64,000 nt of DNA from Candidatus Zixiibacteriota bacterium (lineage in GTDB: Bacteria > Zixibacteria > MSB-5A5 > WJJR01), in the NCBI GenBank assembly GCA_036397555.1, contig DASWIS010000001.1:120854-184853 (forward strand), written 5' to 3'. Positions 1 through 64,000 of the stretch are shown here, piece by piece. Every line of letters begins with the position of its first letter. Positions within the stretch are counted from its first letter, which is position 1. The notes below the pieces were generated by a model, which saw nothing but the letters and a program-made list of their open reading frames with translations, did no database searches and was not told the origin of the DNA. The translations under genes were made by a program, and so were the position numbers.

Positions 1-238
1 AGAAGACCATGTTCGCCGAGTCGCCGACCAGAACCCCGTCCAAGCCGACCTCATCGAGCAGACGCGCCGTGTAGTAATCGTATGCGGTCAGCATGACGAT
101 CCGCTGCCCCGCACGCTTAAAGCGTACAAAGTCCTGTACCGTGACCGGTCGGACGCGCGCAGGCGGTGGGGTCTGGATCGCGTCGGTCGCCGGCGATTGC
201 GGCGCGCGCTTGCGCGGTTTCATTGCGGTTTGTGCCAT
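1..238 (-). CDS. panB: 3-methyl-2-oxobutanoate hydroxymethyltransferase (PanB), N-terminal part only; gene runs off the window start
   Basis: Reverse-strand translation from ATG (revcomp of 236-238) gives MAQTAMKPRKRAP...RIVMLTAYDYYTARLLDEVGLDGVLVGDSANMVF, the conserved PanB N-terminal TAYD/LVGDS motif. Not in the supplied ORF track because no stop occurs inside the window. Confidence 0.55.
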   Translation of the reverse strand, partial: MAQTAMKPRKRAPQSPATDAIQTPPPARVRPVTVQDFVRFKRAGQRIVMLTAYDYYTARLLDEVGLDGVLVGDSANMVF

Positions 239-272
239 ATGATCGTAATAAAGCGAATCGGCGGGCCCGAAA

Positions 273-824
273 TCAAATTACCCGCGCGGGCCCAACGCCC
301 AAGTTCAAGTCGATTCTTCGCATAGTAACCGCCCCGCCGGGCAGTTCGTTCCTCAGTTGCTCAATGGTGCGACCGATGATCGGATGAACGATGTCGGGGG
401 TCAAGTCGCACAACGGCTGCAACACGAAGGCGCGCTCCATCATGCGGGGATGGGGTACGATCAAATCGATGTCCTCGACGATCGCGCTTCCATACAACAA
501 CACGTCCAAATCAATCGTGCGCGGCCCTTTGCGGACATCGCTGCGTTTCAATCGCCGCTCAATCTCACGCAGACGTCCGAGCAGATCGTGCGGCGGGATG
601 TCGGTCTCAATCTCCCATACGCAGTTGTAAAACATACCCGGCCCCGCCTCGCCGACCGGTTCGTTTTCGTACACCGGCGATGAACGCATGCCATCAATGC
701 CACCTGCCGCAGTCAGCATCCTGAACGCCTCTCGCAAATAGAAGGCGCGGTCGCCGACATTGGAGCCGACGCCGACATAGGCGGTCGTCAGAGATGTCCG
801 TGGAAGCATGAATGAACCCGTCAT
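273..824 (-). CDS. folK: 2-amino-4-hydroxy-6-hydroxymethyldihydropteridine pyrophosphokinase (HPPK)
   Basis: 183-aa ORF with VGVGSNVGDR ... GPRTIDLDVLLYG ... HPRMMERAFVLQPL, classic HPPK motifs. Lies upstream of panB on the same strand, an arrangement also found in E. coli. Confidence 0.85.
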   Translation of the reverse strand: MTGSFMLPRTSLTTAYVGVGSNVGDRAFYLREAFRMLTAAGGIDGMRSSPVYENEPVGEAGPGMFYNCVWEIETDIPPHDLLGRLREIERRLKRSDVRKGPRTIDLDVLLYGSAIVEDIDLIVPHPRMMERAFVLQPLCDLTPDIVHPIIGRTIEQLRNELPGGAVTMRRIDLNLGVGPARVI

Positions 825-1198
825 GCGCTCTCGCCGGACATATCGACATCCGAATCGAATTCGACTTCGATATGATCGAGGTTGCCGGGTATCGGCGGGA
901 TCTTTTTGCGCACGCGCACGATGACGCGTTGCGCGCCGAACTCGCCCTTGAGTTCACGCGCGATGCGCGCGGCCACCGTCTCCAACAGATTGAATTTGTG
1001 CTGTTGCACGATTCGTTCGACGACCCCATACACCGCAGTGTAATTGACTGCATCGGCCAGCCGGTCGGACTCGGTCGCGCGCGCGATATCGACAAACAGC
1101 TCGCAATCGACCTCAAAACGGCGCCCGGTCTCGCGCTCGGCCGCCGAGACACCGTGGAAGCCGTAAAACGTCATATTGTGCAGACTAATCCGCGCCAT
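821..1198 (-). CDS. folB: dihydroneopterin aldolase
   Basis: Internal Met of ORF 821..1459: MARISLHNMTFYGFHGVSAAERETGRRFEVDCELFVD... fits the FolB family. Its stop overlaps the folK start (ATGA), and its own ATG overlaps the upstream gene's TAA stop by one nucleotide (TAATG). Confidence 0.8.
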   Translation of the reverse strand: MARISLHNMTFYGFHGVSAAERETGRRFEVDCELFVDIARATESDRLADAVNYTAVYGVVERIVQQHKFNLLETVAARIARELKGEFGAQRVIVRVRKKIPPIPGNLDHIEVEFDSDVDMSGESA

Positions 1199-2439
1199 TA
1201 CACGGCATCCTTCCCCTCCGAGCGGCGTGCGCGCTGTCCCATGCGACGGCGCGACAGCCGTTTTTGGTAGAGCCGCGCGTGCGATGCCAGCCGCTGGGCC
1301 ACTTCGTCGACCGTTCGGCGCGTCTCCGGAAGAACCATGCGGACAAAACCTTCGCCGCGTTCGCCGAAGTCGGTCCCCGGTGCGCAGAGGATTCCCGCAC
1401 GGCGCAGCAGACGACGGCAAAATGCGCGCGACCCGACTGCGGCATCGACGGCTACCCACAAGAACGGCGACGTCGGCGACGATCGCGGTTTCCAGCGCAG
1501 GGCGACTGCGGTCTCGGTCAGCACCGTGCGCGCGTGGGCCAGCGCGTCGGTCCGATGCGCCAGATGTTGTTCGGCCCGTTCGAAGAGTACTTCGGCGATG
1601 GCAACCGATTGTCGCGTCGGAAGCGCCTGCGCCGCCTCGGCCAGGAATGCAGCCGCGCTGATCGCCTCGCGGTTGCCGCAGACGGCTGTCAACGCCAGAC
1701 CCGGCACTCCGAAGTTGGCGCCGATGGATGCCATCTCCACACCGACACTCTGCGCCCCACGCGCTTCCAAAAACGTGCGCGGACGGTACGCGCCGCTGGT
1801 GGCAAATGTAAACGCGGCATCATAAGCGATGAGAATGTTGTGCCGTCGGGCGAATGCCACGCTTTCGGTCAATGTCGCCAGATCGGCCGATGCCCCCGTG
1901 GGGTTGTGCGGGTATCCTAACACCATCATCGGGATGCGTCCGACCAGCCCGGTGTCGAGCATGGCGAAACTGGGCAGGTAGTCGTTGCGCTCCAACAGGT
2001 TATACGGCATTACCCCGGCATTGCACAGCGCGACCGCGCCGCGCTGATACGGCAGCCCCGGATCGGGCAGCAGCACCATTTCGCCCGGATTGACGAACGA
2101 TAAAGTCAGAAAATGCAGCGCAAGGATCGTGTTCGGCACGAGCGTGATTTCCAGTTCCGGATCGAGAATGACTTCAAACCGTTTGCGATACCACGCGGCA
2201 ATCAGCTCGCGCAGATGCGCTCGTTCGTCGAATGATGCCGATTGCCATCCATCGGCTGCGAGCGCATTGTCGATCGAATCAGAATGATCGGAGGCCGCGT
2301 GCGAGAGCCGTGACAAGTCGATGACTTCAACACCGCGTTTACGCAGACGCGCCGCAAGGCGCACCAGATCATCGGGCGGCACCGGCATCCGCTGCAACCG
2401 GTCGCTGCGGTCCAGCAGAATTTTTCGCGCTATCGGCAT
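1198..2439 (-). CDS. class I/II aminotransferase-fold protein; the PLP-binding lysine appears to be absent
   Basis: ORF 1198..2520. Start placed at MPIARKILLD (ATG at 2437-2439) by family length. Contains GYPHNPTG and IAYDAAF, but the region aligning to the SxSK motif reads EMASIGANFGVPG with no lysine. Confidence 0.7.
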   Translation of the reverse strand: MPIARKILLDRSDRLQRMPVPPDDLVRLAARLRKRGVEVIDLSRLSHAASDHSDSIDNALAADGWQSASFDERAHLRELIAAWYRKRFEVILDPELEITLVPNTILALHFLTLSFVNPGEMVLLPDPGLPYQRGAVALCNAGVMPYNLLERNDYLPSFAMLDTGLVGRIPMMVLGYPHNPTGASADLATLTESVAFARRHNILIAYDAAFTFATSGAYRPRTFLEARGAQSVGVEMASIGANFGVPGLALTAVCGNREAISAAAFLAEAAQALPTRQSVAIAEVLFERAEQHLAHRTDALAHARTVLTETAVALRWKPRSSPTSPFLWVAVDAAVGSRAFCRRLLRRAGILCAPGTDFGERGEGFVRMVLPETRRTVDEVAQRLASHARLYQKRLSRRRMGQRARRSEGKDAV

Positions 2440-2464
2440 CGCGAGGGGTCCGACATGGCGGGGG

Positions 2465-3142
2465 TCACTGAGAGCCGCGCTTCGCGCCGACCTGGCAGGC
2501 GCCGCACACAGGGGTCTCATCGCCGGAGAATCGCGAATGCAGAGTCCCCGAGAGCGACAGCAGTTCGTCGACCTGCCGGCAATCGAGATGATCGGGCTCT
2601 TTCAGCGCGCGGGCGATGTGCACTATCTGCGCGAAGCGTTCGACTGTTTCCATTTTGCGAAACGCGTCTTCCAGATCGGCGCCGATCGTCAACACACCAT
2701 GATTCTTCAACAGAAACGCATCGAAACGATCGAGATACTTTTCAATCGATTGTCCGACCGCCGCCGTCGACGGTGTCGCGTATTCCGCCAACGGCACCGA
2801 GCCGAGTGTGGCGACGACTTCGGGGAGGATGCAATCCGCCAGCGCAATCCCGGCGACTGCGAACGCAGTCGCGTACGGCGGATGCCCATGCACGCACGCG
2901 CCGACATCGGGGCGCGCATTCAGCGCCGCCAAATGCATCAGCATCTCACTCGACGGTTTGCGCGTGCCCTGCTTTTGTTTTCCCTTGGGATCGACGACTG
3001 CCATATCTTCGGGACTCATGAATCCTTTGCACATCCCGGCGGGGGTGATGAGAATGTTCCCGTCGGCCAATCGCGCCGAAATGTTTCCCTCGGCAGCGAC
3101 AATCAGCCCGCGCGCGTACATGCGCGCGCCGATGGACACCAT
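2465..3142 (-). CDS. class II aldolase/adducin-family protein (fuculose-phosphate aldolase / MtnB-like)
   Basis: Internal start MVSIGARMYARGLIVAAEGNISARL... HGHPPYATAF... NHGVLTIGADLEDA. Zn-binding His pattern of class II aldolases. About 226 aa. Confidence 0.7.
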   Translation of the reverse strand: MVSIGARMYARGLIVAAEGNISARLADGNILITPAGMCKGFMSPEDMAVVDPKGKQKQGTRKPSSEMLMHLAALNARPDVGACVHGHPPYATAFAVAGIALADCILPEVVATLGSVPLAEYATPSTAAVGQSIEKYLDRFDAFLLKNHGVLTIGADLEDAFRKMETVERFAQIVHIARALKEPDHLDCRQVDELLSLSGTLHSRFSGDETPVCGACQVGAKRGSQ

Positions 3143-3277
3143 CTCCCGCCGCAGTTGAAAAACCGACGGCGTTGGCCCCGGATTTGCCACGCTCGCAATT
3201 AAGCCGCAGCCACAGAGGCGAATCAATCGGTTTGTCCGAACGCGCTTGACCTGAACGCATGCACGCCCTACGCTGAT

Positions 3278-3574
3278 ATGGGAGATGATGGTCGAATGGC
3301 CGTCTGCTGGAACTGTGGCCAGAGTTATGATCCGCCCGATCCGATCACGCGTGAGAGCGAGTGCCCGCGCTGCGCGGCATATCTGCGCTGCTGCCGCAAC
3401 TGCACCTTCTACGAGCCGGGTACGCACAACGACTGCCGCGAGCCGCAGGCCGAGTTGCAGCCCGACAAGGAAGTCGCCAACGCCTGCGACTACTTTCGCG
3501 CGGCCGATGTCCCGAAGAACTCCGGCGGCGGCAAACCGAAACGCGACATTCGCGATCTCTTCAATGATGCTTGA
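3278..3574 (+). CDS. small cysteine-rich (zinc-ribbon-like) hypothetical protein
   Basis: 98-aa ORF with CWNCG...CPRC...CCRNC...C pairs. No recognizable family. Confidence 0.4.
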   Translation: MGDDGRMAVCWNCGQSYDPPDPITRESECPRCAAYLRCCRNCTFYEPGTHNDCREPQAELQPDKEVANACDYFRAADVPKNSGGGKPKRDIRDLFNDA

Positions 3575-4086
3575 TCAGTTCTTCGTTGCGTGCATTGAGG
3601 GCACCAATGTCATTCCGAATCTCCCGAATCCCGTCCTGATTGCGGGACGGGATGAGCGGGGTGAGGAATCTCCAATGGGAAAGAGGCAGGACATGGAGAT
3701 GCCCATCCCGAGGCGCAGCCGAGGGGATTCGGCATGACCGACGTATCGACTTGGGTCAGATTGCGATTCACCTCAGTTTTTAATCGCCCGATGACGAACA
3801 AAGTTAGTAGACCATATTGATGATGGAGACGACGAGCAAAACGAACTAAGCATAGGCCGGGGAGAGCACGCTTGAAAAACCCTCTACAATAGTCCAATGA
3901 AGGCCGTCCCCTACGGGTTGCGTCTCTTGCCGTGACCCCTGCCCGAGGCAAACAAGTCCGCTCGGTGCGGACTTGCCCGCCTCGGGCGGGGCAGCGAGGA
4001 CTAAAAACCGGTGGTGGCTGTAAATCGCCTTTAACGTATCGATGGGGAAGGGTTTTTCAATCCAAACGCTCTCTGCAGGTGGCCGA

Positions 4087-4115
4087 CCGCCCCGCGCAAG
4101 CGGGGCGGTTTTTTT
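4087..4115 (+). terminator. rho-independent terminator
   Basis: ccgccccgc-gcaa-gcggggcgg perfect 9-bp GC stem followed by TTTTTTT on the + strand. Confidence 0.6.
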
Positions 4116-4252
4116 GTCAGCGGTGTCCGCATTCCACCCATTCCAACTTGTTAAGATTGTCACAATGAGAATGCGAGTCGAGGTTCCGGCTTGGATAGGC
4201 GGGAATAGCCGATATATTGAATTGTAATACGAAATCGGAGGGGCGTGCAGAT

Positions 4253-5896
4253 ATGAAGCATCTGTCCTCCCCAACAAGGGGCCTTCGGCCCAAAGCCAAT
4301 GGCCCCCTTTTGACGGGGACAATACTGTTACTGGCGTTGTTGCTGTTGCTGCCGGCAAGGACAGAGCAAGCCGCGGCAGGTCCTCTGTGGAGGGAAGGCG
4401 ATTCTGCGTGGGCGGTGGCCGACTCGGCGCGCCTCGCCGATCTGGCCGCACGGTTTCCCGACGGGATCATCCCGCTCTGGGCACTCAGGCAGGACGCGCC
4501 GATCGTACCAACGGGCGCGCCAGATGTCTCTACCCCCGTGTCACCACATGATGCGTCGGACGCTGATGGGTGTGGTCCGCCGATAATCGAGATCAGCCTC
4601 GGAGACAACCACATTGCACATCACTTTGATCCATCGAGCCAGACCACGGAAGTGTACGTGAGCGACAATGCCACTCTTCAATATCGCTTTGATGCCGAAC
4701 TCAATTACACCATAGACACGATTCCCGGTGTGAGTGAAGGGCCTTGGCTCGCCGTCGATCTCGATCGCGACGGTAATGTAGAACTCGTGACGCAGCACGC
4801 GGACATTCTGAGGATACGCTCAGCCCCGGACTGGACTGTGCGCGACTCGATCCAGTATCCGGGGATGGCCACGGTCATGAACCCGATTGCCATCAACGTC
4901 GACGCCGATGAGTACTTGGAGCTATGTGTCACACCGGTCGGATTCTTCTTCGACGGTTTCCTCTCTTTGATCAAGTACAACTCCGCTGCTGACTCGTTTG
5001 AGGAAGTCTCGCGTGTAATGCCGCCCAACGGCGCGATCGGGCGTCCGGCGGCTGGCGATTTTGACTCCGATGGGCGAGTCGAATTCATCTCGGGCAATTT
5101 CATCACGGGCTATGATCTGATCGAGTGGCAGGATACAGGCTTGGTGTACATCGGACACGTCGGTGACACGCTGCCGGGCAACAACTACAGCGCCATCGAA
5201 TGCCGTCCTAAACCGGATGGGCTGCTCTACGCACTTGCGGGCCACTCCGGCACGGACGGATGGACCTATCAGTTATTGAAGCCTGTCGGGGACAATGATT
5301 TCGTTGTCGACCGCCGATTCAGCGCCGCCACCGGGTTTACGGGAATCCACTCTGTGGGTTCCGGCGACACCGACTGTGACGGGCTCGATGAATTGGCCAT
5401 GCGGTTCTACCCAGATTATCAGACGTGGAAGTGGGATATGACGTCGTCGGATTTCGTTGTTTCATGTGCATGGAACAAGGATCAAGTCGGCACGATTGAG
5501 GCGTGGTATTCCGTCGATCTGGATCAAAACGGTACGCCTGAGTGGGGTATTCTCTCTTTGGAAGGCGGCACGTTTAGATCATATCCGTCGAGCTCATGCC
5601 ACGTTTGCGACACTCTCGGACGCTGTCAGATCACAAGTCCCTGGTGTTTCTGCCCGTGCGCCGGCGACCCGGTCTGCGATCAGGTGACCGATGTCTTCGA
5701 CGTCGTTCAGGGAGTTGATGTCGCGTTTCGGGCACAACCGGCTCCCTACTCGCTGAACTGCCCCAGGGATTTCACTGATATAAACTGCGACGGCGTCACC
5801 AACGTCTTCGACGTTGTCGGGCTGGTTGATGTGGCGTTCCGCAGCGGCGACCCTGCGGTGTTGTTCTGTAATCCGTGCCCGCTTTTGCAGCCATAG
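4253..5896 (+). CDS. secreted FG-GAP/VCBS-like beta-propeller repeat protein with C-terminal cysteine-rich dockerin-like double repeat
   Basis: Start MKHLSSPTRG... has a hydrophobic signal (LLLALLLLLPA) and an RBS ggagggg upstream. It carries repeated DxDxDG loops (DLDRDGNVE, GDFDSDGRVE, GDTDCDGLDE, VDLDQNGTPE). The C-terminus holds two copies of VT[DN]VFDVVxxVDVAFR, including DINCDGVTNVFD, a dockerin Ca-loop pattern, and ends FCNPCP. Confidence 0.7.
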   Translation: MKHLSSPTRGLRPKANGPLLTGTILLLALLLLLPARTEQAAAGPLWREGDSAWAVADSARLADLAARFPDGIIPLWALRQDAPIVPTGAPDVSTPVSPHDASDADGCGPPIIEISLGDNHIAHHFDPSSQTTEVYVSDNATLQYRFDAELNYTIDTIPGVSEGPWLAVDLDRDGNVELVTQHADILRIRSAPDWTVRDSIQYPGMATVMNPIAINVDADEYLELCVTPVGFFFDGFLSLIKYNSAADSFEEVSRVMPPNGAIGRPAAGDFDSDGRVEFISGNFITGYDLIEWQDTGLVYIGHVGDTLPGNNYSAIECRPKPDGLLYALAGHSGTDGWTYQLLKPVGDNDFVVDRRFSAATGFTGIHSVGSGDTDCDGLDELAMRFYPDYQTWKWDMTSSDFVVSCAWNKDQVGTIEAWYSVDLDQNGTPEWGILSLEGGTFRSYPSSSCHVCDTLGRCQITSPWCFCPCAGDPVCDQVTDVFDVVQGVDVAFRAQPAPYSLNCPRDFTDINCDGVTNVFDVVGLVDVAFRSGDPAVLFCNPCPLLQP

Positions 5897-6022
5897 TATC
5901 TGTTGTGGCGTCACCCTCACTCGGGTGACGCCTGCTCACCGCCACGCCCCGCAGGGCGGGATCTTCGACGAGGGCGCGTGGCGGGCACATCAGTAACGAG
6001 TAGATTCAGTTGCGATTGAATC

Positions 6023-6787
6023 TCACCGCGCGGGTTTGCGGGCGTTGTTGCCGAGGAACAGGAAGAGGCCGTACGGTTCGAGCGCTTCGCGGTGGCGTTC
6101 GACAGCGGAATAGAAAATCTCTTCGGCTTCGGGACGATCGGTGCCGACTTCTTCGAAAAACTGCTCGGCCAGGCGGGCAATCGCTTCGACCGTTGCCGCG
6201 GTCGGCGCCATTTGGCGTCCCTTGCGAATTTCAAAACGTCCGGTGGCATCGACGGCTAATGCCGTCAACGGTTCGTGCACCGTGGCGACAATGTCGCGCG
6301 CGCGACGCCAGTCGGCCGCTAATCGCACCATTCCGCGCGTGCGGATCATCTTCGCCGACATCGCATTGAGCGCATTGATCAGCAGCGCCACCGGATCGGG
6401 ACGGCCATACGACGCCTCCCCGGTCGTGCCGCGCGCACTTGTGGCCGACTTGCTGCGACTGTTGGCGACCGCTAAGGCGATGGCGTGAAACTTCGACCGC
6501 GCCACCATCTCAAACTGTTGCTCGTCGCTGTCGGGGAGCACGGTCGCGAACAGCAGGTATTCGGGCTGGTTGAAGAGGTGGACGCTGACGCGCTCGAATC
6601 GCAGCGTCAGCCGCGTGAATCCGCGCAGACGCTGATAGGTTTCGGTGAACAGCTTGATCAGCCGCTCGGTGTGCCGCTCGGTAAACGCCGCCGGGAACAG
6701 ATGCTCGATCGCACCGTCGCGTTTGGCCAGCACCGCCACACCGGTGACGCCCACGTGGGCGCGGATGTCAGACAGGATTGCTCGCAT
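6023..6787 (-). CDS. hypothetical protein, N-terminal roadblock/LC7-like (MglB-like) domain (tentative)
   Basis: Internal start MRAILSDIRAHVGVTGVAVLAKRDGAIEHLF... resembles the roadblock/LC7 fold. The + strand antisense ORF 6645..7496 is Arg-rich and was rejected. Confidence 0.4.
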   Translation of the reverse strand: MRAILSDIRAHVGVTGVAVLAKRDGAIEHLFPAAFTERHTERLIKLFTETYQRLRGFTRLTLRFERVSVHLFNQPEYLLFATVLPDSDEQQFEMVARSKFHAIALAVANSRSKSATSARGTTGEASYGRPDPVALLINALNAMSAKMIRTRGMVRLAADWRRARDIVATVHEPLTALAVDATGRFEIRKGRQMAPTAATVEAIARLAEQFFEEVGTDRPEAEEIFYSAVERHREALEPYGLFLFLGNNARKPAR

Positions 6788-7442
6788 CGTACACGGCCTC
6801 GAAGAATTCGGGAAAATCGTTGCGCAGATTGCCGACGTTCGCCTCCGGATCGGTGAGAATACCGAAGGCGCGTCCGCGAATGCGCGCGACAATCAGGTTT
6901 TCCGCGCCGAACTGCACAAAGCCATGACGCAGCTCTCCGACGCGAATGATCTCGGGCAATCCGAACACGATCGCCGAGAGCGCGGCAAACTCACGGTCCC
7001 ACTCGGCGACCACGTCGCGAAAATGCCGGCGGAAGATCAGCGTGCCGCTTTGATCGAATTCGTACAATGCCATCGCATATGGGCAGGTGCGCAGCACTTC
7101 CTCGATGGTGTCGCGGAAGGTCGCCGCTTCGTACCCATCTCCTCCGGGAGTCGGCGACGGCTGTCTGCCCTCGGCGAATTCGGCCGCGCGGTCGACCACC
7201 AGCGCCATCGTCTCGGTATGAACGCGGTCGATTTCGATATCGAGCTTGAGCTGATTTTCTTCGCGCGCCAGATCGTCGGCCCAGTCGCGGTCGACTTTGT
7301 GCACCGTGCGTCCGTCGACGATCACCGAGGAGACCAGCCGTTGCCGCGGCCGGTATGCGAACTCGGTTTGCACCTGAATGATCTTGCCGAAGTGACGGTG
7401 CGATCCGAGCTTGCCCTGCGGGATGTAGCTGGTCGGTTCCAT
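6768..7442 (-). CDS. hypothetical protein, C-terminal roadblock/LC7-like domain (tentative)
   Basis: 224-aa ORF whose 3' end overlaps the downstream gene. C-terminal ...GTLIFRRHF...AENLIVARIRGRAFGILTDPEANVG resembles roadblock domains. Confidence 0.4.
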   Translation of the reverse strand: MEPTSYIPQGKLGSHRHFGKIIQVQTEFAYRPRQRLVSSVIVDGRTVHKVDRDWADDLAREENQLKLDIEIDRVHTETMALVVDRAAEFAEGRQPSPTPGGDGYEAATFRDTIEEVLRTCPYAMALYEFDQSGTLIFRRHFRDVVAEWDREFAALSAIVFGLPEIIRVGELRHGFVQFGAENLIVARIRGRAFGILTDPEANVGNLRNDFPEFFEAVYDASNPV

Positions 7443-7513
7443 AGCGATGCGACGCCCCGTCTCGATGAGAGGGGCCTCTTAATGGATTATCGTTAACTTC
7501 CCGATTTGGTTTA

Positions 7514-8758
7514 GTGGGGCCTATGGCGAAGTCACAGCGACACACCGCCAGCGTCTCGGCGACCGGGCATCTGGTCGACTCCGGCATGCTGTCGGAAGCG
7601 ATGGACCGGATCGTGCGCGGCGGCGGCACTTTCCGCGTGCACGAGTTCGATTTGGGGCGCACCAACGCCGATCCCAGCCGCGCCACGCTTGAAGTCGGCG
7701 CCGAATCCAGGCGTCTGCTCGATGAACTGCTCGACCGTCTGGTGCAGCTTGGGTTCTACACCGATGCGGTTAAACAATTGGTCGTGAAACGTGCCCCGCG
7801 CGATGGCGCTGCGCCCGATGGGTTCTATTCCACCACCAACCACGCCACCGAAATCTACAGCAACGGCCGCTGGCGGCGTGTTCGCCATCAGCGCATGGAC
7901 ACGACCATTGTCGTAAACAGCGACAACGATTCTCCGGTGTGCCGCAAATTGCGCGACCTGAAACGCGGCGAGCGCGTGGTCTGCGGCCACGACGGCATTC
8001 GCATTCTGCCGGAATTCAAACGACGCGACCGGTCCGACTTCGGCTTCATGACCACCGATGTTTCGTCGGAAAAGAAAGTCGAATGGGTAGTCGGGCGCCT
8101 GTGTGACTGGATTACGAAACGCACCGGCAAGCTGATCGTCGTGGCCGGACCCGTAGTCATCCACACCGGCGGCGGCGAACCTTTGGCGGCGATGATTCGC
8201 GATGGACACGTCGATGTCCTGCTGGGCGGCAATGCCTTGGCGGTCCACGATGTCGAACGCGCTCTGTTTGGCACCTCCCTGGGGATCGACACCGCGACGG
8301 GCGTCGCCGTCGAGCATGGCCACCAGAATCACATGCGCGCGATCAATGCCATCTGTCGCGCGGGCAATCTCAGGAAGGCGGTGCAACGCGGCATTATCAA
8401 AGATGGTGTCATGCACGCGCTGATCAGCCGTCACGTGCCGTACGTCCTCGCCGGTTCGATCCGCGACGACGGCCCATTGCCCGAGGTCATCAGCGATGCG
8501 ATCGCAGCACAGGAAGCATATGCACGGCATCTGCGCGACGCTGAGATTGTCCTGATGCTCTCCTCGATGTTGCATTCCATCGCAGTCGGCAACATGCTCC
8601 CGGCATGGGTCAAGACCGTGTGTGTTGATATCAACGCACAGGTCGTGACCAAGCTCGCCGACCGGGGATCGCATCAGGCGATTGGCTGTGTTACTGATGT
8701 CGGTCTATTCCTCCATATGCTGTCGGATCGGCTTCGTAACTTGAAATCGACTAACTGA
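7514..8758 (+). CDS. TIGR00300-like / LOR-SDH-like family protein (putative archaeal-type ornithine cyclodeaminase-like enzyme)
   Basis: 414-aa ORF (likely start MAKSQRH at 7523). Family assignment is from remembered overall similarity and size only. Confidence 0.5.
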   Translation: MGPMAKSQRHTASVSATGHLVDSGMLSEAMDRIVRGGGTFRVHEFDLGRTNADPSRATLEVGAESRRLLDELLDRLVQLGFYTDAVKQLVVKRAPRDGAAPDGFYSTTNHATEIYSNGRWRRVRHQRMDTTIVVNSDNDSPVCRKLRDLKRGERVVCGHDGIRILPEFKRRDRSDFGFMTTDVSSEKKVEWVVGRLCDWITKRTGKLIVVAGPVVIHTGGGEPLAAMIRDGHVDVLLGGNALAVHDVERALFGTSLGIDTATGVAVEHGHQNHMRAINAICRAGNLRKAVQRGIIKDGVMHALISRHVPYVLAGSIRDDGPLPEVISDAIAAQEAYARHLRDAEIVLMLSSMLHSIAVGNMLPAWVKTVCVDINAQVVTKLADRGSHQAIGCVTDVGLFLHMLSDRLRNLKSTN

Positions 8759-8831
8759 TTACTGAGAATTTCGTTTTCGGTTGACAGAGCAAGTCGTCTT
8801 CGGCAAATTCTTACCTGTGGGTAATTACCCT

Positions 8832-10046
8832 ATGCTAAGAAACGTGTCGACGAAACTTACTCTCGTCGGATTACCGATGGTGATCATCGGGTGCGATGGA
8901 TTGATGACCAGTCCGCCGACTCGGGGCGATGATTTCGAATCGGCGTTCGACGATCTGCCACACGAATTGAACGCCATGTTTGCGGCGGGAGATGAAAACT
9001 TCGAACGCGTGTTCATAGTCTCCGATGGCCTCGGTCCGATCTTCAACAACACTGGGTGTGCAAGCTGTCATCCCGGCGACGGGCGGGGGACTCCGAACGA
9101 GGCACTGATTCGGTTCAGTGTGAACGGTGATCTGTTGCCCGCGCATGGCGGCCCGCAACTACAGGACAAGGCCATCCCTGGAGTCCTGCCCGAATCCCTG
9201 CCCGGAGAGGTTGCGTTACAGTCCTCGACCCGTCTGCCGCCTCCCGTTTTCGGCGTCGGTTTGATCGAGCACATTCCGGCTGAGGCAATCCTGGCCAATG
9301 CGGATCCCGACGATTCCGACGGCGACGGCGTCTCCGGTCGTCCGAACTGGGTACGGGCGGCGCCATTTGTTCCCTCCTCAGAGATTGGCGGTGGCGCGGG
9401 CGACCAGCTTGGTCGCTTTGGACGAAAAGCCAATGTTTCCTCTCTGTTGCAGCAAGTCGTGGAGGCGTATCATCAGGATATCGGCATCACCAGTGACTTC
9501 CTGCCGTCGGAGAATCCCCATCCGCAAGCCGGCGGGTTTGCGGTCGGGGACATTGTGGCCGATCCGGAACTCACGGCCGCCGAGGTGCTTCAGACTACAG
9601 TCTATGTGAGACTTCTGGCGCCGCCGAAACGGGGAAGCGTGACGGCGCGGGTGGAAACTGGGAAAGAGGTTTTCTACGGCATCGGATGCGCCAAATGTCA
9701 CGTGCCCACCATGCATACAGGTCCCAGTAACATTGGCCCCCTTGATCGCGTGGCTGTCCACCTCTATTCCGATCTGTTGATACATGATATGGGCGACGGA
9801 CTCGCGGATCACCGTCCCGACGGGCAGGCTTCAGGATATGAATGGAAAACTCCGCCCCTTTGGGGGACGCGGTTGGTACGGGAGTTTCTCAACGGCAAGG
9901 CATTCTATCTCCACGACGGCCGGGCGACGACTTTGGATGAGGCGATTCGTTGGCACGGAGGCGAAGCGGAGTCTGCCAAGCTGGGCTATGAAGCTCTCGA
10001 TGAGGCACGGCGGGAAGCGCTGCTGGCGTTTTTGCGATCGCTGTAA
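8832..10046 (+). CDS. di-haem cytochrome c, DUF1111 family (putative thiol oxidoreductase/peroxidase-like lipoprotein)
   Basis: Start MLRNVSTKLTLVGLPMVIIGC has a lipobox. Two CxxCH haem motifs (CASCH, CAKCH). Long loop-rich sequence typical of DUF1111 proteins. Confidence 0.7.
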   Translation: MLRNVSTKLTLVGLPMVIIGCDGLMTSPPTRGDDFESAFDDLPHELNAMFAAGDENFERVFIVSDGLGPIFNNTGCASCHPGDGRGTPNEALIRFSVNGDLLPAHGGPQLQDKAIPGVLPESLPGEVALQSSTRLPPPVFGVGLIEHIPAEAILANADPDDSDGDGVSGRPNWVRAAPFVPSSEIGGGAGDQLGRFGRKANVSSLLQQVVEAYHQDIGITSDFLPSENPHPQAGGFAVGDIVADPELTAAEVLQTTVYVRLLAPPKRGSVTARVETGKEVFYGIGCAKCHVPTMHTGPSNIGPLDRVAVHLYSDLLIHDMGDGLADHRPDGQASGYEWKTPPLWGTRLVREFLNGKAFYLHDGRATTLDEAIRWHGGEAESAKLGYEALDEARREALLAFLRSL

Positions 10047-10052
10047 TCGGAC

Positions 10053-10496
10053 ATGGCGGGAGATGTGATCACGCGACGGGGATTCTGCCGGGCGGCGACG
10101 GCAACCGCCATCGGACTGCTCCTTCCGATGGCCGGCTGCGCGACAACGTCGGTGTTCCGCACCAGTATAACGGATGGACGCGTGCGGGTCCCCTTTGATC
10201 GAATTGTACCGGCGGATGAGGCTGAAGGAAGTGTCGTCGTCTATGCCGAAGGGTTACCGGATCCTATTCTCGTGATGCGCATCAACGCCGAATATCGTGC
10301 CGTGTCCGCGCGTTGCACGCATCTGGGATGCACGGTGCGTCTATCGGGCAGCCAGTTGCAATGCCCCTGCCATGGATCCACCTACGCACTCGACGGATCG
10401 GTGATCCGGGGGCCGGCGCAGGCACCGTTGACGCGGATTCCAGTCGAGGTGACATGGCACGGTGTCGATTTGCAGCTTGGGGAATCACCGCAATGA
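10053..10496 (+). CDS. Rieske [2Fe-2S] domain protein with Tat signal
   Basis: RRGFCRAATA twin-arginine motif. CTHLGC ... CPCHGS Rieske boxes. Confidence 0.8.
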   Translation: MAGDVITRRGFCRAATATAIGLLLPMAGCATTSVFRTSITDGRVRVPFDRIVPADEAEGSVVVYAEGLPDPILVMRINAEYRAVSARCTHLGCTVRLSGSQLQCPCHGSTYALDGSVIRGPAQAPLTRIPVEVTWHGVDLQLGESPQ

Positions 10497-11659
10497 GACG
10501 GTTAACCGCGGCATTTCTTTTCGTTGTGCTGTTCGGAAACCTGGTCGCCGTCGGGCAGGACACGACGATGATAGATCGCCCGTTCGTCACGGGCGGCATT
10601 TACGATAAGCCGTATATCACTCGTCTGCGCGGACGGGCCAGCATTGGCGGCTATGCCGAAACTGCCTTTCGATTCGAACGGGAAGCGGGTTTCAAGAACG
10701 AAATGTCATTCGGTGTTGAGCGGTTCAATCTCTTCGCATTTGCCCCTGTTTCCGACCGGGTGCGACTGGCCGCCGAGCTGGAATTCGAAGAGGGCGGCGG
10801 AGAAATCAATTTGGAACTGGCGATCATCGACTTCGAACTGCATCCGGCGATGACGTTCCGTGGTGGTATTCTATTGTCGCCGTTGGGGCGATTCAACTTG
10901 GCTCACGACAGTCCCGCCAACGAGGTCAACGACCGCCCGCTGGTCAGTACCGAGATCATACCGGCGACGCTGTCCGAACCGGGGATGGGTTTTCTCGGCA
11001 GCATCCATCCTGCCGCACCATGGCGTGTGACCTACGAAGCCTATCTCGTCAATGGATTCCACGGCGGCATCATTAACGACAGCCCCAACGGGACGCGCAT
11101 CGCGGCGGGAAAAGCGAATTTCGAAGACAATAACGCACACCCTTCACTGGTCGTTCGGGTTGCGTTGAGCCCCTCACCGCAATTCGAGGCGGGCATCTCC
11201 ACGCACACCGGACCTTACAACGAATGGACGACCGAAGGTCTGGCGACTGATGAGCAACGGGATGTGATCATTGTGGCGGTTGACCTTGAAGGTCAGTGGA
11301 ATCATTTGCGACTTCTCGGCGAATACGCCCACGCTTCGATAGAAGTGCCCGGTGAATCCGGCGGTGTTTTCGCCGATGAACAGTCCGGGTATTACGTGCA
11401 GTTATCGTACCGTGTGGTTTATGGCGTTTGGGCCGTATTGCCGCGGTCTCATTTCACCGCGGTGGTGCGGTTCGGATCGGTCGATTGGAACACGGAAATC
11501 GACGGCGACGATCAGCGGCGGCTGACTTTGAGCACGAATTTTCGACCCACCGACGACACAGTGTTCAAGCTTGATTATCAGTACAATTGGGTGACTGATG
11601 GTTTCAACAATGAGGTCACGCAGGCGGCGATCATCTTTGGATTGGCCTCGTATTTCTGA
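10493..11659 (+). CDS. outer-membrane beta-barrel protein (hypothetical)
   Basis: Start MRRLTAAFLFVVLFGNLVAVGQ (signal peptide). Its ATG overlaps the Rieske stop (ATGA). Alternating amphipathic strands, C-terminal ...GLASYF aromatic terminus typical of OMPs. Confidence 0.6.
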   Translation: MRRLTAAFLFVVLFGNLVAVGQDTTMIDRPFVTGGIYDKPYITRLRGRASIGGYAETAFRFEREAGFKNEMSFGVERFNLFAFAPVSDRVRLAAELEFEEGGGEINLELAIIDFELHPAMTFRGGILLSPLGRFNLAHDSPANEVNDRPLVSTEIIPATLSEPGMGFLGSIHPAAPWRVTYEAYLVNGFHGGIINDSPNGTRIAAGKANFEDNNAHPSLVVRVALSPSPQFEAGISTHTGPYNEWTTEGLATDEQRDVIIVAVDLEGQWNHLRLLGEYAHASIEVPGESGGVFADEQSGYYVQLSYRVVYGVWAVLPRSHFTAVVRFGSVDWNTEIDGDDQRRLTLSTNFRPTDDTVFKLDYQYNWVTDGFNNEVTQAAIIFGLASYF

Positions 11660-11755
11660 ACGCGCGAGCAACGCGAAGAAGATGTTCGGAGACATATGGT
11701 TATGATTTGTGCGCTGTGCAAAGAGGTATCGGCGCGCGAAAATTGTACCTTGTAT

Positions 11756-11800
11756 CACAATATCACGTGTTCTTAAGAGTTTGATGCACAATATATTGTG
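11756..11800 (+). promoter_or_regulatory. tandem NrdR boxes (NrdR operator) upstream of nrdJ
   Basis: cacaatatcacgtgt (11756-11770) and the perfect palindrome cacaatatattgtg (11787-11800). Centres are ~31 bp apart, the characteristic NrdR box spacing. Confidence 0.55.
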
Positions 11801-11997
11801 ATTTTTTTGTGCTTAACGCGAAATTGTGGTTGACTCGTATGTTGCCGCGGGTCTAACGTCAATCCGGGAAATTGGTGGACCGGTTGAAGCTCTCTGTCCC
11901 TGAGCTTCACCGGGGGGGCACACGACGAAACAATTCAATACGTGATATAAGGTTTTGGTGCGTAATCTCTTAGGAGATCCCGCATCGGGGAGGATAC

Positions 11998-14385
11998 ATG
12001 TTTGGACCGACACCGGTTTTGGCCGAAAACGCGTTGCGCGTGCTCGAGCGGCGGTATCTGATCAGGGATGACGATGGACGCGTGGTCGAGACGCCGGCGG
12101 AGATGTTTTGGCGCGTGGCAAAAGCTATTGCCTCGATTGATGCCACGTACGGCTCCTCCGATGCCGAGGTCCAGAAGACCGCCGAGCGCTTTTACGGCGC
12201 CATGGCCAATTGCGAGTTTACCCCCAATTCCCCGACGATGATGAATGCCGGACGGCCCTTGGGCCAGCTTTCGGCGTGTTTCGTGCTCCCCGTGGGCGAC
12301 TCGATGGAGGAAATCTTCGAGTCGATCAAGAATGCCGCGCTCATCCACAAATCGGGCGGCGGCACCGGATTTGCATTTTCGCGGCTGCGTCCGCGCAATT
12401 CGGTCGTCGCCTCGACCAGCGGCGTCGCCTCCGGTCCGGTGTCGTTCATGAAAGTGTTCAATGCCGCCACCGAGGCGGTCAAGCAGGGGGGGACTCGACG
12501 TGGCGCCAACATGGGCATCCTGCGCATCGACCACCCCGACATCGAGGAGTTTGTCGCCTGCAAGGACGATCTGACGCAGGTCACCAATTTCAACATCTCC
12601 GTCGCGGTCACCGATGAATTTATGACCGCGGTCGAACGCGGCACGCAGTACGCGCTGTATGATCCGCGCACGCGCAAGCCGTACGAACGCGACGGCGTCG
12701 TGCAGACGCTCGATGCGCGCAAGATCTTCGCGACCGTGGTCGAGCATGCGTGGCGCACCGGTGAGCCGGGCGTGATTTTCATCGACCGCGTCAATCAGGG
12801 CAATCCGACGCGCGGCCACGAAGAAATCGAAGCGACCAACCCTTGCGGCGAGCAGCCGCTGCCGCCGTATGATTCGTGCAATCTCGCCTCGATCAATCTG
12901 GGCAAAGTCGTCAAAGACGATCTGCCGCCGCACTACGACCGCCGCCGTCCCGCCGAGGGCATCGACTGGGATAAGCTCACCGAGCTGGTGCACCTGGGCG
13001 TGCACTTCTTGGACAACGTCATCGACGCCAACCGCTACCCGATCCCCGAGATCGAACGGCAGTCGCACGACAACCGCCGCATCGGCCTGGGCGTGATGGG
13101 CTGGGCCGACATGCTGGCCAGGCTCGGTGTGCGCTACGATTCGGAGACCGCGTTTGATCTGGGCGATCAGGTCATGGCGCACATCGACTCCGAAGCGCGC
13201 CTCTGCTCGTCGGATCTGGCAACCAAACGCGGAAAGTTCCCGAATTGGGACAAGTCGATCTACGCCGAGGAGGGCGTTTCGATGCGCAACACCACGGTGA
13301 CAACCGTGGCGCCGACCGGGACGATCTCGATCATCGCCGGATGTTCTTCCGGGATCGAGCCGTACTACTCGGTTTCGTTCGTGCGCAATGTCATGGAGGG
13401 GACGCGGCTGGTCGATGTCAATCCGCTCTTCGAAAAAATTGCCAAGCAGCGCGGCTTCTATTCCGGCGAGCTGATGGAACGGATCGCCAACGCCAACTCG
13501 ATTCAGGACTTCGACGAAATCCCCGAGGACGTGCGCGACGTCTTCCGCACCTCGGCCGATGTCAGCGCCGATTCACACATCCGTATGCAGGCCGCCTTCC
13601 AGAAACATGTCGACTCCGCCGTCTCCAAGACGATCAACATGCCGCAGAGCGCCACGCGCGAGGATGTCCAGACCGCGTACTGGCAGGCGTACCGTCTGGC
13701 ATGCAAGGGCGTGACGATCTACCGCGACGGCAGCCGTCCGGGACAGGTGCTCTCCACCGGCGCCACTCCGGAATCGGCGCGCGCCAGCAATCAAATCGGC
13801 GCGTTCGACACGGCCGGCGTGCGGACGTTTATGGAAGATACGCCGGAAACCTCGCCGGTCGAAGCCATGCCCGAACCGCGCCCGGAGCCGAAAGCGAAAC
13901 CCCGATCGCCGCAGCCGCAGCAGATGTCCAACGGCATCCATCCGGTCGACCGGCCAGACCGCATGCTCGGGTTCACCGAGAAGATCAAGACCGGCTACGG
14001 CAATCTCTATGTCACGATCAACATGTTCGACGGCAAACCATTCGAGGTGTTCGCCTCCATCGGCAAGTCGGGTTACTCGACGATGGCCGACACCGAGGCG
14101 ATCTGCCGCCTGATATCATTGGCGCTGCGCTCCGGCATCTCGGTGCGTCAGATCGTCAAGCAACTGCAGGGGATCGGCGGCTCGCAGCCGGTGTTCGAAC
14201 GGCGCGGCGTGGTCTCATCGATTCCCGATGCGATCGCCAAAGTGCTCAATGACAACTTCGGCAACGGCACCAAGATCAAGCGCCGTCCCGATATCGCCCA
14301 GGAGCACTGCCCCGACTGCGGCGGCATGCTCGAGCACGAAGAGGGCTGCGTCCTCTGCCGTGGCTGCGGTTATTCGCAGTGTTAG
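11998..14385 (+). CDS. nrdJ: adenosylcobalamin-dependent (class II) ribonucleoside-diphosphate reductase
   Basis: 795 aa. N-terminal VLERRYL, NPCGEQPL active-site region, a C-terminal insert, and a CPDCGG...CVLCRGCGYSQC Zn-ribbon tail. Confidence 0.9.
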   Translation: MFGPTPVLAENALRVLERRYLIRDDDGRVVETPAEMFWRVAKAIASIDATYGSSDAEVQKTAERFYGAMANCEFTPNSPTMMNAGRPLGQLSACFVLPVGDSMEEIFESIKNAALIHKSGGGTGFAFSRLRPRNSVVASTSGVASGPVSFMKVFNAATEAVKQGGTRRGANMGILRIDHPDIEEFVACKDDLTQVTNFNISVAVTDEFMTAVERGTQYALYDPRTRKPYERDGVVQTLDARKIFATVVEHAWRTGEPGVIFIDRVNQGNPTRGHEEIEATNPCGEQPLPPYDSCNLASINLGKVVKDDLPPHYDRRRPAEGIDWDKLTELVHLGVHFLDNVIDANRYPIPEIERQSHDNRRIGLGVMGWADMLARLGVRYDSETAFDLGDQVMAHIDSEARLCSSDLATKRGKFPNWDKSIYAEEGVSMRNTTVTTVAPTGTISIIAGCSSGIEPYYSVSFVRNVMEGTRLVDVNPLFEKIAKQRGFYSGELMERIANANSIQDFDEIPEDVRDVFRTSADVSADSHIRMQAAFQKHVDSAVSKTINMPQSATREDVQTAYWQAYRLACKGVTIYRDGSRPGQVLSTGATPESARASNQIGAFDTAGVRTFMEDTPETSPVEAMPEPRPEPKAKPRSPQPQQMSNGIHPVDRPDRMLGFTEKIKTGYGNLYVTINMFDGKPFEVFASIGKSGYSTMADTEAICRLISLALRSGISVRQIVKQLQGIGGSQPVFERRGVVSSIPDAIAKVLNDNFGNGTKIKRRPDIAQEHCPDCGGMLEHEEGCVLCRGCGYSQC

Positions 14386-14439
14386 ACTGACGCAGTAATC
14401 AACTCATGCGGAGTTTGATCCGCATGATGATTCGAAACA

Positions 14440-14485
14440 CCCCCGCGCTCCCCCCGCGCTCCCCCCGCGCTCCCCCCGCGGGGGG
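14440..14485 (+). repeat. tandem 11-bp repeat (ccccccgcgct x3) merging into a palindromic C6-GC-G6 hairpin
   Basis: ccccgcgct ccccccgcgct ccccccgcgct ccccccgcgggggg read directly from the sequence. Confidence 0.6.
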
Positions 14486-14490
14486 TTTTT
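14472..14490 (+). terminator. probable intrinsic terminator downstream of nrdJ
   Basis: ccccccgcgggggg palindrome followed by ttttt, about 90 nt after the nrdJ stop. Confidence 0.45.
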
Positions 14491-14623
14491 GCATGCGCAA
14501 GGGGCAATCGCCTTCGCTGGTATTTCGTGATGTGAATGAGCTGTCGAGACACATTGCAACACTCCTACAGACCCGCCCCCATTCCGGGGGTGATTCGCCG
14601 GGCGCCGTATCATATAGATAGCG

Positions 14624-15268
14624 TTGGAGAACCCCATGTTTCTGTTTCAGGATGGCGATGTGCTGGTGACGTACGGGTCCGGCGGCGTCTGGCCGCCGCG
14701 ACGGTGGGTGCTGTGGGTCGTCTATCGCGGCATCCGCGCATTCCAGAGGGCCAAGTGGGGAAGCGGCGCCGATGCCGGTCCGACCCATGTGCGCGTGTGG
14801 CTGGGCGGTCAGTTCTTCGAGATGACCACACCCGTGGGCAAGTGGACCACGCGCGACGAGGTCATCCTTGACAAGAAAGATTGGAAAGTCGCGCGCTTTC
14901 GTGGGGCGATCGGCAATCTTCCGGCGATGCAGCAGAAGGCCGGAGCGATGGTCGGGCTTAAGTACGACATCGGCGACCTGCTGGATTTCGGACTATCGGG
15001 GCTGGTCGGACGGTTTGCCGGCTGGCTGCGCATCTTCGGCGACCGCGAGCGCAAGTACACGGTCTGCTCCACGGCGCTGGCCAAAGTCCTGCGCGCCGGG
15101 GGTGTGCCGTTTCGGGTCTCGCGCGATGATGTGCGGCGCGATGCCGGCGTCGCGGTGTTGTTTCGCGATGGCGCCGATCCGATTGACTTAATCGACAGCG
15201 CCATCGATCCGGCGTTTTTCGTCAACAACCCGACCCAGTGGGAAGTGGTGGGACAGTCGAGTCGGTGA
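14624..15268 (+). CDS. hypothetical protein (possible permuted papain-like / YiiX-like fold; weak)
   Basis: 214-aa ORF with plausible composition. No confident family. A single conserved-looking Cys (YTVCSTALAKVL). Confidence 0.45.
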   Translation: MENPMFLFQDGDVLVTYGSGGVWPPRRWVLWVVYRGIRAFQRAKWGSGADAGPTHVRVWLGGQFFEMTTPVGKWTTRDEVILDKKDWKVARFRGAIGNLPAMQQKAGAMVGLKYDIGDLLDFGLSGLVGRFAGWLRIFGDRERKYTVCSTALAKVLRAGGVPFRVSRDDVRRDAGVAVLFRDGADPIDLIDSAIDPAFFVNNPTQWEVVGQSSR

Positions 15269-15448
15269 GGGAAGTCATCGAGCCACTGATCAAGGGAGTG
15301 CTGAAAAACTCTCTTTTCCAATTCCGCTTCTTTCGAGACGAATCACCCGCCCGATGTGGCAGAGTCGGAGGTTTTTCGACACTCTCCAATGTCAGGGCAC
15401 ATTGCGTGCGGGAGCCAGGCGAGACGCCTGGAATACACAAATGAACAC

Positions 15449-15483
15449 AAAAAAACCCCGCGCCATCCGGCGCGGGGTTCTTC
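15449..15483 (-). terminator. rho-independent terminator for the minus-strand YceI gene (hairpin usable bidirectionally)
   Basis: aaaaaaa-ccccgcgcc-atcc-ggcgcgggg-ttcttc. Read on the minus strand, the hairpin is followed by a T7 run. Confidence 0.6.
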
Positions 15484-15508
15484 ATGACGGATACTGTGTG
15501 AGTCGTTC

Positions 15509-16177
15509 TCAGCCCTTCTGTTCGGCGGGATCGCGGTACATGGCCTGGATGTCGAGCGTGACTTTGACATCATCGCCGACCACCAGTCCGCCCGCGTCCA
15601 GTGTCTTGCTCCAACTGACACCATAGTCCATCCGCTTGACCGTTGTCGTGGCGGAGAACCCGACACGCTTGTTGGCGCCCGGACCTTCCAGCATGCCAGT
15701 CTTCTCGACATGCAGGATCACCGGCTTGGTGACACCGCGTATGCTCAGCAGCCCGTGCAAGTCGAACCGGTCGTTTCCCTTTGCGACGACATTCCCAGCC
15801 ATCCACTTCTGGCCGTCGATCATCGCATCGGCGAACTCCGCTGTGCCTTCCATCATCTTACCGAACGTAAACTTGATTTCGGGGTTGTTCTCGACGTCGA
15901 AGAAGTCGGCGCTGCGCAAGTGGCCGTCGCGATTCTCGTTTTGGGTATTGACGCTCTTGGTCTGAATGGTCACTTCGACCGCCCAGATTGCGGTATCGGC
16001 GGGGTCATAAACGATCGTGCCAGAGAAATCGCTGAAGGAACCGCTGACCCGGCTGATGGTCATGTGGGTGACCGTGAAACCGACATTGGAATGGACCCGG
16101 TCGACCTTGAATTCGGTCGCGTGCGATGCGCCGATGAGCAGGAGCGAGGCAATTACGGCAAGTCCCAAGCGCTTCAT
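15509..16177 (-). CDS. YceI-family periplasmic protein
   Basis: Start MKRLGLAVIASLLLIGASHA (signal) with AGGAGA RBS. YceI-like KVDRVHSNVGFTVTHM...GVTKPV pattern. Confidence 0.8.
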   Translation of the reverse strand: MKRLGLAVIASLLLIGASHATEFKVDRVHSNVGFTVTHMTISRVSGSFSDFSGTIVYDPADTAIWAVEVTIQTKSVNTQNENRDGHLRSADFFDVENNPEIKFTFGKMMEGTAEFADAMIDGQKWMAGNVVAKGNDRFDLHGLLSIRGVTKPVILHVEKTGMLEGPGANKRVGFSATTTVKRMDYGVSWSKTLDAGGLVVGDDVKVTLDIQAMYRDPAEQKG

Positions 16178-16280
16178 GTTTCCGGTTCTCCTTTCGATAG
16201 TGGATATCGCGATTACGTTGAGGTCGGGTTGAATGCGACGAAGATACGGTCTCTGAACGGCGATGTCAGCAAAAACCGCA

Positions 16281-16532
16281 TCATGGTTCGTGCCGCTGGA
16301 ATACCACCAACGGCGCCTGTTCTTCTCCAAATGTGATCTTGCGGGCGACTGTCCCCAGCTTGGCCGCGGTCATGAGATAGGCCCACGTCGGCACCGGCAT
16401 GCTCCCACAGCCGCGAATATGAACGCTCTTGCCGCGGTACTGTTCCCAGTCATGCGCATCCAGTTGCCGGCGGAATGACTCCTCCCGCAGCAGCCCGTTG
16501 TCGGAGAACTGCTCAAGGTCAAAAAGCGGCAT
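16281..16532 (-). CDS. small hypothetical protein in the iscS-iscA operon
   Basis: 83-aa ORF between iscA and the YceI gene. No family recognized. Confidence 0.35.
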   Translation of the reverse strand: MPLFDLEQFSDNGLLREESFRRQLDAHDWEQYRGKSVHIRGCGSMPVPTWAYLMTAAKLGTVARKITFGEEQAPLVVFQRHEP

Positions 16533-16559
16533 ACGGGACAGTGTTCGACGATCGCGTGG

Positions 16560-16952
16560 TTACGCCGAGAACGACGTGCCGCAGCCGCACGATTTGCTGG
16601 CGTTGGGGTTGGAAAACTTAAATCCGCCGCCGACGATCGCGGGGACATAATCGATGACAATGCCCTTCAGATACAGCGCGCTTTTGAGATCGACGATCAC
16701 CCGCACGCCCTTGATTTCGAAGACTTTGTCGAACTTGCCGCTTTCGTTGTCGAAGTTGACTTGGTAGGTCAGTCCCGAGCAGCCGCCGCCGACCACCCCG
16801 AGACGCAGACAAAAATCATCGCCGAGTTGCTGTGATTCCATCAGCCGCTTGACCTCGGCCGCTGCTGCATCGGTCAGTCCAACCATGGTGTCGGACTCGC
16901 CGGCGATCGGCAGTTGGTTCATTGCTGCTGTGGTCTGTTTCGTATCAGACAT
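16560..16952 (-). CDS. iscA: iron-sulfur cluster assembly accessory protein (HesB/IscA/ErpA family)
   Basis: C-terminal ...GGGCSG...CGCGTSFS motif. Possible internal start MVGLTD. Confidence 0.8.
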   Translation of the reverse strand: MSDTKQTTAAMNQLPIAGESDTMVGLTDAAAAEVKRLMESQQLGDDFCLRLGVVGGGCSGLTYQVNFDNESGKFDKVFEIKGVRVIVDLKSALYLKGIVIDYVPAIVGGGFKFSNPNASKSCGCGTSFSA

Positions 16953-16994
16953 CAGTCATCTCCCGGTTCCGAGTCTTCAACACCTCATTCCGCA

Positions 16995-18197
16995 TCATGT
17001 TCCGACCGTCGAGGCGTGTCCGGCCGCTTGCGGAATCGGCGAGAGCGCACGCAGCCGTGTGACCGTCTCGACAATTCGGTCAATCACGGTATCGACTTCA
17101 TCAGCGGTATTATAACGTCCCAGGCCGAAACGAATCGAAGATTGTGCCGCCTGCCCATCGACGCCCATTGCGCGCAACACATAGGATGGCTCGACCTGGG
17201 CGGATGTACACGCCGAACCTGACGAGAGGGCGACATCTTTGACCCCCATCAACACACCTTCGCCTTCGACACCGGCGAAGGACAAATTCAGATTACCCGG
17301 CAGACGGTATGTCATCGAGCCGTTCACCGTGACCCCGTCGAGACGCTCCATGATGCCGTGCAGGAGACGGTCACGCAGCGCGGCGACGCGGGCATTCTCT
17401 TCGACGGTTTTTTCGGCAGCAATCTCCAGCGCCCGGGCGAAGCCAACGATCAACGGCACCGGCAAAGTTCCCGAGCGCAGTCCCTGCTCGTGGCCGCCGC
17501 CGTCGATCAGGGGCGCAATCCGCACGCGCGGCTTGCGCCGTCGGACATACAGCGCACCGATGCCTTTGGGCCCATAGGTCTTGTGCGCCGAGAACGAGAG
17601 CAGATCGATGCCATCGCGCTCGACATTGATCGGCAGCTTCCCCGCGGTTTGCGCCGCATCGACGTGAAAAAAGATCCCGAGCTCGCGCGTAAGCCGCCCG
17701 ATCGCGGCAATCGGCTGGACCGTCCCGACCTCGTTGTTGGCGTGCATAACCGAGACAAGGATCGTGCGATCGGTCATCGCGCGGCGAACGGCATCGACGT
17801 CGACGATGCCATCGGCATCGACGCCGACGTAAGTGACTTTCGTCCCCTGTTGTTCCAGTCGCTTGGCACTGTCGAGGATGGCCTTGTGTTCGATCGCGGT
17901 CGTGACGAGATGATCGCCGCGCTCGCGCATCGCCTCGGCCACACCCTTGAGCGCCAGGTTGTCCGATTCGGTCGCGCCGGACGTCAAAATGATCTCTTTG
18001 GGTTCAGCGCCGATGGCCTTGGCAATCTGCGCGCGCGCTGTCTCGACTGCCTCCTCCGCTTCCCAGCCGTACTGGTGCGTGACCGAGGCCGCGTTGCCGA
18101 ATTTTTCGGAGAAGTAGGGACGCATTGCGGTCATCACCCGCGGATCGACCGGGGTGGTCGCATGATGGTCCATGTAGATCGGCGCTTGCTCTGGCAT
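16995..18197 (-). CDS. iscS: cysteine desulfurase (IscS/NifS family)
   Basis: Start [24 protein letters not shown]-lysine region [12 protein letters not shown]. Active-site loop SSGSACTS. Confidence 0.85.
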
Positions 18198-18399
18198 CGC
18201 ATCTCCGGAACGGTGTCGTCCACCGGTGCTACGGCCCGTCCCAGGTTCGGTTTGGGCTCGCAAGACGATTGACCGCGCTGCCCCTGCGTGTTAATTTACA
18301 GTGACGCTTGCTGTTAGACAATGGTACGACGGGCCGGTCGAGTTCGTCGTACTTTATTGAAGACTCCGTTTCCCCACTGAACGACGGAGGATTGCCATC

Positions 18400-18849
18400 A
18401 TGCCCACCATTGCCGCCATTTTGGCCCGCAAGCAGCCGGTTCATTCGATCCAATCCGATGCCACCGCCTACGATGCCGCCAGGATGATGGTTGAGCACAA
18501 TGTCGGAGCATTGCCCGTGCTCGAGAAAAATCGCCTGGTCGGTGTCTTCTCCGAACGCGACCTGATGCGCCGCGTGATTGCCCCGGGGCACAAGCCCGCT
18601 GAGGTCAAAGTCGCCGACGTCATGACCACTGACTTGGTGACCGCGTTTATCCACGACGACGATGCCACCTGCCTCAAGAAGATGACCGACAAAGGGTGTC
18701 GACACCTGCCGGTGGTGGATAAGGGGCAATTGGTCGGGTTTCTCTCCGCGCGCGATGTGATGAAGGCGCAGGTGGAGGGGATGAAACTGGAGATTCAGAC
18801 GCTCACCGACTACATCTATTACACCCCGCCGACCGGGCTTCGCGAGTAA
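18400..18849 (+). CDS. CBS-domain pair protein
   Basis: Two CBS modules (VGALPVLEKNRLVGVFSERDLMRRV / CRHLPVVDKGQLVGFLSARDVMKA). Confidence 0.75.
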   Translation: MPTIAAILARKQPVHSIQSDATAYDAARMMVEHNVGALPVLEKNRLVGVFSERDLMRRVIAPGHKPAEVKVADVMTTDLVTAFIHDDDATCLKKMTDKGCRHLPVVDKGQLVGFLSARDVMKAQVEGMKLEIQTLTDYIYYTPPTGLRE

Positions 18850-18890
18850 GTGTCAGCGTACAAGCACCGACGCGGGTGCGGACACGAGAA

Positions 18891-18919
18891 TTGACTTTCA
18901 GCCCTTTGCTGCGTATACA
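18891..18919 (+). promoter_or_regulatory. sigma70-like promoter for tRNA-Arg
   Basis: TTGACT-17 nt-TATACA, about 44 nt upstream of the tRNA 5' end. Confidence 0.4.
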
Positions 18920-18962
18920 CTTGGACCGAAGCGGTCGGATTCGCCCTGAAACCGGCCGATGT

Positions 18963-19036
<74 letters not shown>

Positions 19037-19362
19037 CTTTAGGTGGAGCGGTTACCATATAGCAGTTCTCACTTCACGCCACGCCCGCTATCTGTGCCAC
19101 AGAAGGGATTCACGATGCTGCTAGGTACGCTCCGGGTTTTGCGGTGCGGTTCCCAATGATGTAGAGTTTCAGTAGTCTCCCACATCCCGCTCTCGTTCAA
19201 GCTGATAGAGCAATCTCCCGGGTTTTTCTTCCCAAAAAAGGGAACCCGCGCCGAATCCTGACCGGTATAAGCGCTCAAGACGCTGCACCGCGCACGTACG
19301 CACGCACAGCATTGCAGTTGGGCAGTCCCGAAAGGGGACTATGGGTTGGAAGGAGGAGCACC

Positions 19363-19905
19363 ATGCGCAGGATGATCACATCCATGCTGGTCGGACTTCT
19401 CGTCACACTTTTGCCGGGCCTGGCATGGGGGACAGGGCTCGGTCTGGGCGCGCGATACAGTTTCGTGCACAATCGCGACACCGACGACAACGCGAACATG
19501 CTCGGCGCCATGGCACGTCTCCGCGGGACCTTCCTCGGATTGGAGGGCGCCGTGGACTACCGCAACGAAGACCTCGGCAACAATGTCGAGCTGAAGACAT
19601 GGCCGATCTCCGCCAGTCTGATGCTCTACCCGATTCCGGCGATCTATGGATTGGCCGGAGTCGGCTGGTACAATTCGACAATCGATTTCCCCGCCGGCTC
19701 GTTGTATGAGGACGACACCGATACCGAGCTGGGCTACCACTTTGGCGCGGGGCTGGAGATGCCGTTGGCCCCGACGTTGAAACTGACCGGCGATTTCCGT
19801 TACCTCTTTGTCGACTATGAATTCGACGACATCCCGTCCACCATTGGAAAAGTCGACGCCAACTCGCTGGCCATAACCGCCGGTCTGATCGTCTACCTCC
19901 GGTAG
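19363..19905 (+). CDS. small outer-membrane beta-barrel protein (OmpW/opacity-type)
   Basis: Start MRRMITSMLVGLLVTLLPGLAWG (signal) with ggaaggaggag RBS. Ends ...AGLIVYLR. Confidence 0.6.
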   Translation: MRRMITSMLVGLLVTLLPGLAWGTGLGLGARYSFVHNRDTDDNANMLGAMARLRGTFLGLEGAVDYRNEDLGNNVELKTWPISASLMLYPIPAIYGLAGVGWYNSTIDFPAGSLYEDDTDTELGYHFGAGLEMPLAPTLKLTGDFRYLFVDYEFDDIPSTIGKVDANSLAITAGLIVYLR

Positions 19906-20018
19906 ACGGCACTATTTCGAGTGTTGCACTATGCGGGCACGGTGCCCGCAGCGTTGTAGCCAGTGCGTGCGGTGTGCGGCGCTATCCGGATCCGTATTAC
20001 TTTGCTCAGGGAGGAACA

Positions 20019-20867
20019 ATGAACAGGCACATTTCAGAATTCAGCTCGCGGGCGATCGTGACGGCGGCGGTGATCGGCGTGTTGGCGCTCGCCGGATGCA
20101 ACGGCACCGACCGCGGGGTCGGCGGCCAGTCGGATCAGGGGAAAGTCATCCTGATGATGCACGATGCCCCCGTCGACAACTTCACCGAAGTCTGGCTGAC
20201 GGTCGAATCGGTGACCATGATCGGGACACAGCATGACGACGATGGGACGGAGGCATCCGGTGAAGTCGTGCTCTCCGAAGCGGTCCGCATGGACTTTCTC
20301 GCGCTCGACTCGGTCTCGCGCATCCTGGCATCGGCGCAGGTCGATGCGGGCTTGTACTCGAAGATTCGTCTGCGGGTCTCCGATCCGGAGTTTGTGCGCG
20401 ATGACGACAGCGTGTACACCGATGATGATATCCAGTTGGTCGCCAACGGGCACGTCGATCTCAATCCGCAGGGCACGATTGTCGTCGGCAGCAATGCACT
20501 GACCGTCGTGAGTCTCGATCTGGACTTGGACAATTCGGTCCAGGTCAATGAGACCGGCAACGAACGCTACATCCTGCGTCCGCAGATCCTGCTGGATGGG
20601 AATCTCGAAAGCTCCGAACACGTGACGCTCCACGGATGCACCGTCGTCTCGGTGGACCTGTACAGCGGCCAGATATTGGTCATGTGCCCGAATGCGGAGA
20701 CGACCTTGGCGGTCACCACCAATTCGCAGACCGCCCTGTTCGGTGCGGGTGGATTGACCGTCGGGTTGAACGCGATCAATGTCGGTGCCAGCGTTGAAGT
20801 CGTCGGCGAACTGAACACCCAATCGGGTCTGATTACCGCAGCGGAGGTTCATCTCGGGCTGCATTGA
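20019..20867 (+). CDS. lipoprotein, DUF4382-like (tentative)
   Basis: Start MNRHISEFSSRAIVTAAVIGVLALAGC (lipobox) with gggagga RBS. All-beta composition. Confidence 0.55.
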   Translation: MNRHISEFSSRAIVTAAVIGVLALAGCNGTDRGVGGQSDQGKVILMMHDAPVDNFTEVWLTVESVTMIGTQHDDDGTEASGEVVLSEAVRMDFLALDSVSRILASAQVDAGLYSKIRLRVSDPEFVRDDDSVYTDDDIQLVANGHVDLNPQGTIVVGSNALTVVSLDLDLDNSVQVNETGNERYILRPQILLDGNLESSEHVTLHGCTVVSVDLYSGQILVMCPNAETTLAVTTNSQTALFGAGGLTVGLNAINVGASVEVVGELNTQSGLITAAEVHLGLH

Positions 20868-20992
20868 TTCACCGCGCTTACGCTGAGTCGCCCGGCCTCC
20901 TGGATCGGCGCAGATGGAGGTGACGGCGTCTGAGCCCCATCCAAGGGGTCGGGCGAGGATGCATCAGAGGAAGTCGCACGAAAGGAGACTTT

Positions 20993-21478
20993 ATGAAACG
21001 CACCATCATTTCCTGCCTTGCCATGTTGATCGCAGTGGGCGCAACGCACGGGCGTGCCGGCGCGGTCGAAGGTTGGGGTCCGCGCGTGGGCATGACGGTC
21101 GACCCCGACCAGGTCCATGTCGGTGCGCACATGTCCCTTGGGTATGCGTTCGATCGCTTTCGACTGCAGCCCAACGTTGAACTCGGTGTCGGTGACGACA
21201 TGACGATCATGAATGTCAATGGCGATTTGGCGTATCTGTTCAACGTGGACAACGACTCCTGGCGGCCGTTTCTCGGCGGCGGCGTGGGACTGTACGCCAT
21301 CGACCGTCAGGATAGCCGGGGCCGGGACGGCGACAGCGATCTTGAGGCCGGTCTGCACATGATCGGAGGCATTGAGTACGCCCTCTCCGGCGGAAATCGA
21401 TTTGCGGCCGAGGTGAAACTCGGGCTGGTCGATGAGCCGGATATGAAGTGGACGGCCGCCTGGACATTCGGCCGGTAA
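20993..21478 (+). CDS. small outer-membrane beta-barrel protein (hypothetical)
   Basis: Signal peptide MKRTIISCLAMLIAVGA, aaaggaga RBS, alternating beta-strand pattern. The antisense 256-aa ORF was rejected. Confidence 0.55.
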   Translation: MKRTIISCLAMLIAVGATHGRAGAVEGWGPRVGMTVDPDQVHVGAHMSLGYAFDRFRLQPNVELGVGDDMTIMNVNGDLAYLFNVDNDSWRPFLGGGVGLYAIDRQDSRGRDGDSDLEAGLHMIGGIEYALSGGNRFAAEVKLGLVDEPDMKWTAAWTFGR

Positions 21479-21704
21479 CGTCACGGGGGGTGCAGGTCCC
21501 GCCGCGAAGCGCAGACACGGCGAGATGCGACATGCTCCGCCAGGCATTGTCGGCGCCGCCGTGTCGCCTTCGTTGGCGGGTGACGAGAGAAGCTGCGGTT
21601 TCTTCATCGTCATCCCCACTTGCCCGTTCTACGGCATTGCATTAGAATAACTTGGATCGACACACGCAACGGCTTGTGGCCACGGCGGGGTCGATCCAAG
21701 GTCC

Positions 21705-22430
21705 ATGGACCAATCCGAGATTCAGCGGCTTCAAGAGGAAAACGCCAAGCTGCGCCGGCAGTTGGAACTGAGCCGGACGGCGTACGACTATCTGGTCCGA
21801 TTGGCGCACCATTTCTCCGGCGATGAGGTGGCCTTTGAGTCGCCCGATCAGATCCGGGCGTTCTGCGAACGGATCAAACGAGCGGTCGAGTCCTTAGTCG
21901 ACGGCATCAAGACGCTCATGGCCGGGCGCAAGCAGATGCAGCGCCAGTGGTCGTTGTATGCGTCGCAGCCACAGCAGGGCACGGCCTTTGTGCGCGTGGC
22001 AGAGCTCCGCGGCGATCTGGGGCGGTCGCTGTTGGACTGGCAGAACCCGGCTCTCGATGATCAGAACACGCGCCAACTGCAGAACTCCGTCAACGAGCTG
22101 AAACATCATCAATTGGCGCTGATGGCCGGATACGAGCGCTGTGTGCGCGAGGGGGCCTTGGCCGTACTGCGGGAGCTTGACCCCGACATTATAGAGGGAC
22201 GCGACGCGCCGGCCGCTGGAGGGCCGGAATCCCATGGGTCGTTGAAACAACTCCTGCCTTGGCGGACGGCCGGTTTGTTCCGAACATTCCGTCGGCGTTA
22301 CGCCGACTTGATTGCCGAAGACGCGCAGTGGTATCAATCGCGGTTTTTGCCGTTGTTTCGGCAGGGGTACAAGGAGTACATGTGGGCGGCGGTGGAGTCG
22401 GAATTATCCGGGGAGGGTCGACGGACATGA
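21705..22430 (+). CDS. hypothetical coiled-coil protein, first gene of the T6SS operon (uncharacterized T6SS-associated)
   Basis: 241 aa with N-terminal coiled coil (EIQRLQEENAKLRRQLEL). Its stop overlaps the tssJ ATG (ATGA). Confidence 0.5.
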   Translation: MDQSEIQRLQEENAKLRRQLELSRTAYDYLVRLAHHFSGDEVAFESPDQIRAFCERIKRAVESLVDGIKTLMAGRKQMQRQWSLYASQPQQGTAFVRVAELRGDLGRSLLDWQNPALDDQNTRQLQNSVNELKHHQLALMAGYERCVREGALAVLRELDPDIIEGRDAPAAGGPESHGSLKQLLPWRTAGLFRTFRRRYADLIAEDAQWYQSRFLPLFRQGYKEYMWAAVESELSGEGRRT

Positions 22431-22981
22431 GGCGGAACGCTACGATTGCGCATCGATCACGAGGAATCCGAATGATCGGCCTGGCCGAAGTGGGGCTTGT
22501 TTCAGTTGCCTTGGTGATCGGTTCAGGGTGCGGCTGGATCTTCGGCAAGCAGCAAAAGCCGATGCGTGTCGAAGTCGTCTTTGTCGGCAGCGATTCGCTC
22601 AACTTCGACGGCACGAAGTTTCAGCCGGTGCAGGTCAAGGCCTACATTCTGACTCGAGAGCACCGGTTCCTGGCCGCCGATGTGCGTGCATTCTTCAACC
22701 CGGAATTCGATCCGGGCTTCATGAGCGAGTTCGAGAAGGACATGCTGGGTTCGGCCACCGCGATTGTCGCGCCGGGGGAAAAGTCGTTGCCGATGCTCAT
22801 CGAGATTCCGTATGCCAAGCTGCACGATGTCAAGCCGATGATCGGCGTGATCGCCAACTTTGCACAGCCGCCGCGGGGTGAGCATCGTGAGCGCATGATC
22901 AAAGGCATTCCGAAGAAAAGCAAACAGATCGCCTGCTTTTCACTCGGAACCGACTGGGTGGAAGCGGGCAAGTGCCAATAG
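22427..22981 (+). CDS. tssJ: type VI secretion lipoprotein TssJ
   Basis: Lipobox LVIGSGCG. ~170-aa mature all-beta protein of TssJ size, positioned just before tssK-tssL-tssM. Confidence 0.6.
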   Translation: MRRNATIAHRSRGIRMIGLAEVGLVSVALVIGSGCGWIFGKQQKPMRVEVVFVGSDSLNFDGTKFQPVQVKAYILTREHRFLAADVRAFFNPEFDPGFMSEFEKDMLGSATAIVAPGEKSLPMLIEIPYAKLHDVKPMIGVIANFAQPPRGEHRERMIKGIPKKSKQIACFSLGTDWVEAGKCQ

Positions 22982-23017
22982 AACACCAATCACAGATCTG
23001 CGGATATTGCTGAACTG

Positions 23018-24373
23018 ATGCCGCCCTACCATCAAATCCTCTGGAGTGAGGGGCTTTTCCTCACCCAGCACCATTTCCAACAGTTTGATTCGTACATTGC
23101 CGGCGAGCGCGCGTTTTTGCTGCGCGCGCTGGTGCCGTTTGCGTGGGGACTTTCGCATCTGGCAATTGATGAGACCGCTGTGGAGAATCGGACGCTGACG
23201 GTCGGAGAGGTCGAAGGCATTTGGCCCGACGGGACCGCGGTCCGCGCGCCCTCAGTCGACGATTTGCCGGGAGGACGACCTTTCGAGTCGCTCTTTGCAC
23301 CAACCGCACGGGTGTTGCCGGTCTATCTGGGCTTGCCGCGACTGCGGCCCGGCACCGCGGGTGTGCAGATGGAGTCGGAGAAAACCCACGCGCCGACACG
23401 GTATGCGCGGGCCTTTGCACATGTTCCCGATGCGGTCACCGGCGAGCACGAGCGCGAGATTCCATATCTGAAAAAGAAGCTGGTGCTGCTCTTCGGCGGC
23501 GAGGATTTGGAAGGATACGATGTGTTGAAAATCGCCGAGGTGGAACGCAGCCCCGAGGGCAAAACACGACTGCGTCCATCCTATGTTCCGCCGCTCGTCT
23601 CGGTCCATTCGTCAAAGTATCTCACGACGGAACTGCGGGGCCTCTTGGAGACGGCATCGGCCAAATCCGAATCGCTGGCCGAGCAAGTCCGTCAGCGCAC
23701 GCCGACGCTGACCGAATTCTCCACGTCCGACTTTCCGAACTTCTTAAAGTTGCACACCGTCAATGCCTATATTCCATTGCTGTCGCAGTGGCACACGCAT
23801 CCACGCGCGCATCCGCTCGGCCTGTTTCAGTTGCTGGCGGCGTTCGCCGGGCACTTGTGCGGATTCAAAGTCGGTGAGCATCCACGCAATCTGCCCGCAT
23901 ATGATCACGACAACCTTGAAGGATCGTTCGCGCCCCTGGTTGTCAAGCTGCGCGAATTGCTGGAAGCGGTTGTTGAAGCGCGTTTTGTACGAATTCCGCT
24001 GGCGCAGCGCGACACGTCACGATTCGACGGACCCATCGAAGACGTATCGCTCTTTGAGCGCTCCGAATTCTATCTGGGCGTCGGCGCGGATTTGTCGGAA
24101 AGCAAGATTGCCTCGGAGTTTCCGCGTCACGCCAAGGTCATCTCCCCCGACAAAATGGAACGGCTCATCGGCGGAAATCTGCCGGGCGCCAATCTGATCT
24201 TCGTGCAACTGCCGCCGGCATCGGTGCCGCGCAAGGCGGGGATGGTGTACTTCCGCATCGATCCGCGCGGCGATCGCTGGGACTACATCAAGAAGGCGCG
24301 CCAGATCGCGATCTATGCCCCACCCGATGAATTCCCCGACTGGACTGTCGAATGTCTCGCGGTCGAGCGCTGA
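23018..24373 (+). CDS. tssK: type VI secretion baseplate protein TssK
   Basis: N-terminus ILWSEGLFLTQHHFQQFDSY matches the TssK signature (WSEGMFLxPQHFQQ). 451 aa. Confidence 0.85.
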   Translation: MPPYHQILWSEGLFLTQHHFQQFDSYIAGERAFLLRALVPFAWGLSHLAIDETAVENRTLTVGEVEGIWPDGTAVRAPSVDDLPGGRPFESLFAPTARVLPVYLGLPRLRPGTAGVQMESEKTHAPTRYARAFAHVPDAVTGEHEREIPYLKKKLVLLFGGEDLEGYDVLKIAEVERSPEGKTRLRPSYVPPLVSVHSSKYLTTELRGLLETASAKSESLAEQVRQRTPTLTEFSTSDFPNFLKLHTVNAYIPLLSQWHTHPRAHPLGLFQLLAAFAGHLCGFKVGEHPRNLPAYDHDNLEGSFAPLVVKLRELLEAVVEARFVRIPLAQRDTSRFDGPIEDVSLFERSEFYLGVGADLSESKIASEFPRHAKVISPDKMERLIGGNLPGANLIFVQLPPASVPRKAGMVYFRIDPRGDRWDYIKKARQIAIYAPPDEFPDWTVECLAVER

Positions 24374-24423
24374 GTTGACCGGAGCATTGACGACTTCACC
24401 ATCATGACCACGACCGTCATCAT

Positions 24424-25101
24424 ATGAGCACGACCGCACCGGGGGTCCTTCAACGCGCGTGCCGTCGCGCGTTTTCGCTGGTGCTCAACCTTCAGGACGG
24501 CGGCGATTTCGGCGACGCGGATGCACTTCGACGGCGTGTCACCGAAATGCTGGCATCGATGGAGAGCGACGCCAAGCAGGCCGGCGTCCTGGCAGAGGAT
24601 GTTCTCTCGGCACGATTCGCGCTGACCGCATTTATCGACGAGACGATCAACCGTTCCGATTGGCCGGGCAAATCGACCTGGGCGAATCGTCCGCTTTCGC
24701 TGGAACACTTCAATACCAACCGCGCCGGCGAAGAATTTTTCGAACGGCTCGCGGCGATTCGTCAGCGCCCCGAGGCGCAAACCGATCTGCTGGAAGTCTA
24801 TCACTGTTGTCTGGCGCTGGGATTCGAGGGACGATACGCACTGGCCGATCCGACTCACTTGCAGCAATTGGTCGAATCGACCATGCGCGAGTTGGAACGC
24901 ATTCGCGGCACATCGGCCGTACTGGCCCCGCATGGCGATCCACCCGCGCAAAGCGTCGCACAACTGGGCGGCGAAGTGCCGTTGTGGGTTTACTCGGGCG
25001 CGCTGGCCGCGTTGGCTTTCATCGTGTTCGTAATCCTGCGGGTCTTGTCGACGTCGCAGGCGCAGGAGACCGCCGACCGGCTGATTCGCCTGTTGCAATA
25101 A
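24424..25101 (+). CDS. tssL: type VI secretion membrane protein TssL (DotU/IcmH family)
   Basis: DotU-like core (FALTAFIDETI...LLEVYHCCLALGFEGRY) plus a single C-terminal transmembrane helix. Confidence 0.8.
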   Translation: MSTTAPGVLQRACRRAFSLVLNLQDGGDFGDADALRRRVTEMLASMESDAKQAGVLAEDVLSARFALTAFIDETINRSDWPGKSTWANRPLSLEHFNTNRAGEEFFERLAAIRQRPEAQTDLLEVYHCCLALGFEGRYALADPTHLQQLVESTMRELERIRGTSAVLAPHGDPPAQSVAQLGGEVPLWVYSGALAALAFIVFVILRVLSTSQAQETADRLIRLLQ

Positions 25102-25124
25102 CCACGCTCAGCATCGTCATCGCC

Positions 25125-28100
25125 ATGCTTGGCCTCATCCTCCCGTTTCTCAAGTCAAAGCTCGCGGCCGTGGGCGCGGTGCTGGTCATCGTCCTACTGA
25201 TCGCCATCGGCGGACCGAGAATCCTGGGGTCGCGCTGGCGGCTATGGTGCTATCTCGCCGCCCTGCTCATCCTCCTCATTTTCATCATTCATCTGGCGTT
25301 CAAGGCTTGGCGGGCGCGCAAGAAGGCGCGCCTGCTTGAAGGGTTTATGCAACGGCAGGCCGACGATCAGATGATGTCGGCGCGGCCCGATGCCCGCGAC
25401 GAGCTGGCCGCGATCAAGGAGAAACTCGACCGCGCCGTGACGGTTTTGAAGCAATCGCGTCTGGCCCGCGGACGGCGCGGCGCCGATGCGCTCTACCTGT
25501 TGCCGTGGTACATGATCATCGGTCCGTCGGCGGCCGGTAAATCGACCCTGTTGCGCAACAGCGGCCTGCATTTCCCGGCGGTCGATGTATCCGACGAGGC
25601 CAAAGTGCGCGGGCTGGGTGGCACACGCAACTGCGATTGGTGGCTGTCGACGCAGGGGATCGTGCTCGACACGGCCGGGCGATACAGTCTCACCGATGCC
25701 GCCGCCGACGACCGCGAAGAATGGTCGGGCTTTCTTTCCATGCTGAAGAAGGCGCGCGGCCGTGCACCGATCAACGGACTCATCCTCGCCGTGGCGCTCG
25801 ACGAAGTGCTCAAGCGCGGCAATGATGATTTGGAGACGCTGGCCAAGACTCTGCGCAGCCGCGTCGATGAATTGATCGTCAAGCTCGAGATTCAGTTTCC
25901 CATTTACGTCGTCTTCACGAAGTGCGACCTGGTCTCGGGTTTCAGCGAATACTTCCACGACTTCGGACGCGAGCAGCGCGAACAGATTTGGGGGTTCACG
26001 CGCAAGTACGAGCCCGTGACCGAGTCGCTGCAGCAGCAGTTCCTGCGTGAGGCGGGATACCTAGCTGCCGTTCTCGATCACCGTCGCTTGCGACAAATGA
26101 CGACGACCGTTCGCCCGATCCAGCGGCGCGGGGCGTATGTCATGCCGATCGAGTTCGCCAATGCCGCGCGCAAGCTGGCGCACTTCGTCGATGTGCTCTT
26201 CAGCCCCAACCCGTATCAGCAGAATCCGGTCGTGCGCGGCTTCTATTTTACGTCGGGCACGCAGGAAGGCGCGCCGATCGCACAGGTGATGGAGGCGATG
26301 CGCCGCGATTTCGGCCTCAGCGGCGGGATCGTGCCGCCGAGCGGCGCGGCGTCGGAGCCCAAACCGTACTTCATCAAGGATCTCTTCCAAAAGGTCATTC
26401 TTCCCGACGAGGCGAAGGTGCGTCCGCTGGGATCGGCGAGCCGTCGTCGGCGTTTCATCCGCTGGACGTGGATCGGGGCGCAGGCCGCCGCCGCCGGACT
26501 ACTCGTGTTATCTTTGTTCGGATCCTACCTGGCCAATCGCCGCTTCAATTCCGAGTTGCGCCGCACCACCGAGCACATTGCCGCCGCGTTGCCTCCCGGC
26601 GACGGATTTTCGCTGTCGAATCTCGACACGCTGGATATGCTGCGCGAAGCCCTGGTGCGGGCGGAAGCAGGACCCGGCCTCCAGCGCGGACTCGGGTTGT
26701 ATTCATCGCCGCCGGTCATTGCCGCTGCGCGTGATGTCTACTTCCGGAATCTGCAGCGGCTCTTGTTGCGTCCGCTCGATGTGCAGCTCAGGGCGCGATT
26801 ACGTGGGGAGTTCGATTTGAACACCGAGGCGGGGATCAACAGCTACTTCGAGTCGGCGATGGCCTATAAGATGATTACGCAACATTACGACTCGGTCTCG
26901 CACAATGTTTTCGAACTGATCGCGCAGGCCGATTCGGTGTGGCGTTCGCAGATTCCCATCGACGACCAGGCCCACTTCGGCGCGCTGATTGCCGATCAAC
27001 TCAATTACTACTGGTACCATCGTCCGGACACCACGCTGCGTTGGATGCGTGTCGCACCCGATCAGGCGCTGCTGGCCGACATCGAACGGGTTATGGCCGG
27101 TTTCTGGACCGTCGACCGGCTGTACCGGCGCATCATCAACGATGCCAACGGAACGCAGGGTCTGCTGACCATGCTCGATTTCGCTCCCGGGAGTGTTCGT
27201 CTGGCCGGGGCGCGGATCGGCGGCGCCTTCACCCGGGAGGGATGGAAGCTCGTTCTCGCCGATCGTATTCGCAACATGCCCGACGAGATCGCCGGCAACC
27301 CGGCGCTGCGGCAGACGCTGGGCCACTACGAGGACGACAAAATCCGCGAGGAGCTCACGCGTCGCTATGTCGATGAATTTCGCGGTGCGTGGCGAAAGTT
27401 CCTCGACTCGGTCATTGTGGTCAACTTCACCGATCTGACCGACGCCGCCTCCGGCCTCGATGAATTATCGCAGGACAATTCGCCGCTGTTATTGGTGCTG
27501 ACGCGCGCCTGGAATGAGAGCCGGTTGGACATCGGCGGCGATTACAAGAGCAAGATCGATGAAGAGTTCGTACCGCTCGCGCGCTTCCTCGGCGAAGCGA
27601 AACTGCCGGAAGGATCCCCCATTCCACGGGCCAGCTACATTGCACTGTTGGCCGAGCTGCCCAAGACGCTTGAAGAGCAGCGCGATTTGTTGCAGCAGCA
27701 GGCCAAGTGCGCACTACGTCTGCGCGCCCTGAAGACCGCGCTGGATCAACGCGAGCGCACGATCGCGCGATTGATCGACGGTTCGGCGGTCGCACGGTCC
27801 GCGTCGACGCTGCTGGTGCGTCCGCTGGATGCCGCGCGACGCAGCGCCTATGGCGAGATGTGCTCCTGCCTCAACCGCGTCTGGAATGAGACGGTTGCCG
27901 ACGAATTCGGTGCCGGGCTGGCGAGCGTCTATCCTTTCAATTCCACCAGCGAGGCCGAGGCATCGATGGCGCAGGTGGTATCGTTTTTTTCGACGGCGGG
28001 CATTTTTGCGTTCGAGGACGCCGAAGGTGCCCCGGCCCGTCAGGAGGGGATGTCGTTATCCGCCGATTACCAGCGGGCGCTGTCGGTCGCCGAAGACATC

Positions 28101-28520
28101 CGGCGCATGATCCAGGGCAGTAATCCGAGCGTCAACTTTACGTTGCGCGCGGCTTCGCAGGGTCTCTCCGGCATCCGCAAGCTGTCATTGGAATACGGCA
28201 GCACCCGTTGGGAATACGTTCCGGGCCCCGATGATCCGCGCGACTTCAAATGGCCGCAGGCGGGCGGGACCCATGTGTCGCTGAGCGTGGTGGCGGTCGA
28301 CCAGACATTGTATGCGATGCCGCGCCAAGAGACGGGCGAGTGGGCGATGCTGCGGCTCTTCGACGACGCCAAGTTCAGCGGCAATACCGTGCGCTGGGCC
28401 TTTCCGACCCAGGGTGGACCGACGCTGAACGCGCAGTACACCATCAGCGGCTCGGGTGCGCAGTTTATCAGCAGCGGGCACTTCTCGCGCTTCCAGTGTC
28501 CGGCCCGCGTGTGTCCGTAA
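25125..28520 (+). CDS. tssM: type VI secretion membrane ATPase TssM (IcmF family)
   Basis: Start MLGLILPFLK (N-terminal TM helices). Walker A GPSAAGKST. ~1130 aa. Confidence 0.85.
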   Translation: MLGLILPFLKSKLAAVGAVLVIVLLIAIGGPRILGSRWRLWCYLAALLILLIFIIHLAFKAWRARKKARLLEGFMQRQADDQMMSARPDARDELAAIKEKLDRAVTVLKQSRLARGRRGADALYLLPWYMIIGPSAAGKSTLLRNSGLHFPAVDVSDEAKVRGLGGTRNCDWWLSTQGIVLDTAGRYSLTDAAADDREEWSGFLSMLKKARGRAPINGLILAVALDEVLKRGNDDLETLAKTLRSRVDELIVKLEIQFPIYVVFTKCDLVSGFSEYFHDFGREQREQIWGFTRKYEPVTESLQQQFLREAGYLAAVLDHRRLRQMTTTVRPIQRRGAYVMPIEFANAARKLAHFVDVLFSPNPYQQNPVVRGFYFTSGTQEGAPIAQVMEAMRRDFGLSGGIVPPSGAASEPKPYFIKDLFQKVILPDEAKVRPLGSASRRRRFIRWTWIGAQAAAAGLLVLSLFGSYLANRRFNSELRRTTEHIAAALPPGDGFSLSNLDTLDMLREALVRAEAGPGLQRGLGLYSSPPVIAAARDVYFRNLQRLLLRPLDVQLRARLRGEFDLNTEAGINSYFESAMAYKMITQHYDSVSHNVFELIAQADSVWRSQIPIDDQAHFGALIADQLNYYWYHRPDTTLRWMRVAPDQALLADIERVMAGFWTVDRLYRRIINDANGTQGLLTMLDFAPGSVRLAGARIGGAFTREGWKLVLADRIRNMPDEIAGNPALRQTLGHYEDDKIREELTRRYVDEFRGAWRKFLDSVIVVNFTDLTDAASGLDELSQDNSPLLLVLTRAWNESRLDIGGDYKSKIDEEFVPLARFLGEAKLPEGSPIPRASYIALLAELPKTLEEQRDLLQQQAKCALRLRALKTALDQRERTIARLIDGSAVARSASTLLVRPLDAARRSAYGEMCSCLNRVWNETVADEFGAGLASVYPFNSTSEAEASMAQVVSFFSTAGIFAFEDAEGAPARQEGMSLSADYQRALSVAEDIRRMIQGSNPSVNFTLRAASQGLSGIRKLSLEYGSTRWEYVPGPDDPRDFKWPQAGGTHVSLSVVAVDQTLYAMPRQETGEWAMLRLFDDAKFSGNTVRWAFPTQGGPTLNAQYTISGSGAQFISSGHFSRFQCPARVCP

Positions 28521-28537
28521 CAACGCGTAATTCATCG

Positions 28538-29509
28538 ATGCCGACGGTGTCTCCCAGCATCGGGTTGTTCGGCAAGCTGCCGTCACATCCCGACTTTATC
28601 CGCCACATGGCGGGCGGCGAGGCAGCGCGCCGGCTTGATTCATGGCACAGCGACGGTCTGGCACACTTGCGTCGGATTCATCGTGGCGACTGGGAATCGC
28701 GCTTCGATGCGGCCCCTCCGGTGCAATTTGTCGTGCAAGCCGAATCGCAGCATGCGCTGGTCGGCGTGTGCGCGCCGTCGCGTGATTCCACCGGGCGTCG
28801 GTATCCGATCTCGGTGTTCGCGACAATTCCGGTGGGACGCAGCAACGCACGCGGCGAATGGCTGCCGGTCCTTTGCGGTCAGTTCCTGAATTTGGTCCGT
28901 CGAGAACTGGGCGCGGCATTGCGGGCGGAGTCGGGCGCCGATTTGACACAGTTTGCGGATCGCATGGTGCCGTTCCTGGACAAAGCGATTCTCGCGGACA
29001 GTCGGTCGACTCCCGAGACGATCGCAAACGCCACCATGCAATCGTTTTGGACCGGCATCCTTGGCGACTTTGCGGATCGCCGCAAGTACGTCGTCATCAA
29101 AAACCTGTTCGGTGTGATGGTTCCGCTGCGCGGAGGCGACACGACCCGACTGAGCGCCGCGCTGAATCTCCCGACTGGAGGCGATCCGGATGAGGCGCAC
29201 GTCGTCAGTGCGCTCTGGGCGCGTCTCTGCACCGCCGTTTCCGGCCATCCGCGGTTGCCGAATCTTTCCCTCTTTTGGCGCGAATCAATGGCGACACCGC
29301 AGCGCGGGGAGTGCTTTATTGCGTTGCGACCGCCGTCGGTTGGGCTGTGGTGCACCGTCATCGCCGGATCGCCGGCGAACGATTCATTCCTTGAGACCGA
29401 CACACCGAATGACGAACCGCAGGCGGCGCGTTCGGTGTTGGGGGAGCGCCTGGCATCGGCGCTCGATGATCCGGATCTGAACATGCTGGCGTTTATCAAA
29501 CGAATCTGA
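28538..29509 (+). CDS. tagF: type VI secretion-associated protein TagF (ImpM/DUF2094 family)
   Basis: N-terminal GLFGKLPSHPDFI matches the TagF hallmark (GFFGKLPxxGDF). Confidence 0.75.
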   Translation: MPTVSPSIGLFGKLPSHPDFIRHMAGGEAARRLDSWHSDGLAHLRRIHRGDWESRFDAAPPVQFVVQAESQHALVGVCAPSRDSTGRRYPISVFATIPVGRSNARGEWLPVLCGQFLNLVRRELGAALRAESGADLTQFADRMVPFLDKAILADSRSTPETIANATMQSFWTGILGDFADRRKYVVIKNLFGVMVPLRGGDTTRLSAALNLPTGGDPDEAHVVSALWARLCTAVSGHPRLPNLSLFWRESMATPQRGECFIALRPPSVGLWCTVIAGSPANDSFLETDTPNDEPQAARSVLGERLASALDDPDLNMLAFIKRI

Positions 29510-29528
29510 AACGCCGATTCACTGTGCG

Positions 29529-31079
29529 ATGAGCGAGCTGGCTGACATCACAGGATTGGGCAAGACCCCGATCGCCGGAGAGAGTCCGGTCGGGGCATCG
29601 GTGCAGTTCGACGAGGACTATGAAAAGCTTCGCGCCGAGATGCAGAAGCTCGACTCGGTCACCGGCGAGACGGTCGAGTGGAGTTTGGTCGAGAATACCG
29701 GTGTCGATATCCTGCAAAACCGATCCAAGCATCTCTTAGTCGGCATCTACCTCTCGCTGGCGCTCTTTGAACGCCACGACTATGCCGGTCTGGCTGCCGG
29801 ATTTTCGATCCTGCGCGATCTGGTCACGACTTTCTGGGACACGATGGAGCCGCCGCTCAAACGCAAACGCGGCCGGATCGAGGGGTTCGTATGGCTGTGC
29901 GAACGGCTCGGCACGTCGATGCCCGACCGCAAGCCCACGGCCAGCGAGATGGAGGCAATGAAAACCTGCAAGGCCGTCCTGGGAGAACTTGGCGCTGCGC
30001 TCAATGAGAAGCTCGCCGATGATGCCCCGGGGCTGGCCGACTTGGAACGGCTGGTCAACGCGCACATCAAGGACCTTGAGGCGGCGGTCAAAGCCGCCGA
30101 AACCCGCAAGGCCCAGGCAGAGAAAGTCGCCTCGGGAGATGTTGACGATACCTCGTCCCCCGATGACGCGCGCAAAGTCTACCAGAACATTCGCACGAAG
30201 ATCGCCAAGATTTGCCAGATTATCCGTCGCGCCGCCCCGCAAGACCCGATCGCATACCGGTTGTTGCGCGCCTCAACCTGGGGGCCGCTGCAGACTTCGC
30301 CGCCGGATACCAGTGGGGTCACGCAGATCCCCGCCCCCGGCCCTGAGATTCGGGCGCGTCTCGATACCCAAGAAGCCAAGGCAGAGTGGGGGCCGATGCT
30401 GGAGACAATCGAAACGGCATATGATAACTCCCCGCTCTGGCTGGACTTGCAGCACTATCTTCTGAAAGCGTTCGATGAGCTGGGTGAGCAATACGACCTT
30501 GCCGCCGAGGCGGTGCGAGCCGAAATCGTCTCATTATTACGCCGCCTTCCCGACCTGACTGTCTTGGAGTTTGCCGGCGGAGTGCCCTTCGCCGACCCGC
30601 AGACTCGCAAGTACTTAGATAAGATGGTCAAGGAGATGTCCGCTCCCCAGGGGGGTGGTCCGGGCGCCATTACCGGCGCCCCGCCCGGACTAGAGGAGGC
30701 GGTCGAAGAGGCGCGGCGTCTGGCCGGCAAAGGCAAATTGACTGAGGCGGTGGGGCGCATGCAGGCGGGAATCTCTTCCACCGGTGAGCATCGGGCGCGG
30801 TTTCTCTGGCGGCTTGAATTGGCGCGACTTTGCCTCGACTCAGGTCGTGTGATCCTCGCGGCGCCCCTGTTGGAAGAACTGGAAACCCTCATTGATCGGC
30901 ATAATCTCGAGGCATGGGAGCCAGATCTTTGCAAGACGGTCTATACGGCCTTGCTGTCGGCGCGCCGACTTTTGCTGAAAGACACGCGGAAGGCGACGCC
31001 CGAGCTGATTCAGAAGACCAATTTGCTTCAGGACCGTTTGTCACGCCTGGACCCAACGGCTTTATTATCGATGGAATAA
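29529..31079 (+). CDS. tssA: type VI secretion protein TssA (ImpA N-terminal domain)
   Basis: ImpA_N-like N-terminus (PIAGESPVGASVQFDEDYEKLRAEM). 516 aa. Confidence 0.75.
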   Translation: MSELADITGLGKTPIAGESPVGASVQFDEDYEKLRAEMQKLDSVTGETVEWSLVENTGVDILQNRSKHLLVGIYLSLALFERHDYAGLAAGFSILRDLVTTFWDTMEPPLKRKRGRIEGFVWLCERLGTSMPDRKPTASEMEAMKTCKAVLGELGAALNEKLADDAPGLADLERLVNAHIKDLEAAVKAAETRKAQAEKVASGDVDDTSSPDDARKVYQNIRTKIAKICQIIRRAAPQDPIAYRLLRASTWGPLQTSPPDTSGVTQIPAPGPEIRARLDTQEAKAEWGPMLETIETAYDNSPLWLDLQHYLLKAFDELGEQYDLAAEAVRAEIVSLLRRLPDLTVLEFAGGVPFADPQTRKYLDKMVKEMSAPQGGGPGAITGAPPGLEEAVEEARRLAGKGKLTEAVGRMQAGISSTGEHRARFLWRLELARLCLDSGRVILAAPLLEELETLIDRHNLEAWEPDLCKTVYTALLSARRLLLKDTRKATPELIQKTNLLQDRLSRLDPTALLSME

Positions 31080-31175
31080 GTCGTGCATCGGCGACCGTTA
31101 ACCTTTAATATAAAGAGCGACTTTTGGCCGTTTGATCAGTCGAACCGCAGGACCACACTGACGAGGTGATGGCGT

Positions 31176-31658
31176 ATGGCGCAGGAAGGATCGGTCGCCC
31201 CGAAGGAACGAGTTAACATCGTCTACAAGCCGGCAACCGGGGTCGACGAAGAACGCGAGCTTCCCTTAAAACTCTTGATGCTGGGCGATTACACCCAACG
31301 TCCCGATGACACCCCATTAGAGGAGCGCAAAGTCATCAACGTTGACAAGGACAACTTCAACGATGTGATGAAGGCGCAGAATCTCGCTGTTCAGGCAAAC
31401 GTCAAGAATGTCTTGGCCGAAGAAGAAGGCGCTGAGATGCCGGTCAACCTGAAGTTCGAGAATGTCAAAGACTTCGGGCCGGAAGCGGTCGCCCAGCAGG
31501 TCCCCGAGCTTAAACGGCTCCTGGAGTTGCGCAATGCGCTCCTGGCGCTAAAGGGACCCCTGGGCAATGTCCCGGGATTCCGCAAGAAGATCATGGACAT
31601 CATGTCCGACGATGCCGCGCGCGACAAGCTGATGAAGGAGTTGGGCATCGGGGGCTGA
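31176..31658 (+). CDS. tssB: type VI secretion sheath small subunit TssB (VipA)
   Basis: ERVNIVYKPATG...LPLKLLMLGDYT...NVDKDNFNDVM canonical TssB. Confidence 0.9.
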   Translation: MAQEGSVAPKERVNIVYKPATGVDEERELPLKLLMLGDYTQRPDDTPLEERKVINVDKDNFNDVMKAQNLAVQANVKNVLAEEEGAEMPVNLKFENVKDFGPEAVAQQVPELKRLLELRNALLALKGPLGNVPGFRKKIMDIMSDDAARDKLMKELGIGG

Positions 31659-31700
31659 GACCGCCGAAACTGAATCGAGTCGAAACAGGAGAAAGCACAG

Positions 31701-33185
31701 ATGGCGGAAGAACAACGGCAACAGCCAGAGGGCTCGTCCGGCGCGGCGGCGGGTGGATCGCTCGTCGAGGAAATCCTGCTGGAGACCAAGCTGAAGCCCT
31801 CCGACGAGGGGTTCAGCGCGGCGCGCGAGGGAATGCGCGAGTTGATCGGGCTTTTGTCGCAGCCCGATCGCAAGGGCGAGCGTGTCCAGCAGAAGATCGT
31901 CGATGAAATGATCGCCGAGATCGACCAGAAGATGAGCCGTCAACTCGATCAGATCCTCCACAACCCATCCTATCAGAAGATGGAATCGGCCTGGCGGGGG
32001 CTGAAATTGGTGGTCGACCGCACCGATTTCCGCGAAAACACCAAAATCGAGTACCTCAATGTCTCCAAGGAAGATTTGCTCAACGATTTTGAGGATTCGC
32101 CGGAAATTCCCAAGTCGGGTCTGTACAAGCTGGTCTATTCCCGCGAATACGGACAATTCGGCGGGTCCCCGGTCGGAGCAATGGTGGCCAACTACGATTT
32201 CGGTCCCGGCTCGCAGGACATTGCCCTGTTGCAATACTGCGCGTCGGTCAGCGCCATGTCGCATGCGCCATTCATTGCCGCGGCGGGGCCGCAATTCTTC
32301 GGCGAGGACACCTGGCTGAAGTTCCCGAATCTCAAAGACCTCAAGTCGATCATGGAGGGACCGCGGTACACGAAATGGCGCGGGTTTCGCGAGTCGGAAG
32401 ACTCACGCTACGTCGGTCTGACCGCGCCGCGTTTCCTGCTGCGGTTGCCCTATAACAAGAAGGACAACCCGGTTAAGTCCTTCGACTACAATGAAACGGT
32501 CACCGACAACCACGAAAGCTATCTGTGGGGCAACACGGCCTTTGCCCTCGCGACCCGTTTGACCGACAGCTTTGCGAAATGGCGCTGGTGTCCGAACATC
32601 ATCGGCCCCAAGGGAGGCGGCTCCGTCGAAAACCTCCCGATCCACACCTTCGAGTCGATGGGCGAAGTGCAGGCGAAGATTCCCACCGAGATCCTCATCA
32701 CCGAGCGGCGCGAGTTCGAACTGGCTGAAGAGGGTTTCATGGGCCTGACGATGCGCAAAGACTCCGATAATGCCTGCTTCTTCTCGGCCAACTCGGCGCA
32801 AAAGCCGAAGTTTTTCGGTACCTCCAAAGAAGGCAAAGACGCCGAGTTGAACTACAAGCTCGGAACCCAGCTACCCTATATCTTCATCGTTTCGCGTCTG
32901 GCGCACTATCTGAAGGTCCTGCAGCGCGAGAACCTCGGCAGTTGGAAGGAACGCGCCGATTTGGAGCGCGAACTCAATGATTGGATCCGTCAGTACGTTG
33001 TGGACATGGACAATCCCAAACCCGGTGTCCGCAGCCGCAAGCCGTTGCGCAAGGCGCAGGTGACCGTCGAGGACGTCGAGGGCAATCCGGGGTGGTACAA
33101 AGTCGACTTGAAGGTACGACCGCATTTCAAATACATGGGTTCGGATATCACATTGTCGCTGGTCGGAAAGCTGGATCAGAAGTAA
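31701..33185 (+). CDS. tssC: type VI secretion sheath large subunit TssC (VipB)
   Basis: 494 aa, canonical TssC blocks (SLVEEILLETKL..., ...WRGLKLVV...). Confidence 0.9.
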   Translation: MAEEQRQQPEGSSGAAAGGSLVEEILLETKLKPSDEGFSAAREGMRELIGLLSQPDRKGERVQQKIVDEMIAEIDQKMSRQLDQILHNPSYQKMESAWRGLKLVVDRTDFRENTKIEYLNVSKEDLLNDFEDSPEIPKSGLYKLVYSREYGQFGGSPVGAMVANYDFGPGSQDIALLQYCASVSAMSHAPFIAAAGPQFFGEDTWLKFPNLKDLKSIMEGPRYTKWRGFRESEDSRYVGLTAPRFLLRLPYNKKDNPVKSFDYNETVTDNHESYLWGNTAFALATRLTDSFAKWRWCPNIIGPKGGGSVENLPIHTFESMGEVQAKIPTEILITERREFELAEEGFMGLTMRKDSDNACFFSANSAQKPKFFGTSKEGKDAELNYKLGTQLPYIFIVSRLAHYLKVLQRENLGSWKERADLERELNDWIRQYVVDMDNPKPGVRSRKPLRKAQVTVEDVEGNPGWYKVDLKVRPHFKYMGSDITLSLVGKLDQK

Positions 33186-33249
33186 GACGCTGGCGGGGGG
33201 CGCCGACGCCAAGTGAGCACACCAGCAATCCCGTAGGAGGGTTTACGTC

Positions 33250-33735
33250 ATGCCAATGCCATTTTACATGACGCTGGAGGGTGAGGCGCAGGGTGCGATC
33301 GAGGGTTCGTGCGACCAGAGCGGGCGCGAGGGGACCATCCTCTGCCAGGCGCTGCAACACGACATCACGATCCCCCGCGATCCGCAGACCGGACAGCCGT
33401 CGGGTCTGCGCGTCCACAACCCGCTCGTCGTCACCAAAGTGTTCGACAAGGCCTCGCCGAAGCTGTACCAGGCGCTGACCTCCGGTGAGCGCATGAAGGA
33501 TGTCACGCTCAAGTGGTACCGCATCGACAAGGCCGGCATCGAGGAGCACTACTTCACGGTCAAGCTTGAAGATGCGATCGTCGTCTCGATGAGACCCTGG
33601 GTGCCCAACTGCCTCGATCCCCAGTATGAATCGCTGGGCCACATGGAAGACGTGTCCTTCACGTACCGTAAGATCATCTGGACCTGGGAGCCGGATGGCA
33701 TCGAATCCGAAGACGATTGGCGTCAACGCAAATAG
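33250..33735 (+). CDS. hcp: Hcp (TssD) tube protein
   Basis: FYMTLEGEAQGAIEGS... typical Hcp N-terminus. 161 aa. Confidence 0.85.
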   Translation: MPMPFYMTLEGEAQGAIEGSCDQSGREGTILCQALQHDITIPRDPQTGQPSGLRVHNPLVVTKVFDKASPKLYQALTSGERMKDVTLKWYRIDKAGIEEHYFTVKLEDAIVVSMRPWVPNCLDPQYESLGHMEDVSFTYRKIIWTWEPDGIESEDDWRQRK

Positions 33736-33848
33736 CGCTGGTGCCCTCGGATTCATTCGACATTGACGCGGTCCATCGGCGGCTCCGGACAGCATCCGGG
33801 GCCGCCGTTTTCATTGGCGTGACGATTCTCTTTGCTGACGGCAGGCGC

Positions 33849-34271
33849 ATGAACATCAACGAACGGACATTGCTGGAACGGCTCTCCGACCCCAATCCGG
33901 AAGGGGATCGACGGCTCCAGGTCGATGTCAGCCGGCTGAAACGATCGGTTCTCTTGCATCTGTCGCGCATGCTCAATTGCCGTCATGGGCATGCGCCGGC
34001 GCAGCCCGATTACGGGATTCCCGACCTCAACGAATTCATGTACGCCTTTCCCGATTCGATCACGCCGATGCGGCAGGCGATCCAGGCCTCCATCGAGAAG
34101 TATGAGCCGCGCCTGAAGAATGTGCGCGTCATCTGGTCGCCCGATGAGGATGACCCGCTCAATGTGCGCTTCGAGATCACCGCGCGTCTGATCACGGAGA
34201 AAGACGATCTTCCGGTGGCCTTCTCGACCAAAGCGAGCGGGGGCTCCGGGCTGGCGGTGGAGGAGAGTTAG
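33849..34271 (+). CDS. tssE: type VI secretion baseplate protein TssE (gp25-like)
   Basis: Internal start MNINERTLLERL...RLKRSVLLHLSRMLNCRHGH...DYGIPDL matches the gp25/GPW family. Confidence 0.8.
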   Translation: MNINERTLLERLSDPNPEGDRRLQVDVSRLKRSVLLHLSRMLNCRHGHAPAQPDYGIPDLNEFMYAFPDSITPMRQAIQASIEKYEPRLKNVRVIWSPDEDDPLNVRFEITARLITEKDDLPVAFSTKASGGSGLAVEES

Positions 34272-34313
34272 CAGTCGCGTCTGTTGTCCCGACGTCCAGT
34301 TCATTCACTGAAT

Positions 34314-36062
34314 ATGTTCAACAAATACTACCAGGACGAACTCTCCTACCTGCGCGCCATGGGACGCGAATTTGCCGGGGCCCATCCGCAACTGGCACCG
34401 ATGCTCGCCGAAGCCGGGACTGACCCGGATGTCGAACGGCTGTTGGAGGGGTTCGCGTTTCTCACCGGACGCATCCGTCAGCGGCTCGACAGCGAACTGC
34501 CGGAGCTGACCCATGCGCTGGTCGATCTTTTGTGGCCGCACTATCTGCGTCCGGTGCCGGCGATGTCGATTCTACAATTCGAGGCGGCCGCGACGCTGCA
34601 GGAGACACAGATCATCAAGCGCGGCACATCGATTGAATCGGCGCCGGTCGAGGGGACGCGCTGCCGTTTTCGCACGACTGCCGACGTGCGGCTGTATCCA
34701 TTTCGCATCAGTGACGTTAAGCTCGATGTCCCGTTGTCAAAGGCGGCGTCGCTCACCGTCACGTTCGCCGTCGGCGAGCAGGTCAACATGTCGGGACTGG
34801 ATTTGGGTCCGCTGCGCTTGTTTCTGCACGGTGACGCGCAACCGGTCGGACTTCTGTACTTGTGGCTGTGTCGTCATGTTCAGTCGGTCACCCTGCAATC
34901 GGGATCACAAAGTGCCTCGCTGCCGGTGTCAGCCGTTGTCCCCGCCGGGTTCGATGACGCCGAAGCGTTGTTGCCGTATCCGTCGGAATCGTTTGCGGCG
35001 TATCGACTGCTGCAGGAGTTCTTCGCGCTGCCGGAGCGGTATCACTTTATCGACATCGTCGACTTGCGTCCGCTGGCGCAGATGGAGTCCGTCCGGGATT
35101 TCTCCTTCGTCGTCACCTTCGATGAGAATCCCCCCGGTGAACTGCGCATCGGCCGCGACATGATCCGCGCCGGTTGCACGCCGATCGTCAATCTTCAGGG
35201 CATGCGCTCGGCGCCGGTGACGGTCGATCACGAACGCACCGAATACCGTTTGCGCGCCGATGCCTCCGACCCCGACCACTTCGAAGTCTTTTCAGTCGAC
35301 AAGGTGCTGGGATGGACCAAGGGGACACTGAAAGAACGTGAATACAAACGCTTCTTCTCGTTTTCGCATGTTCCGGGTACCGAGGGCGCCGATGGCGACC
35401 CGTATTACAACGTGCGCCTGCGTCCAGCATCGGTAGGCGCCGGTACTGACGTCTATTTGTCGTTTGTTGCCGAGTCGGAGTCCGGTGTCATGCCGCCGAC
35501 TGAGACGGTCGCCGCCGATCTCACCTGCACCAATAGAAATCTGCCCGCGAAGCTGCATCCCGGCGAGATCAACGTGCCCACTTCGCAGTCGCCGGCGTTC
35601 GCCACATTCAACAACATCACGCGCGTCACGCCATCGGTTGCACCGCCGTTGGAGGGACGTCTCCTGTGGCATTTGGTCGCACACCAATCGCTGAACTACC
35701 TGTCGTTGGCCGATGTCAATTCGCTGCGTGCGATGCTGGGGATGTACAACTTCCCGGCGCTCTCCGACCGTCAGGCGGCCCGCACCGGACGACAGCGGTT
35801 GGAGGGCATCACCAGGGTCAAGGCCGCGCCTGATGACATGATCCGCCATGGGGCGGCCCATCGCGGCATCGCGGTCGATCTGGAAATGGACGAGGAGAGC
35901 TTTGCCGGTGAAGGGGACATGTATTTGTTCGCGTCGGTATTGAATCGATTTTTTGGCCAATATGCCACGATCAATGCGTTCACGCGGCTGTCAGTGCGCG
36001 GGACGCGCCAGGGAGCGATCTACCAATGGCCGGCGATGCTGGGATCCCGACCACTTCTGTAG
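34314..36062 (+). CDS. tssF: type VI secretion baseplate protein TssF
   Basis: MFNKYYQDELSYLRAMGREFA... canonical TssF N-terminus. Confidence 0.85.
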   Translation: MFNKYYQDELSYLRAMGREFAGAHPQLAPMLAEAGTDPDVERLLEGFAFLTGRIRQRLDSELPELTHALVDLLWPHYLRPVPAMSILQFEAAATLQETQIIKRGTSIESAPVEGTRCRFRTTADVRLYPFRISDVKLDVPLSKAASLTVTFAVGEQVNMSGLDLGPLRLFLHGDAQPVGLLYLWLCRHVQSVTLQSGSQSASLPVSAVVPAGFDDAEALLPYPSESFAAYRLLQEFFALPERYHFIDIVDLRPLAQMESVRDFSFVVTFDENPPGELRIGRDMIRAGCTPIVNLQGMRSAPVTVDHERTEYRLRADASDPDHFEVFSVDKVLGWTKGTLKEREYKRFFSFSHVPGTEGADGDPYYNVRLRPASVGAGTDVYLSFVAESESGVMPPTETVAADLTCTNRNLPAKLHPGEINVPTSQSPAFATFNNITRVTPSVAPPLEGRLLWHLVAHQSLNYLSLADVNSLRAMLGMYNFPALSDRQAARTGRQRLEGITRVKAAPDDMIRHGAAHRGIAVDLEMDEESFAGEGDMYLFASVLNRFFGQYATINAFTRLSVRGTRQGAIYQWPAMLGSRPLL

Positions 36063-37033
36063 CCGAAGCGCTGCGGGTTCGCGCCCCGCACTTCGCCTTC
36101 ATGCAGGCGATGTGGCTGCTGCGGCGCGCGTATGGTGATGCGCCGGAGCCGGGGTTTCAGGGGCCGCCCTCGGAGGAGTTTGTCCGTTTACGACCGAGCG
36201 CGTCGTTGGCGTTTCCTCCGGGCGAGATCGAAGACTTCACGGATGATTCCCCGACACCGCCGGCGCGGCGTCTGACGTCGACGTTCCTGGGACTGTATGG
36301 CGCCCACTCGCCGTTGCCGAATTTCTACTCGGAACTGGTGCTGCAACGAATCGCTGACGACGACAACCACGCGTTGCGCGCCTTTCTCGATATTTTCAAT
36401 CACCGTCTCCTGTCGTTGTTGTATCGCGGGTTGCTGAAGTATCGCGGGCATCTTCTGTTCGAACGCCACGCCCGCGATGAATGCTCGTGGCGGCTGTTTG
36501 CTCTCTCCGGGTTCGATCAGCCCGAGGCACGTCCCCAAACGGGTGTGCCCGCGCCGATGCTATTGCGATTTGCGGGGTTGTGGAGCCAGTCGCCGCGTTC
36601 GGCGTCGGCGGTCGGCGCTATTCTCCGGACGCTGCTGCATCCGCTGCCGGTCCGAATCGCGCAATGCGTGCCGCGCTGGGTTTACCTGCGCGATGACCAA
36701 CGCACGCGGTTGGGAGCCCATGCCTGCCGTCTCGGCGACGATTGCACGATCGGCGCGCGCGTGCCCGATTGCACGGGAAAGTTTCGTATCCAGGTCGGCC
36801 CGGTGAATCTTGAAACCTACCGCCGCTTTCTGCCCGGGCAACAGTTGCTCGATACAGTGCGCCGGCTGGCGGGATTGGCCGCCTCGGATGCATTGGCCCA
36901 TGATGTCGAGATAACGCTGGATCGCGGCGACACCGCGCATTTGGGTGTCCGCCTGGGGCAGGAGGGCGCGCTGGGCTGGACCGCAGGATTCTTTGAGCGC
37001 TCGACAACCGAGGTGGCAATCACCTTTTCTTAA
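36026..37033 (+). CDS. tssG: type VI secretion baseplate protein TssG
   Basis: 335 aa, overlaps the tssF 3' end by 37 nt. TssG-like FAFMQAMWLLRR... Confidence 0.8.
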   Translation: MAGDAGIPTTSVAEALRVRAPHFAFMQAMWLLRRAYGDAPEPGFQGPPSEEFVRLRPSASLAFPPGEIEDFTDDSPTPPARRLTSTFLGLYGAHSPLPNFYSELVLQRIADDDNHALRAFLDIFNHRLLSLLYRGLLKYRGHLLFERHARDECSWRLFALSGFDQPEARPQTGVPAPMLLRFAGLWSQSPRSASAVGAILRTLLHPLPVRIAQCVPRWVYLRDDQRTRLGAHACRLGDDCTIGARVPDCTGKFRIQVGPVNLETYRRFLPGQQLLDTVRRLAGLAASDALAHDVEITLDRGDTAHLGVRLGQEGALGWTAGFFERSTTEVAITFS

Positions 37034-37078
37034 AGAGTACATTGCAGGCGGGGATGTATCCCCGATAGGACACACCTC

Positions 37079-39754
37079 ATGGCGAAACTGGAATTGCGGC
37101 CGTTGCTGGGCAAGCTCAATGCGTACGCAAGCGGGGCGGTCGAGGCGGCGGCGGGGCTGTGCGTGGCGCGGGCCCACTACGAGGTGACCGTCGATCACAT
37201 CATGCTGAAGCTGCTGGACAATCCGCAGGCCGATGTCCAGCAGATACTCCGGCACTTCGAGATCGATCCCTCGCGCGTGATCGGCGCGTTTCAACACAAT
37301 GTCGAAGGGCTGCGCGCGGGCAACACCGGCAAGCCGGTCTTTTCGCCGTTGTTGTCCGGCTGGCTGCAGCAGGCATGGCTGGCCGGATCGGTCAACCTCG
37401 GTCACGGTGTGCTGCGCTCCGGTACGCTGCTCTTGGCGCTCATGGACAATCGCGCGCAATACCTCGTCGGCGGCGAAGTGCTCGAATTGGATGCCGTCGA
37501 CTCCGAAGTTCTGCTCAAGCAGTTCGACGACATCACGGCCGTATCGATGGAGACGCAGCAGGTCCGCGCAGCGGCCGCATCCGGCGTAGCGGAGGCGGGC
37601 AAGGGGACGCCCGGCGGCGACACGGCACTGGGACGATTCTGCATCGACTTTACCGCGCGCGCCAGACAGGGTGGGATCGATCCGGTCTTTGGACGTGACA
37701 CTGAGATTCGTCAGATGGTCGATATCCTCGCCCGGCGTCGGAAGAACAATCCGATCGTTGTCGGCGAGCCCGGTGTCGGCAAAACCGCGGTTGTCGAGGG
37801 GTTGGCGCTGCGCATCGCCGAAGACGATGTGCCCGATCTGCTCAAAGGCGTGTCGCTGTTGGGGCTCGACCTCGGGCTCTTGCAGGCGGGAGCCGGTGTC
37901 AAAGGCGAGTTCGAAAACCGTCTCAAGCAGGTCATTCACGAAGTCAAGTCATCGGGCGTCCCGATCATTCTGTTCATCGACGAGGCACACACAATGATCG
38001 GCGCCGGCGGTGCGGCCGGTGGATCGGACGCCGCCAATCTGCTCAAACCGGCTCTGGCACGCGGCGAGTTGCGCACGATCGCGGCCACCACGTGGTCGGA
38101 ATACAAGAAGTACTTCGAGAAAGACCCGGCGCTGGCACGGCGTTTCCAACTGGTCAAGCTCGATGAACCGTCGGTTTCCGATACCGTTGTCATGCTGCGC
38201 GGACTGCGCGAGCGTTATGAGAAGGCGCACAACGTGCACATCCCCGATGACGCGCTGGTCTCGGCGGCCGAGCTGTCGGGACGGTACATTTCCGGACGGC
38301 TGCTCCCCGACAAGGCGGTCGATCTGATCGACACGGCCGCGGCGCGCGTGAAGATCGGCATCTCCTCGCGTCCGAATGCGCTGGAGGACTTGACCAGGCA
38401 GATTCAAATGCTCACGCGGGAACTCAACGCACACCGACGCGATCTGATCGGGCGCGGCGACGATGACGATGTGCGCATCAAAGACCTGAACGCCGCGATC
38501 GCGGACAAACAGTCGGCATCGGTGTCACTGGAGAAACAGTGGCAGACCGAAAAGGAAGCCGTCGACCAGTATCTCGCGATACGTCAGCGGCTGATGGGGG
38601 GCAATGGCGACGGCCAGGAGACCAATCCTGTCAAAGACCCGGCGGTTTCCATACCGGGCGATCCCAAACAACTCAAGGCGGCGAAGGCCAAGCTCGAATC
38701 GACACAAGGTTCCTCGCCGCTCATACCATTGGAAGTCACGCCCGAGGTGATCGGCAAGGTCGTGGCTGACTGGACCGGCATTCCGGTCGGCAAGATGGTC
38801 AAAGATCAAGCCGAGGCGATCCTGACATTCGAGGAGCGACTCAAGGAACGCATCAAGGGACAGGACTTCGCGGTCTCCGCGGTCGCGCATGGTATCCGCG
38901 CATCGAAAGCCGGTGTGCAGGATCCCGGCAAACCGATCGGCGTGTTCTTGTTTGTCGGTCCCTCCGGAGTCGGCAAGACTGAGACCGCGCTCGGCGTCGC
39001 CGATCTGCTCTTCGGCGGCGAGCGCTTCATGGCGACGATCAACATGTCGGAGTTTCAGGAAAAGCACACCGTGTCACGCTTGATCGGATCACCGCCGGGG
39101 TATGTCGGCTACGGCGAGGGCGGCGTACTGACCGAGGCGGTGCGACAGCGGCCGTACTCCGTCGTTCTGCTGGACGAAGTGGAGAAGGCCGACCCGGAGG
39201 TCATGAATCTCTTCTACCAGGTGTTTGACAAGGGAATGCTCTCCGACGGTGAGGGGCGCGAGATCGACTTCAAGAATACGGTCATGTTCATGACCTCCAA
39301 TCTGGCGACCGATGAAATCATGGCCTTGGGCATGGCCGACCAACCGCCGACGCATGAAGCCGTTGTGTCGGCGATCCGGCCCATTCTCAATCGCCATTTC
39401 AAGCCGGCGCTCGTCGGGCGGATGACCATCGTTCCGTTTTTCCCGCTGAAATCCGACGCGATCGGACGGATCGTCCGTCTCAAGCTCGAACGCGTGGCCA
39501 AACGTCTGAACGAGAGCCACAAGATGGCGCTGTCCTACGACGATGCCGTTGTCGATCAAATCACCGCGCGCTGCACCGAGGTGGAGACCGGCGCGCGCAA
39601 TATCGACAACATCCTGTCCGGCTCGCTGTTGCCGCGCATCTCGACGGAAATCCTGCAGCGCATGACCGCAGGGCCGTTGCCGGAACGGCTGACGTTGGGC
39701 ATCGACGCTGTGTCGGAGTTTACTTTGGTGTTTGGTGACGGCAACGCAGCATAA
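37079..39754 (+). CDS. clpV: type VI secretion AAA+ ATPase ClpV (TssH)
   Basis: Clp N-domain, two AAA+ modules ([18 protein letters not shown]). 891 aa. Confidence 0.9.
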
Positions 39755-39782
39755 CTGCGGCGTGGCGCGTTGATATACCTGT

Positions 39783-40355
39783 ATGGCACGCATGACCTAC
39801 GATATCTTCAGCGGCACTCTCGAAGCGCATTCGTCGTCGGGGGGACCGTCGGTCATCACCGAAGCGCGATCCGGCGCATCACGCTGGTGGTTTGACTCGG
39901 AGATCAAGCAGCACGGCTCTCATGGATCGCTGCGGCACGTCCATGGCGGGCCAATCCCGCCGGGACGCTGGGAGATTCTCGCGCCGGGGACACCGCATCC
40001 CGACGGCGGGACACTGCGCCCCCACTGGATCCCGTTGCGCCCGTTGTTTCAAACCGCTCGAACACACCTGTACATCCATCCGTCCGGCGCGCAGGACAAC
40101 CTGAACACCGAAGGGTGCATCGTTGTCCGGGGCTCGATCATCTCCGGCAACATCAGTGGTACATATCGGCTCATCTATGACATGGTCGTCGCCGACCGTG
40201 GCGGCGAACTCACGGTGGAGCGCGGCGACACATGCCGTTACCAACTCGCGCGCGGCGACGATGTCATTGTCCGCGCGAGCGCTCCGACCATTGCCGCCTC
40301 CGAAGCGCATGCCGGCGCCGTGGCGCCGCGGACGGCACGCACGATGATTGTCTGA
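39783..40355 (+). CDS. DUF2778-family protein (Tlde1-like L,D-transpeptidase-fold putative T6SS effector)
   Basis: GGPIPPGRWEIL and YIHPSGAQDNLNTEGCIVV resemble the DUF2778/Tlde1 motifs (GPIPxGxY; H-x(n)-GC). Confidence 0.5.
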   Translation: MARMTYDIFSGTLEAHSSSGGPSVITEARSGASRWWFDSEIKQHGSHGSLRHVHGGPIPPGRWEILAPGTPHPDGGTLRPHWIPLRPLFQTARTHLYIHPSGAQDNLNTEGCIVVRGSIISGNISGTYRLIYDMVVADRGGELTVERGDTCRYQLARGDDVIVRASAPTIAASEAHAGAVAPRTARTMIV

Positions 40356-40373
40356 GTCGGGTGTTGATGGGAT

Positions 40374-42536
40374 TTGATGATGGTACTTGATGTCGCCTCC
40401 GAATCGATCCTGACGTTCACAGTCGACGGGTTCGACGGCGAACTGCGGGTCCTGCAGTTGTCCGGACGCGAGGCGATGTCGGAATTGTTCCACTTCGGCG
40501 TCGATCTGGCCTGCCAGGATTCCGAGATCGATTTGGACGGCATCGTCGGTCAGGCCGCCCAGCTCCAAATCCATTACCTCGACGGTGCGCGGGAACTCAA
40601 CGGCATCATCAGCCGATTCGAGCAGGGGCATGTCGGCGAGACCTTCACCGCCTACTACGCCGAATTGGTGCCGAGCGTCTGGCTGCTGACCCAGCGATAC
40701 GACAGCCGCATTTTTCAGGAACAATCCGTCCCCGACATCATTCAAGCGGTGCTCAAAAACTCCGGGGCAACTTCGCGGTTCGCGTTGAAGGGCAGCCATG
40801 CGCCGCGCGAGTATTGCGTGCAGTACCGCGAGACCGATTGGAACTTCATCATGCGGCTGATGGAAGAAGTCGGCATCTTCTGTCAGTGGGAGCATCGGGA
40901 CGGCAAGGACATCCTGGTGATCGCCGACGCGCCCGGTGTGCACGTACCGATTGACGGTACGCCCGACGTTCTCTTCCGTGAGCCGACCGGTTTGGTCGAG
41001 GCCGAGGAGTTTATCTACCAGTTTCGCTCCGCGCAACAGATTCGGCCCGGGAAGATTACGCACACCGATTACAATTTCAAAACGCCGGCGCTCGACATGT
41101 TCAAAGATCAATCGGCCCGCCGAAATCCCGAGCTGGAAGTCTACGACTACCCGGGATTGTATCCCGATCAGGGGACCGGCGGGACACTGGCGCGCGCGCG
41201 ATTGGAGGCATTGCAATCGCCGCGGTTGAGCGCTGTCGGCGAGAGCACCTGCCGACGAATGATCCCCGGATTTAAGTTCACGATGCAGGAGCACCGGCGC
41301 GAATCATTCAACCAGGAGTATCTCCTCACGTCCGTACGGCACACCGCCAGCCAGCCGTTGGGTCAGGACGAGACCGGCGGGCGTTTTCATTATAGCAATT
41401 CGTTTGTCGCGATTCCGGCGTCGGTGCCGTATCGCCCGCCCCGCGTGACACCCAAGCCGGTGGTCGAGGGAACGCAGACCGCCGTTGTCACCGGCCCGGC
41501 GGGCGAGGAGATTTACACCGACGAGTACGGACGAATCAAAGTCCAATTCCACTGGGACCGCGAAGGAAAGAAGGACGACAAGTCATCTTGCTGGATCCGC
41601 GTTGCGCATCCGTGGGCGGGCCCCTCATGGGGCTCAATGTTTATCCCGCGCGTCGGATTCGAGGTCGCCGTGCAGTTTCTCGAAGGCGACCCCGACCGGC
41701 CGCTCGTCATCGGCTCGGTCTACAATGCGCAAAACATGCCGCCCTATCCGCTTGATGCGCAGAAAAACAAAAGCACGATCAAATCCAACAGCACCAAGGG
41801 CGGCGGCGGATCAAATGAACTCCGATTTGACGACACCAAGGGTTCTGAGGAAGTCTATCAACACGCGCAAAAAGACCTCACCATCCGTACCGAAAACGAC
41901 AAGAATCAGAGCACCGGCCACGACGAGACGCTGAAGATCGGCAACGACCGCAGCAAGGATGTCGGCAACAACGAGACGACGAAGATCGGCAAAGACCGCA
42001 CCGAAGAAGTCGGTGCCAACGAGACGATTAAGATCGGCACGGATCGCACCGAAGAGGTCGGCGCCAACGAAAAAATCAAGATCGGCGCCGACCGCACCGA
42101 AGAAGTGGCCGCCAACGAAACGATCAAGATCGGCGCCGACCGCACCGAGGACGTCGCTGGCAACGAGACGATCAAAATCGGGGGCAACGAGAGCATCACG
42201 GTCGGCGGATCGATGACGTTGAGTGTCGGCAGCGGCGGCACGATCAAGGTCGCCAAGGATGTGTCGACCTCGGTTGGCGCCGACTCCAGCACGTCGGTGG
42301 GCAAGGCGATGTCGACCGACGTCGGCAAGACCTACGACCTTTCCGCAGGCGATTCGATGACCATCAGCTCCAACAAGGACATCACGCTCAGTTGCGGCAA
42401 GGCGACCATCAATATGAAAAAAGACGGCACCATCACCATCAACGGCAAGGACGTCACCATGCAGGGGTCCGGGAAAATCACGGTGAAGGCGTCGAAGGAT
42501 GTCATCGTCAAAGGCAAAAAGATTTTGGAGAATTAG
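40374..42536 (+). CDS. vgrG: VgrG (TssI) spike protein
   Basis: gp27/gp5-like N-terminal regions. C-terminal tandem DRTEEVGANETIKIG beta-helix repeats. Confidence 0.9.
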   Translation: MMMVLDVASESILTFTVDGFDGELRVLQLSGREAMSELFHFGVDLACQDSEIDLDGIVGQAAQLQIHYLDGARELNGIISRFEQGHVGETFTAYYAELVPSVWLLTQRYDSRIFQEQSVPDIIQAVLKNSGATSRFALKGSHAPREYCVQYRETDWNFIMRLMEEVGIFCQWEHRDGKDILVIADAPGVHVPIDGTPDVLFREPTGLVEAEEFIYQFRSAQQIRPGKITHTDYNFKTPALDMFKDQSARRNPELEVYDYPGLYPDQGTGGTLARARLEALQSPRLSAVGESTCRRMIPGFKFTMQEHRRESFNQEYLLTSVRHTASQPLGQDETGGRFHYSNSFVAIPASVPYRPPRVTPKPVVEGTQTAVVTGPAGEEIYTDEYGRIKVQFHWDREGKKDDKSSCWIRVAHPWAGPSWGSMFIPRVGFEVAVQFLEGDPDRPLVIGSVYNAQNMPPYPLDAQKNKSTIKSNSTKGGGGSNELRFDDTKGSEEVYQHAQKDLTIRTENDKNQSTGHDETLKIGNDRSKDVGNNETTKIGKDRTEEVGANETIKIGTDRTEEVGANEKIKIGADRTEEVAANETIKIGADRTEDVAGNETIKIGGNESITVGGSMTLSVGSGGTIKVAKDVSTSVGADSSTSVGKAMSTDVGKTYDLSAGDSMTISSNKDITLSCGKATINMKKDGTITINGKDVTMQGSGKITVKASKDVIVKGKKILEN
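41946..42185 (+). repeat. ~42-bp tandem repeats (x5-6) inside vgrG encoding DRTEEVGANETIKIG units
   Basis: gaccgcaccgaagaagtcggtgccaacgagacgattaagatcggc and near-identical neighbours, read directly. Confidence 0.7.
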
Positions 42537-42547
42537 GAGCGACACAT

Positions 42548-42988
42548 ATGGAGACGCCAACCTGGGAACAACTGACAACGGCCGGAGCGGACGTGCGATT
42601 GGCGCGCATCGCCGCGATTACCGACGACGGCACCGTGCGGGTTGCCCTCTCCGATGATTGCATTGTGTCGGCGGATCGCCTGGAGAGCGTATCAATCGAA
42701 TCAGTCCGCCGGGCGCACGCCGACCAGCGCCGCGTCATGGTCTTTCTCGATCGACAGGACGAAACCCAGCCGGTCATCCTCGGAGTCGTCGCCGACCCGT
42801 TCTCAACGCAGGCGATTGTCGATGGCGAGAACTTCGAGATTCGCGGCGATCAACAGGTGACCCTGCGATGCGGCAAGGCGAGCATCACGCTGACGAGGGC
42901 CGGGAAGATCATGGTGCGCGGGACGTACCTCTCCTCGCGTTCGTCGGGCGTTAATCGCGTCAAGGGCGCGTCGGTCCAGATCAACTGA
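42548..42988 (+). CDS. small hypothetical protein with similarity to the extreme C-terminus of the adjacent VgrG
   Basis: Start METPTWEQ with aggag RBS. ...VTLRCGKASITLTRAGKIMVRGTY resembles the VgrG tail ...ITLSCGKATINMKKDGTITINGKDV. Confidence 0.45.
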   Translation: METPTWEQLTTAGADVRLARIAAITDDGTVRVALSDDCIVSADRLESVSIESVRRAHADQRRVMVFLDRQDETQPVILGVVADPFSTQAIVDGENFEIRGDQQVTLRCGKASITLTRAGKIMVRGTYLSSRSSGVNRVKGASVQIN

Positions 42989-43048
42989 CGACGCACCGAT
43001 TCCCACGATTGACGAGACACTGATGTCCCGTCGCGCTGCCATCCATCC

Positions 43049-44125
43049 ATGCAACTGATCAATGCCACGCGCATGGCCGCCGGGTTCACGCTCGGACGCG
43101 ACAGTTCCGGACGGGAGTCGGTCGTTGTCGTTGCCAAGGGGACATTCACGCTTCCATCCGACGGCGACAGGTCTCGTCTCCTCCCGATTCAGGAGCCGTT
43201 GGTCACGGCGGATGTCTTCTCCGGCGAGCCGGGGTTTTCCGCACCGATTTACGAGAGCGATTTTGCACCGCTCAAGTTGCGCTGCGATGTTCTGCTCAAC
43301 GGCAGCGCCCACGCGCCCGGCGGCAAGCCGGCCCAGCGTGTCGATGTCGCATTGCGTGTCGCCACGATCACCAAGTCGTTTGAAGTCGTCGGCCCGCGCA
43401 CCTGGCGGCAGGGGCTGGTGGGGTTTGCCGCATCGGAGGCGGAGTTTTTGACGGTCCTGCCGATTTCCTACGACAACGCGTTCGGCGGCGTCGACCAGAG
43501 CGATCCCGACAAGCCGCGATTTTATCCGTCCAATCACGCTGGCGTCGGTTACCACCACAATACATCGCTCGATTCTGTTGTCGGCCAGCCATTGCCGAAC
43601 ACCCAGGAGCCGGAGAACCCGGTCACCAATCCGCGCGGCGTCTATCGACCCATGGCATTCGGCGCGATCGGACGCAGTTGGGATCCGCGCCCGCAATATG
43701 CGGGGACCTACGATCAGCGCTGGATCGACGATGTATTCCCGTTTCTGCCGAAGGATTTCCGCAACGAGTACTTTCAGTGCGCCCCTCCCGATCAGCAATG
43801 CGACTACCTGCGCGGCGGTGAGGCGGTCGCGCTGGTCAATCTGACGCCGCTCGGCCGCTGTTCATTCCAGTTGCCGACTGTCGTTTTACCGGTCGAATTC
43901 ACCGATATCGACTCCAACCGCACGCGCGTCGATGCCGTCTGCGACACGCTGATCATCGAGCCCGATCAGTCCCGTTTCATGATGGTCTGGCGCGCGTCGC
44001 TGTCGCTGAAACGCGACATCATGGCCATGCGGCAGGCGATCGTCGGTACGCCGCCGCCCGGCTGGAAGCGGGCGCGCGATACCGGGAAAGTCTACTACCC
44101 CTCATTGGCGGCGCTCGGAGAGTAA
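43049..44125 (+). CDS. DUF2169-family T6SS adaptor protein
   Basis: MQLINATRMAAGFTLGRD...VVVVAKGTFTLP matches the DUF2169 N-terminus. Located between vgrG and the PAAR-like effector. Confidence 0.7.
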   Translation: MQLINATRMAAGFTLGRDSSGRESVVVVAKGTFTLPSDGDRSRLLPIQEPLVTADVFSGEPGFSAPIYESDFAPLKLRCDVLLNGSAHAPGGKPAQRVDVALRVATITKSFEVVGPRTWRQGLVGFAASEAEFLTVLPISYDNAFGGVDQSDPDKPRFYPSNHAGVGYHHNTSLDSVVGQPLPNTQEPENPVTNPRGVYRPMAFGAIGRSWDPRPQYAGTYDQRWIDDVFPFLPKDFRNEYFQCAPPDQQCDYLRGGEAVALVNLTPLGRCSFQLPTVVLPVEFTDIDSNRTRVDAVCDTLIIEPDQSRFMMVWRASLSLKRDIMAMRQAIVGTPPPGWKRARDTGKVYYPSLAALGE

Positions 44126-44129
44126 ATCG

Positions 44130-45155
44130 ATGAAACCGGCGGTGCTGGCGACGGGAATGGTGACGGCGATCGGGCTGGATGCACCGTCATCGTGCGCGGC
44201 GATCCGTAGCGGAATCACCGGCCACACCGAGACGCGGTTTCTGTATGACGGCGACTTCATCGTCGGCTGTCCCGTACCGTGGGCGGAGCCGGTGCGCGGT
44301 GTCGAACGGCTCCGCCAGATGACCGTCTCTTCGATCAGAGAATGTGCGGATGGTTTCGCCCGGTTGGATCCAAAGAAAACAGCTCTGTTGATCTGCCTTG
44401 CCGAAGCCGACCGTCCCGGACGATTCGACGGATTGGATGCGACTTTTGCAGACTCCGTTCACGCCGCACTGGGCTGGCCGCGCCATCCCGACTCCGCCGT
44501 GATCAACGACGGTCGTGTCGGGGGTGTGCGTGCTCTCGAACGCGCCCGCGCGCTGGTGGCGTCACGACGCGCCACGCATTGCATCGTCGCGGGCGCCGAC
44601 ACGATGCTGGCTGCCGACACACTGACAGCGGCCAGTGCGGCGCATCGATTGCAGACGGTGGAAAACTCCGATGGCTTCATACCCGGTGAAGCAGCGGCCG
44701 CGGTTCTGATCGGCATTCCCGCGGATAAGACCTGTCACCTCGAGTGCCGGGGCGTCGGCTACGGCGAGGAACGCGCCACCCGCGACTCGGGCGAACCGTT
44801 GCGTGGCGAAGGCATGGTCGCCGCCTTGCGGGCCGCCCTGGCCGATTCGTCGGTCGCATTGAATTCGCTCGACTACCGCATCACCGATTTGTCGGGTACG
44901 CAGTATGGGTTTAAGGAAGCGACCTTGGCATTGGACCGGCTGCTGCGTGATCGCAAAGAGGAATTCGACTTGTGGCATCCGGCCGAATGCATCGGGGAAG
45001 TCGGCGCGGCATTTATCCCGTGCGCGCTCGGAGTTGCGCTGACGGCCGCGCGTAAGGGGTACGCACCGGGACCGGGGCTGCTGTGCCACTGCGCCGCCGA
45101 TGGTCCGGGACGGGCCGCGGTTGTCCTGTACCGCACCGACAGGGAGCCGCGTTGA
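44130..45155 (+). CDS. thiolase-fold / 3-oxoacyl-ACP-synthase-like protein inside the vgrG effector operon
   Basis: 341 aa resembling KAS/thiolase fold. Its stop overlaps the next ATG (TGATG). The canonical KAS catalytic Cys motif is not obvious. Confidence 0.5.
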   Translation: MKPAVLATGMVTAIGLDAPSSCAAIRSGITGHTETRFLYDGDFIVGCPVPWAEPVRGVERLRQMTVSSIRECADGFARLDPKKTALLICLAEADRPGRFDGLDATFADSVHAALGWPRHPDSAVINDGRVGGVRALERARALVASRRATHCIVAGADTMLAADTLTAASAAHRLQTVENSDGFIPGEAAAAVLIGIPADKTCHLECRGVGYGEERATRDSGEPLRGEGMVAALRAALADSSVALNSLDYRITDLSGTQYGFKEATLALDRLLRDRKEEFDLWHPAECIGEVGAAFIPCALGVALTAARKGYAPGPGLLCHCAADGPGRAAVVLYRTDREPR

Positions 45156-46279
45156 TGTCGAACAAGGTATTCGCCAACACTCGCGAAATTTCCTGCAAAG
45201 CGGCGGCGGGCAAGTCGATCTGCAGCTTCCCCGATGTCTGCCTCAGCCCGCCCTCGCCCCCGGCGGGACCGGTTCCGATTCCGTATCCCAATACGGCATT
45301 CGCCAGTGATGCGACCAGCGGCTCCAAAAACGTGAAGATCTCCGGCAAGGAGATCATGCTCAAGAACAAGTCGTACTTCAAGAAAAGCACCGGCGATGAG
45401 GCGGCGACCAAGTCATTGGGTATGGGAGTGGTCACGCATCAGATTCAGGGCAAAGTCTACTTCGTCAGTTGGTCGATGGACGTCAAAGTCGAGGGACAGA
45501 ATGCCTGCCGCCACCTCGACATGACCACGCACAACCACATGTCGCCGACGCCGAACACCGGCCCGTGGCCGTACGCCGACACGCAGGCGATCGCCAACAT
45601 CAGCGAGTGCGATGGCGATGCCGGCGAAGCCAAGACAAAGTGCGCCGGTCAGAAGGGACCACCGAAGTGCACGGAGGCGTGTCGAAAGGCACAAAAATGT
45701 GTTCTCGTAAAGAAGTCGGACGATAAGAAGGCCTGTTGCGAGCATGAAACGACCGGACACCACTTGGTCGAGGTCCATTGCTTCTCGCCGACCGGCGAGC
45801 GCGGCGGTTCGCTCGAAGATTTGGAGTCATACAACCAGAACGCCGCGCCGTGTGTGTGTGCGTCACAGTCGCGTGCCGACGGATCGCATGGAGTCCTGCA
45901 CGCCGTGCAGGGTCAACTGGAAGGCGCGCACAACAGCAAACCGGGTGAGCCGAACTGCGAGTGGGAAGATGCCGGCGGAAAGATCAAAGGAAAGAAGAAG
46001 CGCGCCAACGCGGTCTCCAAGTGGACATACTCCGAGGCCCGTGACGCTGGCGCCAAGGCGCACAAAATCGCCTTTCCTCACTGCAACGAGGACTGCATCA
46101 AGAAGCAGTTGGATGCCTATCACAAAGACGAGTGCGGCCTCGACGATGACACGCCCTTGCGGAGCGATCCCGGCGCACCGAATCGTTCTGCCGGAACACT
46201 GAGCAAGAAACAGCAACAGCAGGTTGACGATGCGGTCGATGCCATCCGCGGCGTTGGAAACTCGTCCTCCAGCGTATGA
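45155..46279 (+). CDS. PAAR-like (DUF4150) T6SS effector with Cys-rich C-terminal GHH-motif (HNH/EndoVII-like) putative nuclease toxin domain
   Basis: N-terminus MSNKVFANTREI...FPDVCLSPP...PIPYPNTA...GSKNVKISGKEIMLKNKSYFKKSTGDEAAT matches DUF4150. C-terminus is Cys-rich and contains ETTGHHLVEVHC. Confidence 0.7.
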   Translation: MSNKVFANTREISCKAAAGKSICSFPDVCLSPPSPPAGPVPIPYPNTAFASDATSGSKNVKISGKEIMLKNKSYFKKSTGDEAATKSLGMGVVTHQIQGKVYFVSWSMDVKVEGQNACRHLDMTTHNHMSPTPNTGPWPYADTQAIANISECDGDAGEAKTKCAGQKGPPKCTEACRKAQKCVLVKKSDDKKACCEHETTGHHLVEVHCFSPTGERGGSLEDLESYNQNAAPCVCASQSRADGSHGVLHAVQGQLEGAHNSKPGEPNCEWEDAGGKIKGKKKRANAVSKWTYSEARDAGAKAHKIAFPHCNEDCIKKQLDAYHKDECGLDDDTPLRSDPGAPNRSAGTLSKKQQQQVDDAVDAIRGVGNSSSSV

Positions 46280-47241
46280 CCGATGCCGACACGTCCGTTG
46301 ACGATGGGGGTTCAGGACCAGTGAATCAGATCGGACCGACACCGTTCAGTTTTCTCTCCGGATTTGTACAGGACCGCAATACCGCCCGCGTCATTGCGCA
46401 AGTCGATCAATTGCGTGATCAGGGCTCCACTGCGTCACGACTGATGAAGTGGACGCGCGACGAGGGTCAGTGGATGTCCTTTCGTCTGGAGTGGACGGCG
46501 ACACGCATGTGGGTGCTTACGAAGCCGGAAATGCAGGTATTTGCAATCGGACCCGATGGCATCGTGAGTGTTGGTACCTCCAAGGGGATGAGTGAAGAGG
46601 AAGTCGATCCCGGCGACGATGGCCCGCGCCGTCGGGGACCGATCCGCGACTTGCAATTCATCGGATCGCACCTGTACGTCGCCGGGATGAGCCGTCAGGT
46701 ATACCGTCGTGAGGCACCGAATCGATGGATGCGACAAGATGACGGCGCCGTCCTGCCACGCGGAGATATGACAGTCGCGGGTTTCAATTCGATCGACGGT
46801 CTCGATGAGAATGACATATACGCGGTCGGATTCAATGGCGAAATCTGGCGACGGAGCGGCGAGAAGTGGCGTAAACTCGACAGCCCCACCAATCTCGTAC
46901 TGCACCGTGTGCGGGTGATTCGTCCCGACCTTGTCTTCATCTGTGGACAGGAGGGCGTGTTGATGCGCGGCAGCGGTGAGCGCTGGCGTATTATCGAACA
47001 CGATGCAACTGCGGAGGATTTCTGGGGGATGGAATGGTTCGGCGATAGACTCTATCTGGCCTGTGATGACGGTTTGTATGTGCTTGCCGCCGATGATTCG
47101 GTGAACGCGGTCGACACCGGCTTGGCAGCCGAATGGACCACACGTCATCTACACACTAACGATGGTGTTCTGTGGTCGTTTGGCCCCAAGAGCATTGCCT
47201 GGACTGAAGACGGCCGACTCTGGAACGATGTGACGCCATGA
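46276..47241 (+). CDS. hypothetical beta-propeller-like protein; candidate immunity protein for the upstream toxin
   Basis: ATG overlaps the toxin stop (ATGA). Repeated blade-like segments (YAVGFNGEIWRR, VFICGQEGVLMRG, LYLACDDGLYVL). No signal peptide. Confidence 0.45.
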   Translation: MTDADTSVDDGGSGPVNQIGPTPFSFLSGFVQDRNTARVIAQVDQLRDQGSTASRLMKWTRDEGQWMSFRLEWTATRMWVLTKPEMQVFAIGPDGIVSVGTSKGMSEEEVDPGDDGPRRRGPIRDLQFIGSHLYVAGMSRQVYRREAPNRWMRQDDGAVLPRGDMTVAGFNSIDGLDENDIYAVGFNGEIWRRSGEKWRKLDSPTNLVLHRVRVIRPDLVFICGQEGVLMRGSGERWRIIEHDATAEDFWGMEWFGDRLYLACDDGLYVLAADDSVNAVDTGLAAEWTTRHLHTNDGVLWSFGPKSIAWTEDGRLWNDVTP

Positions 47242-48485
47242 ACGCAGGTGTCGTCGCACCCGTCATCAGTCAGCACGCCGAGGAAGCGTCGTTCTTGTGG
47301 CTGCTGCGCAGCGCGGCCGTGAACGCCCCTCATTACACATTGCGCGATTTGGCGGAGCTGGATACTCGCGTCGAAGCGCATCTCGACGGCCTGCGCATCG
47401 CGGGCGCGGCCGGATGGGACATCTGTCGGAACGAGCTGGCCTGGGAGGAGCCGGGCGAAGTCTTCGTCGCCGGCTGCCTCGCATTCGCCAACGGCGACAT
47501 GACTCGCATGCGCGCAGTCCTCGATGTCGTTCAACAATCCGGACAGTGTATCCCAGGGGTGATCTCCGCGCTGGGATGGCTCGATTACGACGACGTGTCC
47601 GAGCGCGTCAAGCAACTCCTGTCGGCTCGCACGCCTGACCTTCGCCGCATCGGTATAGCGGCGATGGCGATCCATCGACGTGACGTCGGTGCCGATCTCG
47701 CATCGGCCATCGACGATGACGAGAGCTCACTTCGAGCGGCGGCACTTCGCGCCGCCGGTCAGTTGGGTCGGGCCGATTGCCTCTCTGCGCTGGTCTCACA
47801 TCTGGAAGATCCCGATGCCATGTGCCGCTTCTGGGCCGCCTGGTCGGCGGTACGCATGGGAGAACCCAATGGGTTGCATGTGCTGCGTGAACTGGCAGAG
47901 TCGGGTTTTGTGCGTCGTCAGCGAGCGCTCGACGTTGCCCTGCGCGCGATGCCTCTGCCCCAGGCGTTGCGATGGCAGAGTGCGCTTGCTTCAAATCCGG
48001 AGCTGGCACGACAAGCCGTCATCGCCGCCGGAGTGATCGGCGACCCATCGCTGGTTCCATGGCTGCTCGAGCGAATGGCGAGTCCCGAGCTGGCTCGCGT
48101 GGCGGGCGAGGCATTCACGCTCATTACCGGCGTCGATCTCGCGCTCGCCGACCTGGATGGTGACTCCCCGGATGGATTCGAACCTGCTCCGACCGATGAT
48201 ATTGCCGATGAATCGGTCGACATCGATCCGGACATTGACCTCCCTTGGCCTGACCCGGAAGCGCTGCGCGGCTGGTGGAATGAGCATCAGGGTGATTTTC
48301 GAAGCGGCGAGCGCTGCTTGCTGGGAAAACCGCCTGAGCCGGCCGCACTGAAAGAGATTCTGCGGCTGGGGTTTCAACGTCAGCGCGCCGCCGCCGCCAT
48401 GCAGCTTGCGTTGAGCGCTCCGAAGGCACTGCTGTACGAAATCCGGTCGCCCGGATTCCGGCAGCGCGCCGATTGGGGTGTCTAA
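47238..48485 (+). CDS. HEAT/PBS-lyase-repeat protein (possible second immunity/accessory protein)
   Basis: ATGA overlap with the previous gene. Alpha-helical repeats of ~30 aa (...LRAAALRAAGQLGRADCLSALVSHLEDPD...). Confidence 0.5.
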   Translation: MNAGVVAPVISQHAEEASFLWLLRSAAVNAPHYTLRDLAELDTRVEAHLDGLRIAGAAGWDICRNELAWEEPGEVFVAGCLAFANGDMTRMRAVLDVVQQSGQCIPGVISALGWLDYDDVSERVKQLLSARTPDLRRIGIAAMAIHRRDVGADLASAIDDDESSLRAAALRAAGQLGRADCLSALVSHLEDPDAMCRFWAAWSAVRMGEPNGLHVLRELAESGFVRRQRALDVALRAMPLPQALRWQSALASNPELARQAVIAAGVIGDPSLVPWLLERMASPELARVAGEAFTLITGVDLALADLDGDSPDGFEPAPTDDIADESVDIDPDIDLPWPDPEALRGWWNEHQGDFRSGERCLLGKPPEPAALKEILRLGFQRQRAAAAMQLALSAPKALLYEIRSPGFRQRADWGV

Positions 48486-48583
48486 GGGCCGTCTGCGGCG
48501 AATCTGCGGGGTGCATAGTAACCCCCTCACCCAACCGTCTTCGACATTGCCGTGGCAATACACAATGGAGTATCATCCAGCGC

Positions 48584-49363
48584 ATGACGCCAGATCAGAG
48601 GACTGTCCGCGACACGTCCGCCGACCGCTTTGACGACGATTCCGATGTCGCGATACTCGACGCCGAGCCGGAATCCCCATACCGCTACTACGTCGAAGAT
48701 GAAAAGCCGCGCGCCGATGCGGCATTCTTCGAATTGTTGTTGGCGCGAATCGTGCGCGGCGGCGGCGATGCCGATTCCGTGCGCGAGTACTGGCCACGCG
48801 TCGTCACCGCGCTGTCGGGCTTCAACGCGTTTCGCCTGGCCTACCTCAGCGAATCGGAAGTGGCATCGTCGATCCAATCGGTCGGTGGACGCTTCAGCGC
48901 GACACTGGGATCGCGTGCCCGGGACATAATCGCCTGGGCGGAGGCGTTCTGGCGCGTGCGTCAGATTTACGGATCGTTTCGCCAGTATATCCGATCATTC
49001 GATACCGATGGCATCGATGCCATGCTGGCCGATATGACGCAACGGCTGCCGGGACTGTCGCGCGAATTCCTGACCGAGTTCCTTCACGAAGCGGGAGAAC
49101 GGCTCCCGTCGACGGGAACCCAGCAGGGCGGACGGTCGCGCCGGCAGCGTCAGGGACGCGGTCGGCGGCAACAGCCCAAAAGGCAGCAGCCAGAGCCGCC
49201 GAAAGCAGAGTCGGCGCCGACCAGCAAAGCGCAGCCGACATCCGCCGCCGACGCAGACAAGTCGGGACCTAACCGCGGCAATAAGCGCGGCCGCCGACGC
49301 TTCTTTCGCCGACGCCGGGGTCGGCAACAGGGCGGCGATCAGGAAGCAAAGACCAAGCCATAG
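48584..49363 (+). CDS. hypothetical protein, weak Tag (3-methyladenine glycosylase I)-like core plus Arg-rich disordered C-terminal tail
   Basis: Start MTPDQRTV. YYVEDEKPRADAAFFELL...FNAFRLAYLSESEV loosely follows the Tag pattern. Tail RSRRQRQGRGRRQQPKRQQ...RGRRRFFRRRRGRQQ. Confidence 0.35.
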   Translation: MTPDQRTVRDTSADRFDDDSDVAILDAEPESPYRYYVEDEKPRADAAFFELLLARIVRGGGDADSVREYWPRVVTALSGFNAFRLAYLSESEVASSIQSVGGRFSATLGSRARDIIAWAEAFWRVRQIYGSFRQYIRSFDTDGIDAMLADMTQRLPGLSREFLTEFLHEAGERLPSTGTQQGGRSRRQRQGRGRRQQPKRQQPEPPKAESAPTSKAQPTSAADADKSGPNRGNKRGRRRFFRRRRGRQQGGDQEAKTKP

Positions 49364-49408
49364 AATGCCCCGCTCCGGCGGCGTCACTTACGGGGTCAAG
49401 CGCCCGCG

Positions 49409-50308
49409 ATGACCCACAGCAGAAGCATCAACAGCATCTGTGCGGTCGCCCTGCTGCTGACCGGCCCTGGCTGCACGCGCGGAGACACTCCCCAAATGGC
49501 TGAAACCAAGACTGCTTCGACATCGCGCCCAGTCGAATCAGGTCACGCTCCGGTCAACGGCATCCGCATGTATTATGAGGTACACGGCGGCGGAGATGAT
49601 GTCCCTCTCCTCCTGCTCCACGGGGGCGGGTCGACCATCGAAGTGACCTTTGGCCGGATCCTCCCTTTTTTCGCCTCACGCGGACGAGTCATCGCAGTCG
49701 AGGAGCAGGGGCATGGTCGCACCTCTGATCGCGTTGGACCGGTGAGCTTTGAGCGCACTGCGGACGATGTCGCGGCCCTGCTTCGCCACCTGGAGGTCGC
49801 ACGGGCCGATCTTCTGGGTTTCAGCAACGGTGCCAGTATTGCGCTCCAGGTTGCCATACGGCACGCGCCGGCCGTGCGAAAACTGATCTTTGCGTCGTCC
49901 ATCACGAAGCGGGATGGCGCAGATCCGCAGTTCTGGGAGTTCATCGCGCGGGCCGAGTTCTCTAATATGCCGCAGCCGCTTAAAGACTCATTTCTGCAGG
50001 TAAACCCGGACCCTGATCAGCTCAAAACCATGCATGAGAAGGATGCCGCGAGGATGCGCAGTTTTCAGGACGTGCCCGACAGTCTGGTGCGCTCCGTTCG
50101 GGCGCCGACGTTGATCCTCCTCGGCGATCAGGACATTGTGCGACTCGAGCATGCGGTTGACCTGACACGCATGATTCCGGGTGCACGGCTCATGGTTTTG
50201 CCGGGCGGACATGGAGATTATCTGGGAGAGTTATTGTCGATGTCCGGGGACGCATATTATCCCGCGTTGACGGCTGAGCTGATCAACGAGTTCCTCGATG
50301 CGCCGTGA
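49409..50308 (+). CDS. alpha/beta-hydrolase fold lipoprotein
   Basis: Lipobox LLLTGPGCT. HGGGS oxyanion region. GFSNGA nucleophile elbow. Confidence 0.7.
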   Translation: MTHSRSINSICAVALLLTGPGCTRGDTPQMAETKTASTSRPVESGHAPVNGIRMYYEVHGGGDDVPLLLLHGGGSTIEVTFGRILPFFASRGRVIAVEEQGHGRTSDRVGPVSFERTADDVAALLRHLEVARADLLGFSNGASIALQVAIRHAPAVRKLIFASSITKRDGADPQFWEFIARAEFSNMPQPLKDSFLQVNPDPDQLKTMHEKDAARMRSFQDVPDSLVRSVRAPTLILLGDQDIVRLEHAVDLTRMIPGARLMVLPGGHGDYLGELLSMSGDAYYPALTAELINEFLDAP

Positions 50309-50347
50309 TGCCCCGATGCCAGGGGCTGAGTGAGAGGGAGATGAGCA

Positions 50348-50370
50348 TGATGGAGGCGGGGGGAATCGAA
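50348..50370 (+). repeat. 23-bp direct repeat copy 1 (duplicate of the tmRNA 3' end; attR-like)
   Basis: tgatggaggcggggggaatcgaa, identical to 50676-50698. Confidence 0.75.
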
Positions 50371-50405
50371 TGCGCCGGAGGCGCACAAGCCCCTTGGGCG
50401 CAGCT

Positions 50406-50666
50406 TTACCCGCCGCTGGCGGGCCGCGCCTGATTCTCCCATTCGTCCAGCCACTTACGGCCCTGACCGGACTTCAGGAATTTCTCACGAATCCGTGCCT
50501 GTGCGTGATCGGTGTACTCCTCTGTAAAGATCAGACGGAAATCTCCAAGCATTCGGCTCACCGACGTGCCGGCCGATCGATGCTCATTCAGACGCCGCGG
50601 CAGGTTGTTAGTGATGCCAACGTACCGGCGTCCGGAATCACCGCGCAGAACGTACACTGTAACCAC
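50406..50666 (-). CDS. small GIY-YIG (URI-domain) nuclease-family protein
   Basis: VYVLRGDSGRRYVGITNNLPRRLNEH GIY-YIG core. 86 aa. Lies entirely between the two 23-bp repeats. Confidence 0.7.
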   Translation of the reverse strand: MVTVYVLRGDSGRRYVGITNNLPRRLNEHRSAGTSVSRMLGDFRLIFTEEYTDHAQARIREKFLKSGQGRKWLDEWENQARPASGG

Positions 50667-50675
50667 GGATGGCTT

Positions 50676-51037
<362 letters not shown>

Positions 51038-51824
51038 GAAGAGGACTTACTCTTCAGACATGAGCGTTACGCAAATCACGATTAACTGTTTGCGTGACAA
51101 ACAGATGTCCATACGGAGGCGCCGTTTGTATCTGACAACATGTTGACCATCAAGGGATTAGGCGATAATTGGGCTTCGGGCCCCGGTCTCTCTATGAGCT
51201 TTATGAGAGCACGGAGATCGCGGGAGGGCACGTTCACTCGCTCGCATCGTTTCCCGTCAATCGCGTCTGATCCGGGAGCCCTCCGCGGCGACTCGTGGAG
51301 CGCCTATCGGCCGATCAGCCGGCCAACTGCCACCTCAAAGGCAAAATGCGCTTGACAACCCCTGTTTGAAGCTTAATCTAATGACTGGGTTGGCCGAGTT
51401 TCGAGGCAATTGAGCACGCAGGAAATTGGGAAAAAGACCGATTGCGTCGTGGCCGGCTTCAGTTACCTCACTTACTAAAGAGTCTTTGCCCCTGGCCGGG
51501 TCCCACCCCGGCACCGCAAGACGGCAGGCGTTGGAGTCTAACGATCAGGTACTGCGCGAACGCGACAGATTCGCTTCGAGGTGGCGTACACGCAGATTCA
51601 GACGTGAATTCAACTAACGATCTCACAGGCGAACAATCGGCATTCTTGGCCTACTGTAAGGAGGTGGTAGCTGCCTAATCAGGTTGAATGAAACCTCAAC
51701 AGCAGGACCCGGCACTCTCCGCACTGCGGTTGCGAGGCGCCGGTGTCGCAGTGGCTCGAACGTCGTCGCATCGACGGCGAATCAGGAAACGAAGGATTCA
51801 GCACCTCTCTGCAAGGAGACACGA

Positions 51825-54800
51825 ATGACGGGGAAGATTCTCAAAGTTGGCGCTGCAATCTGCCTGGCGGTTCTCGTCTTGGCCGGTACCGCGAATGCTT
51901 TTGAGTCGCGGGACAAGGCCGAGAAATCCGACCGGATGCAGATTCTGCGCCAGAACGGCGTTCTCGATCGCTGGGAACATTTTCGCCAGAATGGGCTCAA
52001 CGCCCAATACCGGATTATCAAGGACCTCGGTCCGGATCGCGGGTGGCGTCCGGACATGCTTCATCCCTCGGCGGTTGAGAATGCGTATTCAATCGTCAAC
52101 GACCGCCCGAGAATGGGCTCAGGCAACAGTCTTCTCGATTTGGACACCTTGGCCCCAGACCCGCTCCCGGCGCATATCGCCAACACGTCGTACGACAGTC
52201 AGGCGAATGACTCCCAGGGGCATCAGATTGCGCGCAATCCCGGAGCAGACTTTGTCCACATGGTGTGGATTCACTGGGATGAGATTCCCGAAGACATCGC
52301 GGACGCCGATCGTTTCGTGAACTACGCTGCGTGGGATGTCTTGGCTGCCCCCGGATTCGAATTACTCCCCGGATTCGACGGTGCGTCGATCGGGCTCGGC
52401 AACTTTGCGCGCGCGGGCTTTGCCCGCATGGACGTCGACAGCGATAGCAAGGCCCACGTTGTATTCCATCAGTATCCGGATGTGGGTGAGGATCAAAGCT
52501 ACTCGGCGTGGCACATTTTCGTTGTGGACGAAGCTGAGGTCATTACAAGCCCCGAGCAGTTGCCGTTGATTCCGGCCAATCCGGAAGTCACGGAAACACT
52601 CTGGCCCGATGTGGCCATTACGCAGAACAACGGCTTGGCCAAAGACAACACGACCGACCTCTTCCACGTGATCGGCATGGGCGCCATCCCGGCCGGCCCT
52701 GGTTTCGCTTCGCCGTCGGGCGATTTGGCCTATTGGCGCTGGGATCAGGAGAATCCCGGATGGAACGCTCCGGTGATCATCGACTCGACGAACGGCGCGC
52801 TGTCGTATGTCATCGACGCCTGCGACGGGACCGACAAGGTCGCCGCCGTCTTCACGCAAAACTACGAGTCGCAGTGGAACAACCTGTTTAATGTCGTTTA
52901 CCGCGAATCGGTGACAGGCGGTCTGGGCTGGGTCGACGGTGCGGAGTTGGGCGATATCAACCGCGAGTATGTCACCGACTACTCCGACAACATCACGCCG
53001 GGGCCGCAGACGTGGGGACACATCTCCGTCCTGTATGATCACGACAACGTGCTGCACGTCTTCTGGGATGAGCAGCGTCAGGCGAATCTTTCCGACGACA
53101 TCGCGATCCGCCACTGGGATGACAACACCCTGGCGATTCGTCCGGTTGCCCTGGGCTACTACACCAACGACGCGAACTACGCCGGCCACCTGAACTTGAA
53201 CAAGCTGACCGCGGGTGTCGGCGACGGATCGGCGACGTGCGACGGCGATCCCAACACCAACTATCTCTACGTCACCTACACCAAGAATTGCGGTGAGAGC
53301 GTTGCCGAAGCCGAGGACTTCTCGAAATTCGGCATTTGCAACGGCGAGATATACATCACCGGTTCACGCGACGACGGCAATAGCTGGTCGCCGGGCCTGA
53401 ACATCACCAACACGAAGACACCGCAGTGCACGTCGTCACATCCCGACTCGGTCTGCGCGTCGGAAGTGCAGGCGACGATCGCGCGGGACATCAGCGGCTC
53501 CGCGGGCATCGACATCATCTACCTGCAGGATCTGGAAGCGGCGACGTGGGCTGACGGCAGCGGCTGGACCATTAACCGGGTGATGTACCTCAATCTCCCC
53601 GGCGGCAACGACGCGGACTATGTCTGCCCGCTGAGCTCGCCGAACTTCGCCGCGTTCATCACATCCGACGACGACTGCGAATACCATGCCGCTCCGAACA
53701 CGCAGAATCATGAAGACCTGACGATCCTCAACATCGGCAATGCGACGATGAACGGGAACGTATCCGTCCAGAATGATCCGTCGGGATTCCTGTCGGTCGT
53801 GCCGTCGGGCGCCTACAGCATCGGCGTGGGCGCGCCGGATTTAGTGGCGGACGTGGAAATGGACGCCACCGGCCTGACGCCGGGCCTGTACAACGCTGAG
53901 GTCCGCGTGTCGCACAATGACGAGACCAAGCCCGACACCGTCCGCATCTTCGAGGTCGCGTTCTTCGTGGCGAACTCCTTCTTCTGTCCGGAAGAAGAGA
54001 TTCTGCGCACGAATGTGACCAGCCCCGGCGTTCTCTGGATGGAAGTCGAGTCCAGCGGACGTTATGCCGCGGCGGCGCAGGGCGGTCTCTTGCGCATCAA
54101 AGACTCTTCCTATGTATTTGAGGAAGGTTCATTGGTTGTCGCTCACGGCACTCAGAACCCCGATACGGTCGCGTTCCACCGTTTCTTCAACCGATTCCCC
54201 GAAGATCCGGGACAGCGCGGCTACCGTGCCCTGGCCGACCTGGCTTTTGACACGAACGCGTACGAGAGCGGTGCCGGCCAGGTGACCGCGACCGCGTTGA
54301 TGTGCACGAAGGATTCATTGGTCGGTGTCGACGCGAAGTGGTTCTTCCCGCAGCATGCTGATTCGGCGAACTTCGTCATCGTCCAGTACACGGTGCGCAA
54401 CCGCACCAATCAGTTGCCGGGCGGACACCCGAACTTCAACCAGACGCTCAACAACATTCTGGTCGGTCTGTGGAACGACATCGACGTGGTTGAAAGCAAC
54501 AAGCAGAACGTCCAGCAGGGTTCGGATAACACCGGCAGCGATGCATTGCTCGATTCGAATTTCGTGTATCAGTACGGATTCGATACGGTCGGGCATGCCG
54601 ACGTGGTCACGTCGAAGAAGTTCTCCGGCGGCATCTCGTACATGAAGGGACGCGACGCCACCGGTGCGAGCTTCAACTTCACCGCTCCGGTGCCGATTCG
54701 TGCCGGCGTCAAGTTTAACGTCATCAACCAGACGCAGGGCGGTCCGACGAGCGAAATCCTTTATGCCCAACTCGACGGCGGCGCGGGCGTCACGATCTCA

Positions 54801-55271
54801 CCCAACTGGGGTATCGCCGACTCGACCGAGGACATGTTCACTTACTTCCAGCTCGATCACGGGCTGACGCTGGCGCCGGGGGCCTCGCAGTCGTATGTCG
54901 TCGGGATCGTGTCCGACACGCTCTCGCATCCCGACTACATTCCCGCGGGGCAGGACGGCGCAGTCACCAGTCTGCACCTGACCCTGCAGAAAGCGTGGAC
55001 GTGGGCCGAGGAGCGGTTGGGCTGCAACTGCCCCGGCTGGCCTGATCCGGCAGGAAACGGAACGGTCACCAACGTCTTCGACGTCGTCAAAGCCGTCGAC
55101 GTGGCCTTCCGCAACGGCACCGATGTGCCGGTGGCGGGCGGGGCCTGCCCGGTTTCCCACACGAACGTCGACTGCCTGAACGTCACGAACGTCTTTGACG
55201 TCGTGAAGTTCGTCGATGTCGCGTTCCGTAACGGGAACCCGGCAACAGTGTTCTGTACGCCGTGTCCGTAG
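51825..55271 (+). CDS. large secreted BNR/Asp-box-containing protein with C-terminal cysteine-rich dockerin-like double repeat
   Basis: Start MTGKILKVGAAICLAVLVLAGTANA (signal) with aaggaga RBS. SRDDGNSWS Asp-box. C-terminus NVTNVFDVVKAVDVAFRNG ... NVTNVFDVVKFVDVAFRNG ... FCTPCP, homologous to the C-terminus of the 4253..5896 protein. Confidence 0.7.
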   Translation: MTGKILKVGAAICLAVLVLAGTANAFESRDKAEKSDRMQILRQNGVLDRWEHFRQNGLNAQYRIIKDLGPDRGWRPDMLHPSAVENAYSIVNDRPRMGSGNSLLDLDTLAPDPLPAHIANTSYDSQANDSQGHQIARNPGADFVHMVWIHWDEIPEDIADADRFVNYAAWDVLAAPGFELLPGFDGASIGLGNFARAGFARMDVDSDSKAHVVFHQYPDVGEDQSYSAWHIFVVDEAEVITSPEQLPLIPANPEVTETLWPDVAITQNNGLAKDNTTDLFHVIGMGAIPAGPGFASPSGDLAYWRWDQENPGWNAPVIIDSTNGALSYVIDACDGTDKVAAVFTQNYESQWNNLFNVVYRESVTGGLGWVDGAELGDINREYVTDYSDNITPGPQTWGHISVLYDHDNVLHVFWDEQRQANLSDDIAIRHWDDNTLAIRPVALGYYTNDANYAGHLNLNKLTAGVGDGSATCDGDPNTNYLYVTYTKNCGESVAEAEDFSKFGICNGEIYITGSRDDGNSWSPGLNITNTKTPQCTSSHPDSVCASEVQATIARDISGSAGIDIIYLQDLEAATWADGSGWTINRVMYLNLPGGNDADYVCPLSSPNFAAFITSDDDCEYHAAPNTQNHEDLTILNIGNATMNGNVSVQNDPSGFLSVVPSGAYSIGVGAPDLVADVEMDATGLTPGLYNAEVRVSHNDETKPDTVRIFEVAFFVANSFFCPEEEILRTNVTSPGVLWMEVESSGRYAAAAQGGLLRIKDSSYVFEEGSLVVAHGTQNPDTVAFHRFFNRFPEDPGQRGYRALADLAFDTNAYESGAGQVTATALMCTKDSLVGVDAKWFFPQHADSANFVIVQYTVRNRTNQLPGGHPNFNQTLNNILVGLWNDIDVVESNKQNVQQGSDNTGSDALLDSNFVYQYGFDTVGHADVVTSKKFSGGISYMKGRDATGASFNFTAPVPIRAGVKFNVINQTQGGPTSEILYAQLDGGAGVTISPNWGIADSTEDMFTYFQLDHGLTLAPGASQSYVVGIVSDTLSHPDYIPAGQDGAVTSLHLTLQKAWTWAEERLGCNCPGWPDPAGNGTVTNVFDVVKAVDVAFRNGTDVPVAGGACPVSHTNVDCLNVTNVFDVVKFVDVAFRNGNPATVFCTPCP

Positions 55272-55318
55272 ATGCATGATCCCCGCGAGCAATCGCCCGC
55301 GGTGCAATAGGCAGTGAC

Positions 55319-55357
55319 AGCGGGATGTTCTTTCGAGAACATCCCGCTGTTTTTTTA
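55319..55357 (+). terminator. rho-independent terminator
   Basis: agcgggatgttc-tttcga-gaacatcccgct followed by gttttttt. Confidence 0.65.
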
Positions 55358-55398
55358 TTTGATGTTCTGCCTGGCGGTTCCAGGAGCGATCATTCGCC

Positions 55399-56406
55399 AT
55401 GACGGAGCACGAATTCGACTGGATTCGCGGCCTCGCCCGCCGGTTCGGAAGCGGTCCGCTTCCGTCCGGAGACTTGGGGATCGGCGATGATGCCGCGCTG
55501 ATTGCTTTGGTGCCGGGCGATCCAGCGAGTCCGCACCTGGCGCTGTCAGTGGATGCGCAAATCTCCGGCGTCCACTTCCGACCGGGCTGGCTGACGGATC
55601 GCGAACTGGGATTTCGGCTCTTCCAGATCGGATTCTCCGACATCGCTGCGATGGGAGCGCGCCCCCGGGGGGCGCTTTTGTCATTTGAGGTCGGTCCCGG
55701 ATACGATGAGTCCCGTCGCCAGGAATTCATGGCGGGGTTTGCCGAAGCCGCCGAGGAGTGCGGGGTTGCGCTGCTGGGTGGCAACGTGAGTGCGCGCGAG
55801 GCGGGATTCTCCGCGCACATTGTCGCAGTCGGCACGCTGCCGGACCGGCGCGCCCTCTGGCGGTCGGCCGCGCAAGTCGGCGACGGGGTATTCGTGATCG
55901 GCCGTCTCGGTTGCGCCTCGGCGGGTGTCCACGCGCTGGCGTCCGGCCGGGGAGACCCGGCGCCGGCGGACCTCCTGCTGGCCTACCGCCGTCCAACGGC
56001 ACGCTGCCGCGAAGGCCGCCTCTTGCTCGAATCAAAATGGGCGCATGCCGCCATCGACATATCCGATGGACTCGCCGCAGACCTCGGGCACATTTGCGAG
56101 GCATCCGGTGTCGGCGCCCTCATCGACACCGAGCGGATTCCCATCGGCAACGTGTTGCGGGACTGGTGCCGGACGGATGATCTGGACCCGCTTGAGTTTG
56201 CGCTGCACGGCGGCGAGGATTACGCACTTCTGTTTACCGCCCCACCCGATGCCGGGTCCCAACGAGCAGTCGAAGCATCGCTCTCGTCGTTTGGCGCAGA
56301 GTGCGTCAGGATCGGCACCGTCACCAACACCGGACGCCTGGAAGCACGCAGCGACGGCCGGACGAAGCTCTTGCCTGCGACCGGTCACGTGCACCCGCTG
56401 CGCTGA
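55399..56406 (+). CDS. thiL: thiamine-monophosphate kinase
   Basis: AIR-synthase-related fold. GIGDDAAL N-terminal motif. 335 aa. Confidence 0.8.
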   Translation: MTEHEFDWIRGLARRFGSGPLPSGDLGIGDDAALIALVPGDPASPHLALSVDAQISGVHFRPGWLTDRELGFRLFQIGFSDIAAMGARPRGALLSFEVGPGYDESRRQEFMAGFAEAAEECGVALLGGNVSAREAGFSAHIVAVGTLPDRRALWRSAAQVGDGVFVIGRLGCASAGVHALASGRGDPAPADLLLAYRRPTARCREGRLLLESKWAHAAIDISDGLAADLGHICEASGVGALIDTERIPIGNVLRDWCRTDDLDPLEFALHGGEDYALLFTAPPDAGSQRAVEASLSSFGAECVRIGTVTNTGRLEARSDGRTKLLPATGHVHPLR

Positions 56407-56571
56407 TCATCCCCAGCATCAAGTCTTGATTTCAGACTGTGGAGGGATTATGCTGGCGGCTCTTTTCGGCGCATCCCGTCGTCAATCCCAAAGCCACGGC
56501 GACGCCAGACGGGATGGCGAATCAGTCAACTTCAAACCGTCTTGCGACGGAATCGATCGGAGCGGCAAACG

Positions 56572-57255
56572 ATGAACGGACGGGCTGTTGTCGCGGAGTT
56601 GATCGCCGCCTTCGGATTGGTGTTTGTCGGCGGCGGCGCGGTGGTCATGGATGGAATGTCGGGCGGCGCGCTCGGCCTGGTCGGCATCGCGCTGGCGCAC
56701 GGAGTCGTGCTGATGACCATGGTGTATGCGACCGGGCACATTTCCGGCGCGCACGTCAATCCGGCCGTGACCTTGTCGCTGCTGGCAACCGGGAATATCG
56801 ATGCCAAAAACGCGGTCGGCTACATCCTCGGTCAGTTGTCGGGAGCGGTGATTGCCGCCGTTTTGCTGCGGGTGATTTTTTCCGGTTTTCCCGCCGCTGA
56901 TCTGCATCTCAGCGTGCCCGATCTGGGCGCCGGCGTTTCGCTGACTACAGGAATCCTCGTTGAGCTCGTGCTGACATTCTTCCTGGCTTTCGCCGTCTTC
57001 GGGACCGCAGTCGACAAGCGCGCTCCCAGAGGGGTGTACGGGTTGGCGATCGGCTTCGTGCTGATCTTCGACATCCTTATGGGCGGCCCGCTGACCGGCG
57101 CTGCGGTCAATCCGGCGCGTGCTTTCGGCCCGGCATTGGTCGCGGGCCACTGGAATGCCCATGTTGTCTACTGGATCGGCCCGGTTATCGGGGCGCTGAT
57201 TGCCGGCCTGGTCTACAAACATCTCCTGCTGGATCGGGCCCCCGCGCCGCGATAG
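56572..57255 (+). CDS. aqpZ: aquaporin (MIP family, AqpZ-like)
   Basis: Two NPA boxes (HVNPAVT, AVNPARA). Six predicted TM helices. Confidence 0.85.
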   Translation: MNGRAVVAELIAAFGLVFVGGGAVVMDGMSGGALGLVGIALAHGVVLMTMVYATGHISGAHVNPAVTLSLLATGNIDAKNAVGYILGQLSGAVIAAVLLRVIFSGFPAADLHLSVPDLGAGVSLTTGILVELVLTFFLAFAVFGTAVDKRAPRGVYGLAIGFVLIFDILMGGPLTGAAVNPARAFGPALVAGHWNAHVVYWIGPVIGALIAGLVYKHLLLDRAPAPR

Positions 57256-57962
57256 ACGCGGTCGGCCCTGTTCAACTTCTGACCCGGTGCAGACGCACGG
57301 GCCGGCGCCGATGGCGCGATTGTGCAAAGCGCTGCACCTCTCCCGGCGCCCGGCCAATTTGCCCTGTGGGGACCTCAGATTTTGGCGGATTCTTAACTAA
57401 TTATCGGGCAATGCGTTTCGGGGACGATTATTCAGAGTCTTCCTTGCGGGTCGTTCCGAACGGGTCTGTCCGGAGATTGGCACTTCGGATGCGTCGAAGC
57501 ATTCGGACATCCCGGCCTGCCGGGACTCCTTAACACTATTCTATCGAGTGATACGTTGATGACTGTTGACAACCCGATGAAATGCAGTATCATAGTGACT
57601 GGCTATCCAGCCTTTTCCCTACAAGGGCGCCGTTCGGGATTTGCCACCCCGAAGACAACGAAAGGCCTGTGCTTATCAGCATCTGATGTGACCGAGTGGG
57701 TGAGTGACAGCGGAAGACAGTGCCGTTTCCGTCGAGACACACGCTCAAGCAAACAGGCGAGTTGGACAGTTCAGCTACCGCGTAGCAGCTACGTTTTCAG
57801 GCGCCCCTTGCTGACGAGACAAGATGTTGGACGAGTGGTCCCGAGCAACTCATGCCGCGCACAACTTGCGTCCGGTGCGTCATGTTCGGCGATCACGATC
57901 AACGACGGAATCAACGCGTGAAAATCCATATGCAAACTGACTCCCCAAGGAGGACTGAGGGT

Positions 57963-60900
57963 ATGAAACGATTTCTCATCTGGCTGTGTGCGTGCTGTCT
58001 GGTCGTGTTGTGCACGCCGCTGGCGCATGCGGCCGACAGAGTCGAGGTGGAATCCAAGCAGGTCAACGCCGGCGATGCCGGAGTGACGCTCGGCGTCAAC
58101 GTGCAAAACGACGTCGATTTGTTTGGATTGGTGCTGCCCCTTGAGTTCCGCTCCATGACCGGCGGAGCATTCTACCGCAGCAATTTCAGTTTTGTGGTAG
58201 GCGGACGCTTCGCCATCGCGGGCTTCGTCACCCAGATTTACTATGGCGTCAAGCAGGTCAACGCGGGCGGCTGCGATAATCTGCCCTCGTACTCGGGCAG
58301 TGCGACCAGCGCCGGGACCGCGACCGATTTCTACACATCCCCGGACGGGACTATGTGGTCCGGAATCGCGACAGCGTCACCTTACGTAATCGGTGACGAT
58401 TTCACGTCCGGTACGCCGTCGTTTGTTTACACCTTCGACGTGGACACGCTGTGCGGCACCTTTGAAGTAGACACGATGTGCACGACCCCGGGCAACCACC
58501 TCACGGGCGTCGATGCCGGCTTCGGGCCGGTGCCCCTTGCGTTCTCGAAGGGCACCGTCACCGTCTGCGAGCCGGCCGGGAATATCCCGCCGGTCGCAGT
58601 GTGTCTCGCCGACAGTCTGGACTTTGAAGTCGATTCGCTCTGCAATGCCACCGTCACTCCGGGCGACCTCGACAACGGTTCGTTTGATCCTGATGGGATC
58701 ACGGTCGATCTATCGCTCAATCCTCCCGGCCCGTTCGGGCTCGGCTGCCATGATGTCTGGCTCGTCGTGACCGACATCGCCGGCGACAAGGATTCGTGCC
58801 TGACGAAAGTGTGCATCGTCGACACCACGCCGCCGGAGGCGAAATGCCCCGCCGACATCATCGTGAGTAACGACCCCGACAGTTGCGGCGCGATCGTCAA
58901 TTTCAGCGCCGACGGCAATGACAATTGCAGCATCGACAGTATCAGCTTCTCACACCTTCCCGGCGACTTTTACCCGGTCGGCACGACGACGGTCACCATC
59001 GTGGTGTGGGACGGCTCGGGCAATGCCGACACCTGCTCATTCGACGTGACCGTCAATGACGCGCAGGCGCCGGTCGCCAAGTGTCCGGCCGACATCGTCG
59101 TGTCGAACGATCCGGACAGTTGCAGCGCGGTCGTTAATTACAACGTGACAGGCAACGACAACTGCGGCATCAACAATGTGACTTATGACATCTCCCCCGG
59201 ATCATCCTTCAATGTCGGTACGACAACCGTCACGGCGACCGTCTGGGACGACGCGGGCAACGGCGACACATGCTCGTTCGACGTGACTGTCGAGGACACT
59301 GAACCGCCGTCGATCACGTGTCCCGCCGATACGATTCTCCCGAATGATCTGGATGCCTGTACCACGCGCGTTTTCTTCTATGCTTCAGCGCGGGACAACT
59401 GCGGCATTGACAGCGTCACATACGACCATGCGTCCGGATCGTTCTTCCCGATCGGCACGACGACCGTCACCGCGACGGCGTGGGATGCGTCGGAAAATTC
59501 CTCAAGTTGTCAGTTCGACGTGATCATCGAGGACACGCAAGCGCCCGAGGCCAAGTGCCCCGGCGATATTTTCGTCCAGGTCGGCCCAACGACGGACGAC
59601 ACGGTCGTGACGTGGCTGGCCTTCATCAACGATAATTGTGACAGCGGCACGGTCGTCTGCACGCCGCCGTCCGGTTCGACTTTTGGATTGGGCGCGACGC
59701 GCGTTTGCTGCGTTGCGACCGATGCGGCCGGCAATGAATCGGATTCCTGCTGCTTCGATGTGGTCGTGTCGCAGGAGCCGCTGGATGCGCCGCCGGTCGC
59801 GCAGTGTCTCGCCGACAGCACCAGCTTCTATGTTGATACGCTTTGCGAAGTGACCGTCACGCCCGCCGATCTGGACAACGGGTCGTTTGACCCCGACAGC
59901 GGATTGGTCGATCTGGCGCTGAATCCCCCCGGTCCGTTCGCACTGGGCTGCCATGATGTCTGGCTCGTCGTGACCGATGACGAGGGCGACAAGGACTCGT
60001 GCCTGATGAGAGTCTGCATCGAAGACACGATTTCGCCGACGATCGAGTGCAAGGGCGATACGACAGTTTATGTGGAGTTCGACAAATGCTACGTCGAGTG
60101 GGATGCCTACGCCTGGTCCACGTACAGTGACAACTGCGCGCTGGACTTTGTGGATTGCTACTTCGAGGCCCCGGGCAAAGGCATTCCGGAAACGCTCAAT
60201 CCCGGCATCTACACGTTCTGGTGTGTGGCGGTGGACGAGTCCGGCAACTCAGATTCGTGCAGTTACACGCTCACGGTGCTCGACACGATCCCCCCGGAGA
60301 TCAGTTGCCCGCAGATCGATATTCAGGTCGAAAATGATTCCGGGCAGTGCGGCGCCGTTGTGACCTTTGAGCGTCCGGCCACCGATAACTGCGAGATCGA
60401 TTCCGTCATCTGCGTGCCGCCGTCGGGCAGCTTCTTCCCGGTCGGCGTGACGCCGGTCGTGTGCACTGCGTACGATATCCATGGCAACCAAAGTGAGTGC
60501 CGTTTCAACGTGATCGTCAACGACGTTGAGCCGCCCGTCATTACCTGCCCGGATGCGGACACGATCTACACGGAGCCGGACCAGTGCTATGCCTTCTTCG
60601 CGCCGTCGGACGGCGTGATCGCGACCGACAACTGCGACATCGACCGCGTCGATTGCGGATACGACGACAAAGGCGGACTGGGCACGCAGCAATTGTCGCC
60701 CGGCACGTGGTATTTCTACTGCGACGCCATTGATGTCAACGGCAATGTCTCGCGCTGCTATCGTACCGTCACGGTGATCGATAACCAGGCGCCGGAGCTC
60801 AAGTGCCCCGACGACATCTACAAGACGATCTGCAATCCGCAGGGCGACACGGTGCAGTTCACGGTCGAGGTGAACGACAACTGCGGCGCGCAGTTCGGCT

Positions 60901-63857
60901 GCAACTACACCTCCGGCTCGTTCTTCCCGGTCGGTGAGACGGAAGTCGTCTGCTGGGCATTAGACGACGCCGGCAATTTCGACACTTGCCGCTTCAAAGT
61001 TGTCATTATCGAGGAGACCTTCCGCTGGGATGTCCTGCCCGACTCGCTCTGCTTCGAGGCCGATTGCGGCGTCGATCCCGAGCCGATGTGCGCCTATGTC
61101 AGTCTGCTCGATCCGTGCTTCTTCAAGGACCAACAGGGCTGGGTGTGGGAAGCGTTCCTCAACGGCGACAACTGGCTGCGCATCGAACCGACAACCGGCT
61201 TTGAAGGCGACACCTTCTGTGTCTATATCGACGTCGACTCGCTGGAGCCGGGGCATTATGAAGCATGGGTCTGGGTCTGCACGTCCACCACGTCCACCAA
61301 GACCAATTTCCCTGAGTGCGACTCCGTGCTGGTCAAGCTTGATGTCCGCGATCCGGAGATCGGCGACATCGTGGCCAACCCCGACACGCTCTGCTTCACC
61401 TTCACCGGCGAGTGGAAGTGCGACACCCTGATCAATTGCGATGGGAAGAGCGATCCGGTCGGTGAGTGCGACACGAACATCAACTGCAACTTCGCCGATC
61501 AGTTGTGTCAGTGGGTCTATCTCGAGCACAACGGCTGCGGCGAGATCTGCTGGTACTGGTATGAGGCGTTTGAGGCCGCACCATGGATCAGCCTCATTGA
61601 ACCCGACAGCGGCACGACCCCCGATTCGGTCCTGATCTGCGTCGATCCGTGCGGACTGCCGGCGGGCAAGTACTATGACACGCTGATATTCTGTCCGTGC
61701 ATCGAGATCAAGGACGACGACGCGTTCGGTTGTGATGCTGTTGTGATCAAACTGGTGATCGAGAATCCGCCGATCCTCGCGCTCGATCCGACTGGTGTGA
61801 AGTTTGACATGGGCACACCCGACGCCGACACCATGGTGTATGTCAACGTGGTCAACCTCGGCGGCGGCGAACTGTGCTGGACCGCGTGGAACAACGCGAC
61901 CTGGCTGGACATCGACCCATACCTGGAGTTGAGAATCGGCGACGGTCAGATTTGCGTGTCGGTCGATACGACCGGGCTGGTCGGGCCCGACACGCTGGTC
62001 GACACGATCTATGTCGATGCCCGTTGCGCGCTGCTGAGTCCGGGATACGTGATTGTCACGCTGTGCCTCCCACCGCCCCCGTGCGCCGGCATCTGCGGGC
62101 ATGTCGTCGAGGTCTGCGACGTGTTTAACGGCAATTGCGAAGGGGCCATCCTCGACGCGTGCGTGCAGGCATGGACGTCCTACCCCGACGGCGAGATCGT
62201 CGACAGCGCCCGCACCGACGAGTGCGGCCGCTTCTGCCTCGATGAACTGGCTGAGGGAATCTACGACATCCGCGTCTATGCCGAGGGCTACTGCGGCGAC
62301 GTGATTGAAGACGTCGAGTGCGGCGTCACGGAGTTGTGTGTGGAGCTGGATTCGATTCCCTTCCAGCCGAACCCGGCATGGCCGTATTTCTGCGACTACT
62401 ATTCGATCGATGCCCGTCTCGAGGGTGTCCCGCTTGTACCGGGTGATGTCATCCTCGCGGTCGATCCCGACGGCGTCTATTGCGGTGTCACGGTCGTAGA
62501 GAATCCGGGCGAGTATCTGATTCACGTGCTCGGTGATGACCCCGGGACTCCGGGTGACGAGGGCGCCGAGGAAGGCGACAAGATCACGCTGCTTTTGAAC
62601 TGCGTGTGCCCGGCGATGCCCGACAGTCTGTGGACACAGCAGGGCAACTTCCAGTACGACGTCGACTTCGACTGCGGCACGATCACGATCTGCTGCGATC
62701 TGTGCTACCCGTTCAATCTGCTCTCGATCAACGTGATCCCGTTGGATGCCACGCTGCCGGACGTGTTCAGCTCGATCGAACCGGACTTCACCCGCGTTTG
62801 GAGCGCGACTTGTGCAGACGGCGATCTCTCGTGGGAACGTGATCGCCCGATCAACGATCTTAACTCGATCGATCCGTTGCACGGGTTTGGTCTGAAGGTC
62901 ACCGAGGAAGGCCTGACGCTTTGCATCACCGGCGTTCCGATTCCCGCGAACACCCCGATCGGGCTGTGCTCGGGTTGGAACTTCGTCAGTTATCTGCCGA
63001 TGGAGAACGACGATCTGGAGCATGCGCTCCAGAGCATCGATGGTCTCTACACCCGCGTCCTCGGGTACGATTGCGACGGCTGGCACACATTCGAGAGCGG
63101 CCGCGACATCAATGATCTGCTTTGCATGGACACGTGTCTCGGCTACTGGATCTTCATGGAAGACGAAGGCACGCTGGTGTATCCGTTGAGCGGATACGAG
63201 TGCAATGATGCCGTCGAGCCGGGAACAGGTAAGGTTGTGGGCGGCGGTAGTTTGTTGCAGCCCTCCATGTACTTTGCCGATTACTGGTCTGTCGGTGATC
63301 CGACCCTCGCCGGCCTGCAGCCCGGTGACGTGATTACGGCCAGGACGACTGATGGCGTTGCCTGCGGCGAGGTCGTGGCCGGAGTCTCCGGCGCGTTCCT
63401 CATGCACGTCTACGGTGACGACCCCAGCACGCCGGAGGTCGAGGGTGCGCAGCCGGGCGAAGTCGTCGAGTTCTTCGTCAACAGTCGTGCGGCATCCGTG
63501 GCGTCTGGCTCGTCGCGTTGGAGTGATCGCGGTTCCAGCGAGATCGCTCTGGTCGTCGGCGAGGCCGCCACAGTTCCCGGCGACTACCGTCTGGATCAGA
63601 ACTATCCCAATCCGTTCAACCCGTCGACGGCGATCAGCTTCGCTCTGAAGCACGATGCCGATGTCAAGCTGATGATCTACAACGTGTTGGGCCAGAAGGT
63701 CCGAATGTTGCAGAATGGCTTCTTGTCCGCCGGCACACATACCCTGACTTGGGATGGTCGGACGGATCTGGGCGACATCGCTCAAAGCGGCATATACTTC
63801 TATCGGATCGAGACACCCGAGTGGTCCGATGTGAAGAAGATGACGTTCCTGAAGTAA
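57963..63857 (+). CDS. giant (~1965 aa) cell-surface protein: ~10 HYR (hyalin-repeat) domains, a carboxypeptidase-regulatory-like domain, and a T9SS type-A C-terminal sorting domain
   Basis: Start MKRFLIWLCACCLVVLCTPLAHA (signal) with aaggagga RBS. Reiterated ~80-aa units AKCPADIIVSNDPDSCGAIVNF...FPVGTTTVT...DTCSFDVTV. C-terminus YRLDQNYPNPFNPSTAISFAL...YFYRIE matches the T9SS CTD (TIGR04183-like). Confidence 0.8.
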   Translation: MKRFLIWLCACCLVVLCTPLAHAADRVEVESKQVNAGDAGVTLGVNVQNDVDLFGLVLPLEFRSMTGGAFYRSNFSFVVGGRFAIAGFVTQIYYGVKQVNAGGCDNLPSYSGSATSAGTATDFYTSPDGTMWSGIATASPYVIGDDFTSGTPSFVYTFDVDTLCGTFEVDTMCTTPGNHLTGVDAGFGPVPLAFSKGTVTVCEPAGNIPPVAVCLADSLDFEVDSLCNATVTPGDLDNGSFDPDGITVDLSLNPPGPFGLGCHDVWLVVTDIAGDKDSCLTKVCIVDTTPPEAKCPADIIVSNDPDSCGAIVNFSADGNDNCSIDSISFSHLPGDFYPVGTTTVTIVVWDGSGNADTCSFDVTVNDAQAPVAKCPADIVVSNDPDSCSAVVNYNVTGNDNCGINNVTYDISPGSSFNVGTTTVTATVWDDAGNGDTCSFDVTVEDTEPPSITCPADTILPNDLDACTTRVFFYASARDNCGIDSVTYDHASGSFFPIGTTTVTATAWDASENSSSCQFDVIIEDTQAPEAKCPGDIFVQVGPTTDDTVVTWLAFINDNCDSGTVVCTPPSGSTFGLGATRVCCVATDAAGNESDSCCFDVVVSQEPLDAPPVAQCLADSTSFYVDTLCEVTVTPADLDNGSFDPDSGLVDLALNPPGPFALGCHDVWLVVTDDEGDKDSCLMRVCIEDTISPTIECKGDTTVYVEFDKCYVEWDAYAWSTYSDNCALDFVDCYFEAPGKGIPETLNPGIYTFWCVAVDESGNSDSCSYTLTVLDTIPPEISCPQIDIQVENDSGQCGAVVTFERPATDNCEIDSVICVPPSGSFFPVGVTPVVCTAYDIHGNQSECRFNVIVNDVEPPVITCPDADTIYTEPDQCYAFFAPSDGVIATDNCDIDRVDCGYDDKGGLGTQQLSPGTWYFYCDAIDVNGNVSRCYRTVTVIDNQAPELKCPDDIYKTICNPQGDTVQFTVEVNDNCGAQFGCNYTSGSFFPVGETEVVCWALDDAGNFDTCRFKVVIIEETFRWDVLPDSLCFEADCGVDPEPMCAYVSLLDPCFFKDQQGWVWEAFLNGDNWLRIEPTTGFEGDTFCVYIDVDSLEPGHYEAWVWVCTSTTSTKTNFPECDSVLVKLDVRDPEIGDIVANPDTLCFTFTGEWKCDTLINCDGKSDPVGECDTNINCNFADQLCQWVYLEHNGCGEICWYWYEAFEAAPWISLIEPDSGTTPDSVLICVDPCGLPAGKYYDTLIFCPCIEIKDDDAFGCDAVVIKLVIENPPILALDPTGVKFDMGTPDADTMVYVNVVNLGGGELCWTAWNNATWLDIDPYLELRIGDGQICVSVDTTGLVGPDTLVDTIYVDARCALLSPGYVIVTLCLPPPPCAGICGHVVEVCDVFNGNCEGAILDACVQAWTSYPDGEIVDSARTDECGRFCLDELAEGIYDIRVYAEGYCGDVIEDVECGVTELCVELDSIPFQPNPAWPYFCDYYSIDARLEGVPLVPGDVILAVDPDGVYCGVTVVENPGEYLIHVLGDDPGTPGDEGAEEGDKITLLLNCVCPAMPDSLWTQQGNFQYDVDFDCGTITICCDLCYPFNLLSINVIPLDATLPDVFSSIEPDFTRVWSATCADGDLSWERDRPINDLNSIDPLHGFGLKVTEEGLTLCITGVPIPANTPIGLCSGWNFVSYLPMENDDLEHALQSIDGLYTRVLGYDCDGWHTFESGRDINDLLCMDTCLGYWIFMEDEGTLVYPLSGYECNDAVEPGTGKVVGGGSLLQPSMYFADYWSVGDPTLAGLQPGDVITARTTDGVACGEVVAGVSGAFLMHVYGDDPSTPEVEGAQPGEVVEFFVNSRAASVASGSSRWSDRGSSEIALVVGEAATVPGDYRLDQNYPNPFNPSTAISFALKHDADVKLMIYNVLGQKVRMLQNGFLSAGTHTLTWDGRTDLGDIAQSGIYFYRIETPEWSDVKKMTFLK
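58601..58850 (+). repeat. intragenic ~250-bp segment duplicated at 59804-60053 (~80 % nucleotide identity, includes a 32-bp perfect match)
   Basis: ggctgccatgatgtctggctcgtcgtgaccga occurs in both copies. Both encode VCLADS...GCHDVWLVVTD...DKDSCL units. Confidence 0.6.
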
Positions 63858-63872
63858 TCAATGCTGATGACG

Positions 63873-63910
63873 GCCCCGTACGGCCAATGTTGCTGTACGG
63901 GGCTTGTCAT
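63873..63910 (+). terminator. possible terminator hairpin after the giant gene
   Basis: gccccgtac-13 nt loop-gtacggggc followed by a weak T tract (ttgtcat). Confidence 0.3.
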
Positions 63911-64000
63911 GACATGAGTTCTTAACAGGATTCAAACAACGTGATTCGGCCCGCCAGCGCCTCACCCGCTGTGAGAGCCCGGTCGGTCACCGAATCCCCG

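Follow-up and report, generated by a model that had tools for sequence, protein, structure and literature searches.

Why should two secreted proteins with different bodies end in the same cysteine-rich module, and what might that module hold on to? This question is raised by a stretch of 64,000 nucleotides (hereafter the window) from the genome of a Candidatus Zixiibacteriota bacterium. Gene A (NCBI VGB22_00570; 4253..5896) and gene B (NCBI VGB22_00790; 51825..55271) of the window encode proteins of 547 aa and 1148 aa, respectively; these and all other features described below lie on the forward strand.

Genes A and B and their common C-terminal module

The reading frame of gene A is open from 4217 or 4253 to 5896, and GGAGG stands upstream of the ATG at 4253, the start used by NCBI. 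The N-terminus of protein A, MKHLSSPTRGLRPKANGPLLTGTILLLALLLLLPARTEQAAA, reads as a probable Sec signal peptide, and is followed by an FG-GAP-like beta-propeller body and a C-terminal dockerin-like module (hereafter Doc). The FG-GAP name given in the original prediction agrees with a Pfam match to FG-GAP_3 (E 1.3e-6). Protein B is composed of a clear signal peptide (MTGKILKVGAAICLAVLVLAGTANA, with FE after the cleavage point), a large uncharacterised body, and the module; it had been called a BNR protein, a name to be dropped, as Pfam gives no BNR match and a single Asp-box-like SRDDGNSW is present. Protein A is a “hypothetical protein” in the NCBI annotation, where the window proteins treated here appear solely as “hypothetical protein” and “HYR domain-containing protein.”

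The C-termini of A and B are indeed homologous, as had been proposed: 82 aa can be aligned with 55% identity (BLASTP E 3e-17, which rules out chance similarity), and the internal repeats of the two modules cross-match at E 1e-7 (BLASTP). The module of protein A, correctly placed before within 5600..5896, corresponds to 5645..5893 (CFCPCAGDPVCDQVTDVFDVVQGVDVAFRAQPAPYSLNCPRDFTDINCDGVTNVFDVVGLVDVAFRSGDPAVLFCNPCPLLQP) and has all eight cysteines of the family, while that of protein B corresponds to 55023..55268, has six of the eight, and is found by a local HMM at E 5e-33. No copies besides these two turned up in the window, either in a six-frame motif scan or in an HMM scan.

Outside the window, an exhaustive HMMER search returned 4775 cluster representatives of the family at E<=1e-3, 1025 at <=1e-10 and 88 at <=1e-30, the clusters being defined at 50% identity. 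A word-indexed homology search gave two matches with a single module and 49 with a four-sequence profile, all of them fragments of <=170 aa, and a profile scan of genomes with the module alignment gave three loci. The carriers, which come from Zixibacteria-like (FCB-group) diderm bacteria, begin with Sec-type signal peptides, and in 187 out of 193 of them the module ends <=15 aa before the protein does (median 1 aa). Their bodies are diverse extracellular domains, such as FG-GAP, SBBP, Laminin_G_3, PKD, TSP_3, and peptidases of the M6, M14, M28, and M64 families. The leading families of 74 long carriers are FG-GAP, SBBP, Laminin_G_3, MAM/M6, PKD, TSP_3, beta-helix, and peptidases, and none of the 25 families listed for them is a glycoside hydrolase family. 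No dedicated secretion machinery was found beside the carriers P0129, P0047, and P0019, whose neighbors are housekeeping genes. In the literature searched, we came upon neither a cysteine-stapled dockerin nor any cohesin or dockerin from Zixibacteria.

A predicted dockerin fold with conserved cysteines

Neither the module of A nor that of B is matched by PF00404 at E<=10 in Pfam (2025 copy), the Dockerin_1 threshold of 22.9 bits not being reached, or by any model of NCBIfam (release 20); 13 of 33 relatives have PF00404 matches, all below the threshold (best E 5e-4). However, structural prediction, a check suggested along with the original prediction, gives a helical AF2 model (pLDDT 89.7) with the three-dimensional fold of dockerins: the top 32 Foldseek matches are all dockerins, with TM values of 0.64–0.75. 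Furthermore, dockerins account for eight of nine weak matches when the module profile is compared with PDB sequences (best E 0.009). The original prediction had counted a sub-threshold Pfam score against itself, and formally this is the outcome, but the failure of PF00404 is not a valid refutation because the fold and the profile place the module among dockerins. Judged from its predicted structure, the C-terminus common to A and B has the dockerin fold in a divergent, cysteine-stapled form. Two other identities were considered and rejected. A C-terminal sorting domain (CTD) of the T9SS is contradicted by the helical model and the absence of TIGR04183/PF18962 matches to the module, and an EF-hand/RTX-type T1SS signal by the Sec signal peptides of the carriers and the absence of RTX matches; EF-hand matches are weak (E>0.01).

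Like dockerins, modules of this family have two tandem segments, each made of an F-hand loop and a helix. In protein A, repeat 1 (5666..5731) consists of an F-hand-like loop, DPVCDQVTDVFD (5666..5701), partly degenerate with V at position 3 and Q at position 6, and the helix VVQGVDVAFR (5702..5731). Repeat 2 (5777..5842) consists of the loop DINCDGVTNVFD (5777..5812) and the helix VVGLVDVAFR (5813..5842). This second loop is canonical and was rightly recognized as a 12-residue dockerin loop, D1, N3, D5, G6, N9, and D12 all matching the consensus. Both repeats of protein B are partly degenerate: loop 1, DPAGNGTVTNVFD, has an insertion of one residue, and position 5 of loop 2, NVDCLNVTNVFD, is Leu. 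Among 190 modules of the family, loop 1 has D1 in 187, D5 in 167, and N/D9 in 164, its position 2 being Pro and its position 3 variable, and loop 2 has D1 in 183, D/N3 in 159, and N/D9 in 150, with D, S, or N at position 5. Both loops have D12 in every module (190/190), and across ~1000 clusters V-[ND]-V-A-F-R is nearly invariant in the helix after each loop. The loop sequences suggest that the module binds calcium, but binding at every site is doubtful because of Pro2 and the variable position 3 in loop 1 and of the degenerate loops in B.

The family has eight conserved cysteines in the pattern C-x-C-x-C ... C-D-G ... C-P ... C-D-G ... F-C-x-P-C, and all eight are retained in 147 of the 190 modules. 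The cysteines set the whole family apart from classical dockerins, as had been claimed; the accompanying claim of conserved cysteine pairs around each repeat is partly right, all eight being present in A, while B is devoid of C3 and C4. Disulfide pairing was approached through the co-loss of cysteines across the family: C3 and C4 are absent jointly in ~24 modules and singly in three, and C6 and C7 are absent jointly in five. This co-loss argues for disulfides C3–C4 and C6–C7, and up to four disulfides may be formed per module.

The X domain of the HYR protein and its linkage to Doc

A cohesin-like partner had been thought to be missing from the window. Indeed, the Pfam Cohesin model is absent from the ~30 window ORFs scanned. 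Nevertheless, a domain with a predicted cohesin fold, here called X, is present at 58032..58565, the N-terminus of a HYR-repeat protein (NCBI HEX9749816; 57963..63857; 1964 aa), so this part of the original prediction was wrong. The HYR protein is made of a signal peptide, the 178-aa X domain right after the cleavage site (PLAHA/ADRVEVESK), HYR/Ig repeats (Pfam HYR, E 3.4e-80; FlgD_ig/Por_Secre_tail is also matched), and a T9SS type A C-terminal sorting domain at 63603..63854 (YPNPFNPSTAISF...SGIYFYRIE...KKMTFLK). Residues 1881–1960 score 32.2 bits with TIGR04183 against a cutoff of 23, in agreement with the earlier statement that the organism uses T9SS CTDs.

X was first recognized as a repeated spacer in multi-module relatives, and an HMM built from the X copies of these relatives finds the window domain at E 2.8e-33. 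Since a word-indexed search returned no X homologues, homologues were drawn from the carriers of the exhaustive search and from a metagenome scan. Pfam Cohesin (PF00963) has no match in the HYR protein or in X-rich relatives even at E<=10, and the X profile has no match among PDB sequences. The AF2 model of X is of medium confidence (pLDDT 72.8, pTM 0.72), with core strands at 80–92 and a loop at residues 72–101 below 50. It is an all-beta sandwich whose top 26 Foldseek matches in the PDB are all cohesins (E 2e-6 to 2e-3, probability 1.00; TM normalized to the target up to 0.74), so that the cohesin beta-sandwich fold is found in the model. The same search led to rejection of the alternative that X is an X module of a type II dyad. 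Thus, as far as a model of this confidence goes, X is a divergent cohesin-like domain. We take X of the HYR protein as a candidate, and the likely, receptor of the dockerin-like modules, and the HYR protein as the candidate anchoring scaffold.

Doc and X are physically linked, in the same polypeptides and in neighboring genes. X is present in 19 of 193 module carriers. Every internal Doc copy is directly followed by X, the two alternate as (Doc-X)n in multi-copy relatives, and only ~0–20 residues separate X from Doc, on either side, in all fusion proteins. In 14 metagenome loci seeded with X, most X ORFs also contain Doc, and in two loci seeded with Doc (L006 and L008), the X gene is immediately downstream. 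All six complete X proteins without Doc, including the HYR protein of the window, score above the TIGR04183 cutoff, while the CTD HMM has no match in any of 226 Doc-bearing ORFs. Doc and the T9SS CTD are strict either/or C-termini.

A proposed docking system and its relation to known systems

We consider it probable, though well short of certain, that these proteins belong to a divergent, non-cellulosomal cohesin–dockerin surface-display system anchored through the T9SS. The module, appended to many unrelated Sec-exported proteins, would plug them into a matching X domain, with Doc and X presumably binding each other. The HYR protein would be exported by the T9SS and then fixed covalently to the outer surface with X at its N-terminal tip. 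From this expected anchoring of the scaffold, it would follow that A and B dock non-covalently to T9SS-anchored scaffolds and are in this way displayed on the cell surface, and the HYR protein may be the specific partner of both. X-Doc and (Doc-X)n proteins of relatives would be adaptors or polymerising extensions. A role of the module in surface anchoring, not in catalysis, had been suggested before and stands as a reading, the surface location itself being what we infer.

Some observations count against docking. Doc carriers have only the Sec signal, yet the outer membrane of a diderm lies between. There is one X for two Docs in the window, and both fold assignments rest on predicted structures. 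X could be one more passenger domain common in these lineages, and the tight Doc-X and X-Doc adjacency could be intramolecular packing.

Passage through the outer membrane and the strict alternation of Doc and CTD would both be explained if the module were a trans-acting ticket for the T9SS. Doc proteins would acquire their fold and their disulfides in the periplasm, dock on the N-terminal X of T9SS cargo, cross the T9SS translocon as passengers and arrive at the surface in attached form; a multilayer protein coat would then grow by head-to-tail polymerisation of X-Doc and (Doc-X)n proteins. Taken as a whole, this is improbable. Or Doc may work without any cohesin, by binding LPS, exopolysaccharide, or mineral or metal surfaces, or merely by stabilising extracellular proteins, with X just a frequent extracellular passenger. 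It is generally known that many dockerin-like modules are encoded by genomes in which no cohesin can be recognised (Peer et al. 2009, as cited in PMC8542988). The very diverse, non-CAZyme bodies of the carriers and the small share of them that have X would fit, and a non-protein or a structural constraint could lie behind the near-invariance of VNVAFR in the two helices. However, chance co-occurrence of two passengers is hard to square with the predicted fold of X, which is that of cohesins and not an arbitrary one, with the order in which each internal Doc precedes an X, with the T9SS anchors on all X-only proteins, and with the adjoining Doc and X genes in independent loci; we regard a cohesin-independent module as unlikely.

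The strictly C-terminal position (median 1 residue from the end), the mutual exclusion with the T9SS CTD, the high conservation on unrelated cargo, and the Sec signal peptides of carriers devoid of other known outer-membrane targeting signals could also mean that the module is read, as a C-terminal signal for export or sorting, by an outer-membrane machinery other than the T9SS CTD pathway. Classical dockerins are likewise C-terminal, however, and their fold, shared by the module, is that of a known protein–protein adaptor. A purely C-terminal export signal is hard to reconcile with the copies that lie internally in (Doc-X)n proteins, and no candidate machinery is linked to the module in the window or in 23 loci. 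A sorting tag apart from dockerin function, as raised in the original prediction, is therefore not needed, and we think it quite improbable. In type II and III X-Doc dyads, an X module packs against the neighboring dockerin. The gap of ~0–20 residues in the fusion proteins might mean the same here, with a third component as the true receptor. Yet X matches cohesins and not X modules in the fold search, six T9SS-anchored proteins, that of the window among them, have X at the tip and no Doc, and A and B carry Doc without X, which makes a dyad the least probable of these explanations.

The dockerin-like half alone amounts to >1000 sequence clusters in metagenomes that the Pfam and NCBIfam models used here miss, and HMMs of Doc and X would let annotators recognize the surface proteomes of these phyla. 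If the pairing is true, cohesin–dockerin assembly would be a general means of surface decoration in uncultivated FCB-group diderms, the decorating cargo would include not only cellulases but also peptidases, beta-propellers, and adhesin-like proteins, and non-covalent docking would be tied to T9SS anchoring. Such a small, highly conserved, disulfide-stapled pair might also serve as a robust tool for protein assembly.

Compared with type I dockerins of clostridial and ruminococcal cellulosomes (PF00404; 1OHZ_B/2CCL_B, 4DH2_D, 8AJY_D), the module is under the Pfam threshold or unmatched, position 2 of its loop 1 is Pro and position 3 a non-ligand, and its V[ND]VAFR is almost invariant where theirs are species-specific recognition residues. 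The eight cysteines (CxCxC...C...C...C...CxPC) are missing at the aligned positions of classical dockerins. The hosts are FCB-group diderms. The features of a cellulosome are missing: the cargo is not CAZyme-dominated, and the scaffold of the window bears one X and HYR repeats without a CBM (Pfam). The type A CTD of the T9SS (TIGR04183/PF18962) is a beta sandwich that the T9SS recognizes and PorU cleaves. The module shares with it a length of ~80 aa and a place at the very C-terminal end of secreted proteins of diverse kinds, and both are used by the same organisms, but the module is helical with a predicted dockerin fold. X is similar to cohesins (PF00963; 6KGE_A, 5NRM_A, 4UYP_A; non-cellulosomal 2XDH of Archaeoglobus fulgidus) in its modeled beta sandwich and, like the cohesins of anchoring scaffoldins, is N-terminal to a C-terminal cell-surface anchor. 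It differs from them in being ~40 aa longer, with a low-confidence insertion at residues 72–101, and in its own conserved motifs VESKxV, LPLExR, SPDGxLW, FEIDTxCxxPGNHL, and FTKGxITV.

In dockerin clasps, residues before the first calcium loop touch the C-terminal end and stabilize the fold and the cohesin-binding surface, and the clasps described are non-covalent, made by stacking or salt bridges (PMC3821032). The cysteines of the present family fall in the same two segments, at positions -6, -4, and -2 and in FCxPC at the end. Here the links would be covalent, co-loss backing C3–C4 and C6–C7 only; a clasp joining the two ends is predicted among C1, C2, C5, and C8, and up to four disulfides would replace or reinforce the non-covalent clasp between the N- and C-terminal ends of classical dockerins.

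The nearest layout is that of Cloacimonadota “Ca. Stygibacter” MAGs, for which a cohesin scaffoldin with a T9SS CTD and dockerin enzymes were predicted (PMC8542988). Both systems, each of them predicted, combine an FCB-group diderm, signal-peptide proteins with C-terminal dockerins, and a T9SS-CTD scaffold. While the “Ca. Stygibacter” domains are found by standard InterPro models, both partners escape standard models here. The “Ca. Stygibacter” scaffoldin has tandem cohesins together with CBMs, and GH18/GH57 and peptidases are among the cargo (PMC8542988). In the present system, by contrast, a HYR/PKD stalk bears a single N-terminal cohesin-like domain, the dockerin is stapled by cysteines, and X-Doc adaptors are often found.

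Two C-terminal modules of a divergent dockerin type

ORF A (4253..5896, +; VGB22_00570, 547 aa), encoding an FG-GAP-like protein in which Pfam finds FG-GAP-like repeats, and ORF B (51825..55271, +; VGB22_00790, 1148 aa) are both annotated as "hypothetical protein." As the original prediction claimed, their C-termini are homologous: the last ~82 residues, encoded at 5645..5893 (+) and 55023..55268 (+), can be aligned at 55% identity (BLASTP E 3e-17). Each of these modules (hereafter Doc) has two internal repeats, which cross-match as well. When the 64-kb window was scanned in six frames for the motif, and subsequently with an HMM, exactly these two copies came up. Exact sequence comparison places the window in a MAG named "candidate division Zixibacteria bacterium." Judged from sequence, B appears to begin with a textbook signal peptide, and one is plausible for A from Met 4253. 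JGI places the start of A at a Leu codon within the hydrophobic core (519 aa, "LLLLLPART..."; window 4217..4340, locus L004), which removes the signal peptide. More plausible is the start called by NCBI, at ATG 4253 with GGAGG upstream (547 aa). An extra cysteine-rich stretch, PSSSCHVCDTLGRCQITSPW, lies directly 5′ of the module of A at 5585..5644 (+), outside the family profile, and a similar stretch, PECDGCNDEGLCPAGLC, is found in P0005, an apparent orthologue of A. The label "BNR" for B lacks Pfam support. Neither Pfam nor NCBIfam assigns its body (51825..55022, 1060 aa) to a family with significance, the one match being DUF7015 at E 0.033. This large, uncharacterised set of extracellular domains contains a single Asp-box-like SRDDGNSW and is shared by the relatives P0066 and P0068.

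Neither copy of the module matched any Pfam or NCBIfam model, PF00404 at E<=10 included; taken as a refutation, this result would wrongly dismiss a real dockerin. The module of A was modeled with confidence by AF2 (pLDDT 89.7, pTM 0.80), and the first 32 Foldseek matches of the model are all dockerins. Among PDB sequences the family profile gave nine weak matches, eight of them to dockerins that align in register across both repeats (E 0.009 at best), and sub-threshold PF00404 matches occur in 13 of 33 relatives (best E 5e-4). Over 190 aligned modules, the calcium ligand D12 is invariant in both loops (190/190 each), while D1 is kept in 187 and 183, and N/D9 in 164 and 150, of loops 1 and 2, respectively. 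Position 5 is D in 167 of loop 1 and mostly D, S or N in loop 2; position 3 is variable in loop 1, with Pro at position 2, and D/N in 159 of loop 2. Furthermore, V-[ND]-V-A-F-R in the helix after each loop is conserved at >90% in both repeats. In A, the loop of repeat 2, DINCDGVTNVFD, is a canonical dockerin loop; those of repeat 1 and of both B repeats are partly degenerate. On this evidence the module is a genuine dockerin, though a strongly divergent one that current models miss. Since it has the dockerin fold and loop signature but falls below the curated Pfam threshold, it is filed in the dockerin superfamily, outside the Pfam family as modeled.

The unusual cysteines of the original prediction are also a family property. 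Eight are arranged as C1xC2xC3-H-G-D-P-x-C4-D-G ... C5-P ... D-x-x-C6-D-G ... F-C7-x-P-C8, with the full set in 147 of 190 modules. C3 and C4 are jointly missing in about 24 modules, B among them, and singly in only 3, strong evidence for a probable C3-C4 disulfide; joint loss of C6 and C7 in 5 independent sequences, against single loss in 2-4, is moderate evidence for a putative C6-C7 disulfide. In classical dockerins, residues -1 to -3 form a stabilising, non-covalent clasp with the C-terminal tail (PMC3821032). Because the conserved cysteines fall in exactly these segments, a covalent form of the clasp is a reasonable inference.

In an exhaustive search of 1.84 billion cluster representatives with a profile built from the window copies and the first relatives (A1, A2), 4775 proteins reached E<=1e-3, 1025 reached <=1e-10 and 88 reached <=1e-30. 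In 187 of 193 carrier sequences the module ends <=15 residues from the C-terminus (median 1 residue). The carrier bodies are unrelated extracellular domains (FG-GAP, SBBP propellers, Laminin_G_3, MAM/M6, PKD, TSP_3, beta-helix), peptidases (M14/M28/M64) among them, and many carriers start with signal peptides. Named relatives belong to Zixibacteria, Ignavibacteria and one "Acidobacteriota"-labeled MAG. P0039-P0045 and many top matches of the exhaustive search represent an abundant family of small proteins of about 150-240 aa, consisting of a signal peptide, an ~80-aa segment of no annotation with SGGTVAAQS..HRVSG..GQ...GFWNT, and a 6-Cys module lacking C3/C4.

The window also harbors a complete type VI secretion gene cluster (21705..46279, +). 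It comprises genes for an FHA-C domain protein, a TssJ-like lipoprotein, TssK, TssM/IcmF (24459..28520), TagF, TssA, the TssC sheath (31701..33185), TssF, TssG, ClpV (37079..39754), VgrG (40374..42536), DUF2169 and a PAAR-like/Tox-GHH2 nuclease effector (45083..46279). Unannotated ORFs after the effector could be immunity genes.

A cohesin-like domain in the same window

In a few relatives with several modules, a ~185-aa spacer comes within 10-20 residues after each internal module. Pfam does not recognise this spacer, although it has conserved motifs (VESKxV, LPLExR, SPDGxLW, FEIDTxCxxPGNHL and FTKGxITV). An HMM of seven copies of this spacer, designated X, detected it in 19 of 193 module carriers, in the architectures SP-X-Doc, X-...-Doc and (Doc-X)n-Doc. 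Unexpectedly, X is also present in the window itself (58032..58565, E 2.8e-33), in a 1964-aa HYR-repeat protein (57963..63857, +), where it is the first domain behind the signal peptide. This protein ends in a T9SS type A sorting domain (CTD; TIGR04183, 32.2 bits against a cutoff of 23). The original prediction was thus wrong in that no cohesin-like partner was seen there: the AF2 model of this X, of medium confidence (pLDDT 72.8, pTM 0.72, core strands 80-92, one floppy insertion), has cohesins as all of its nearest 26 PDB neighbours (E 2e-6 to 2e-3, probability 1.00, TM up to 0.74), 2XDH, a non-cellulosomal Archaeoglobus cohesin, among them. With the cohesin fold but no sequence-level match to PDB sequences or Pfam Cohesin, X is filed in the cohesin superfamily, outside the Pfam family as modeled.

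Mean X identity is 34-39% within the Doc-bearing and Doc-less classes and 35% between them; the two are not separate clades. In (Doc-X)n proteins, the internal modules have diverged far more than the one at the C-terminus of that protein (e.g., CDCPGQFDPTRNGIPLEVGDLV...DGDVDCNGVIDILDLV; P0052 and P0054, with N-terminal and internal modules, and L010:3886-6714), a hint that there may be a second specificity of docking, and assembly in a hierarchy or as a polymer.

Linkage of Doc, X and CTD, and a proposed surface anchor

Doc and X are genetically linked. In the window, 2.7 kb separate the end of gene B from the X-bearing HYR gene downstream, and in Doc-seeded metagenome loci the gene directly after a Doc gene encodes X...CTD (L006) or SP-X-Doc (L008). 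L017 has four Doc genes in a row, two with X, and L021 has three. An X-seeded scan gave 14 loci, in which most X ORFs also carry Doc. All six complete X proteins without Doc have X at the mature N-terminus and exceed the TIGR04183 cutoff (besides the HYR protein, L014 at 49.5, L016 at 44.5, L019 at 46.0, L023 at 41.6 and L006 at 30.8 bits), while an HMM of their CTDs matched none of 226 Doc-bearing ORFs or proteins.

The X-(thrombospondin type 3 repeats)-Doc proteins L017:10787-13144 and L018:9622-11406 contain calcium-binding TSP_3 repeats resembling those of the Myxococcus cell-cell cohesion protein MtsC, scoring far below the MtsC model cutoff. L023:2264-7267, a 1668-aa X...PKD...T9SS-CTD protein, has a weak internal match to classical Dockerin_1 (residues 1445-1509, E 0.004), so that one anchor may hold both cohesin-like and dockerin-like elements, of different types. 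T9SS-CTD proteins without X adjoin X/Doc clusters (L016:9509-12160; L020:8781-10760, -), and such loci therefore look like islands of surface-protein genes.

We propose that Sec-exported, Doc-tagged proteins such as A and B would be kept at the cell surface by docking, putatively Ca2+-dependent, to X. X would sit at the N-terminal, distal end of long stalk proteins with HYR/PKD domains, which T9SS would export and anchor through their CTD, and X-Doc and (Doc-X)n proteins would serve as adaptors or polymerising units. In the window, A and B would presumably pair with the HYR protein. For the passage of Doc proteins across the outer membrane, the main gap in this scheme, a piggy-back ride through T9SS is conceivable but unlikely.

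Three other readings share the same difficulties, namely the cohesin fold of X, the occurrence of internal Docs, and the constant company of X with either a T9SS CTD or Doc. Against these, a stand-alone calcium/disulfide module binding a non-protein ligand is improbable, and the new C-terminal sorting signal of the original prediction is more so; the observation behind that prediction stands, and its interpretation stands in part, the dockerin-like nature with unusual cysteines and the likely role in surface anchoring having been called correctly. Least probable is an intramolecular X-Doc dyad whose receptor is a third component.

Relation to known cohesin-dockerin systems

A cellulosome is ruled out, because the cargo is not CAZyme-dominated, CBM is missing and the anchor has a single cohesin. 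New, to judge from the literature searched, which describes none of them, are the subfamily of cysteine-stapled dockerins with its size, the cryptic family X of cohesin-like domains, the anchors with X at the tip and CTD at the base, the frequent X-Doc adaptors and the strict Doc/CTD alternation. There is one earlier proposal of cohesin-dockerin combined with T9SS anchoring in FCB bacteria, made from MAGs of Cloacimonadota, and the arrangement predicted there matches the proposed X-to-CTD layout (PMC8542988). The same topology, with an N-terminal cohesin and a C-terminal cell-wall anchor, is found in clostridial anchoring scaffoldins.

Follow-up and report, generated by a model that had tools for sequence, protein, structure and literature searches.

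The locus lies in a 64-kb window, which is the whole stretch of DNA that was analysed, and forms a co-directional array of ~27.7 kb on the + strand, from 21705 to about 49363. The array holds 23 genes or ORFs with intergenic distances of -37 to +113 nt, and 23 of 23 ORFs are intact. Gene identities were assigned by Pfam and NCBIfam model searches with curated cut-offs, and all 13 T6SS core genes, together with tagF, scored above them. The features are as follows (scores in bits; a number after a slash is the cut-off).

21620 to 21648, + strand: sigma-70-like promoter candidate (TTGCCC, 17-nt spacer, TAGAAT)
21705 to 22430, + strand: tagH-C, TagH/Fha homologue, 241 aa (PF20232 39.1/23.7)
22427 to 22981 (alternative start 22472), + strand: tssJ, outer-membrane lipoprotein (PF12790 27.7/27; TIGR03352 35.8/31.6)
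23018 to 24373, + strand: tssK, baseplate subunit (PF05936 382; TIGR03353 358)
24424 to 25101, + strand: tssL, DotU family (PF09850 189; TIGR03349 182)
25125 to 28520, + strand: tssM, IcmF family, membrane-complex subunit (TIGR03348 612)
28538 to 29509, + strand: tagF, post-translational repressor family, 323 aa (PF09867 89; TIGR03373 87.8/41.2)
29529 to 31079, + strand: tssA, long form (TIGR03362 336/230; ImpA_N and T6SS_VasJ)
31176 to 31658, + strand: tssB, sheath small subunit (PF05591 179; TIGR03358 176)
31701 to 33185, + strand: tssC, sheath large subunit (TIGR03355 707)
33250 to 33735, + strand: hcp (tssD), tube protein (PF05638 130; TIGR03344 190)
33777 to 33815, + strand: intrinsic-terminator-like hairpin 3' of hcp (13-bp stem with 11 G-C pairs, then TTTTCATT)
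33849 to 34271, + strand: tssE, gp25-like baseplate subunit (PF04965 63; TIGR03357 112)
34314 to 36062 (alternative start 34284), + strand: tssF, baseplate subunit (TIGR03359 631)
36026 to 37033, + strand: tssG, baseplate subunit (TIGR03347 293)
37079 to 39754, + strand: clpV (tssH), AAA+ sheath-recycling ATPase (TIGR03345 1180/885)
39783 to 40355, + strand: 190-aa ORF between clpV and vgrG, candidate Tlde1-like (L,D-transpeptidase fold) peptidoglycan-targeting effector
40374 to 42536, + strand: vgrG (tssI), spike, 720 aa (TIGR03361 631)
42548 to 42988, + strand: DUF6484 protein, TvpC-like (own Pfam score sub-threshold, E = 0.019)
43049 to 44125, + strand: DUF2169 protein, TvpA/Tap2-type chaperone for PAAR-like domains (PF09937 313)
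44130 to 45155, + strand: PRK06147 ketoacyl-synthase-like protein, TvpD (NF004798 362/342)
45155 to 46279, + strand: Tse7-like effector, 374 aa, DUF4150 PAAR-like N-terminus and Tox-GHH2 HNH/EndoVII nuclease C-terminus (PF13665 121; PF15635 54.6)
46276 to 47241, + strand: 321-aa ORF, coupled to the effector gene by ATGA (-4 nt junction)
47238 to 48485, + strand: TIGR02270-family HEAT-repeat protein (TIGR02270 394/207; HEAT_2 domain)
48473 to 49363, + strand: 296-aa ORF with an Arg/Gln/Lys-rich tail (-13 nt junction)

The original prediction described positions 21705-39754 as a 13-gene core block containing every core component. All 13 genes that it named (tssJ, tssK, tssL, tssM, tagF, tssA, tssB, tssC, hcp, tssE, tssF, tssG and clpV) are supported by profiles, including the TssK, TssL, TssM, TssA and TagF assignments for which it had proposed such searches, and all of them are + strand genes whose positions agree, exactly or nearly, with those predicted. 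The extent of the block has to be corrected: only 12 of the 13 canonical core genes are inside, tagF is an accessory gene, and vgrG, the thirteenth core gene, lies just beyond the downstream end. TssJ is the weakest match of the core set, barely over the Pfam threshold, and carries a lipobox (IGSGC) with the cysteine at residue 35 if translation starts at 22427. TssL has a single hydrophobic segment (residues 184-213) near its C-terminus, as in a tail-anchored protein, and lacks a peptidoglycan-binding extension. Profile search of TssM, whose start at 25125 is that called on metagenome contigs, finds IcmF-related_N, IcmF-related and IcmF_C domains, and its Walker A motif (GPSAAGKS) is at residue 133. 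The C-terminal domain of TssA is of the VasJ type. ClpV has two Walker A and two Walker B motifs and scores under the cut-off of the ClpB model, and VgrG is composed of Phage_GPD, Phage_base_V, Gp5_trimer_C and Gp5_C domains.

The two gene junctions that had been predicted to be tightly coupled are indeed found. ATGA at 22427-22430 joins the stop of the head ORF to the tssJ ATG, a 4-nt overlap with the 22427 start; metagenome gene callers place the tssJ start at 22472, so this coupling hinges on which start is the true one. The second is the 37-nt overlap of tssF and tssG (36026 to 36062). The promoter candidate is the sole + strand match in 21300-41000 while the match total is not above that of shuffled controls, and it is its position, 57 nt 5' of the head ATG, that counts and makes it suggestive. 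Between hcp and tssE the intergenic region folds with -49 kcal/mol (z = -2.0), and the G+C-rich stem followed by a T-run is a candidate attenuator. The tssE start is most likely 33849 and not 33717, since the latter would run through the hairpin, and gene calls on metagenome contigs agree.

Downstream of the spike gene, the order VgrG, DUF6484, DUF2169, PRK06147 and DUF4150 PAAR-like is that of P. aeruginosa PA0095-PA0099, for which the organisation and the roles of TvpC, TvpA and TvpD are described (PMC13373197); by position the DUF6484 protein is equivalent to PA0096 and the PRK06147 protein to PA0098. The DUF6484 call was made through homologues (4340 were found, with PF20093 in most of the 120 matches listed), and such a protein directly follows vgrG in four related loci as well. 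The 374-aa effector, which has an identical protein in GenBank, shows the Tse7 architecture (PMC4067218, PMC9846239) with the motifs TTGHH at residue 201 and HGVLH at residue 245. The 321-aa ORF behind it has no Pfam or NCBIfam match and no hydrophobic segment, and from its place in the Tsi7 position it is a candidate immunity protein. The HEAT-repeat ORF is coupled to it in turn and by position is a candidate second immunity or accessory protein; HEAT-repeat proteins are among the listed immunity proteins (PMC3482391). Judged by position, one or both of these ORFs most likely give self-immunity. The 296-aa ORF, with no family match in Pfam or NCBIfam, is the probable last gene of the array.

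A candidate second effector, Tlde1-like, is the 190-aa protein. It matches PF10908 at a sub-threshold level (E = 0.042) and has the conserved motifs GGPIPPG, HPDGG and H99...TEGC112. In a Foldseek search of the PDB with its AlphaFold model (pLDDT 78), the top 23 matches were all YkuD-fold enzymes, with weak statistics for the best one (E = 2.9e-3, TM 0.41). No immunity gene adjoins this ORF, and the slot between clpV and vgrG is variable, being empty or otherwise filled in relatives.

The assignment to type i made in the original prediction agrees with the presence of TssJ, TssL, TssM, TssA and ClpV and with the TssC comparisons. Against the PDB, TssC scores 748 bits with 5urw (M. xanthus) and 733 with V. 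cholerae VipB, versus 381 with P. aeruginosa TssC1 (H1) and 277 with Francisella IglB (type ii). It is 68% identical to the TssC of a 371-kb Pseudomonas frederiksbergensis plasmid, and the one Pseudomonadaceae plasmid of 371 kb that PMC9113992 lists is classed there as i1. Identity falls to 55% for Campylobacter (i1), to 46-48% for Cronobacter/Enterobacter (i2) and to about 41-42% for both Ralstonia (i4b) and Rhizobium/Leisingera (i3). Ranked by similarity to a few references and placed in a neighbour-joining TssC tree of fetched loci, the system belongs to type i; the i1 references (Vibrio cholerae, Myxococcus) are nearest to it, and Francisella is remote.

From well-studied homologues, and for this organism from genes alone, the following mechanism can be proposed. 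TssJ, TssL and TssM would form an envelope-spanning membrane complex, and TssE, TssF, TssG and TssK with VgrG the baseplate; TssA would prime the assembly of Hcp into a tube and of TssBC into a sheath. The PA0095-PA0099-order module may cap VgrG with the Tse7-like effector and its GHH2 HNH nuclease C-terminus. Contraction of the sheath would drive Hcp, VgrG and cargo into a neighbour cell, and the contracted sheath would be recycled by ClpV.

One of the questions raised by the locus is how this machine is regulated, a matter that the original prediction had left open while stating that neither fha nor tagH is in the window and that the head ORF is uncharacterized. Both statements were wrong: the head ORF matches PF20232 (T6SS_FHA_C) over profile positions 14-179 of 180, and is thus a TagH/Fha homologue reduced to the C-terminal domain. 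An FHA domain was absent in the profile search and no hydrophobic segment was found; the N-terminus has a short coiled-coil-like stretch, and TIGR03354 gives only 28.1 bits against 120.25 (profile positions 329-418). In GenBank the identical protein is named T6SS-associated FHA domain protein. As predicted, no kinase (ppkA), phosphatase (pppA) or sigma-54 activator is present among the scanned ORFs of the window. TagF consists of TagF_N followed by about 190 further aa at the C-terminus, and weakly matches the solved TagF chains 2qnu (PA0076), 6iz8 and 9t0n. TagF is known to sequester TagH independently of phosphorylation (PMC5995506, PMC13584744). Regulation is thereby partly resolved, with a TagF and TagH-C pair and no threonine-phosphorylation genes found in the window: TagF acting on a C-terminal-only TagH probably gates assembly after translation. 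With no FHA phosphothreonine reader in TagH-C and no PpkA or PppA in the window, the canonical TagH threonine-phosphorylation switch cannot operate.

Another option is a canonical phosphorylation-regulated T6SS: its kinase, its phosphatase and an additional FHA protein would be encoded at other sites of the genome, and the head gene would be a minor accessory or truncated remnant. The examined DNA is 64 kb of a genome, the rest of which could encode PpkA/PppA, a further FHA protein or transcriptional regulators, and the kinase of Agrobacterium acts on TssL and not on TagH (PMC5995506, PMC13584744), so phosphorylation control need not involve phosphorylation of TagH. Yet the head ORF is complete and either adjoins tssJ or overlaps it, and the lack of the FHA domain is no isolated truncation: each of the 38 homologues that were found, some of them in Zixibacteria MAGs, is 197-321 aa long and contains PF20232, and none contains PF00498. 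TagH-dependent T6SS lacking tagE or tagG also exist in V. cholerae and others (PMC13584744). We regard this option as unlikely, and TagF/TagH-C gating is the reading that we prefer.

The Tse7-like nuclease effector with its coupled candidate immunity ORFs argues for interbacterial antagonism. Could the locus instead be a decaying or silent relic, or serve a non-bactericidal use such as anti-eukaryotic activity, metal uptake or predation? Zixibacteria ecology is poorly known and non-antibacterial T6SS roles exist in some organisms, but the intact ORFs keep their catalytic motifs, and in several metagenomes a total of 21 contigs carry the identical TssC beside neighbours that are 98-100% identical, as would be expected under purifying selection. 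Moreover, interbacterial effector-immunity pairs are marked by just such a combination of a PAAR-like nuclease and coupled cytoplasmic candidate immunity genes (PMC3482391, PMC9846239), and we consider such a relic or alternative use improbable.

As to the host, one GenBank MAG labelled candidate division Zixibacteria encodes, on a contig of 185,158 bp, proteins identical to NrdJ, the CBS-domain protein, ThiL, TssC, the effector and TagH-C of the window. The predicted FCB-group, non-proteobacterial host is therefore right at the superphylum level, while its Gemmatimonadota-like placement gives way to Zixibacteria; the predicted T9SS type-A sorting domain protein is present in the window (TIGR04183, 36.3 bits against 23). 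The same gene order was found in at least six MAGs, most labelled Zixibacteria, with TssC 76-90% identical, and these form one clade in the neighbour-joining TssC tree. MAG labels are noisy, as one 90%-identical locus that goes under Acidobacteriota and two loci under Ignavibacteria show. The composition comparison proposed with the prediction gave no sign of recent transfer, since the core matches its flanks in GC (0.611 vs 0.612), GC3 (0.756 vs 0.761) and codon usage (RSCU correlation 0.984, within the flank-vs-flank range of 0.948-0.988), and its tetranucleotide profile is indistinguishable from theirs. At the block edges neither an integrase nor direct repeats nor a tRNA-flanked boundary was noticed; a tRNA-Arg is found 2.7 kb upstream, separated from the block by three genes. 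The locus is most probably resident rather than recently acquired. That it is a recent island, or a mis-binned or chimeric contig of a proteobacterial or deltaproteobacterial-type genome that makes T6SS-i in FCB an artefact, is very improbable: T6SS loci are patchy and often mobile (PMC9113992), labels are noisy and the next TssC relatives beyond the Zixibacteria/Eisenbacteria clades are Desulfobacterota, Myxococcota and Planctomycetota (65-71% identity), but the contiguous T9SS protein is typical of the FCB group, the housekeeping genes have identical copies on a contig of the same Zixibacteria MAG, several independently assembled Zixibacteria MAGs share the gene order and one TssC clade, and neither composition nor edges suggest transfer.

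The core of the original prediction, a complete co-directional type i T6SS in a non-proteobacterial FCB-group host, therefore stands. What the sequence very probably encodes is a complete, apparently functional type i (i1-like) T6SS with an effector-loading module and probable TagF/TagH-C gating on the chromosome of an uncultured Zixibacteria bacterium. The machine type is well known, the cluster is ordinary-looking and intact, and identical proteins are already deposited in GenBank under automatic T6SS names; what is unusual is limited to the host phylum and to a regulator without a phosphate-sensing domain.

The T6SS locus reads as a single unbroken array on the + strand that runs from 21705 to about 49363, as seen in the ORF listing combined with a crude GC3-based gene model. 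Pfam and NCBIfam scans bear out all 13 gene names of the original prediction (tssJ to clpV, with tagF). The genes are listed here with the starts that gene callers used on identical metagenome contigs.

Core genes and tagF of the T6SS locus, with profile evidence
22427-22981, +: tssJ, the weakest profile match, just over both curated cut-offs
23018-24373, +: tssK, Pfam/NCBIfam
24424-25101, +: tssL, TIGR03349, 182 against a cut-off of 90
25125-28520, +: tssM, TIGR03348, 612 against a cut-off of 388
28538-29509, +: tagF, accessory gene, Pfam/NCBIfam
29529-31079, +: tssA, long VasJ-type form, TIGR03362, 336 against a cut-off of 230
31176-31658, +: tssB, Pfam/NCBIfam
31701-33185, +: tssC, Pfam/NCBIfam
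33250-33735, +: hcp, Pfam/NCBIfam
33849-34271, +: tssE, Pfam/NCBIfam
34314-36062, +: tssF, Pfam/NCBIfam
36026-37033, +: tssG, Pfam/NCBIfam
37079-39754, +: clpV, ClpV1 equivalog TIGR03345, 1180 against 885; the ClpB model stays under its own cut-off
40374-42536, +: vgrG, core gene, TIGR03361, 631 bits

The membrane complex proteins TssJ (TIGR03352, 35.8 against a cut-off of 31.6), TssL and TssM all score over their curated cut-offs, as do TssB, TssC, Hcp, TssE, TssF, TssG, TssK and VgrG. A Walker A motif is found in TssM and both Walker A/B pairs in ClpV, and TssL has one C-terminal membrane anchor. The block at 21705-39754 had been described as a complete 13-gene core; the system is complete, but this block holds 12 core genes and the accessory tagF, and vgrG lies outside it. 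The ATGA through which the head ORF was proposed to overlap tssJ is present in the sequence but needs tssJ to start at 22427 and not at 22472, a start that provides a positively charged signal-peptide N-region before the lipobox Cys35. The 37-nt overlap of tssF and tssG is likewise there. Judged by its sequence, the locus is a genuine, complete and i1-like T6SS-i, and it is apparently functional.

The type can be assigned from the gene content (TssJLM, TssA and ClpV) together with the TssC scores. TssC scores 748 bits against M. xanthus, 733 against V. cholerae (VipB), 397 against PDB chain 9n4v, 381 against P. aeruginosa H1 TssC1 and 277 against Francisella IglB. Because of this content and these scores the system is classed as type i, the sheath comparison covering type i references, the type ii protein IglB and chain 9n4v. 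The subtype was approached by comparing TssC with all PLSDB plasmids.

TssC identity to references on PLSDB plasmids, with subtype labels assigned per bacterial family (PMC9113992)
P. frederiksbergensis 371-kb plasmid: 68%, i1
Campylobacter: 55%, i1
Cronobacter/Enterobacter: 46-48%, i2
Rhizobium/Leisingera: about 42%, i3
Ralstonia: about 41%, i4b
Pseudoalteromonas/Mesorhizobium: 39-40%, i5

Since the i1 references rank above those of i2, i3, i4b and i5, we call the system i1-like, by similarity ranking rather than by a reference phylogeny. In common with the i1 systems (V. cholerae VAS, M. xanthus and the deltaproteobacterial type) it has all 13 core genes, a long TssA with a VasJ-type C-terminus and a TssC that scores about twice as high against VipB and M. 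xanthus as against P. aeruginosa H1 TssC1. Unlike the i1 references, it has a Zixibacteria host, a tagF gene and an FHA-less TagH, and the window locus holds no VasH-type sigma-54 activator. Gene order points another way, towards a P. aeruginosa H1-like system (i3). The order fha-tssJ-K-L-M-tagF and tssA-B-C-hcp-E-F-G-clpV-vgrG of the window is presumably that of H1, the order of V. cholerae VAS presumably differs from it, and the window locus shares with H1 a TagF together with a partner of the TagH family. The order K-L-M-(tagF)-A-B-C-hcp-E-F-G-clpV-vgrG is common to many Desulfobacterota, Myxococcota and Planctomycetota loci. The window genes all run in one direction, unlike H1 with its two divergent operons, and the window locus lacks ppkA, pppA and tagQRST. 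The H1-like assignment was rejected by the TssC1 score, the plasmid ranking and the TssA class. As TssC is distant from that of H1 and TssA belongs to the TIGR03362 class and not to TIGR03363, the window system would not be i3, and we keep the i1-like assignment.

A departure from known systems is found at the head of the block. The head ORF (21705-22430, +; 241 aa), directly upstream of tssJ, had been called an uncharacterized coiled-coil ORF, and the window had been said to have no fha or tagH. Neither statement holds. The ORF matches PF20232 (T6SS_FHA_C), the domain at the C-terminal end of TagH/Fha, the FHA protein of the T6SS. The match reaches 39.1 bits (cut-off 23.7) and spans positions 14-179 of the 180 in the profile, so that a TagH/Fha homologue, here called TagH-C, stands at the block head with its FHA domain missing. 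It resembles TagH/Fha (TIGR03354) in the retained PF20232 domain, in its position directly before tssJ and in the tagF of the same operon, and differs from it in having no FHA domain and half the usual length. It also scores far under the cut-off of TIGR03354, which describes full-length TagH. A search of its sequence against PDB chains returned nothing useful. The head ORF, its homologues and the DNA before the ORF were searched for an FHA domain, and none was found: PF00498 is found neither in the 241-aa protein nor in any of its 38 homologues, and an outer-membrane beta-barrel gene lies 227 nt away, which leaves no room for such a domain 5' of the ORF. All 38 homologues, from a search of 5.8 billion proteins, are 197-321 aa long and carry PF20232 only, whereas two gammaproteobacterial (Thiotrichales) loci, L067 and L074, encode the canonical FHA plus PF20232 protein of about 500 aa. 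Three related Planctomycetota loci (L031, L034 and L038) give only incomplete head ORFs, truncated where the locus ends. Given the uniform short homologues and the canonical form in L067 and L074, we take the FHA-less TagH to be characteristic of the lineage rather than the result of a truncation at this one locus. It is a small but testable twist on a known system.

How such a system is controlled can be approached from what accompanies TagH-C. As the original prediction had it, no ppkA, pppA or sigma-54 activator is found among the window ORFs scanned, and no kinase or PP2C domain appears among the scanned ORFs of the 64-kb window. Repression of the T6SS by TagF is known to work through the sequestration of TagH and to need no phosphorylation, and several systems, including that of V. 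cholerae, need TagH yet have no kinase (PMC5995506, PMC13584744). We infer that the most economical reading of the regulation is a TagF/TagH-C checkpoint, free of phosphorylation, that would gate the T6SS.

Signals at the level of transcription are candidates only. A sigma-70-like site at 21620-21648, 57 nt upstream of the head ATG, is the only + strand match in 21300-41000. Directly after the hcp stop and before tssE, at 33777-33815 (+), a perfect 13-bp G+C-rich hairpin is followed by TTTTCATT, a strong resemblance to a terminator. The totals of the promoter and terminator scans were not above those of shuffled controls. The hairpin argues for the tssE start at 33849, and it may act as an attenuator inside the array, fixing the stoichiometry of tube and sheath to baseplate; in such a case, the abundant tube and sheath genes would be expressed above the baseplate genes. 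The Rfam scan of the whole window gave only a tmRNA and one tRNA; neither the locus nor its surroundings showed a riboswitch or an sRNA.

Downstream of vgrG the array continues with the genes of a spike-loading module, a predicted effector gene and three further ORFs.

Genes between vgrG and the end of the array
42548-42988, +: DUF6484 protein (TvpC-like), own Pfam score sub-threshold, E = 0.019
43049-44125, +: DUF2169 protein (TvpA), PF09937, 313 bits
44130-45155, +: PRK06147 ketoacyl-synthase-like protein (TvpD), NF004798, 362 bits against 342
45155-46279, +: DUF4150 PAAR-like and Tox-GHH2 effector, 374 aa, PF13665, 121 bits; PF15635 over cut-off
46276-47241, +: ORF in the Tsi7 position, no family match, translationally coupled
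47238-48485, +: TIGR02270 family protein with HEAT repeats, profile match, translationally coupled
48473-49363, +: ORF, no family match, translationally coupled

The DUF6484 protein has 4340 homologues, and most among the 120 matches listed carry PF20093. The order VgrG, DUF6484, DUF2169, PRK06147, DUF4150 matches that of the P. aeruginosa vgrG1b cluster PA0095-PA0099, in which the three accessory proteins are proposed to be the TvpC-like, TvpA and TvpD chaperones that load the Tse7 PAAR onto VgrG1b (PMC13373197, PMC4067218, PMC9846239). [quoted passage not shown] As in PA0095-PA0101, the DUF4150 and Tox-GHH2 effector is followed by two further genes (PMC13373197, PMC4067218, PMC9846239). The window VgrG (720 aa) falls inside the 700-800 aa reported for Tvp-associated VgrGs, and the effector motifs are intact (TTGHH at residue 201 and HGVLH at 245). 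The window carries a predicted P. aeruginosa-type spike-loading module with a Tse7-like nuclease. Unlike the vgrG1b cluster, the module is joined directly to the main cluster, and unlike Tse7/Tsi7, the ORF in the Tsi7 position belongs to no detectable family. From their position, the ORFs at 46276-47241 and 47238-48485 are candidate immunity proteins for a nuclease that acts in the cytoplasm; hydrophobic segments were found in none of the three ORFs of 46276-49363. HEAT-repeat immunity proteins are on record (PMC3482391). TIGR02270 HEAT-repeat proteins also stand directly after vgrG, at about 20.7-21.5 kb, in three fetched loci (L035, L036 and L070: one labelled Eisenbacteria, one unclassified and one from Desulfoluna), which suggests that this uncharacterised family recurs in T6SS loci as an accessory or immunity component.

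Another possible effector lies between clpV and vgrG, which abut in most related loci. The 190-aa ORF in this slot (39783-40355, +) has a family of 11 representatives in a full HMMER search of 1.84 billion proteins; so few relatives make it a rare family and leave its structure model with a shallow alignment. The family conserves GGPIPPG, HPDGG and LYIH99PxG...TEGC112. Its sole Pfam signal is sub-threshold, to Tlde1 (PF10908; 14.7 bits against a gathering score of 30.1, E = 0.042). The AlphaFold model (pLDDT 78, pTM 0.75) gave 23 top Foldseek matches in the PDB, all with the YkuD/L,D-transpeptidase fold and all weak, with E from 3e-3 to 0.4 and TM from 0.33 to 0.41 (best E = 2.9e-3, TM 0.41). 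The sequence profile matched among PDB chains only intimin, and that through an extension, unrelated to the ORF, that one of the aligned homologues carries. Like Tlde1, an L,D-transpeptidase-like T6SS effector of Salmonella, this small cytoplasmic protein belongs to a T6SS cluster, shows the motif His...[ST]-x-G-C and is predicted to adopt a YkuD-like fold; unlike Tlde1, its score is sub-threshold, its family very small and no immunity gene is adjacent. The last point counts against such an effector. On balance we lean slightly towards a Tlde1-like peptidoglycan effector. In the Ignavibacteria-labelled loci L012 (18188-18853) and L025 (17949-18599) the same slot holds another conserved ORF, about 220 aa long and unrelated to the 190-aa ORF, which is a candidate cargo gene.

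The identity of the host rests on the labels of exact GenBank matches. The TagH-C, TssC, NrdJ, CBS-domain, ThiL, PRK06147, effector and TIGR02270 proteins have exact copies among the consecutive entries HEX9749778 to HEX9749814 (VGB22_) of a candidate division Zixibacteria MAG, on a 185,158-bp contig, and the locus has therefore already been annotated automatically. The nearest TssC proteins among 185,579 species genomes come mostly from Zixibacteria-labelled MAGs (76-90% identity), in which the gene order from tagH-C to vgrG is unchanged; a few are labelled Acidobacteriota, Ignavibacteria or unclassified. In a neighbour-joining TssC tree, drawn without support values, the nearest relatives form one clade; its sister clade consists of two Eisenbacteria-labelled MAGs and an unclassified one, followed by Polyangia/Acidobacteriota, and Vibrio and Thiotrichales are distant. 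Two "Ignavibacteria" MAGs (L012 and L025) and a 6.5-kb "Acidobacteriota" contig (L007, DATKYL010000473.1) nest inside the Zixibacteria T6SS clade, a conflict of label and tree that suggests mis-binning or mislabelling in public records.

The host had been expected to be FCB-group and Gemmatimonadota-like; the Zixibacteria labels and the T9SS cargo agree with the first part, and the second is not supported. The T9SS type-A C-terminal domain reported for the window is confirmed in the last 200 residues of the ORF at 57852-63857 (TIGR04183, 36.3 bits against 23), and a T9SS type-A sorted HYR-repeat protein fits an FCB host. This ORF (+) encodes a large surface or secreted T9SS cargo of 2001 aa with at least six HYR domains, a FlgD-Ig-like domain and type-A sorting. 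The window itself holds no genes of the T9SS machinery.

Horizontal acquisition of the block, for which the original prediction had suggested a test of composition, finds no support there. The 16 pooled genes from tagH-C to vgrG have a GC of 0.611 and a GC3 of 0.756, against 0.612 and 0.761 in 20 flanking genes; the RSCU of the block correlates with that of the flanks at 0.984 (0.948-0.988 between halves of the flanks), and the tetranucleotide profiles agree. This match to the flanks, together with the conserved synteny across Zixibacteria MAGs, argues for a long residence of the locus in Zixibacteria. Its ultimate origin, looking at the nearest outgroups, may still lie in a transfer that took place long ago between lineages of soil and sediment.

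Other genes of the window surround the array. An alpha/beta-hydrolase gene (49409-50308, +), with an N-terminal lipoprotein-like signal (LLLTGPGC), starts 45 nt after the last ORF of the array; its product may be a T6SS effector of the lipase type or an envelope enzyme with no link to the system. Further downstream lies the tmRNA (50676-51037, -; Rfam 173.6 bits; tag peptide ADVYSYALAA), a possible marker for where the locus ends on the right; there was no sign of an integrase near it. The ORF at 51684-55271 (+; 1195 aa) has a coding-like GC3 of 0.78 and nothing over noise in Pfam or NCBIfam, only DUF7015 at E = 0.035. Upstream of nrdJ, the genes at 8781-11659 (+) would, from their translations, encode a di-haem protein (two CxxCH), a small Rieske-like protein bearing a Tat-like signal and a protein predicted to sit in the outer membrane, and may form a redox module unrelated to the T6SS.

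Neither the T6SS machinery nor the spike-loading module nor the effector type is new, and all three already bear names in the automatic annotation of GenBank. What the locus adds is a candidate phylum among those that host canonical type i systems. Zixibacteria is not among the seven T6SS-bearing phyla of a 2022 survey (PMC9113992), and no paper that discusses a Zixibacteria T6SS was found in the literature searched. The locus also suggests contact-dependent killing with a nuclease effector by these soil and sediment bacteria. An FHA-less TagH beside TagF is a natural deletion experiment and could help to define the poorly understood TagH C-terminal domain. The broader claim, that Zixibacteria, possibly with their sister Eisenbacteria, hold a long-resident, vertically inherited T6SS-i1-like lineage with a permanently FHA-less TagH whose C-terminal domain is kept beside TagF, is in our view possible but rather doubtful. 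If it is true, PF20232 by itself would nucleate assembly and be the part that TagF sequesters, and a phosphorylation-free TagF/TagH-C switch would be an ancestral or alternative mode of control. Combined with the T9SS cargo that this chromosome encodes, such a lineage would also mean that FCB bacteria outside the Bacteroidota use type i and not type iii T6SS.

Follow-up and report, generated by a model that had tools for sequence, protein, structure and literature searches.

Positions 40374-48485 of the window (the whole 64-kb stretch of DNA that was analysed) hold seven closely packed genes, all on the + strand; each was found at the coordinates first reported in an initial annotation. Upstream lie the T6SS genes for Fha, TssJ, K, L, M, TagF, TssA, B, C, Hcp, TssE, F, G and ClpV, and the cassette is the terminal, effector-loading part of this complete T6SS cluster, supplying one specialised spike and its payload. 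The features, with the extra gene next to the cassette and the evidence in brackets, are:

39783..40355, + strand: extra gene between clpV and vgrG, 190 aa, divergent YkuD/Tlde1-like, His99 and Cys112 (sub-threshold Pfam, motifs, fold matches)
40374..42536, + strand: vgrG, 720 aa, VgrG1b-type spike with a long gp5-like beta-prism (Pfam, TIGR03361, PA0095 identity)
42548..42988, + strand: tvpC-like small gene, 146 aa, DUF6484-like, putative OB-fold/short-prism mimic of the VgrG tip (PA0096 identity, sub-threshold DUF6484)
43049..44125, + strand: tvpA, single-domain DUF2169, predicted chaperone of the PIPY/PAAR-like domain (Pfam, PA0097 identity)
44130..45155, + strand: tvpD, PRK06147 thiolase/KAS-fold protein without the catalytic triad, predicted co-chaperone (NCBIfam, PA0098 identity)
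45155..46279, + strand: Tse7-like effector, 374 aa (Pfam, Tse7 identity, 17-sequence alignment)
45215-45547, + strand: N-terminal PIPY/DUF4150 PAAR-like cone of the effector, aa 21-131 (Pfam Tox-PAAR-like, 3.2e-35)
45752-46123, + strand: predicted C-terminal Tox-GHH2 HNH/EndoVII nuclease domain of the effector, aa 200-323 (Pfam Tox-GHH2)
45758-45763, + strand: GHH core of the effector, H202-H203 (conserved residues)
46276..47241, + strand: predicted Tsi7-like immunity gene, cytoplasmic beta-propeller, 321 aa from the ATGA-overlap ATG (PA0100 identity, AF2, co-occurrence)
47238..48485, + strand: TIGR02270 HEAT/ARM-repeat gene, 415 aa, PA0101 homologue, module accessory (TIGR02270, HEAT_2, PA0101 identity)

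The sequence reads TGATG at 45153-45157, a 1-nt stop/start overlap between the PRK06147 and effector genes, and ATGA at 46276-46279 and 47238-47241, the overlaps from which both downstream genes had been said to start.

VgrG matches Phage_GPD (4e-94), Gp5_trimer_C, Gp5_C and Phage_base_V in Pfam, scores 631 bits against TIGR03361 and is 43% identical to PA0095 (721 aa); its start may be the ATG at 40377 instead of the TTG at 40374. The tvpC-like frame opens with an ATG 11 nt past the vgrG stop, with AGGAG upstream of it. Its product covers model positions 2-61 of 61 of DUF6484 at 16.1 bits, under the cut-off of 27.6, and over its C-terminal 77 aa it shares 56% identity with the C-terminal half of PA0096 (5e-28). 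Residues 93-141 align with residues 659-707 of the cassette's own VgrG (33% identity, E 8e-7), and the C-terminus of TvpC resembles the tip of that spike; the role as tip mimic is taken from published work (PMC13373197).

TvpA matches DUF2169 at 2.6e-93 and is 46% identical to PA0097. DUF2169 proteins are described as PIPY chaperones (PMC11883445), and we assign TvpA its function from that study and PMC13373197. TvpD scores 362 bits against PRK06147 (NCBIfam cut-off 342) and is 48% identical to PA0098. A profile alignment to the KAS II structure 9s5h_B places R129, D253 and E290 at the Cys, His and His positions, and a phmmer alignment agrees for D253; the protein was initially called KAS-like, which we refine, since as aligned the Cys-His-His triad is absent.

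The effector is 45% identical to P. aeruginosa Tse7 (PA0099) over its full length. The strings FPDVC, PIPYPNTA, GSKNV and ETTGHHLVEVHC, quoted in the initial annotation for a DUF4150 N-terminus and a C-terminal GHH nuclease, all occur in its product, and both domains were borne out by Pfam: Tox-PAAR-like covers residues 21-131, and Tox-GHH2 matches at 1.5e-14 (54.8 bits, cut-off 25) with the invariant His residues kept. Across the 17-sequence alignment P41, P43, Y44, P45, N46, H202, H203, L204, E206, H208, H245, H249 and eight Cys are invariant, so that both the PIPY and the catalytic residues are conserved. Homologues number 4290, and nearly all of the best 120 of these share the two-domain architecture. 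Tox-GHH2 is the commonest toxin found after PRK06147 and DUF2169 (PMC7714669).

The two downstream genes had been described as beta-propeller-like and HEAT-repeat proteins, each immunity or accessory. The 321-aa product, 42% identical to PA0100/Tsi7, matched no Pfam family; its AlphaFold2 model (pLDDT 94.5) is a propeller, and the Foldseek PDB matches listed are, with few exceptions, beta-propellers of the WD40 or another type (TM up to 0.69). The ATGA-overlap start is plausible and uncertain, since the NCBI call gives 306 aa, homologues have ~302-308 aa and residues 1-20 are modelled as disordered. A secretion signal had been named beforehand as a sign against immunity; no signal-peptide-like stretch was found in the N-terminus, which is acidic and non-hydrophobic in sequence and disordered in the AF2 model. 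The 415-aa product matches TIGR02270 (394 bits, NCBIfam cut-off 206.8) and Pfam HEAT_2 (1.8e-16), in agreement with the HEAT-repeat description, and is 41% identical to PA0101.

Co-variation across 32 related loci refines these roles. A homologue of the 321-aa gene lies 3' of the effector gene at almost every locus with a detected GHH2 domain or a full-length relative, and it is missing where the toxin domain is replaced. In L024 and L019 toxin and propeller are both exchanged, an unrelated 218-219-aa gene standing in the latter's place; in L031 the toxin is 68% and the immunity protein 60% identical to those here, while VgrG is only 41%. Since the presence of the 321-aa gene follows that of the toxin domain, we assign 46276-47241 as the probable Tsi7-like immunity gene. 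A swap of the toxin leaves the TIGR02270 gene in place beside the delivery module, and we therefore assign 47238-48485 as a probable delivery-module accessory and not an immunity gene; in L031 and L032, the closest relatives, it was not found in the 8 kb downstream, and it is thus not universally required.

From publications on the homologues we infer DNase activity, immunity, chaperoning and a two-step pre-complex. The spike would be a trimer of VgrG chains, its tip topped by the PIPY (DUF4150, PAAR-like) cone of the effector, which would ferry the Tox-GHH2 (HNH/EndoVII-type) DNase into neighbouring bacteria. Before loading, the hydrophobic cone would be held by TvpA (DUF2169) and by TvpD, a catalytically dead KAS-fold co-chaperone, and seated on a trimer of TvpC (DUF6484) mimicking the VgrG tip, until VgrG displaces TvpC. 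This follows the published Class II Tvp model (TvpC=DUF6484, TvpD=PRK06147), whose pre-complex is itself an AlphaFold-based prediction (PMC13373197). In the producer cell the nuclease would be bound and neutralised by the cytoplasmic Tsi7-like propeller, and the 415-aa TIGR02270 HEAT-repeat protein would serve as an extra, non-immunity accessory of delivery. As a whole, a T6SS spike with Tox-GHH2 payload, chaperones, immunity and accessory protein is very probably the right explanation of the cassette. Against it count the identity of the toxin domain alone to the characterised Tse7, only 38%, and the unsuccessful complementation of a PA0097 mutant in P. aeruginosa, along with the sub-threshold DUF6484 match of TvpC, the predicted nature of the published pre-complex, the lack of a downstream TIGR02270 gene in the closest relatives and the uncertain start of the immunity gene.

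A rival reading makes TvpD a working condensing or acyl-transferring enzyme that modifies the effector or a lipid. It is suggested by the top family name (3-oxoacyl-ACP synthase, PRK06147) and by profile matches to KAS II structures down to E 1e-7, but we find it scarcely credible: all three KAS catalytic positions are changed, the GRVG and ITD motifs are kept in a four-sequence alignment (A3), and in the published structural model PA0098 lies against the PAAR-like domain (PMC13373197). Some HNH/EndoVII folds are RNases, and the toxin domain could in principle attack a substrate other than DNA, or a eukaryotic rather than a bacterial target. We consider this highly improbable. Tse7 reportedly causes DNA damage, going by the title of Pissaridou et al. 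2018. PMC10281587 lists Tse7 as a Tox-GHH2 nuclease with Tsi7 as its immunity protein, VgrG1b-dependent killing of E. coli requires PA0099 (PMC4067218), and a dedicated cytoplasmic immunity gene implies intoxication of self or kin, hence a bacterial target. An exchange or sharing of roles downstream, with TIGR02270 the (or a second) immunity protein and the propeller an adaptor, is very unlikely. ATGA overlaps couple both genes translationally to the toxin gene, HEAT/ARM repeats can inhibit proteins, and the role of PA0101 was not tested in the publications on the vgrG1b cluster (PMC4067218) and Tvp (PMC13373197); however, the homologue of the propeller is the named Tsi7 immunity protein, toxin exchange in L024 removes the propeller and leaves TIGR02270, the 68%-identical toxins of L031/L032 have no adjoining TIGR02270 gene, in four alphaproteobacterial loci (L006, L018, L022, L029) TIGR02270 is separated from the toxin, lying beside tvpC-vgrG on the opposite strand, and PRK06147-TIGR02270 fusions make up 3.8% of cases (PMC7714669).

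At NCBI the contig carries the label of a Zixibacteria MAG. The cassette might instead be mis-binned proteobacterial DNA, making the unusual host an artefact: the label is the submitter's only, most named relatives of the module come from Proteobacteria and the remainder from Myxococcota, Planctomycetota and other groups, and the TssJ/L/M membrane complex is of proteobacterial type. We regard this as unlikely: the same window contains housekeeping genes and has an even GC content, no genome above 48% identity turned up in a set of 185,579 species representatives, and a 2001-aa protein with HYR repeats, also in the window, carries a C-terminal sorting domain of T9SS type, at 24.6 bits slightly short of the cut-off of 27, which is characteristic of the FCB group.

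The cassette, read as spike, payload, chaperones, immunity and accessory, is an ordinary, well-understood T6SS set, the gene-for-gene equivalent of vgrG1b–Tse7–Tsi7; only the host, a Zixibacteria metagenome genome, and the small neighbouring gene are unusual. The 190-aa product scores 14.7 bits (E 0.042) against Pfam Tlde1_dom, under the threshold of 30.1, and just 11 relatives of it turned up in a set of 1.84 billion representatives, themselves with sub-threshold Tlde1_dom/YkuD matches; the family conserves GGPIPPG and HLYIHPxG..TEGCI. In a Foldseek search with its AF2 model (pLDDT 74), each of the top 33 matches is an L,D-transpeptidase or carboxypeptidase of YkuD fold, at a weak E-value. 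It is possibly a second, peptidoglycan-targeting effector, outside the PA0095-PA0101 equivalence. The few relatives it has likewise adjoin T6SS genes. With Tlde1 (DUF2778) L,D-transpeptidase-like effectors it shares the YkuD-like fold, the His...Gly-Cys catalytic motif, a location inside a T6SS cluster and the lack of a signal peptide; unlike them, it falls below the Tlde1_dom threshold, has no adjacent immunity gene and belongs to a very small family.

The near one-to-one gene order with PA0095-PA0101, proposed in the initial annotation, was confirmed by a gene-by-gene comparison with the P. aeruginosa reference locus (L001), which, like the family matches, supports the reading of the island as Tse7-like. 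The H1-T6SS vgrG1b cluster has the orthologous seven genes in matching order and orientation (41-48% identity; 56% for PA0096, C-terminal half only), the same 1-nt overlap between PRK06147 and effector genes, an identical effector architecture and a place after clpV within a core cluster of the H1-like kind. The differences are that a vgrG1a-tse6 island intervenes only in P. aeruginosa, whereas the cassette directly follows clpV and the 190-aa gene; that the effector motif is TGHH here and QPHH in Tse7; that a ~25-aa toxin-domain insertion, present here and in most family members, is absent from Tse7; that the DUF6484 protein has diverged from PA0096 in its N-terminal half; and that the host is labelled Zixibacteria. 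In the Proteus mirabilis pef operon (PefE DUF4150 effector), as summarised in a published study, the same synteny type A set carries a different toxin domain, and transposon insertions in each gene abolished killing (PMC11883445), the main reason for viewing the TIGR02270/ARM gene as functional in delivery. That gene belongs to synteny type A and is unnamed in the Tvp scheme, PA0101 going unmentioned in PMC13373197. Class II Tvp (Monlezun, Earl & Coulthurst 2026, PMC13373197), which is DUF2169 'synteny type A' (Sachar et al. 2025, PMC11883445), shares with the cassette VgrG, DUF6484 TvpC, single-domain DUF2169 TvpA, PRK06147/thiolase-like TvpD, a DUF4150/PIPY effector and the ARM/HEAT gene; no structural difference from it was detected in the cassette, which fits this published architecture and is therefore an already-known kind of system.

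The cassette comprises seven tightly spaced genes on the + strand, matching in order and family the vgrG island described in the initial annotation. Fha, TssJ, TssK, TssL (DotU), TssM, TagF, TssA, TssB, TssC, Hcp, TssE, TssF, TssG and ClpV are encoded upstream, so the cassette closes a complete TssJLM-type T6SS cluster. One further gene lies in front of it.

Genes of the cassette and the gene preceding it (window coordinates)
39783-40355, + strand: extra gene, 190 aa, between clpV and vgrG
40374-42536, + strand: vgrG, 720 aa; Phage_GPD (4e-94), Gp5_trimer_C, Gp5_C repeats, OB domain; TIGR03361, 631 bits
42548-42988, + strand: small ORF (TvpC candidate), 146 aa; ATG at 42548, 11 bases past the vgrG stop, with AGGAG in front
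43049-44125, + strand: DUF2169 gene (TvpA), 358 aa; Pfam DUF2169, 2.6e-93
44130-45155, + strand: KAS-like gene (TvpD); NCBIfam PRK06147 "3-oxoacyl-ACP synthase" (NF004798), 362 bits against a cut-off of 342
45155-46279, + strand: effector gene, 374 aa; Tox-PAAR-like/DUF4150 and Tox-GHH2
46276-47241, + strand: propeller gene, 321 aa, without Pfam or NCBIfam family
47238-48485, + strand: HEAT-repeat gene, 415 aa; TIGR02270, 394 bits against a cut-off of 206.8; HEAT_2 repeats

The KAS-like and effector genes share one base (TGATG, 45153-45157), and the ATGA overlaps said to start both downstream genes can be read at 46276-46279 and 47238-47241. Long minus-strand ORFs that overlap the cassette genes, such as 39879-41294 and 42803-43798, were taken to be high-GC artefacts, the + strand genes all being strongly homologous to known proteins. 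A promoter and terminator scan of 39500-49600 gave nothing above the shuffled expectation. A promoter-like site at 48547-48576 precedes the first gene after the cassette (48584-49363, +), whose product of about 259 residues ends in a long tail rich in Arg, Gln and Lys and has a very weak methyladenine-glycosylase (Tag-like) match (E 0.14). PADLOC models gave incidental HEAT-repeat matches only and no sign of an anti-phage system.

The parallel with the Pseudomonas aeruginosa vgrG1b module had been drawn in the initial annotation. The search for effector homologues yielded 4290 proteins; among the best 120 of these almost all share its two-domain architecture, and one is a 363-aa P. aeruginosa protein. 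The P. aeruginosa contig compared (L001) carries clpV1, the vgrG1a and tse6 island, a 741-aa VgrG, a 149-aa DUF6484 protein, DUF2169, a 345-aa protein with no Pfam hit, a 363-aa PAAR-like/GHH2 protein, a 306-aa protein, a 410-aa HEAT_2 protein, and carbonic anhydrase and sulfate transporter genes; this locus is PA0090-PA0103. The pairwise BLASTP matches are colinear across PA0095-PA0101 (VgrG and PA0095, 43% identity; small ORF and PA0096, 56% over the C-terminal 77 aa, 5e-28; DUF2169 and PA0097, 46%; KAS-like and PA0098, 48%; effector and PA0099/Tse7, 45% over the full length; 321-aa protein and PA0100/Tsi7, 42% over 300 aa, E 4e-82; 415-aa protein and PA0101, 41%), and the proposed identification is therefore correct.

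The effector was evaluated against two motifs, P(I/V)P(Y/F) for DUF4150 and S/T-(A/G/P)-H-H for Tox-GHH2, and its catalytic residues were judged by family-wide invariance across an alignment of 17 members, P. aeruginosa Tse7 among them. DUF4150 (Tox-PAAR-like, Pfam PF13665) matches residues 21-131 at 3.2e-35; the segment PVPIPYPN is present, and P41, P43, Y44, P45 and N46 are invariant, which bears out the proposed N-terminus. The assignment of the C-terminal region as a GHH nuclease toxin also holds: Tox-GHH2 (PF15635) matches residues 200-323 at 1.5e-14 (54.8 bits against a gathering cut-off of 25), the motif reads T-G-H202-H203, and the nuclease-core residues H202, H203, L204, E206, H208, H245 and H249, together with eight cysteines, are invariant. 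The alignment gave no sign of toxin degeneration. A PDB sequence search with the effector returned only a weak PAAR-like match to an Rhs protein. By its predicted domains, then, the protein combines both parts of a Tse7-type effector (DUF4150/PIPY and Tox-GHH2). PA0099, which has DUF4150 and a Tox-GHH2 domain with an S(A/G/P)HH signature, is needed for VgrG1b-dependent killing (PMC4067218), and Tse7/Tsi7 are listed as a Tox-GHH2 nuclease and immunity pair (PMC10281587). From this literature and the 45% identity to PA0099, we infer that the window's effector would be a DNase delivered in a VgrG- and T6SS-dependent manner.

The two genes downstream of the effector had been described jointly as immunity or accessory genes. 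The beta-propeller-like nature proposed for the 321-aa protein is upheld by its AlphaFold2 model (pLDDT 94.5 from a 51-sequence alignment), which is all-beta with about 30 strands, and by the PDB matches listed by Foldseek, almost all of which are WD40-type or other beta-propellers (TM up to 0.69); a PDB sequence search gave nothing useful. Residues 1-20 are acidic and disordered in the model. The homologues are about 302-308 aa long and the NCBI call for the window gene is 306 aa, which makes a GTG 45 nt past the ATG of the ATGA overlap a possible true start. A secretion signal on the 46276-47241 product, named beforehand as an argument against the proposal, was looked for, and no signal-peptide-like stretch or hydrophobic N-terminus was seen. 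The protein is a PA0100 homologue encoded directly downstream of a GHH2 effector and is predicted to be cytoplasmic, as would suit a member of the Tsi7 family. The HEAT-repeat nature of the 415-aa protein is likewise clear from its HEAT_2 and TIGR02270 matches.

What separates the two genes is a comparison of 32 related loci (L001-L030 and L031-L032), searched by tblastn with the window proteins, the effector being split into its PIPY (DUF4150) and GHH2 halves. A propeller homologue follows the effector gene in nearly all of those loci in which a GHH2 half or a full-length relative is detected. Two loci have a PIPY domain (65% identical) joined to a different, shorter HNH-type C-terminus (DHIVP...CNSSK).

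Loci with a swapped toxin
L024, 4323-5930: PIPY locus, toxin/immunity swap on a Tvp Class II chassis
L019, 10001-11551: PIPY locus, toxin/immunity swap on a Tvp Class II chassis

In both, the next gene is a 218-219-aa ORF unrelated to the propeller; the two ORFs are homologous to each other and are candidate immunity genes. L024 keeps a 421-aa TIGR02270 gene (43% identity) further downstream despite the toxin swap. Four loci from alphaproteobacterial MAGs (L006, L018, L022 and L029) are split: tvpA, tvpD, effector and immunity genes lie on one strand, and vgrG, tvpC and TIGR02270 converge on them from the other, an arrangement that places TIGR02270 with the spike genes. In the closest relatives (L031 and L032), identity to the window proteins is 68% for the toxin domain and 60% for the propeller, compared with 41% for VgrG and 40% for TvpD, and no TIGR02270 gene was found within 8 kb downstream. 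Because the propeller travels with the toxin domain across loci, we suggest that it is the putative immunity protein for the effector. The TIGR02270 gene keeps company with the delivery module and is, on this evidence, a probable, dispensable accessory of it. Each of the two roles first proposed for the pair thus appears to belong to one gene only.

The 190-aa gene has no counterpart in the P. aeruginosa vgrG1b locus or in L031 and L032, and only 11 relatives of its product were found among 1.84 billion representative proteins. The protein and its relatives have in common the motifs GGPIPPG and HLYIHPxG..TEGCI (His99, Gly111-Cys112). Its match to Tlde1_dom (14.7 bits) is below the gathering score of 30.1, and the relatives have sub-threshold Tlde1_dom/YkuD matches of 14-26 bits. 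A PDB sequence search gave nothing useful; with a model of pLDDT 74, the top 33 Foldseek PDB matches are YkuD-fold L,D-transpeptidases or carboxypeptidases (E 3e-3 or weaker, TM about 0.4). One relative, on the P0273 contig, sits between tssG and a PAAR gene. Another, at L036, is a domain of a 705-aa protein whose gene is convergent with a PIPY, TvpD-like and TIGR02270-like module.

Variant module at L036
8570-13597, - strand: stand-alone PIPY gene, then TvpD-like, CHAT-like 495-aa, 279-aa and TIGR02270-like genes

T6SS or PIPY modules make up all three informative contexts, namely the window, the P0273 contig and L036. No signal peptide is present in the 190-aa protein, and none of the adjacent genes is a candidate for immunity. 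The protein might act as a peptidoglycan-targeting effector that lacks an immunity gene beside it, or it might be a cell-wall remodelling factor encoded by the cluster. We regard a putative second, cell-wall-targeting effector as the most likely identity of this candidate. As a very small YkuD/Tlde1-like family that recurs beside T6SS genes, it is possibly a new family of peptidoglycan-targeting effectors.

The whole T6SS cluster lies between two RNA genes, and tRNA and tmRNA genes are classic sites of island integration.

RNA genes on either side of the cluster
18963-19037, + strand: tRNA-Arg(ACG) gene
50679-51037, - strand: tmRNA gene

A search for attachment-site repeats between them found no repeat of the tRNA-Arg 3' end, and the GC content is even across the window; island status for the cluster is therefore unsupported. 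The sole repeat found is a 23-nt direct repeat of the tmRNA 3' end (TGATGGAGGCGGGGGGAATCGAA) at 50348-50370 and 50676-50698. It brackets a 330-bp insert with an 86-aa GIY-YIG nuclease gene (50406-50666, -), and the segment 50348-50698 resembles a very small mobile element inserted at the 3' end of ssrA. The flanking genes are housekeeping genes (class II ribonucleotide reductase, aminotransferases, an AIRS-domain (AIR-synthase-related) gene and the tmRNA gene). Further along, a 1195-aa ORF (51684-55271, +) has no Pfam match at E <= 1e-4 and ends in two near-identical repeats (VTNVFDVVKAVDVAFRNG and VTNVFDVVKFVDVAFRNG) that resemble dockerin-type repeats.

By exact look-up, the window proteins (HEX9749796-HEX9749809, on a 185-kb contig) belong to an NCBI MAG labelled "candidate division Zixibacteria bacterium". 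The placement rests on this label and on a 2001-aa protein (57852-63857, +) with six HYR domains, FlgD_ig and, at its C-terminus, a near-threshold match to a T9SS-type sorting domain (24.6 bits, slightly less than the cut-off), which fits an FCB-group origin of the contig. The best match among 185,579 species genomes, at 48% identity, is in a Myxococcota MAG. Our literature search found no paper dealing with a T6SS in Zixibacteria, and this group is absent from the phyla reported in the Tvp and DUF2169 surveys (PMC13373197, PMC11883445). If the FCB-group origin holds, the contig carries T9SS cargo and a TssJLM-type T6SS together; if the taxonomic label holds, the Class II Tvp module and the TssJLM-type T6SS are extended to Zixibacteria, suggesting that this uncultured lineage from sediment and soil engages in contact-dependent antagonism. 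That a Zixibacteria (FCB-group) chromosome encodes a proteobacterial-type TssJ/L/M T6SS with a Tse7/Tvp Class II module, and that the 190-aa gene also founds a rare, undescribed and T6SS-specific YkuD/Tlde1-like branch, is a combination that we advance tentatively, judging it somewhat more apt to fail than to hold. The residual interest, in the Zixibacteria host and the rare Tlde1-like neighbour, is modest.

The organisation of the cassette has already been published. Sachar et al. 2025 define "synteny type A" as VgrG, DUF6484, DUF2169, a thiolase-like protein, a DUF4150 effector and a gene with armadillo-like repeats. DUF4150 receives the new name "PIPY" domain in their paper, where DUF2169 is shown to act as its chaperone (PMC11883445). 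Monlezun et al. 2026 describe the same gene set as the Class II Tvp system, with TvpC (DUF6484) a short VgrG-tip mimic, TvpA the DUF2169 protein and TvpD (PRK06147) a co-chaperone; a modelled TvpC-TvpA-TvpD-PIPY pre-complex is proposed, in which VgrG later takes the place of TvpC (PMC13373197). The window agrees closely. TvpA is a single-domain DUF2169 protein (residues 21-315) with no pentapeptide-repeat extension and no other domain, the PRK06147/thiolase-like gene lies between DUF2169 and the effector, and the ARM/HEAT-repeat gene (TIGR02270, HEAT_2) is present in the cluster. The short TvpC candidate directly follows vgrG and scores 16.1 bits against Pfam DUF6484, below the cut-off of 27.6. 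Over residues 93-141 it shares 33% identity with residues 659-707 of the VgrG encoded in the window (E 8e-7), a likeness to the VgrG tip that the mimic idea predicts.

The name of PRK06147 would make TvpD a beta-ketoacyl-ACP synthase. Compared with KAS II structures, its best match is 9s5h_B (E 1.3e-7 with a 17-sequence profile), and in the profile alignment the position of the catalytic Cys is taken by R129, that of the first His by D253 and that of the second by E290; a single-sequence phmmer alignment to 5sxo also gives the placement of D253. With the Cys-His-His triad absent, we did not retain the enzyme assignment. TvpD is a pseudoenzyme with a thiolase fold; this agrees with a role as chaperone and speaks against one as enzyme.

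Tox-GHH2 is the commonest toxin downstream of PRK06147 (54.5%) and of DUF2169 (38.1%), and TIGR02270 is occasionally fused to PRK06147 (3.8%) (Liu et al. 2020, PMC7714669). Since the same gene set has been published with Tox-GHH2 as its commonest payload, the cassette is the most typical form of an already described architecture. The system is well described, and one more instance, the commonest payload on the Class II Tvp/synteny type A module, adds little to T6SS biology. What it does contribute is independent evidence, from comparison of loci, for assigning the TIGR02270/PA0101 gene to delivery as an accessory rather than to immunity, and a PRK06147 "synthase" that has lost all three catalytic residues; the putative accessory role and the loss of the triad both fit the published chaperone models and sharpen them.

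Follow-up and report, generated by a model that had tools for sequence, protein, structure and literature searches.

Liu et al. [quoted passage not shown] In P. mirabilis, PefD (PAAR-GHH2) and PefE were insufficient for killing and the whole pef operon was needed (Alteri et al. 2017), where PefE is a proven immunity protein of 320 aa that alone neutralises PefD in E. coli (PMC5714391). The genes pefF and pefG, located 3′ of the immunity gene in P. mirabilis, are required for killing. Sachar et al. (2025) described a DUF2169 ‘synteny type A’ comprising DUF6484, thiolase-like and armadillo-like genes, and found that both Tse7-dependent killing and Tse7 delivery require PA0097 (DUF2169), with the other three synteny type A genes stated there as unexamined (PMC11883445). 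Monlezun et al. [quoted passage not shown] In their AlphaFold model, PA0097 and PA0098 form a groove around the PAAR domain of Tse7 on a trimer of PA0096 (DUF6484), which is later replaced by VgrG1b (PMC13373197). These four papers make no mention of the catalytic residues of the family, and in the literature we found no deletion, pull-down or structure for any PRK06147/TvpD family member.

We analysed a window of 64,000 nucleotides from an uncultured Zixibacteria genome. Within the window lies a complete T6SS cluster (FHA-C, TssK, TssL, TssM, TagF, TssA, TssB, TssC, Hcp, TssE, TssF, TssG and ClpV), at the end of which sits a module running from VgrG to a TIGR02270 protein (Table 1). The genes of this module (40374–48485) are separated by gaps of 60 nt or less, or overlap by 1–4 nt. 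[quoted passage not shown] The module differs from those known in that its DUF6484 partner is too divergent for Pfam, and in its placement at the end of the main T6SS cluster.

Table 1. Coordinates of the module genes, neighbouring ORFs and residues of interest, numbered from the first letter of the window.
Feature	Position	Strand	Basis or remark
190-aa ORF	39783–40355	+	no Pfam or NCBIfam match
VgrG spike (TssI)	40374–42536	+	Pfam Phage_GPD 4e-94, Gp5_trimer_C, Phage_base_V; TIGR03361 1.6e-189; 5′ end is a mechanical ORF start (TTG), not a mapped start
146-aa divergent DUF6484 / TvpC-like protein	42548–42988	+	own Pfam DUF6484 match E=0.019, below cutoff
DUF2169 chaperone (TvpA / PA0097-like)	43049–44125	+	Pfam PF09937 E=2.6e-93
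PRK06147 / TvpD / PA0098-like protein (target)	44130–45155	+	ATG start, 341 codons plus stop
Target residues 29–51	44214–44282		conserved positions, low model confidence
Target Arg129 (codon CGT)	44514–44516	+	at nucleophilic Cys position (FabF Cys163 / FabH Cys112)
Target Asp253 (codon GAT)	44886–44888	+	at FabF His303 / FabH His244 position
Target Glu290 (codon GAA)	44997–44999	+	at FabF His340 / FabH Asn274 position; less certain than 129 and 253
Effector with N-terminal PAAR-like (DUF4150) domain and C-terminal Tox-GHH2 HNH-type nuclease, Tse7 / PefD-like	45155–46279	+	PF13665 3e-35, PF15635 1.5e-14
321-aa candidate immunity protein (PefE / Tsi7-like)	46276–47241	+	position, co-occurrence with GHH2
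TIGR02270 HEAT/armadillo-like repeat protein	47238–48485	+	NCBIfam TIGR02270 8e-118, Pfam HEAT_2
296-aa ORF	48473–49363	+	no Pfam or NCBIfam match
Alpha/beta hydrolase	49409–50308		follows the 296-aa ORF
2001-aa HYR-repeat protein	57852–63857	+	type IX secretion C-terminal sorting domain

A short DUF6484-type TvpC gene lies directly 3′ of vgrG in the module, with AGGAG 9 nt 5′ of its ATG. The encoded 146-aa protein shares 31–49% identity with its positional homologues, 29 of 30 of which match DUF6484 (best 9e-24). Its conserved C-terminus, ‘CGKASITLTRAGK...SVQIN’, resembles the VgrG beta-prism, and a phmmer search with the VgrG of the window also matches the DUF6484-like ORF in related loci. 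This type of protein has been proposed to combine an OB fold with a short beta-prism and so to mimic the tip of VgrG. The effector carries a Tox-PAAR-like/DUF4150 match, so its delivery domain is PAAR-like rather than a canonical PAAR, and its gene shares a 4-nt start/stop overlap with the 321-aa ORF, which has no Pfam or NCBIfam match and occupies the same position as pefE. From its position, the TIGR02270 ORF may be the equivalent of P. mirabilis PefF. The 296-aa and 190-aa ORFs, located within the T6SS/effector operon or at its edge, have two and no matches, respectively, in the best 80 related loci, and this near absence marks them as lineage-specific. Further along the window, the HYR-repeat protein has a sorting domain typical of type IX cargo, which points to a host of the FCB group, in line with the Zixibacteria label that NCBI gives to a protein identical to the target. 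A full T6SS and T9SS cargo thus appear to coexist in this genome.

The target gene lies between a single-domain DUF2169 gene (tvpA) and the gene for the DUF4150 PAAR-like effector. It has a GGAGAG motif ∼8 nt 5′ of its ATG and begins 4 nt after the end of the DUF2169 gene, and the last base of its TGA stop (45153–45155) is the A of the effector ATG, giving a 1-nt overlap. A protein identical to the product is already on record, labelled as coming from a candidate division Zixibacteria MAG, and the next best relative among 5.8 billion proteins searched is 59% identical (E=4e-116). An exhaustive search recovered relatives in 335 clusters (50% identity) at E<1e-30 and in 1788 at E<1e-10. This identical record, together with relatives from 59% identity downwards, establishes the ORF as a real gene. 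One relative of 556 aa (P0189) was considered as a fusion that might reveal a partner, and was rejected because it consists of the same domain plus insertions.

By its match to the family model, the target is a member of the PRK06147/PA0098/‘TvpD’ family of T6SS accessory proteins. NCBIfam NF004798 (PRK06147, ‘3-oxoacyl-ACP synthase’) scores 362.2 bits against a cutoff of 342 (E=2.8e-108), aligning target residues 4–337 with profile positions 7–345 of 349. The target shares the size of about 340 aa with the family, which includes PA0098 and, by position, PefC of P. mirabilis and VP1399 of V. parahaemolyticus. The likeness to PA0098 itself is one of family model, size and gene order, and Pseudomonas homologues in the same gene arrangement are 44–51% identical to the target. 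Relative to the known TvpD members, the target comes from an uncultured, probably Zixibacteria/FCB-group genome, and its nearest non-identical relative is rather distant. Similarity to FabF is weak, with E about 1e-4 to 1e-6 across NCBIfam models and PDB chains (the FabF-type NCBIfam models match only at E about 1e-4). A Pfam scan of the target returned no family at E≤0.01, and so neither PF00109 (ketoacyl-synt) nor PF02801 (Ketoacyl-synt_C), and a precomputed PF00109 match is present in only 3 of 120 listed relatives.

We modelled the target with AlphaFold2 from 31 relatives (mean pLDDT 82.7, pTM 0.85). Foldseek aligned the model to FabF with a TMq of about 0.7, and the thiolase/KS fold of FabB and FabF is present; the model thus shows the predicted protein keeping an elongating-ketosynthase (KS/CLF-type thiolase) fold. 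In the predicted secondary structure, Arg129 lies at the N-terminus of helix 128–144 (the nucleophile elbow), Asp253 directly follows strand 249–252, and Glu290 precedes helix 292–309 by two residues. The segment of residues 29–51 has conserved positions across the family (T35, F37, G41, G46, V49 and P50), yet is modelled with pLDDT <50. This combination of conservation and low model confidence makes the segment a candidate for partner binding, perhaps through a disorder-to-order transition.

Alignment to ketosynthases placed three charged residues at the positions of the catalytic triad. Arg129 occupies the position of the nucleophilic cysteine, as seen in a profile alignment to human mitochondrial KAS in the PDB (‘STACTTG’ versus ‘akGrvgg’) and in hhalign alignments to FabF and FabH, and the nearest Cys of the target is more than about 20 residues away. 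Asp253 aligns with the first histidine in a phmmer alignment to PDB FabF chains (‘NAHGTST’ versus ‘ITDLSGT’), with which hhalign agrees. The placement of Glu290 comes from global hhalign alignments to FabF and FabH and an HMM alignment to FabH ‘HGNTSAASVP’, in regions of low alignment confidence; a sequence search of the C-terminal third alone against the PDB gave chance matches only and no KAS. Against the Cys-His-Asn triad of FabH, Cys112, His244 and Asn274 correspond to Arg129, Asp253 and Glu290 in low-confidence alignments, in agreement with the mapping obtained from FabF. The hhalign and HMM alignments were made with FabF, FabB and FabH of E. coli, and the Cys and first-His mappings were also obtained independently against PDB sequences. 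In a manual motif alignment, ‘CAADGPGR’ of the target appears to take the place of the FabF gatekeeper loop ‘SFGFGG’, and D324 and R328 were measured as conserved across the family.

The same substitutions recur across the family, which we sampled with 123 representatives that are 33–50% identical to the target. Position 129 is basic in 100 of the 123 (R77, K12, H11), is S, A, Q, G, P, V or E in the other 23, and is Cys in none. Asp is found at position 253 in 105 representatives and His in none, and position 290 is acidic in 107 (E74, D33). The alignments therefore show triad loss holding across the PRK06147 family. The preliminary description of this DNA had reported a 341-aa KAS-fold-like protein between the DUF2169 and PAAR toxin genes with a 1-nt overlap, which the ORF, the Pfam and NCBIfam matches and the structure model confirm. 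It had also seen no canonical Cys-His-His arrangement, and had set alignment to FabF and FabH beforehand as the test of this; no intact triad was found, with Arg129, Asp253 and Glu290 in its place.

Basic residues at position 129 and acidic residues at position 290 occur together. Where position 129 is basic, position 290 is acidic in 97 representatives and not in 3, compared with 10 and 13 otherwise (Fisher p=4e-9, uncorrected for phylogeny). The three catalytic side chains of KAS enzymes touch one another. Given this contact and the covariation of the homologous positions, we infer that the conserved Arg129, Asp253 and Glu290 would form a buried ion-pair cluster, a salt-bridge network stabilising the empty catalytic pocket.

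Compared with FabF, FabB and the KS-alpha of type II PKS, the target is about 70 residues shorter and only 13–19% identical. It also differs from them in the exchange of Cys/His/His for Arg/Asp/Glu, the apparently replaced gatekeeper loop (manual alignment), the missing Pfam match, and a genomic context that is neither lipid nor polyketide. The Cys-His-Asn triad that characterises FabH and type III PKS is likewise absent. In the chain length factor (CLF, KS-beta), Gln replaces the Cys, and the protein pairs with an active KS-alpha encoded next to it, as part of a biosynthetic pathway. The target differs from CLF and other non-catalytic thiolase-fold subunits (PqsB, PhlC-type) in having an Arg and no KS gene nearby, and its proposed partners are instead the DUF2169 protein and the PAAR-like domain. 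A role as a CLF-like ketosynthase partner was rejected on these grounds, position 129 being Gln in just 3 of the 123 representatives and the neighbourhood containing no KS gene.

A scan of one genome per species found a relative of the target in 492 genomes, including Acidobacteriota, Nitrospirota, Planctomycetota, Verrucomicrobiota, Gemmatimonadota, Desulfobacterota, Zixibacteria, Pseudomonas, Azotobacter and others. We counted synteny in the best 80 loci, which span many phyla. In 79 of these the target homologue is immediately preceded by a DUF2169 gene (the exception is at a contig end), and a PAAR-like domain lies downstream in 77, with the other three ending at a contig edge. DUF6484-like genes are found in 73 of the 80, VgrG in 68, TIGR02270 in 64 and homologues of the 321-aa ORF in 61. 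All six sampled loci with the 321-aa ORF carry Tox-GHH2, and in all four sampled without it the C-terminal domain is of another kind (deaminase-like, HNH-like or unassigned). Since it tracks Tox-GHH2 and is absent when the toxin differs, the 321-aa ORF is probably the cognate immunity protein (PefE/Tsi7-like).

The ketosynthase-like gene is retained beside non-GHH2 toxins and even beside bare PAAR-like proteins of 131–149 aa. As it persists whatever the toxin, and where there is none, its partner should be the delivery domain or the spike and not the toxin. The TIGR02270 gene also stays with the module whatever the toxin. Bare PAAR-like proteins of 137–149 aa were seen just downstream of the target homologue in loci L002, L046 and L073, with the TIGR02270 gene directly next in L002 and L073. 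Elsewhere, tandem DUF2169/PRK06147/PAAR-like modules, or extra DUF2169 and PAAR-like copies nearby, are present in L025 (332–2914 and 3904–6430), L050 and L062, which suggests module duplication and diversification. A mirror-tree test on 48 loci gave correlations of TvpD with TvpA of 0.86, with VgrG of 0.82, with TIGR02270 of 0.82 and with the PAAR-like domain of 0.47, a domain that varies little. The partial correlation between TvpD and the PAAR-like domain was −0.01, giving no extra signal of co-evolution, and TvpD distances track VgrG as strongly as they track TvpA (partial r 0.42 and 0.39, respectively).

Taking these results together with the published models, we consider it probable that the target is a pseudoenzyme co-chaperone acting as in the Class II Tvp model. 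The invariant place between DUF2169 and a PAAR-like domain, whatever the toxin, fits a role in loading or scaffolding. The preliminary description had suggested a non-catalytic scaffold or chaperone for effector loading, and this reading gains computational support from the lost triad, the fixed placement in the 80 loci and the published hypothesis. The predicted chaperone role rests on gene order and on AlphaFold models of the P. aeruginosa homologue, and the mechanism that follows is taken from published models of homologues. Through translational coupling, the target would be made in fixed proportion with its neighbours. TvpD and the DUF2169 chaperone (TvpA) would then cradle the PAAR-like (DUF4150) domain of the nuclease effector, at first on trimeric TvpC, the small DUF6484 protein and putative mimic of the VgrG tip, after which the effector would be handed to the real VgrG spike for firing. 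For the target itself, we infer that it binds TvpA and the PAAR-like domain, that a pre-complex forms first and that salt bridges plug the pocket.

This places the target beside the known T6SS chaperones and adaptors (DUF2169/Tap2/TvpA, DUF4123/Tap-Tec, DUF1795/Eag and the co-chaperone co-TecT), which it resembles in having its gene directly upstream of that for a cognate spike-bound effector (PMC7714669) and in being conserved with the delivery domain rather than the toxin. Unlike them, it has an unrelated, enzyme-derived fold, and it is nearly always found downstream of, and together with, the DUF2169 chaperone rather than alone.

The product names given by JGI and NCBIfam (‘3-oxoacyl-ACP synthase I’) imply a working beta-ketoacyl-ACP synthase that makes or modifies lipid, and the genuine KS-type fold and faint resemblance to FabF agree with them. 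With the nucleophile missing, this activity is effectively excluded. The Cys has become Arg, none of the 123 relatives restores it, and both His positions are acidic; the gatekeeper/oxyanion ‘GFGG’ loop appears replaced in the manual motif alignment, the ketoacyl-synt match is missing, and the adjacent genes all belong to the T6SS spike or its effectors, with no ACP, KS partner or lipid gene among them. We rejected the active enzyme on the missing triad and Pfam domains. The position of the gene just before the toxin gene, and the translational coupling of the two, would suit a protein directed at the toxin domain, either a second immunity factor or one that holds the nuclease in the producer cell. 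Such a role is very unlikely, as the gene persists with non-GHH2 toxins and with the bare PAAR-like proteins, GHH2 is tracked by the 321-aa ORF instead, and PefE needs no helper to neutralise PefD in E. coli (PMC5714391). The retention with other toxins, and the tracking of GHH2 by the 321-aa ORF, led us to reject a toxin-specific factor or immunity protein. The proposal that Tvp proteins may fill the baseplate cavity (PMC13373197) raises the prospect of a structural filler, or of a secreted passenger travelling with VgrG, in place of a recycled cytoplasmic chaperone. The mirror-tree signal, in which TvpD follows VgrG as closely as TvpA, points weakly the same way, but the published AlphaFold models put PA0098 away from VgrG (PMC13373197), and we regard this role as improbable.

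Somewhat less remote, though still unlikely, is a non-canonical enzyme or ligand sensor, in which a pocket formed by the Arg/Asp/Glu residues with C22, H283, D324 and R328 binds a small molecule, acyl group or peptide, and either modifies the effector or its PAAR-like domain or gates loading. For a mere scaffold the protein is highly conserved (62% mean column identity among close relatives, with many near-invariant charged residues), and the three former catalytic positions are conserved rather than drifting. The strongly conserved R26, E92, R95, D157, R173, E214, R250, E263 and R328 could serve ligand binding or a catalytic function other than that of KAS. On the other hand, the family has no invariant Cys or His (C22 in 91 of 123, H283 in 91 of 123 and C287 in 53 of 123), position 129 tolerates a range of uncharged or acidic residues, the covariation pattern fits a structural ion pair, and no cofactor or substrate genes lie nearby. 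A related and equally doubtful idea is that the Arg/Asp/Glu cluster and segment 29–51 together form a binding site for an effector segment, such as the linker after the PAAR-like domain, or for a metabolite such as an acyl thioester, with TvpD as a gate or sensor that licenses spike loading. If true, TvpD would be an enzyme-derived regulatory chaperone without counterpart among known T6SS adaptors.

Earlier papers had already described the family and its synteny and put forward the co-chaperone hypothesis. The present analysis makes a modest addition by showing that Arg/Asp/Glu replace the triad across the family, together with the covariation of these residues. With the target assigned as a probable pseudoenzyme co-chaperone, the annotation of this Class II Tvp effector-loading module is complete, in a lineage that has been little sampled, and Arg129, Asp253, Glu290 and segment 29–51 offer mutational targets for TvpD function. 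The database name ‘3-oxoacyl-ACP synthase’ misdirects metabolic reconstructions of many genomes and MAGs, and the absence of the nucleophile from every representative examined supports renaming the family as a T6SS accessory pseudoenzyme.
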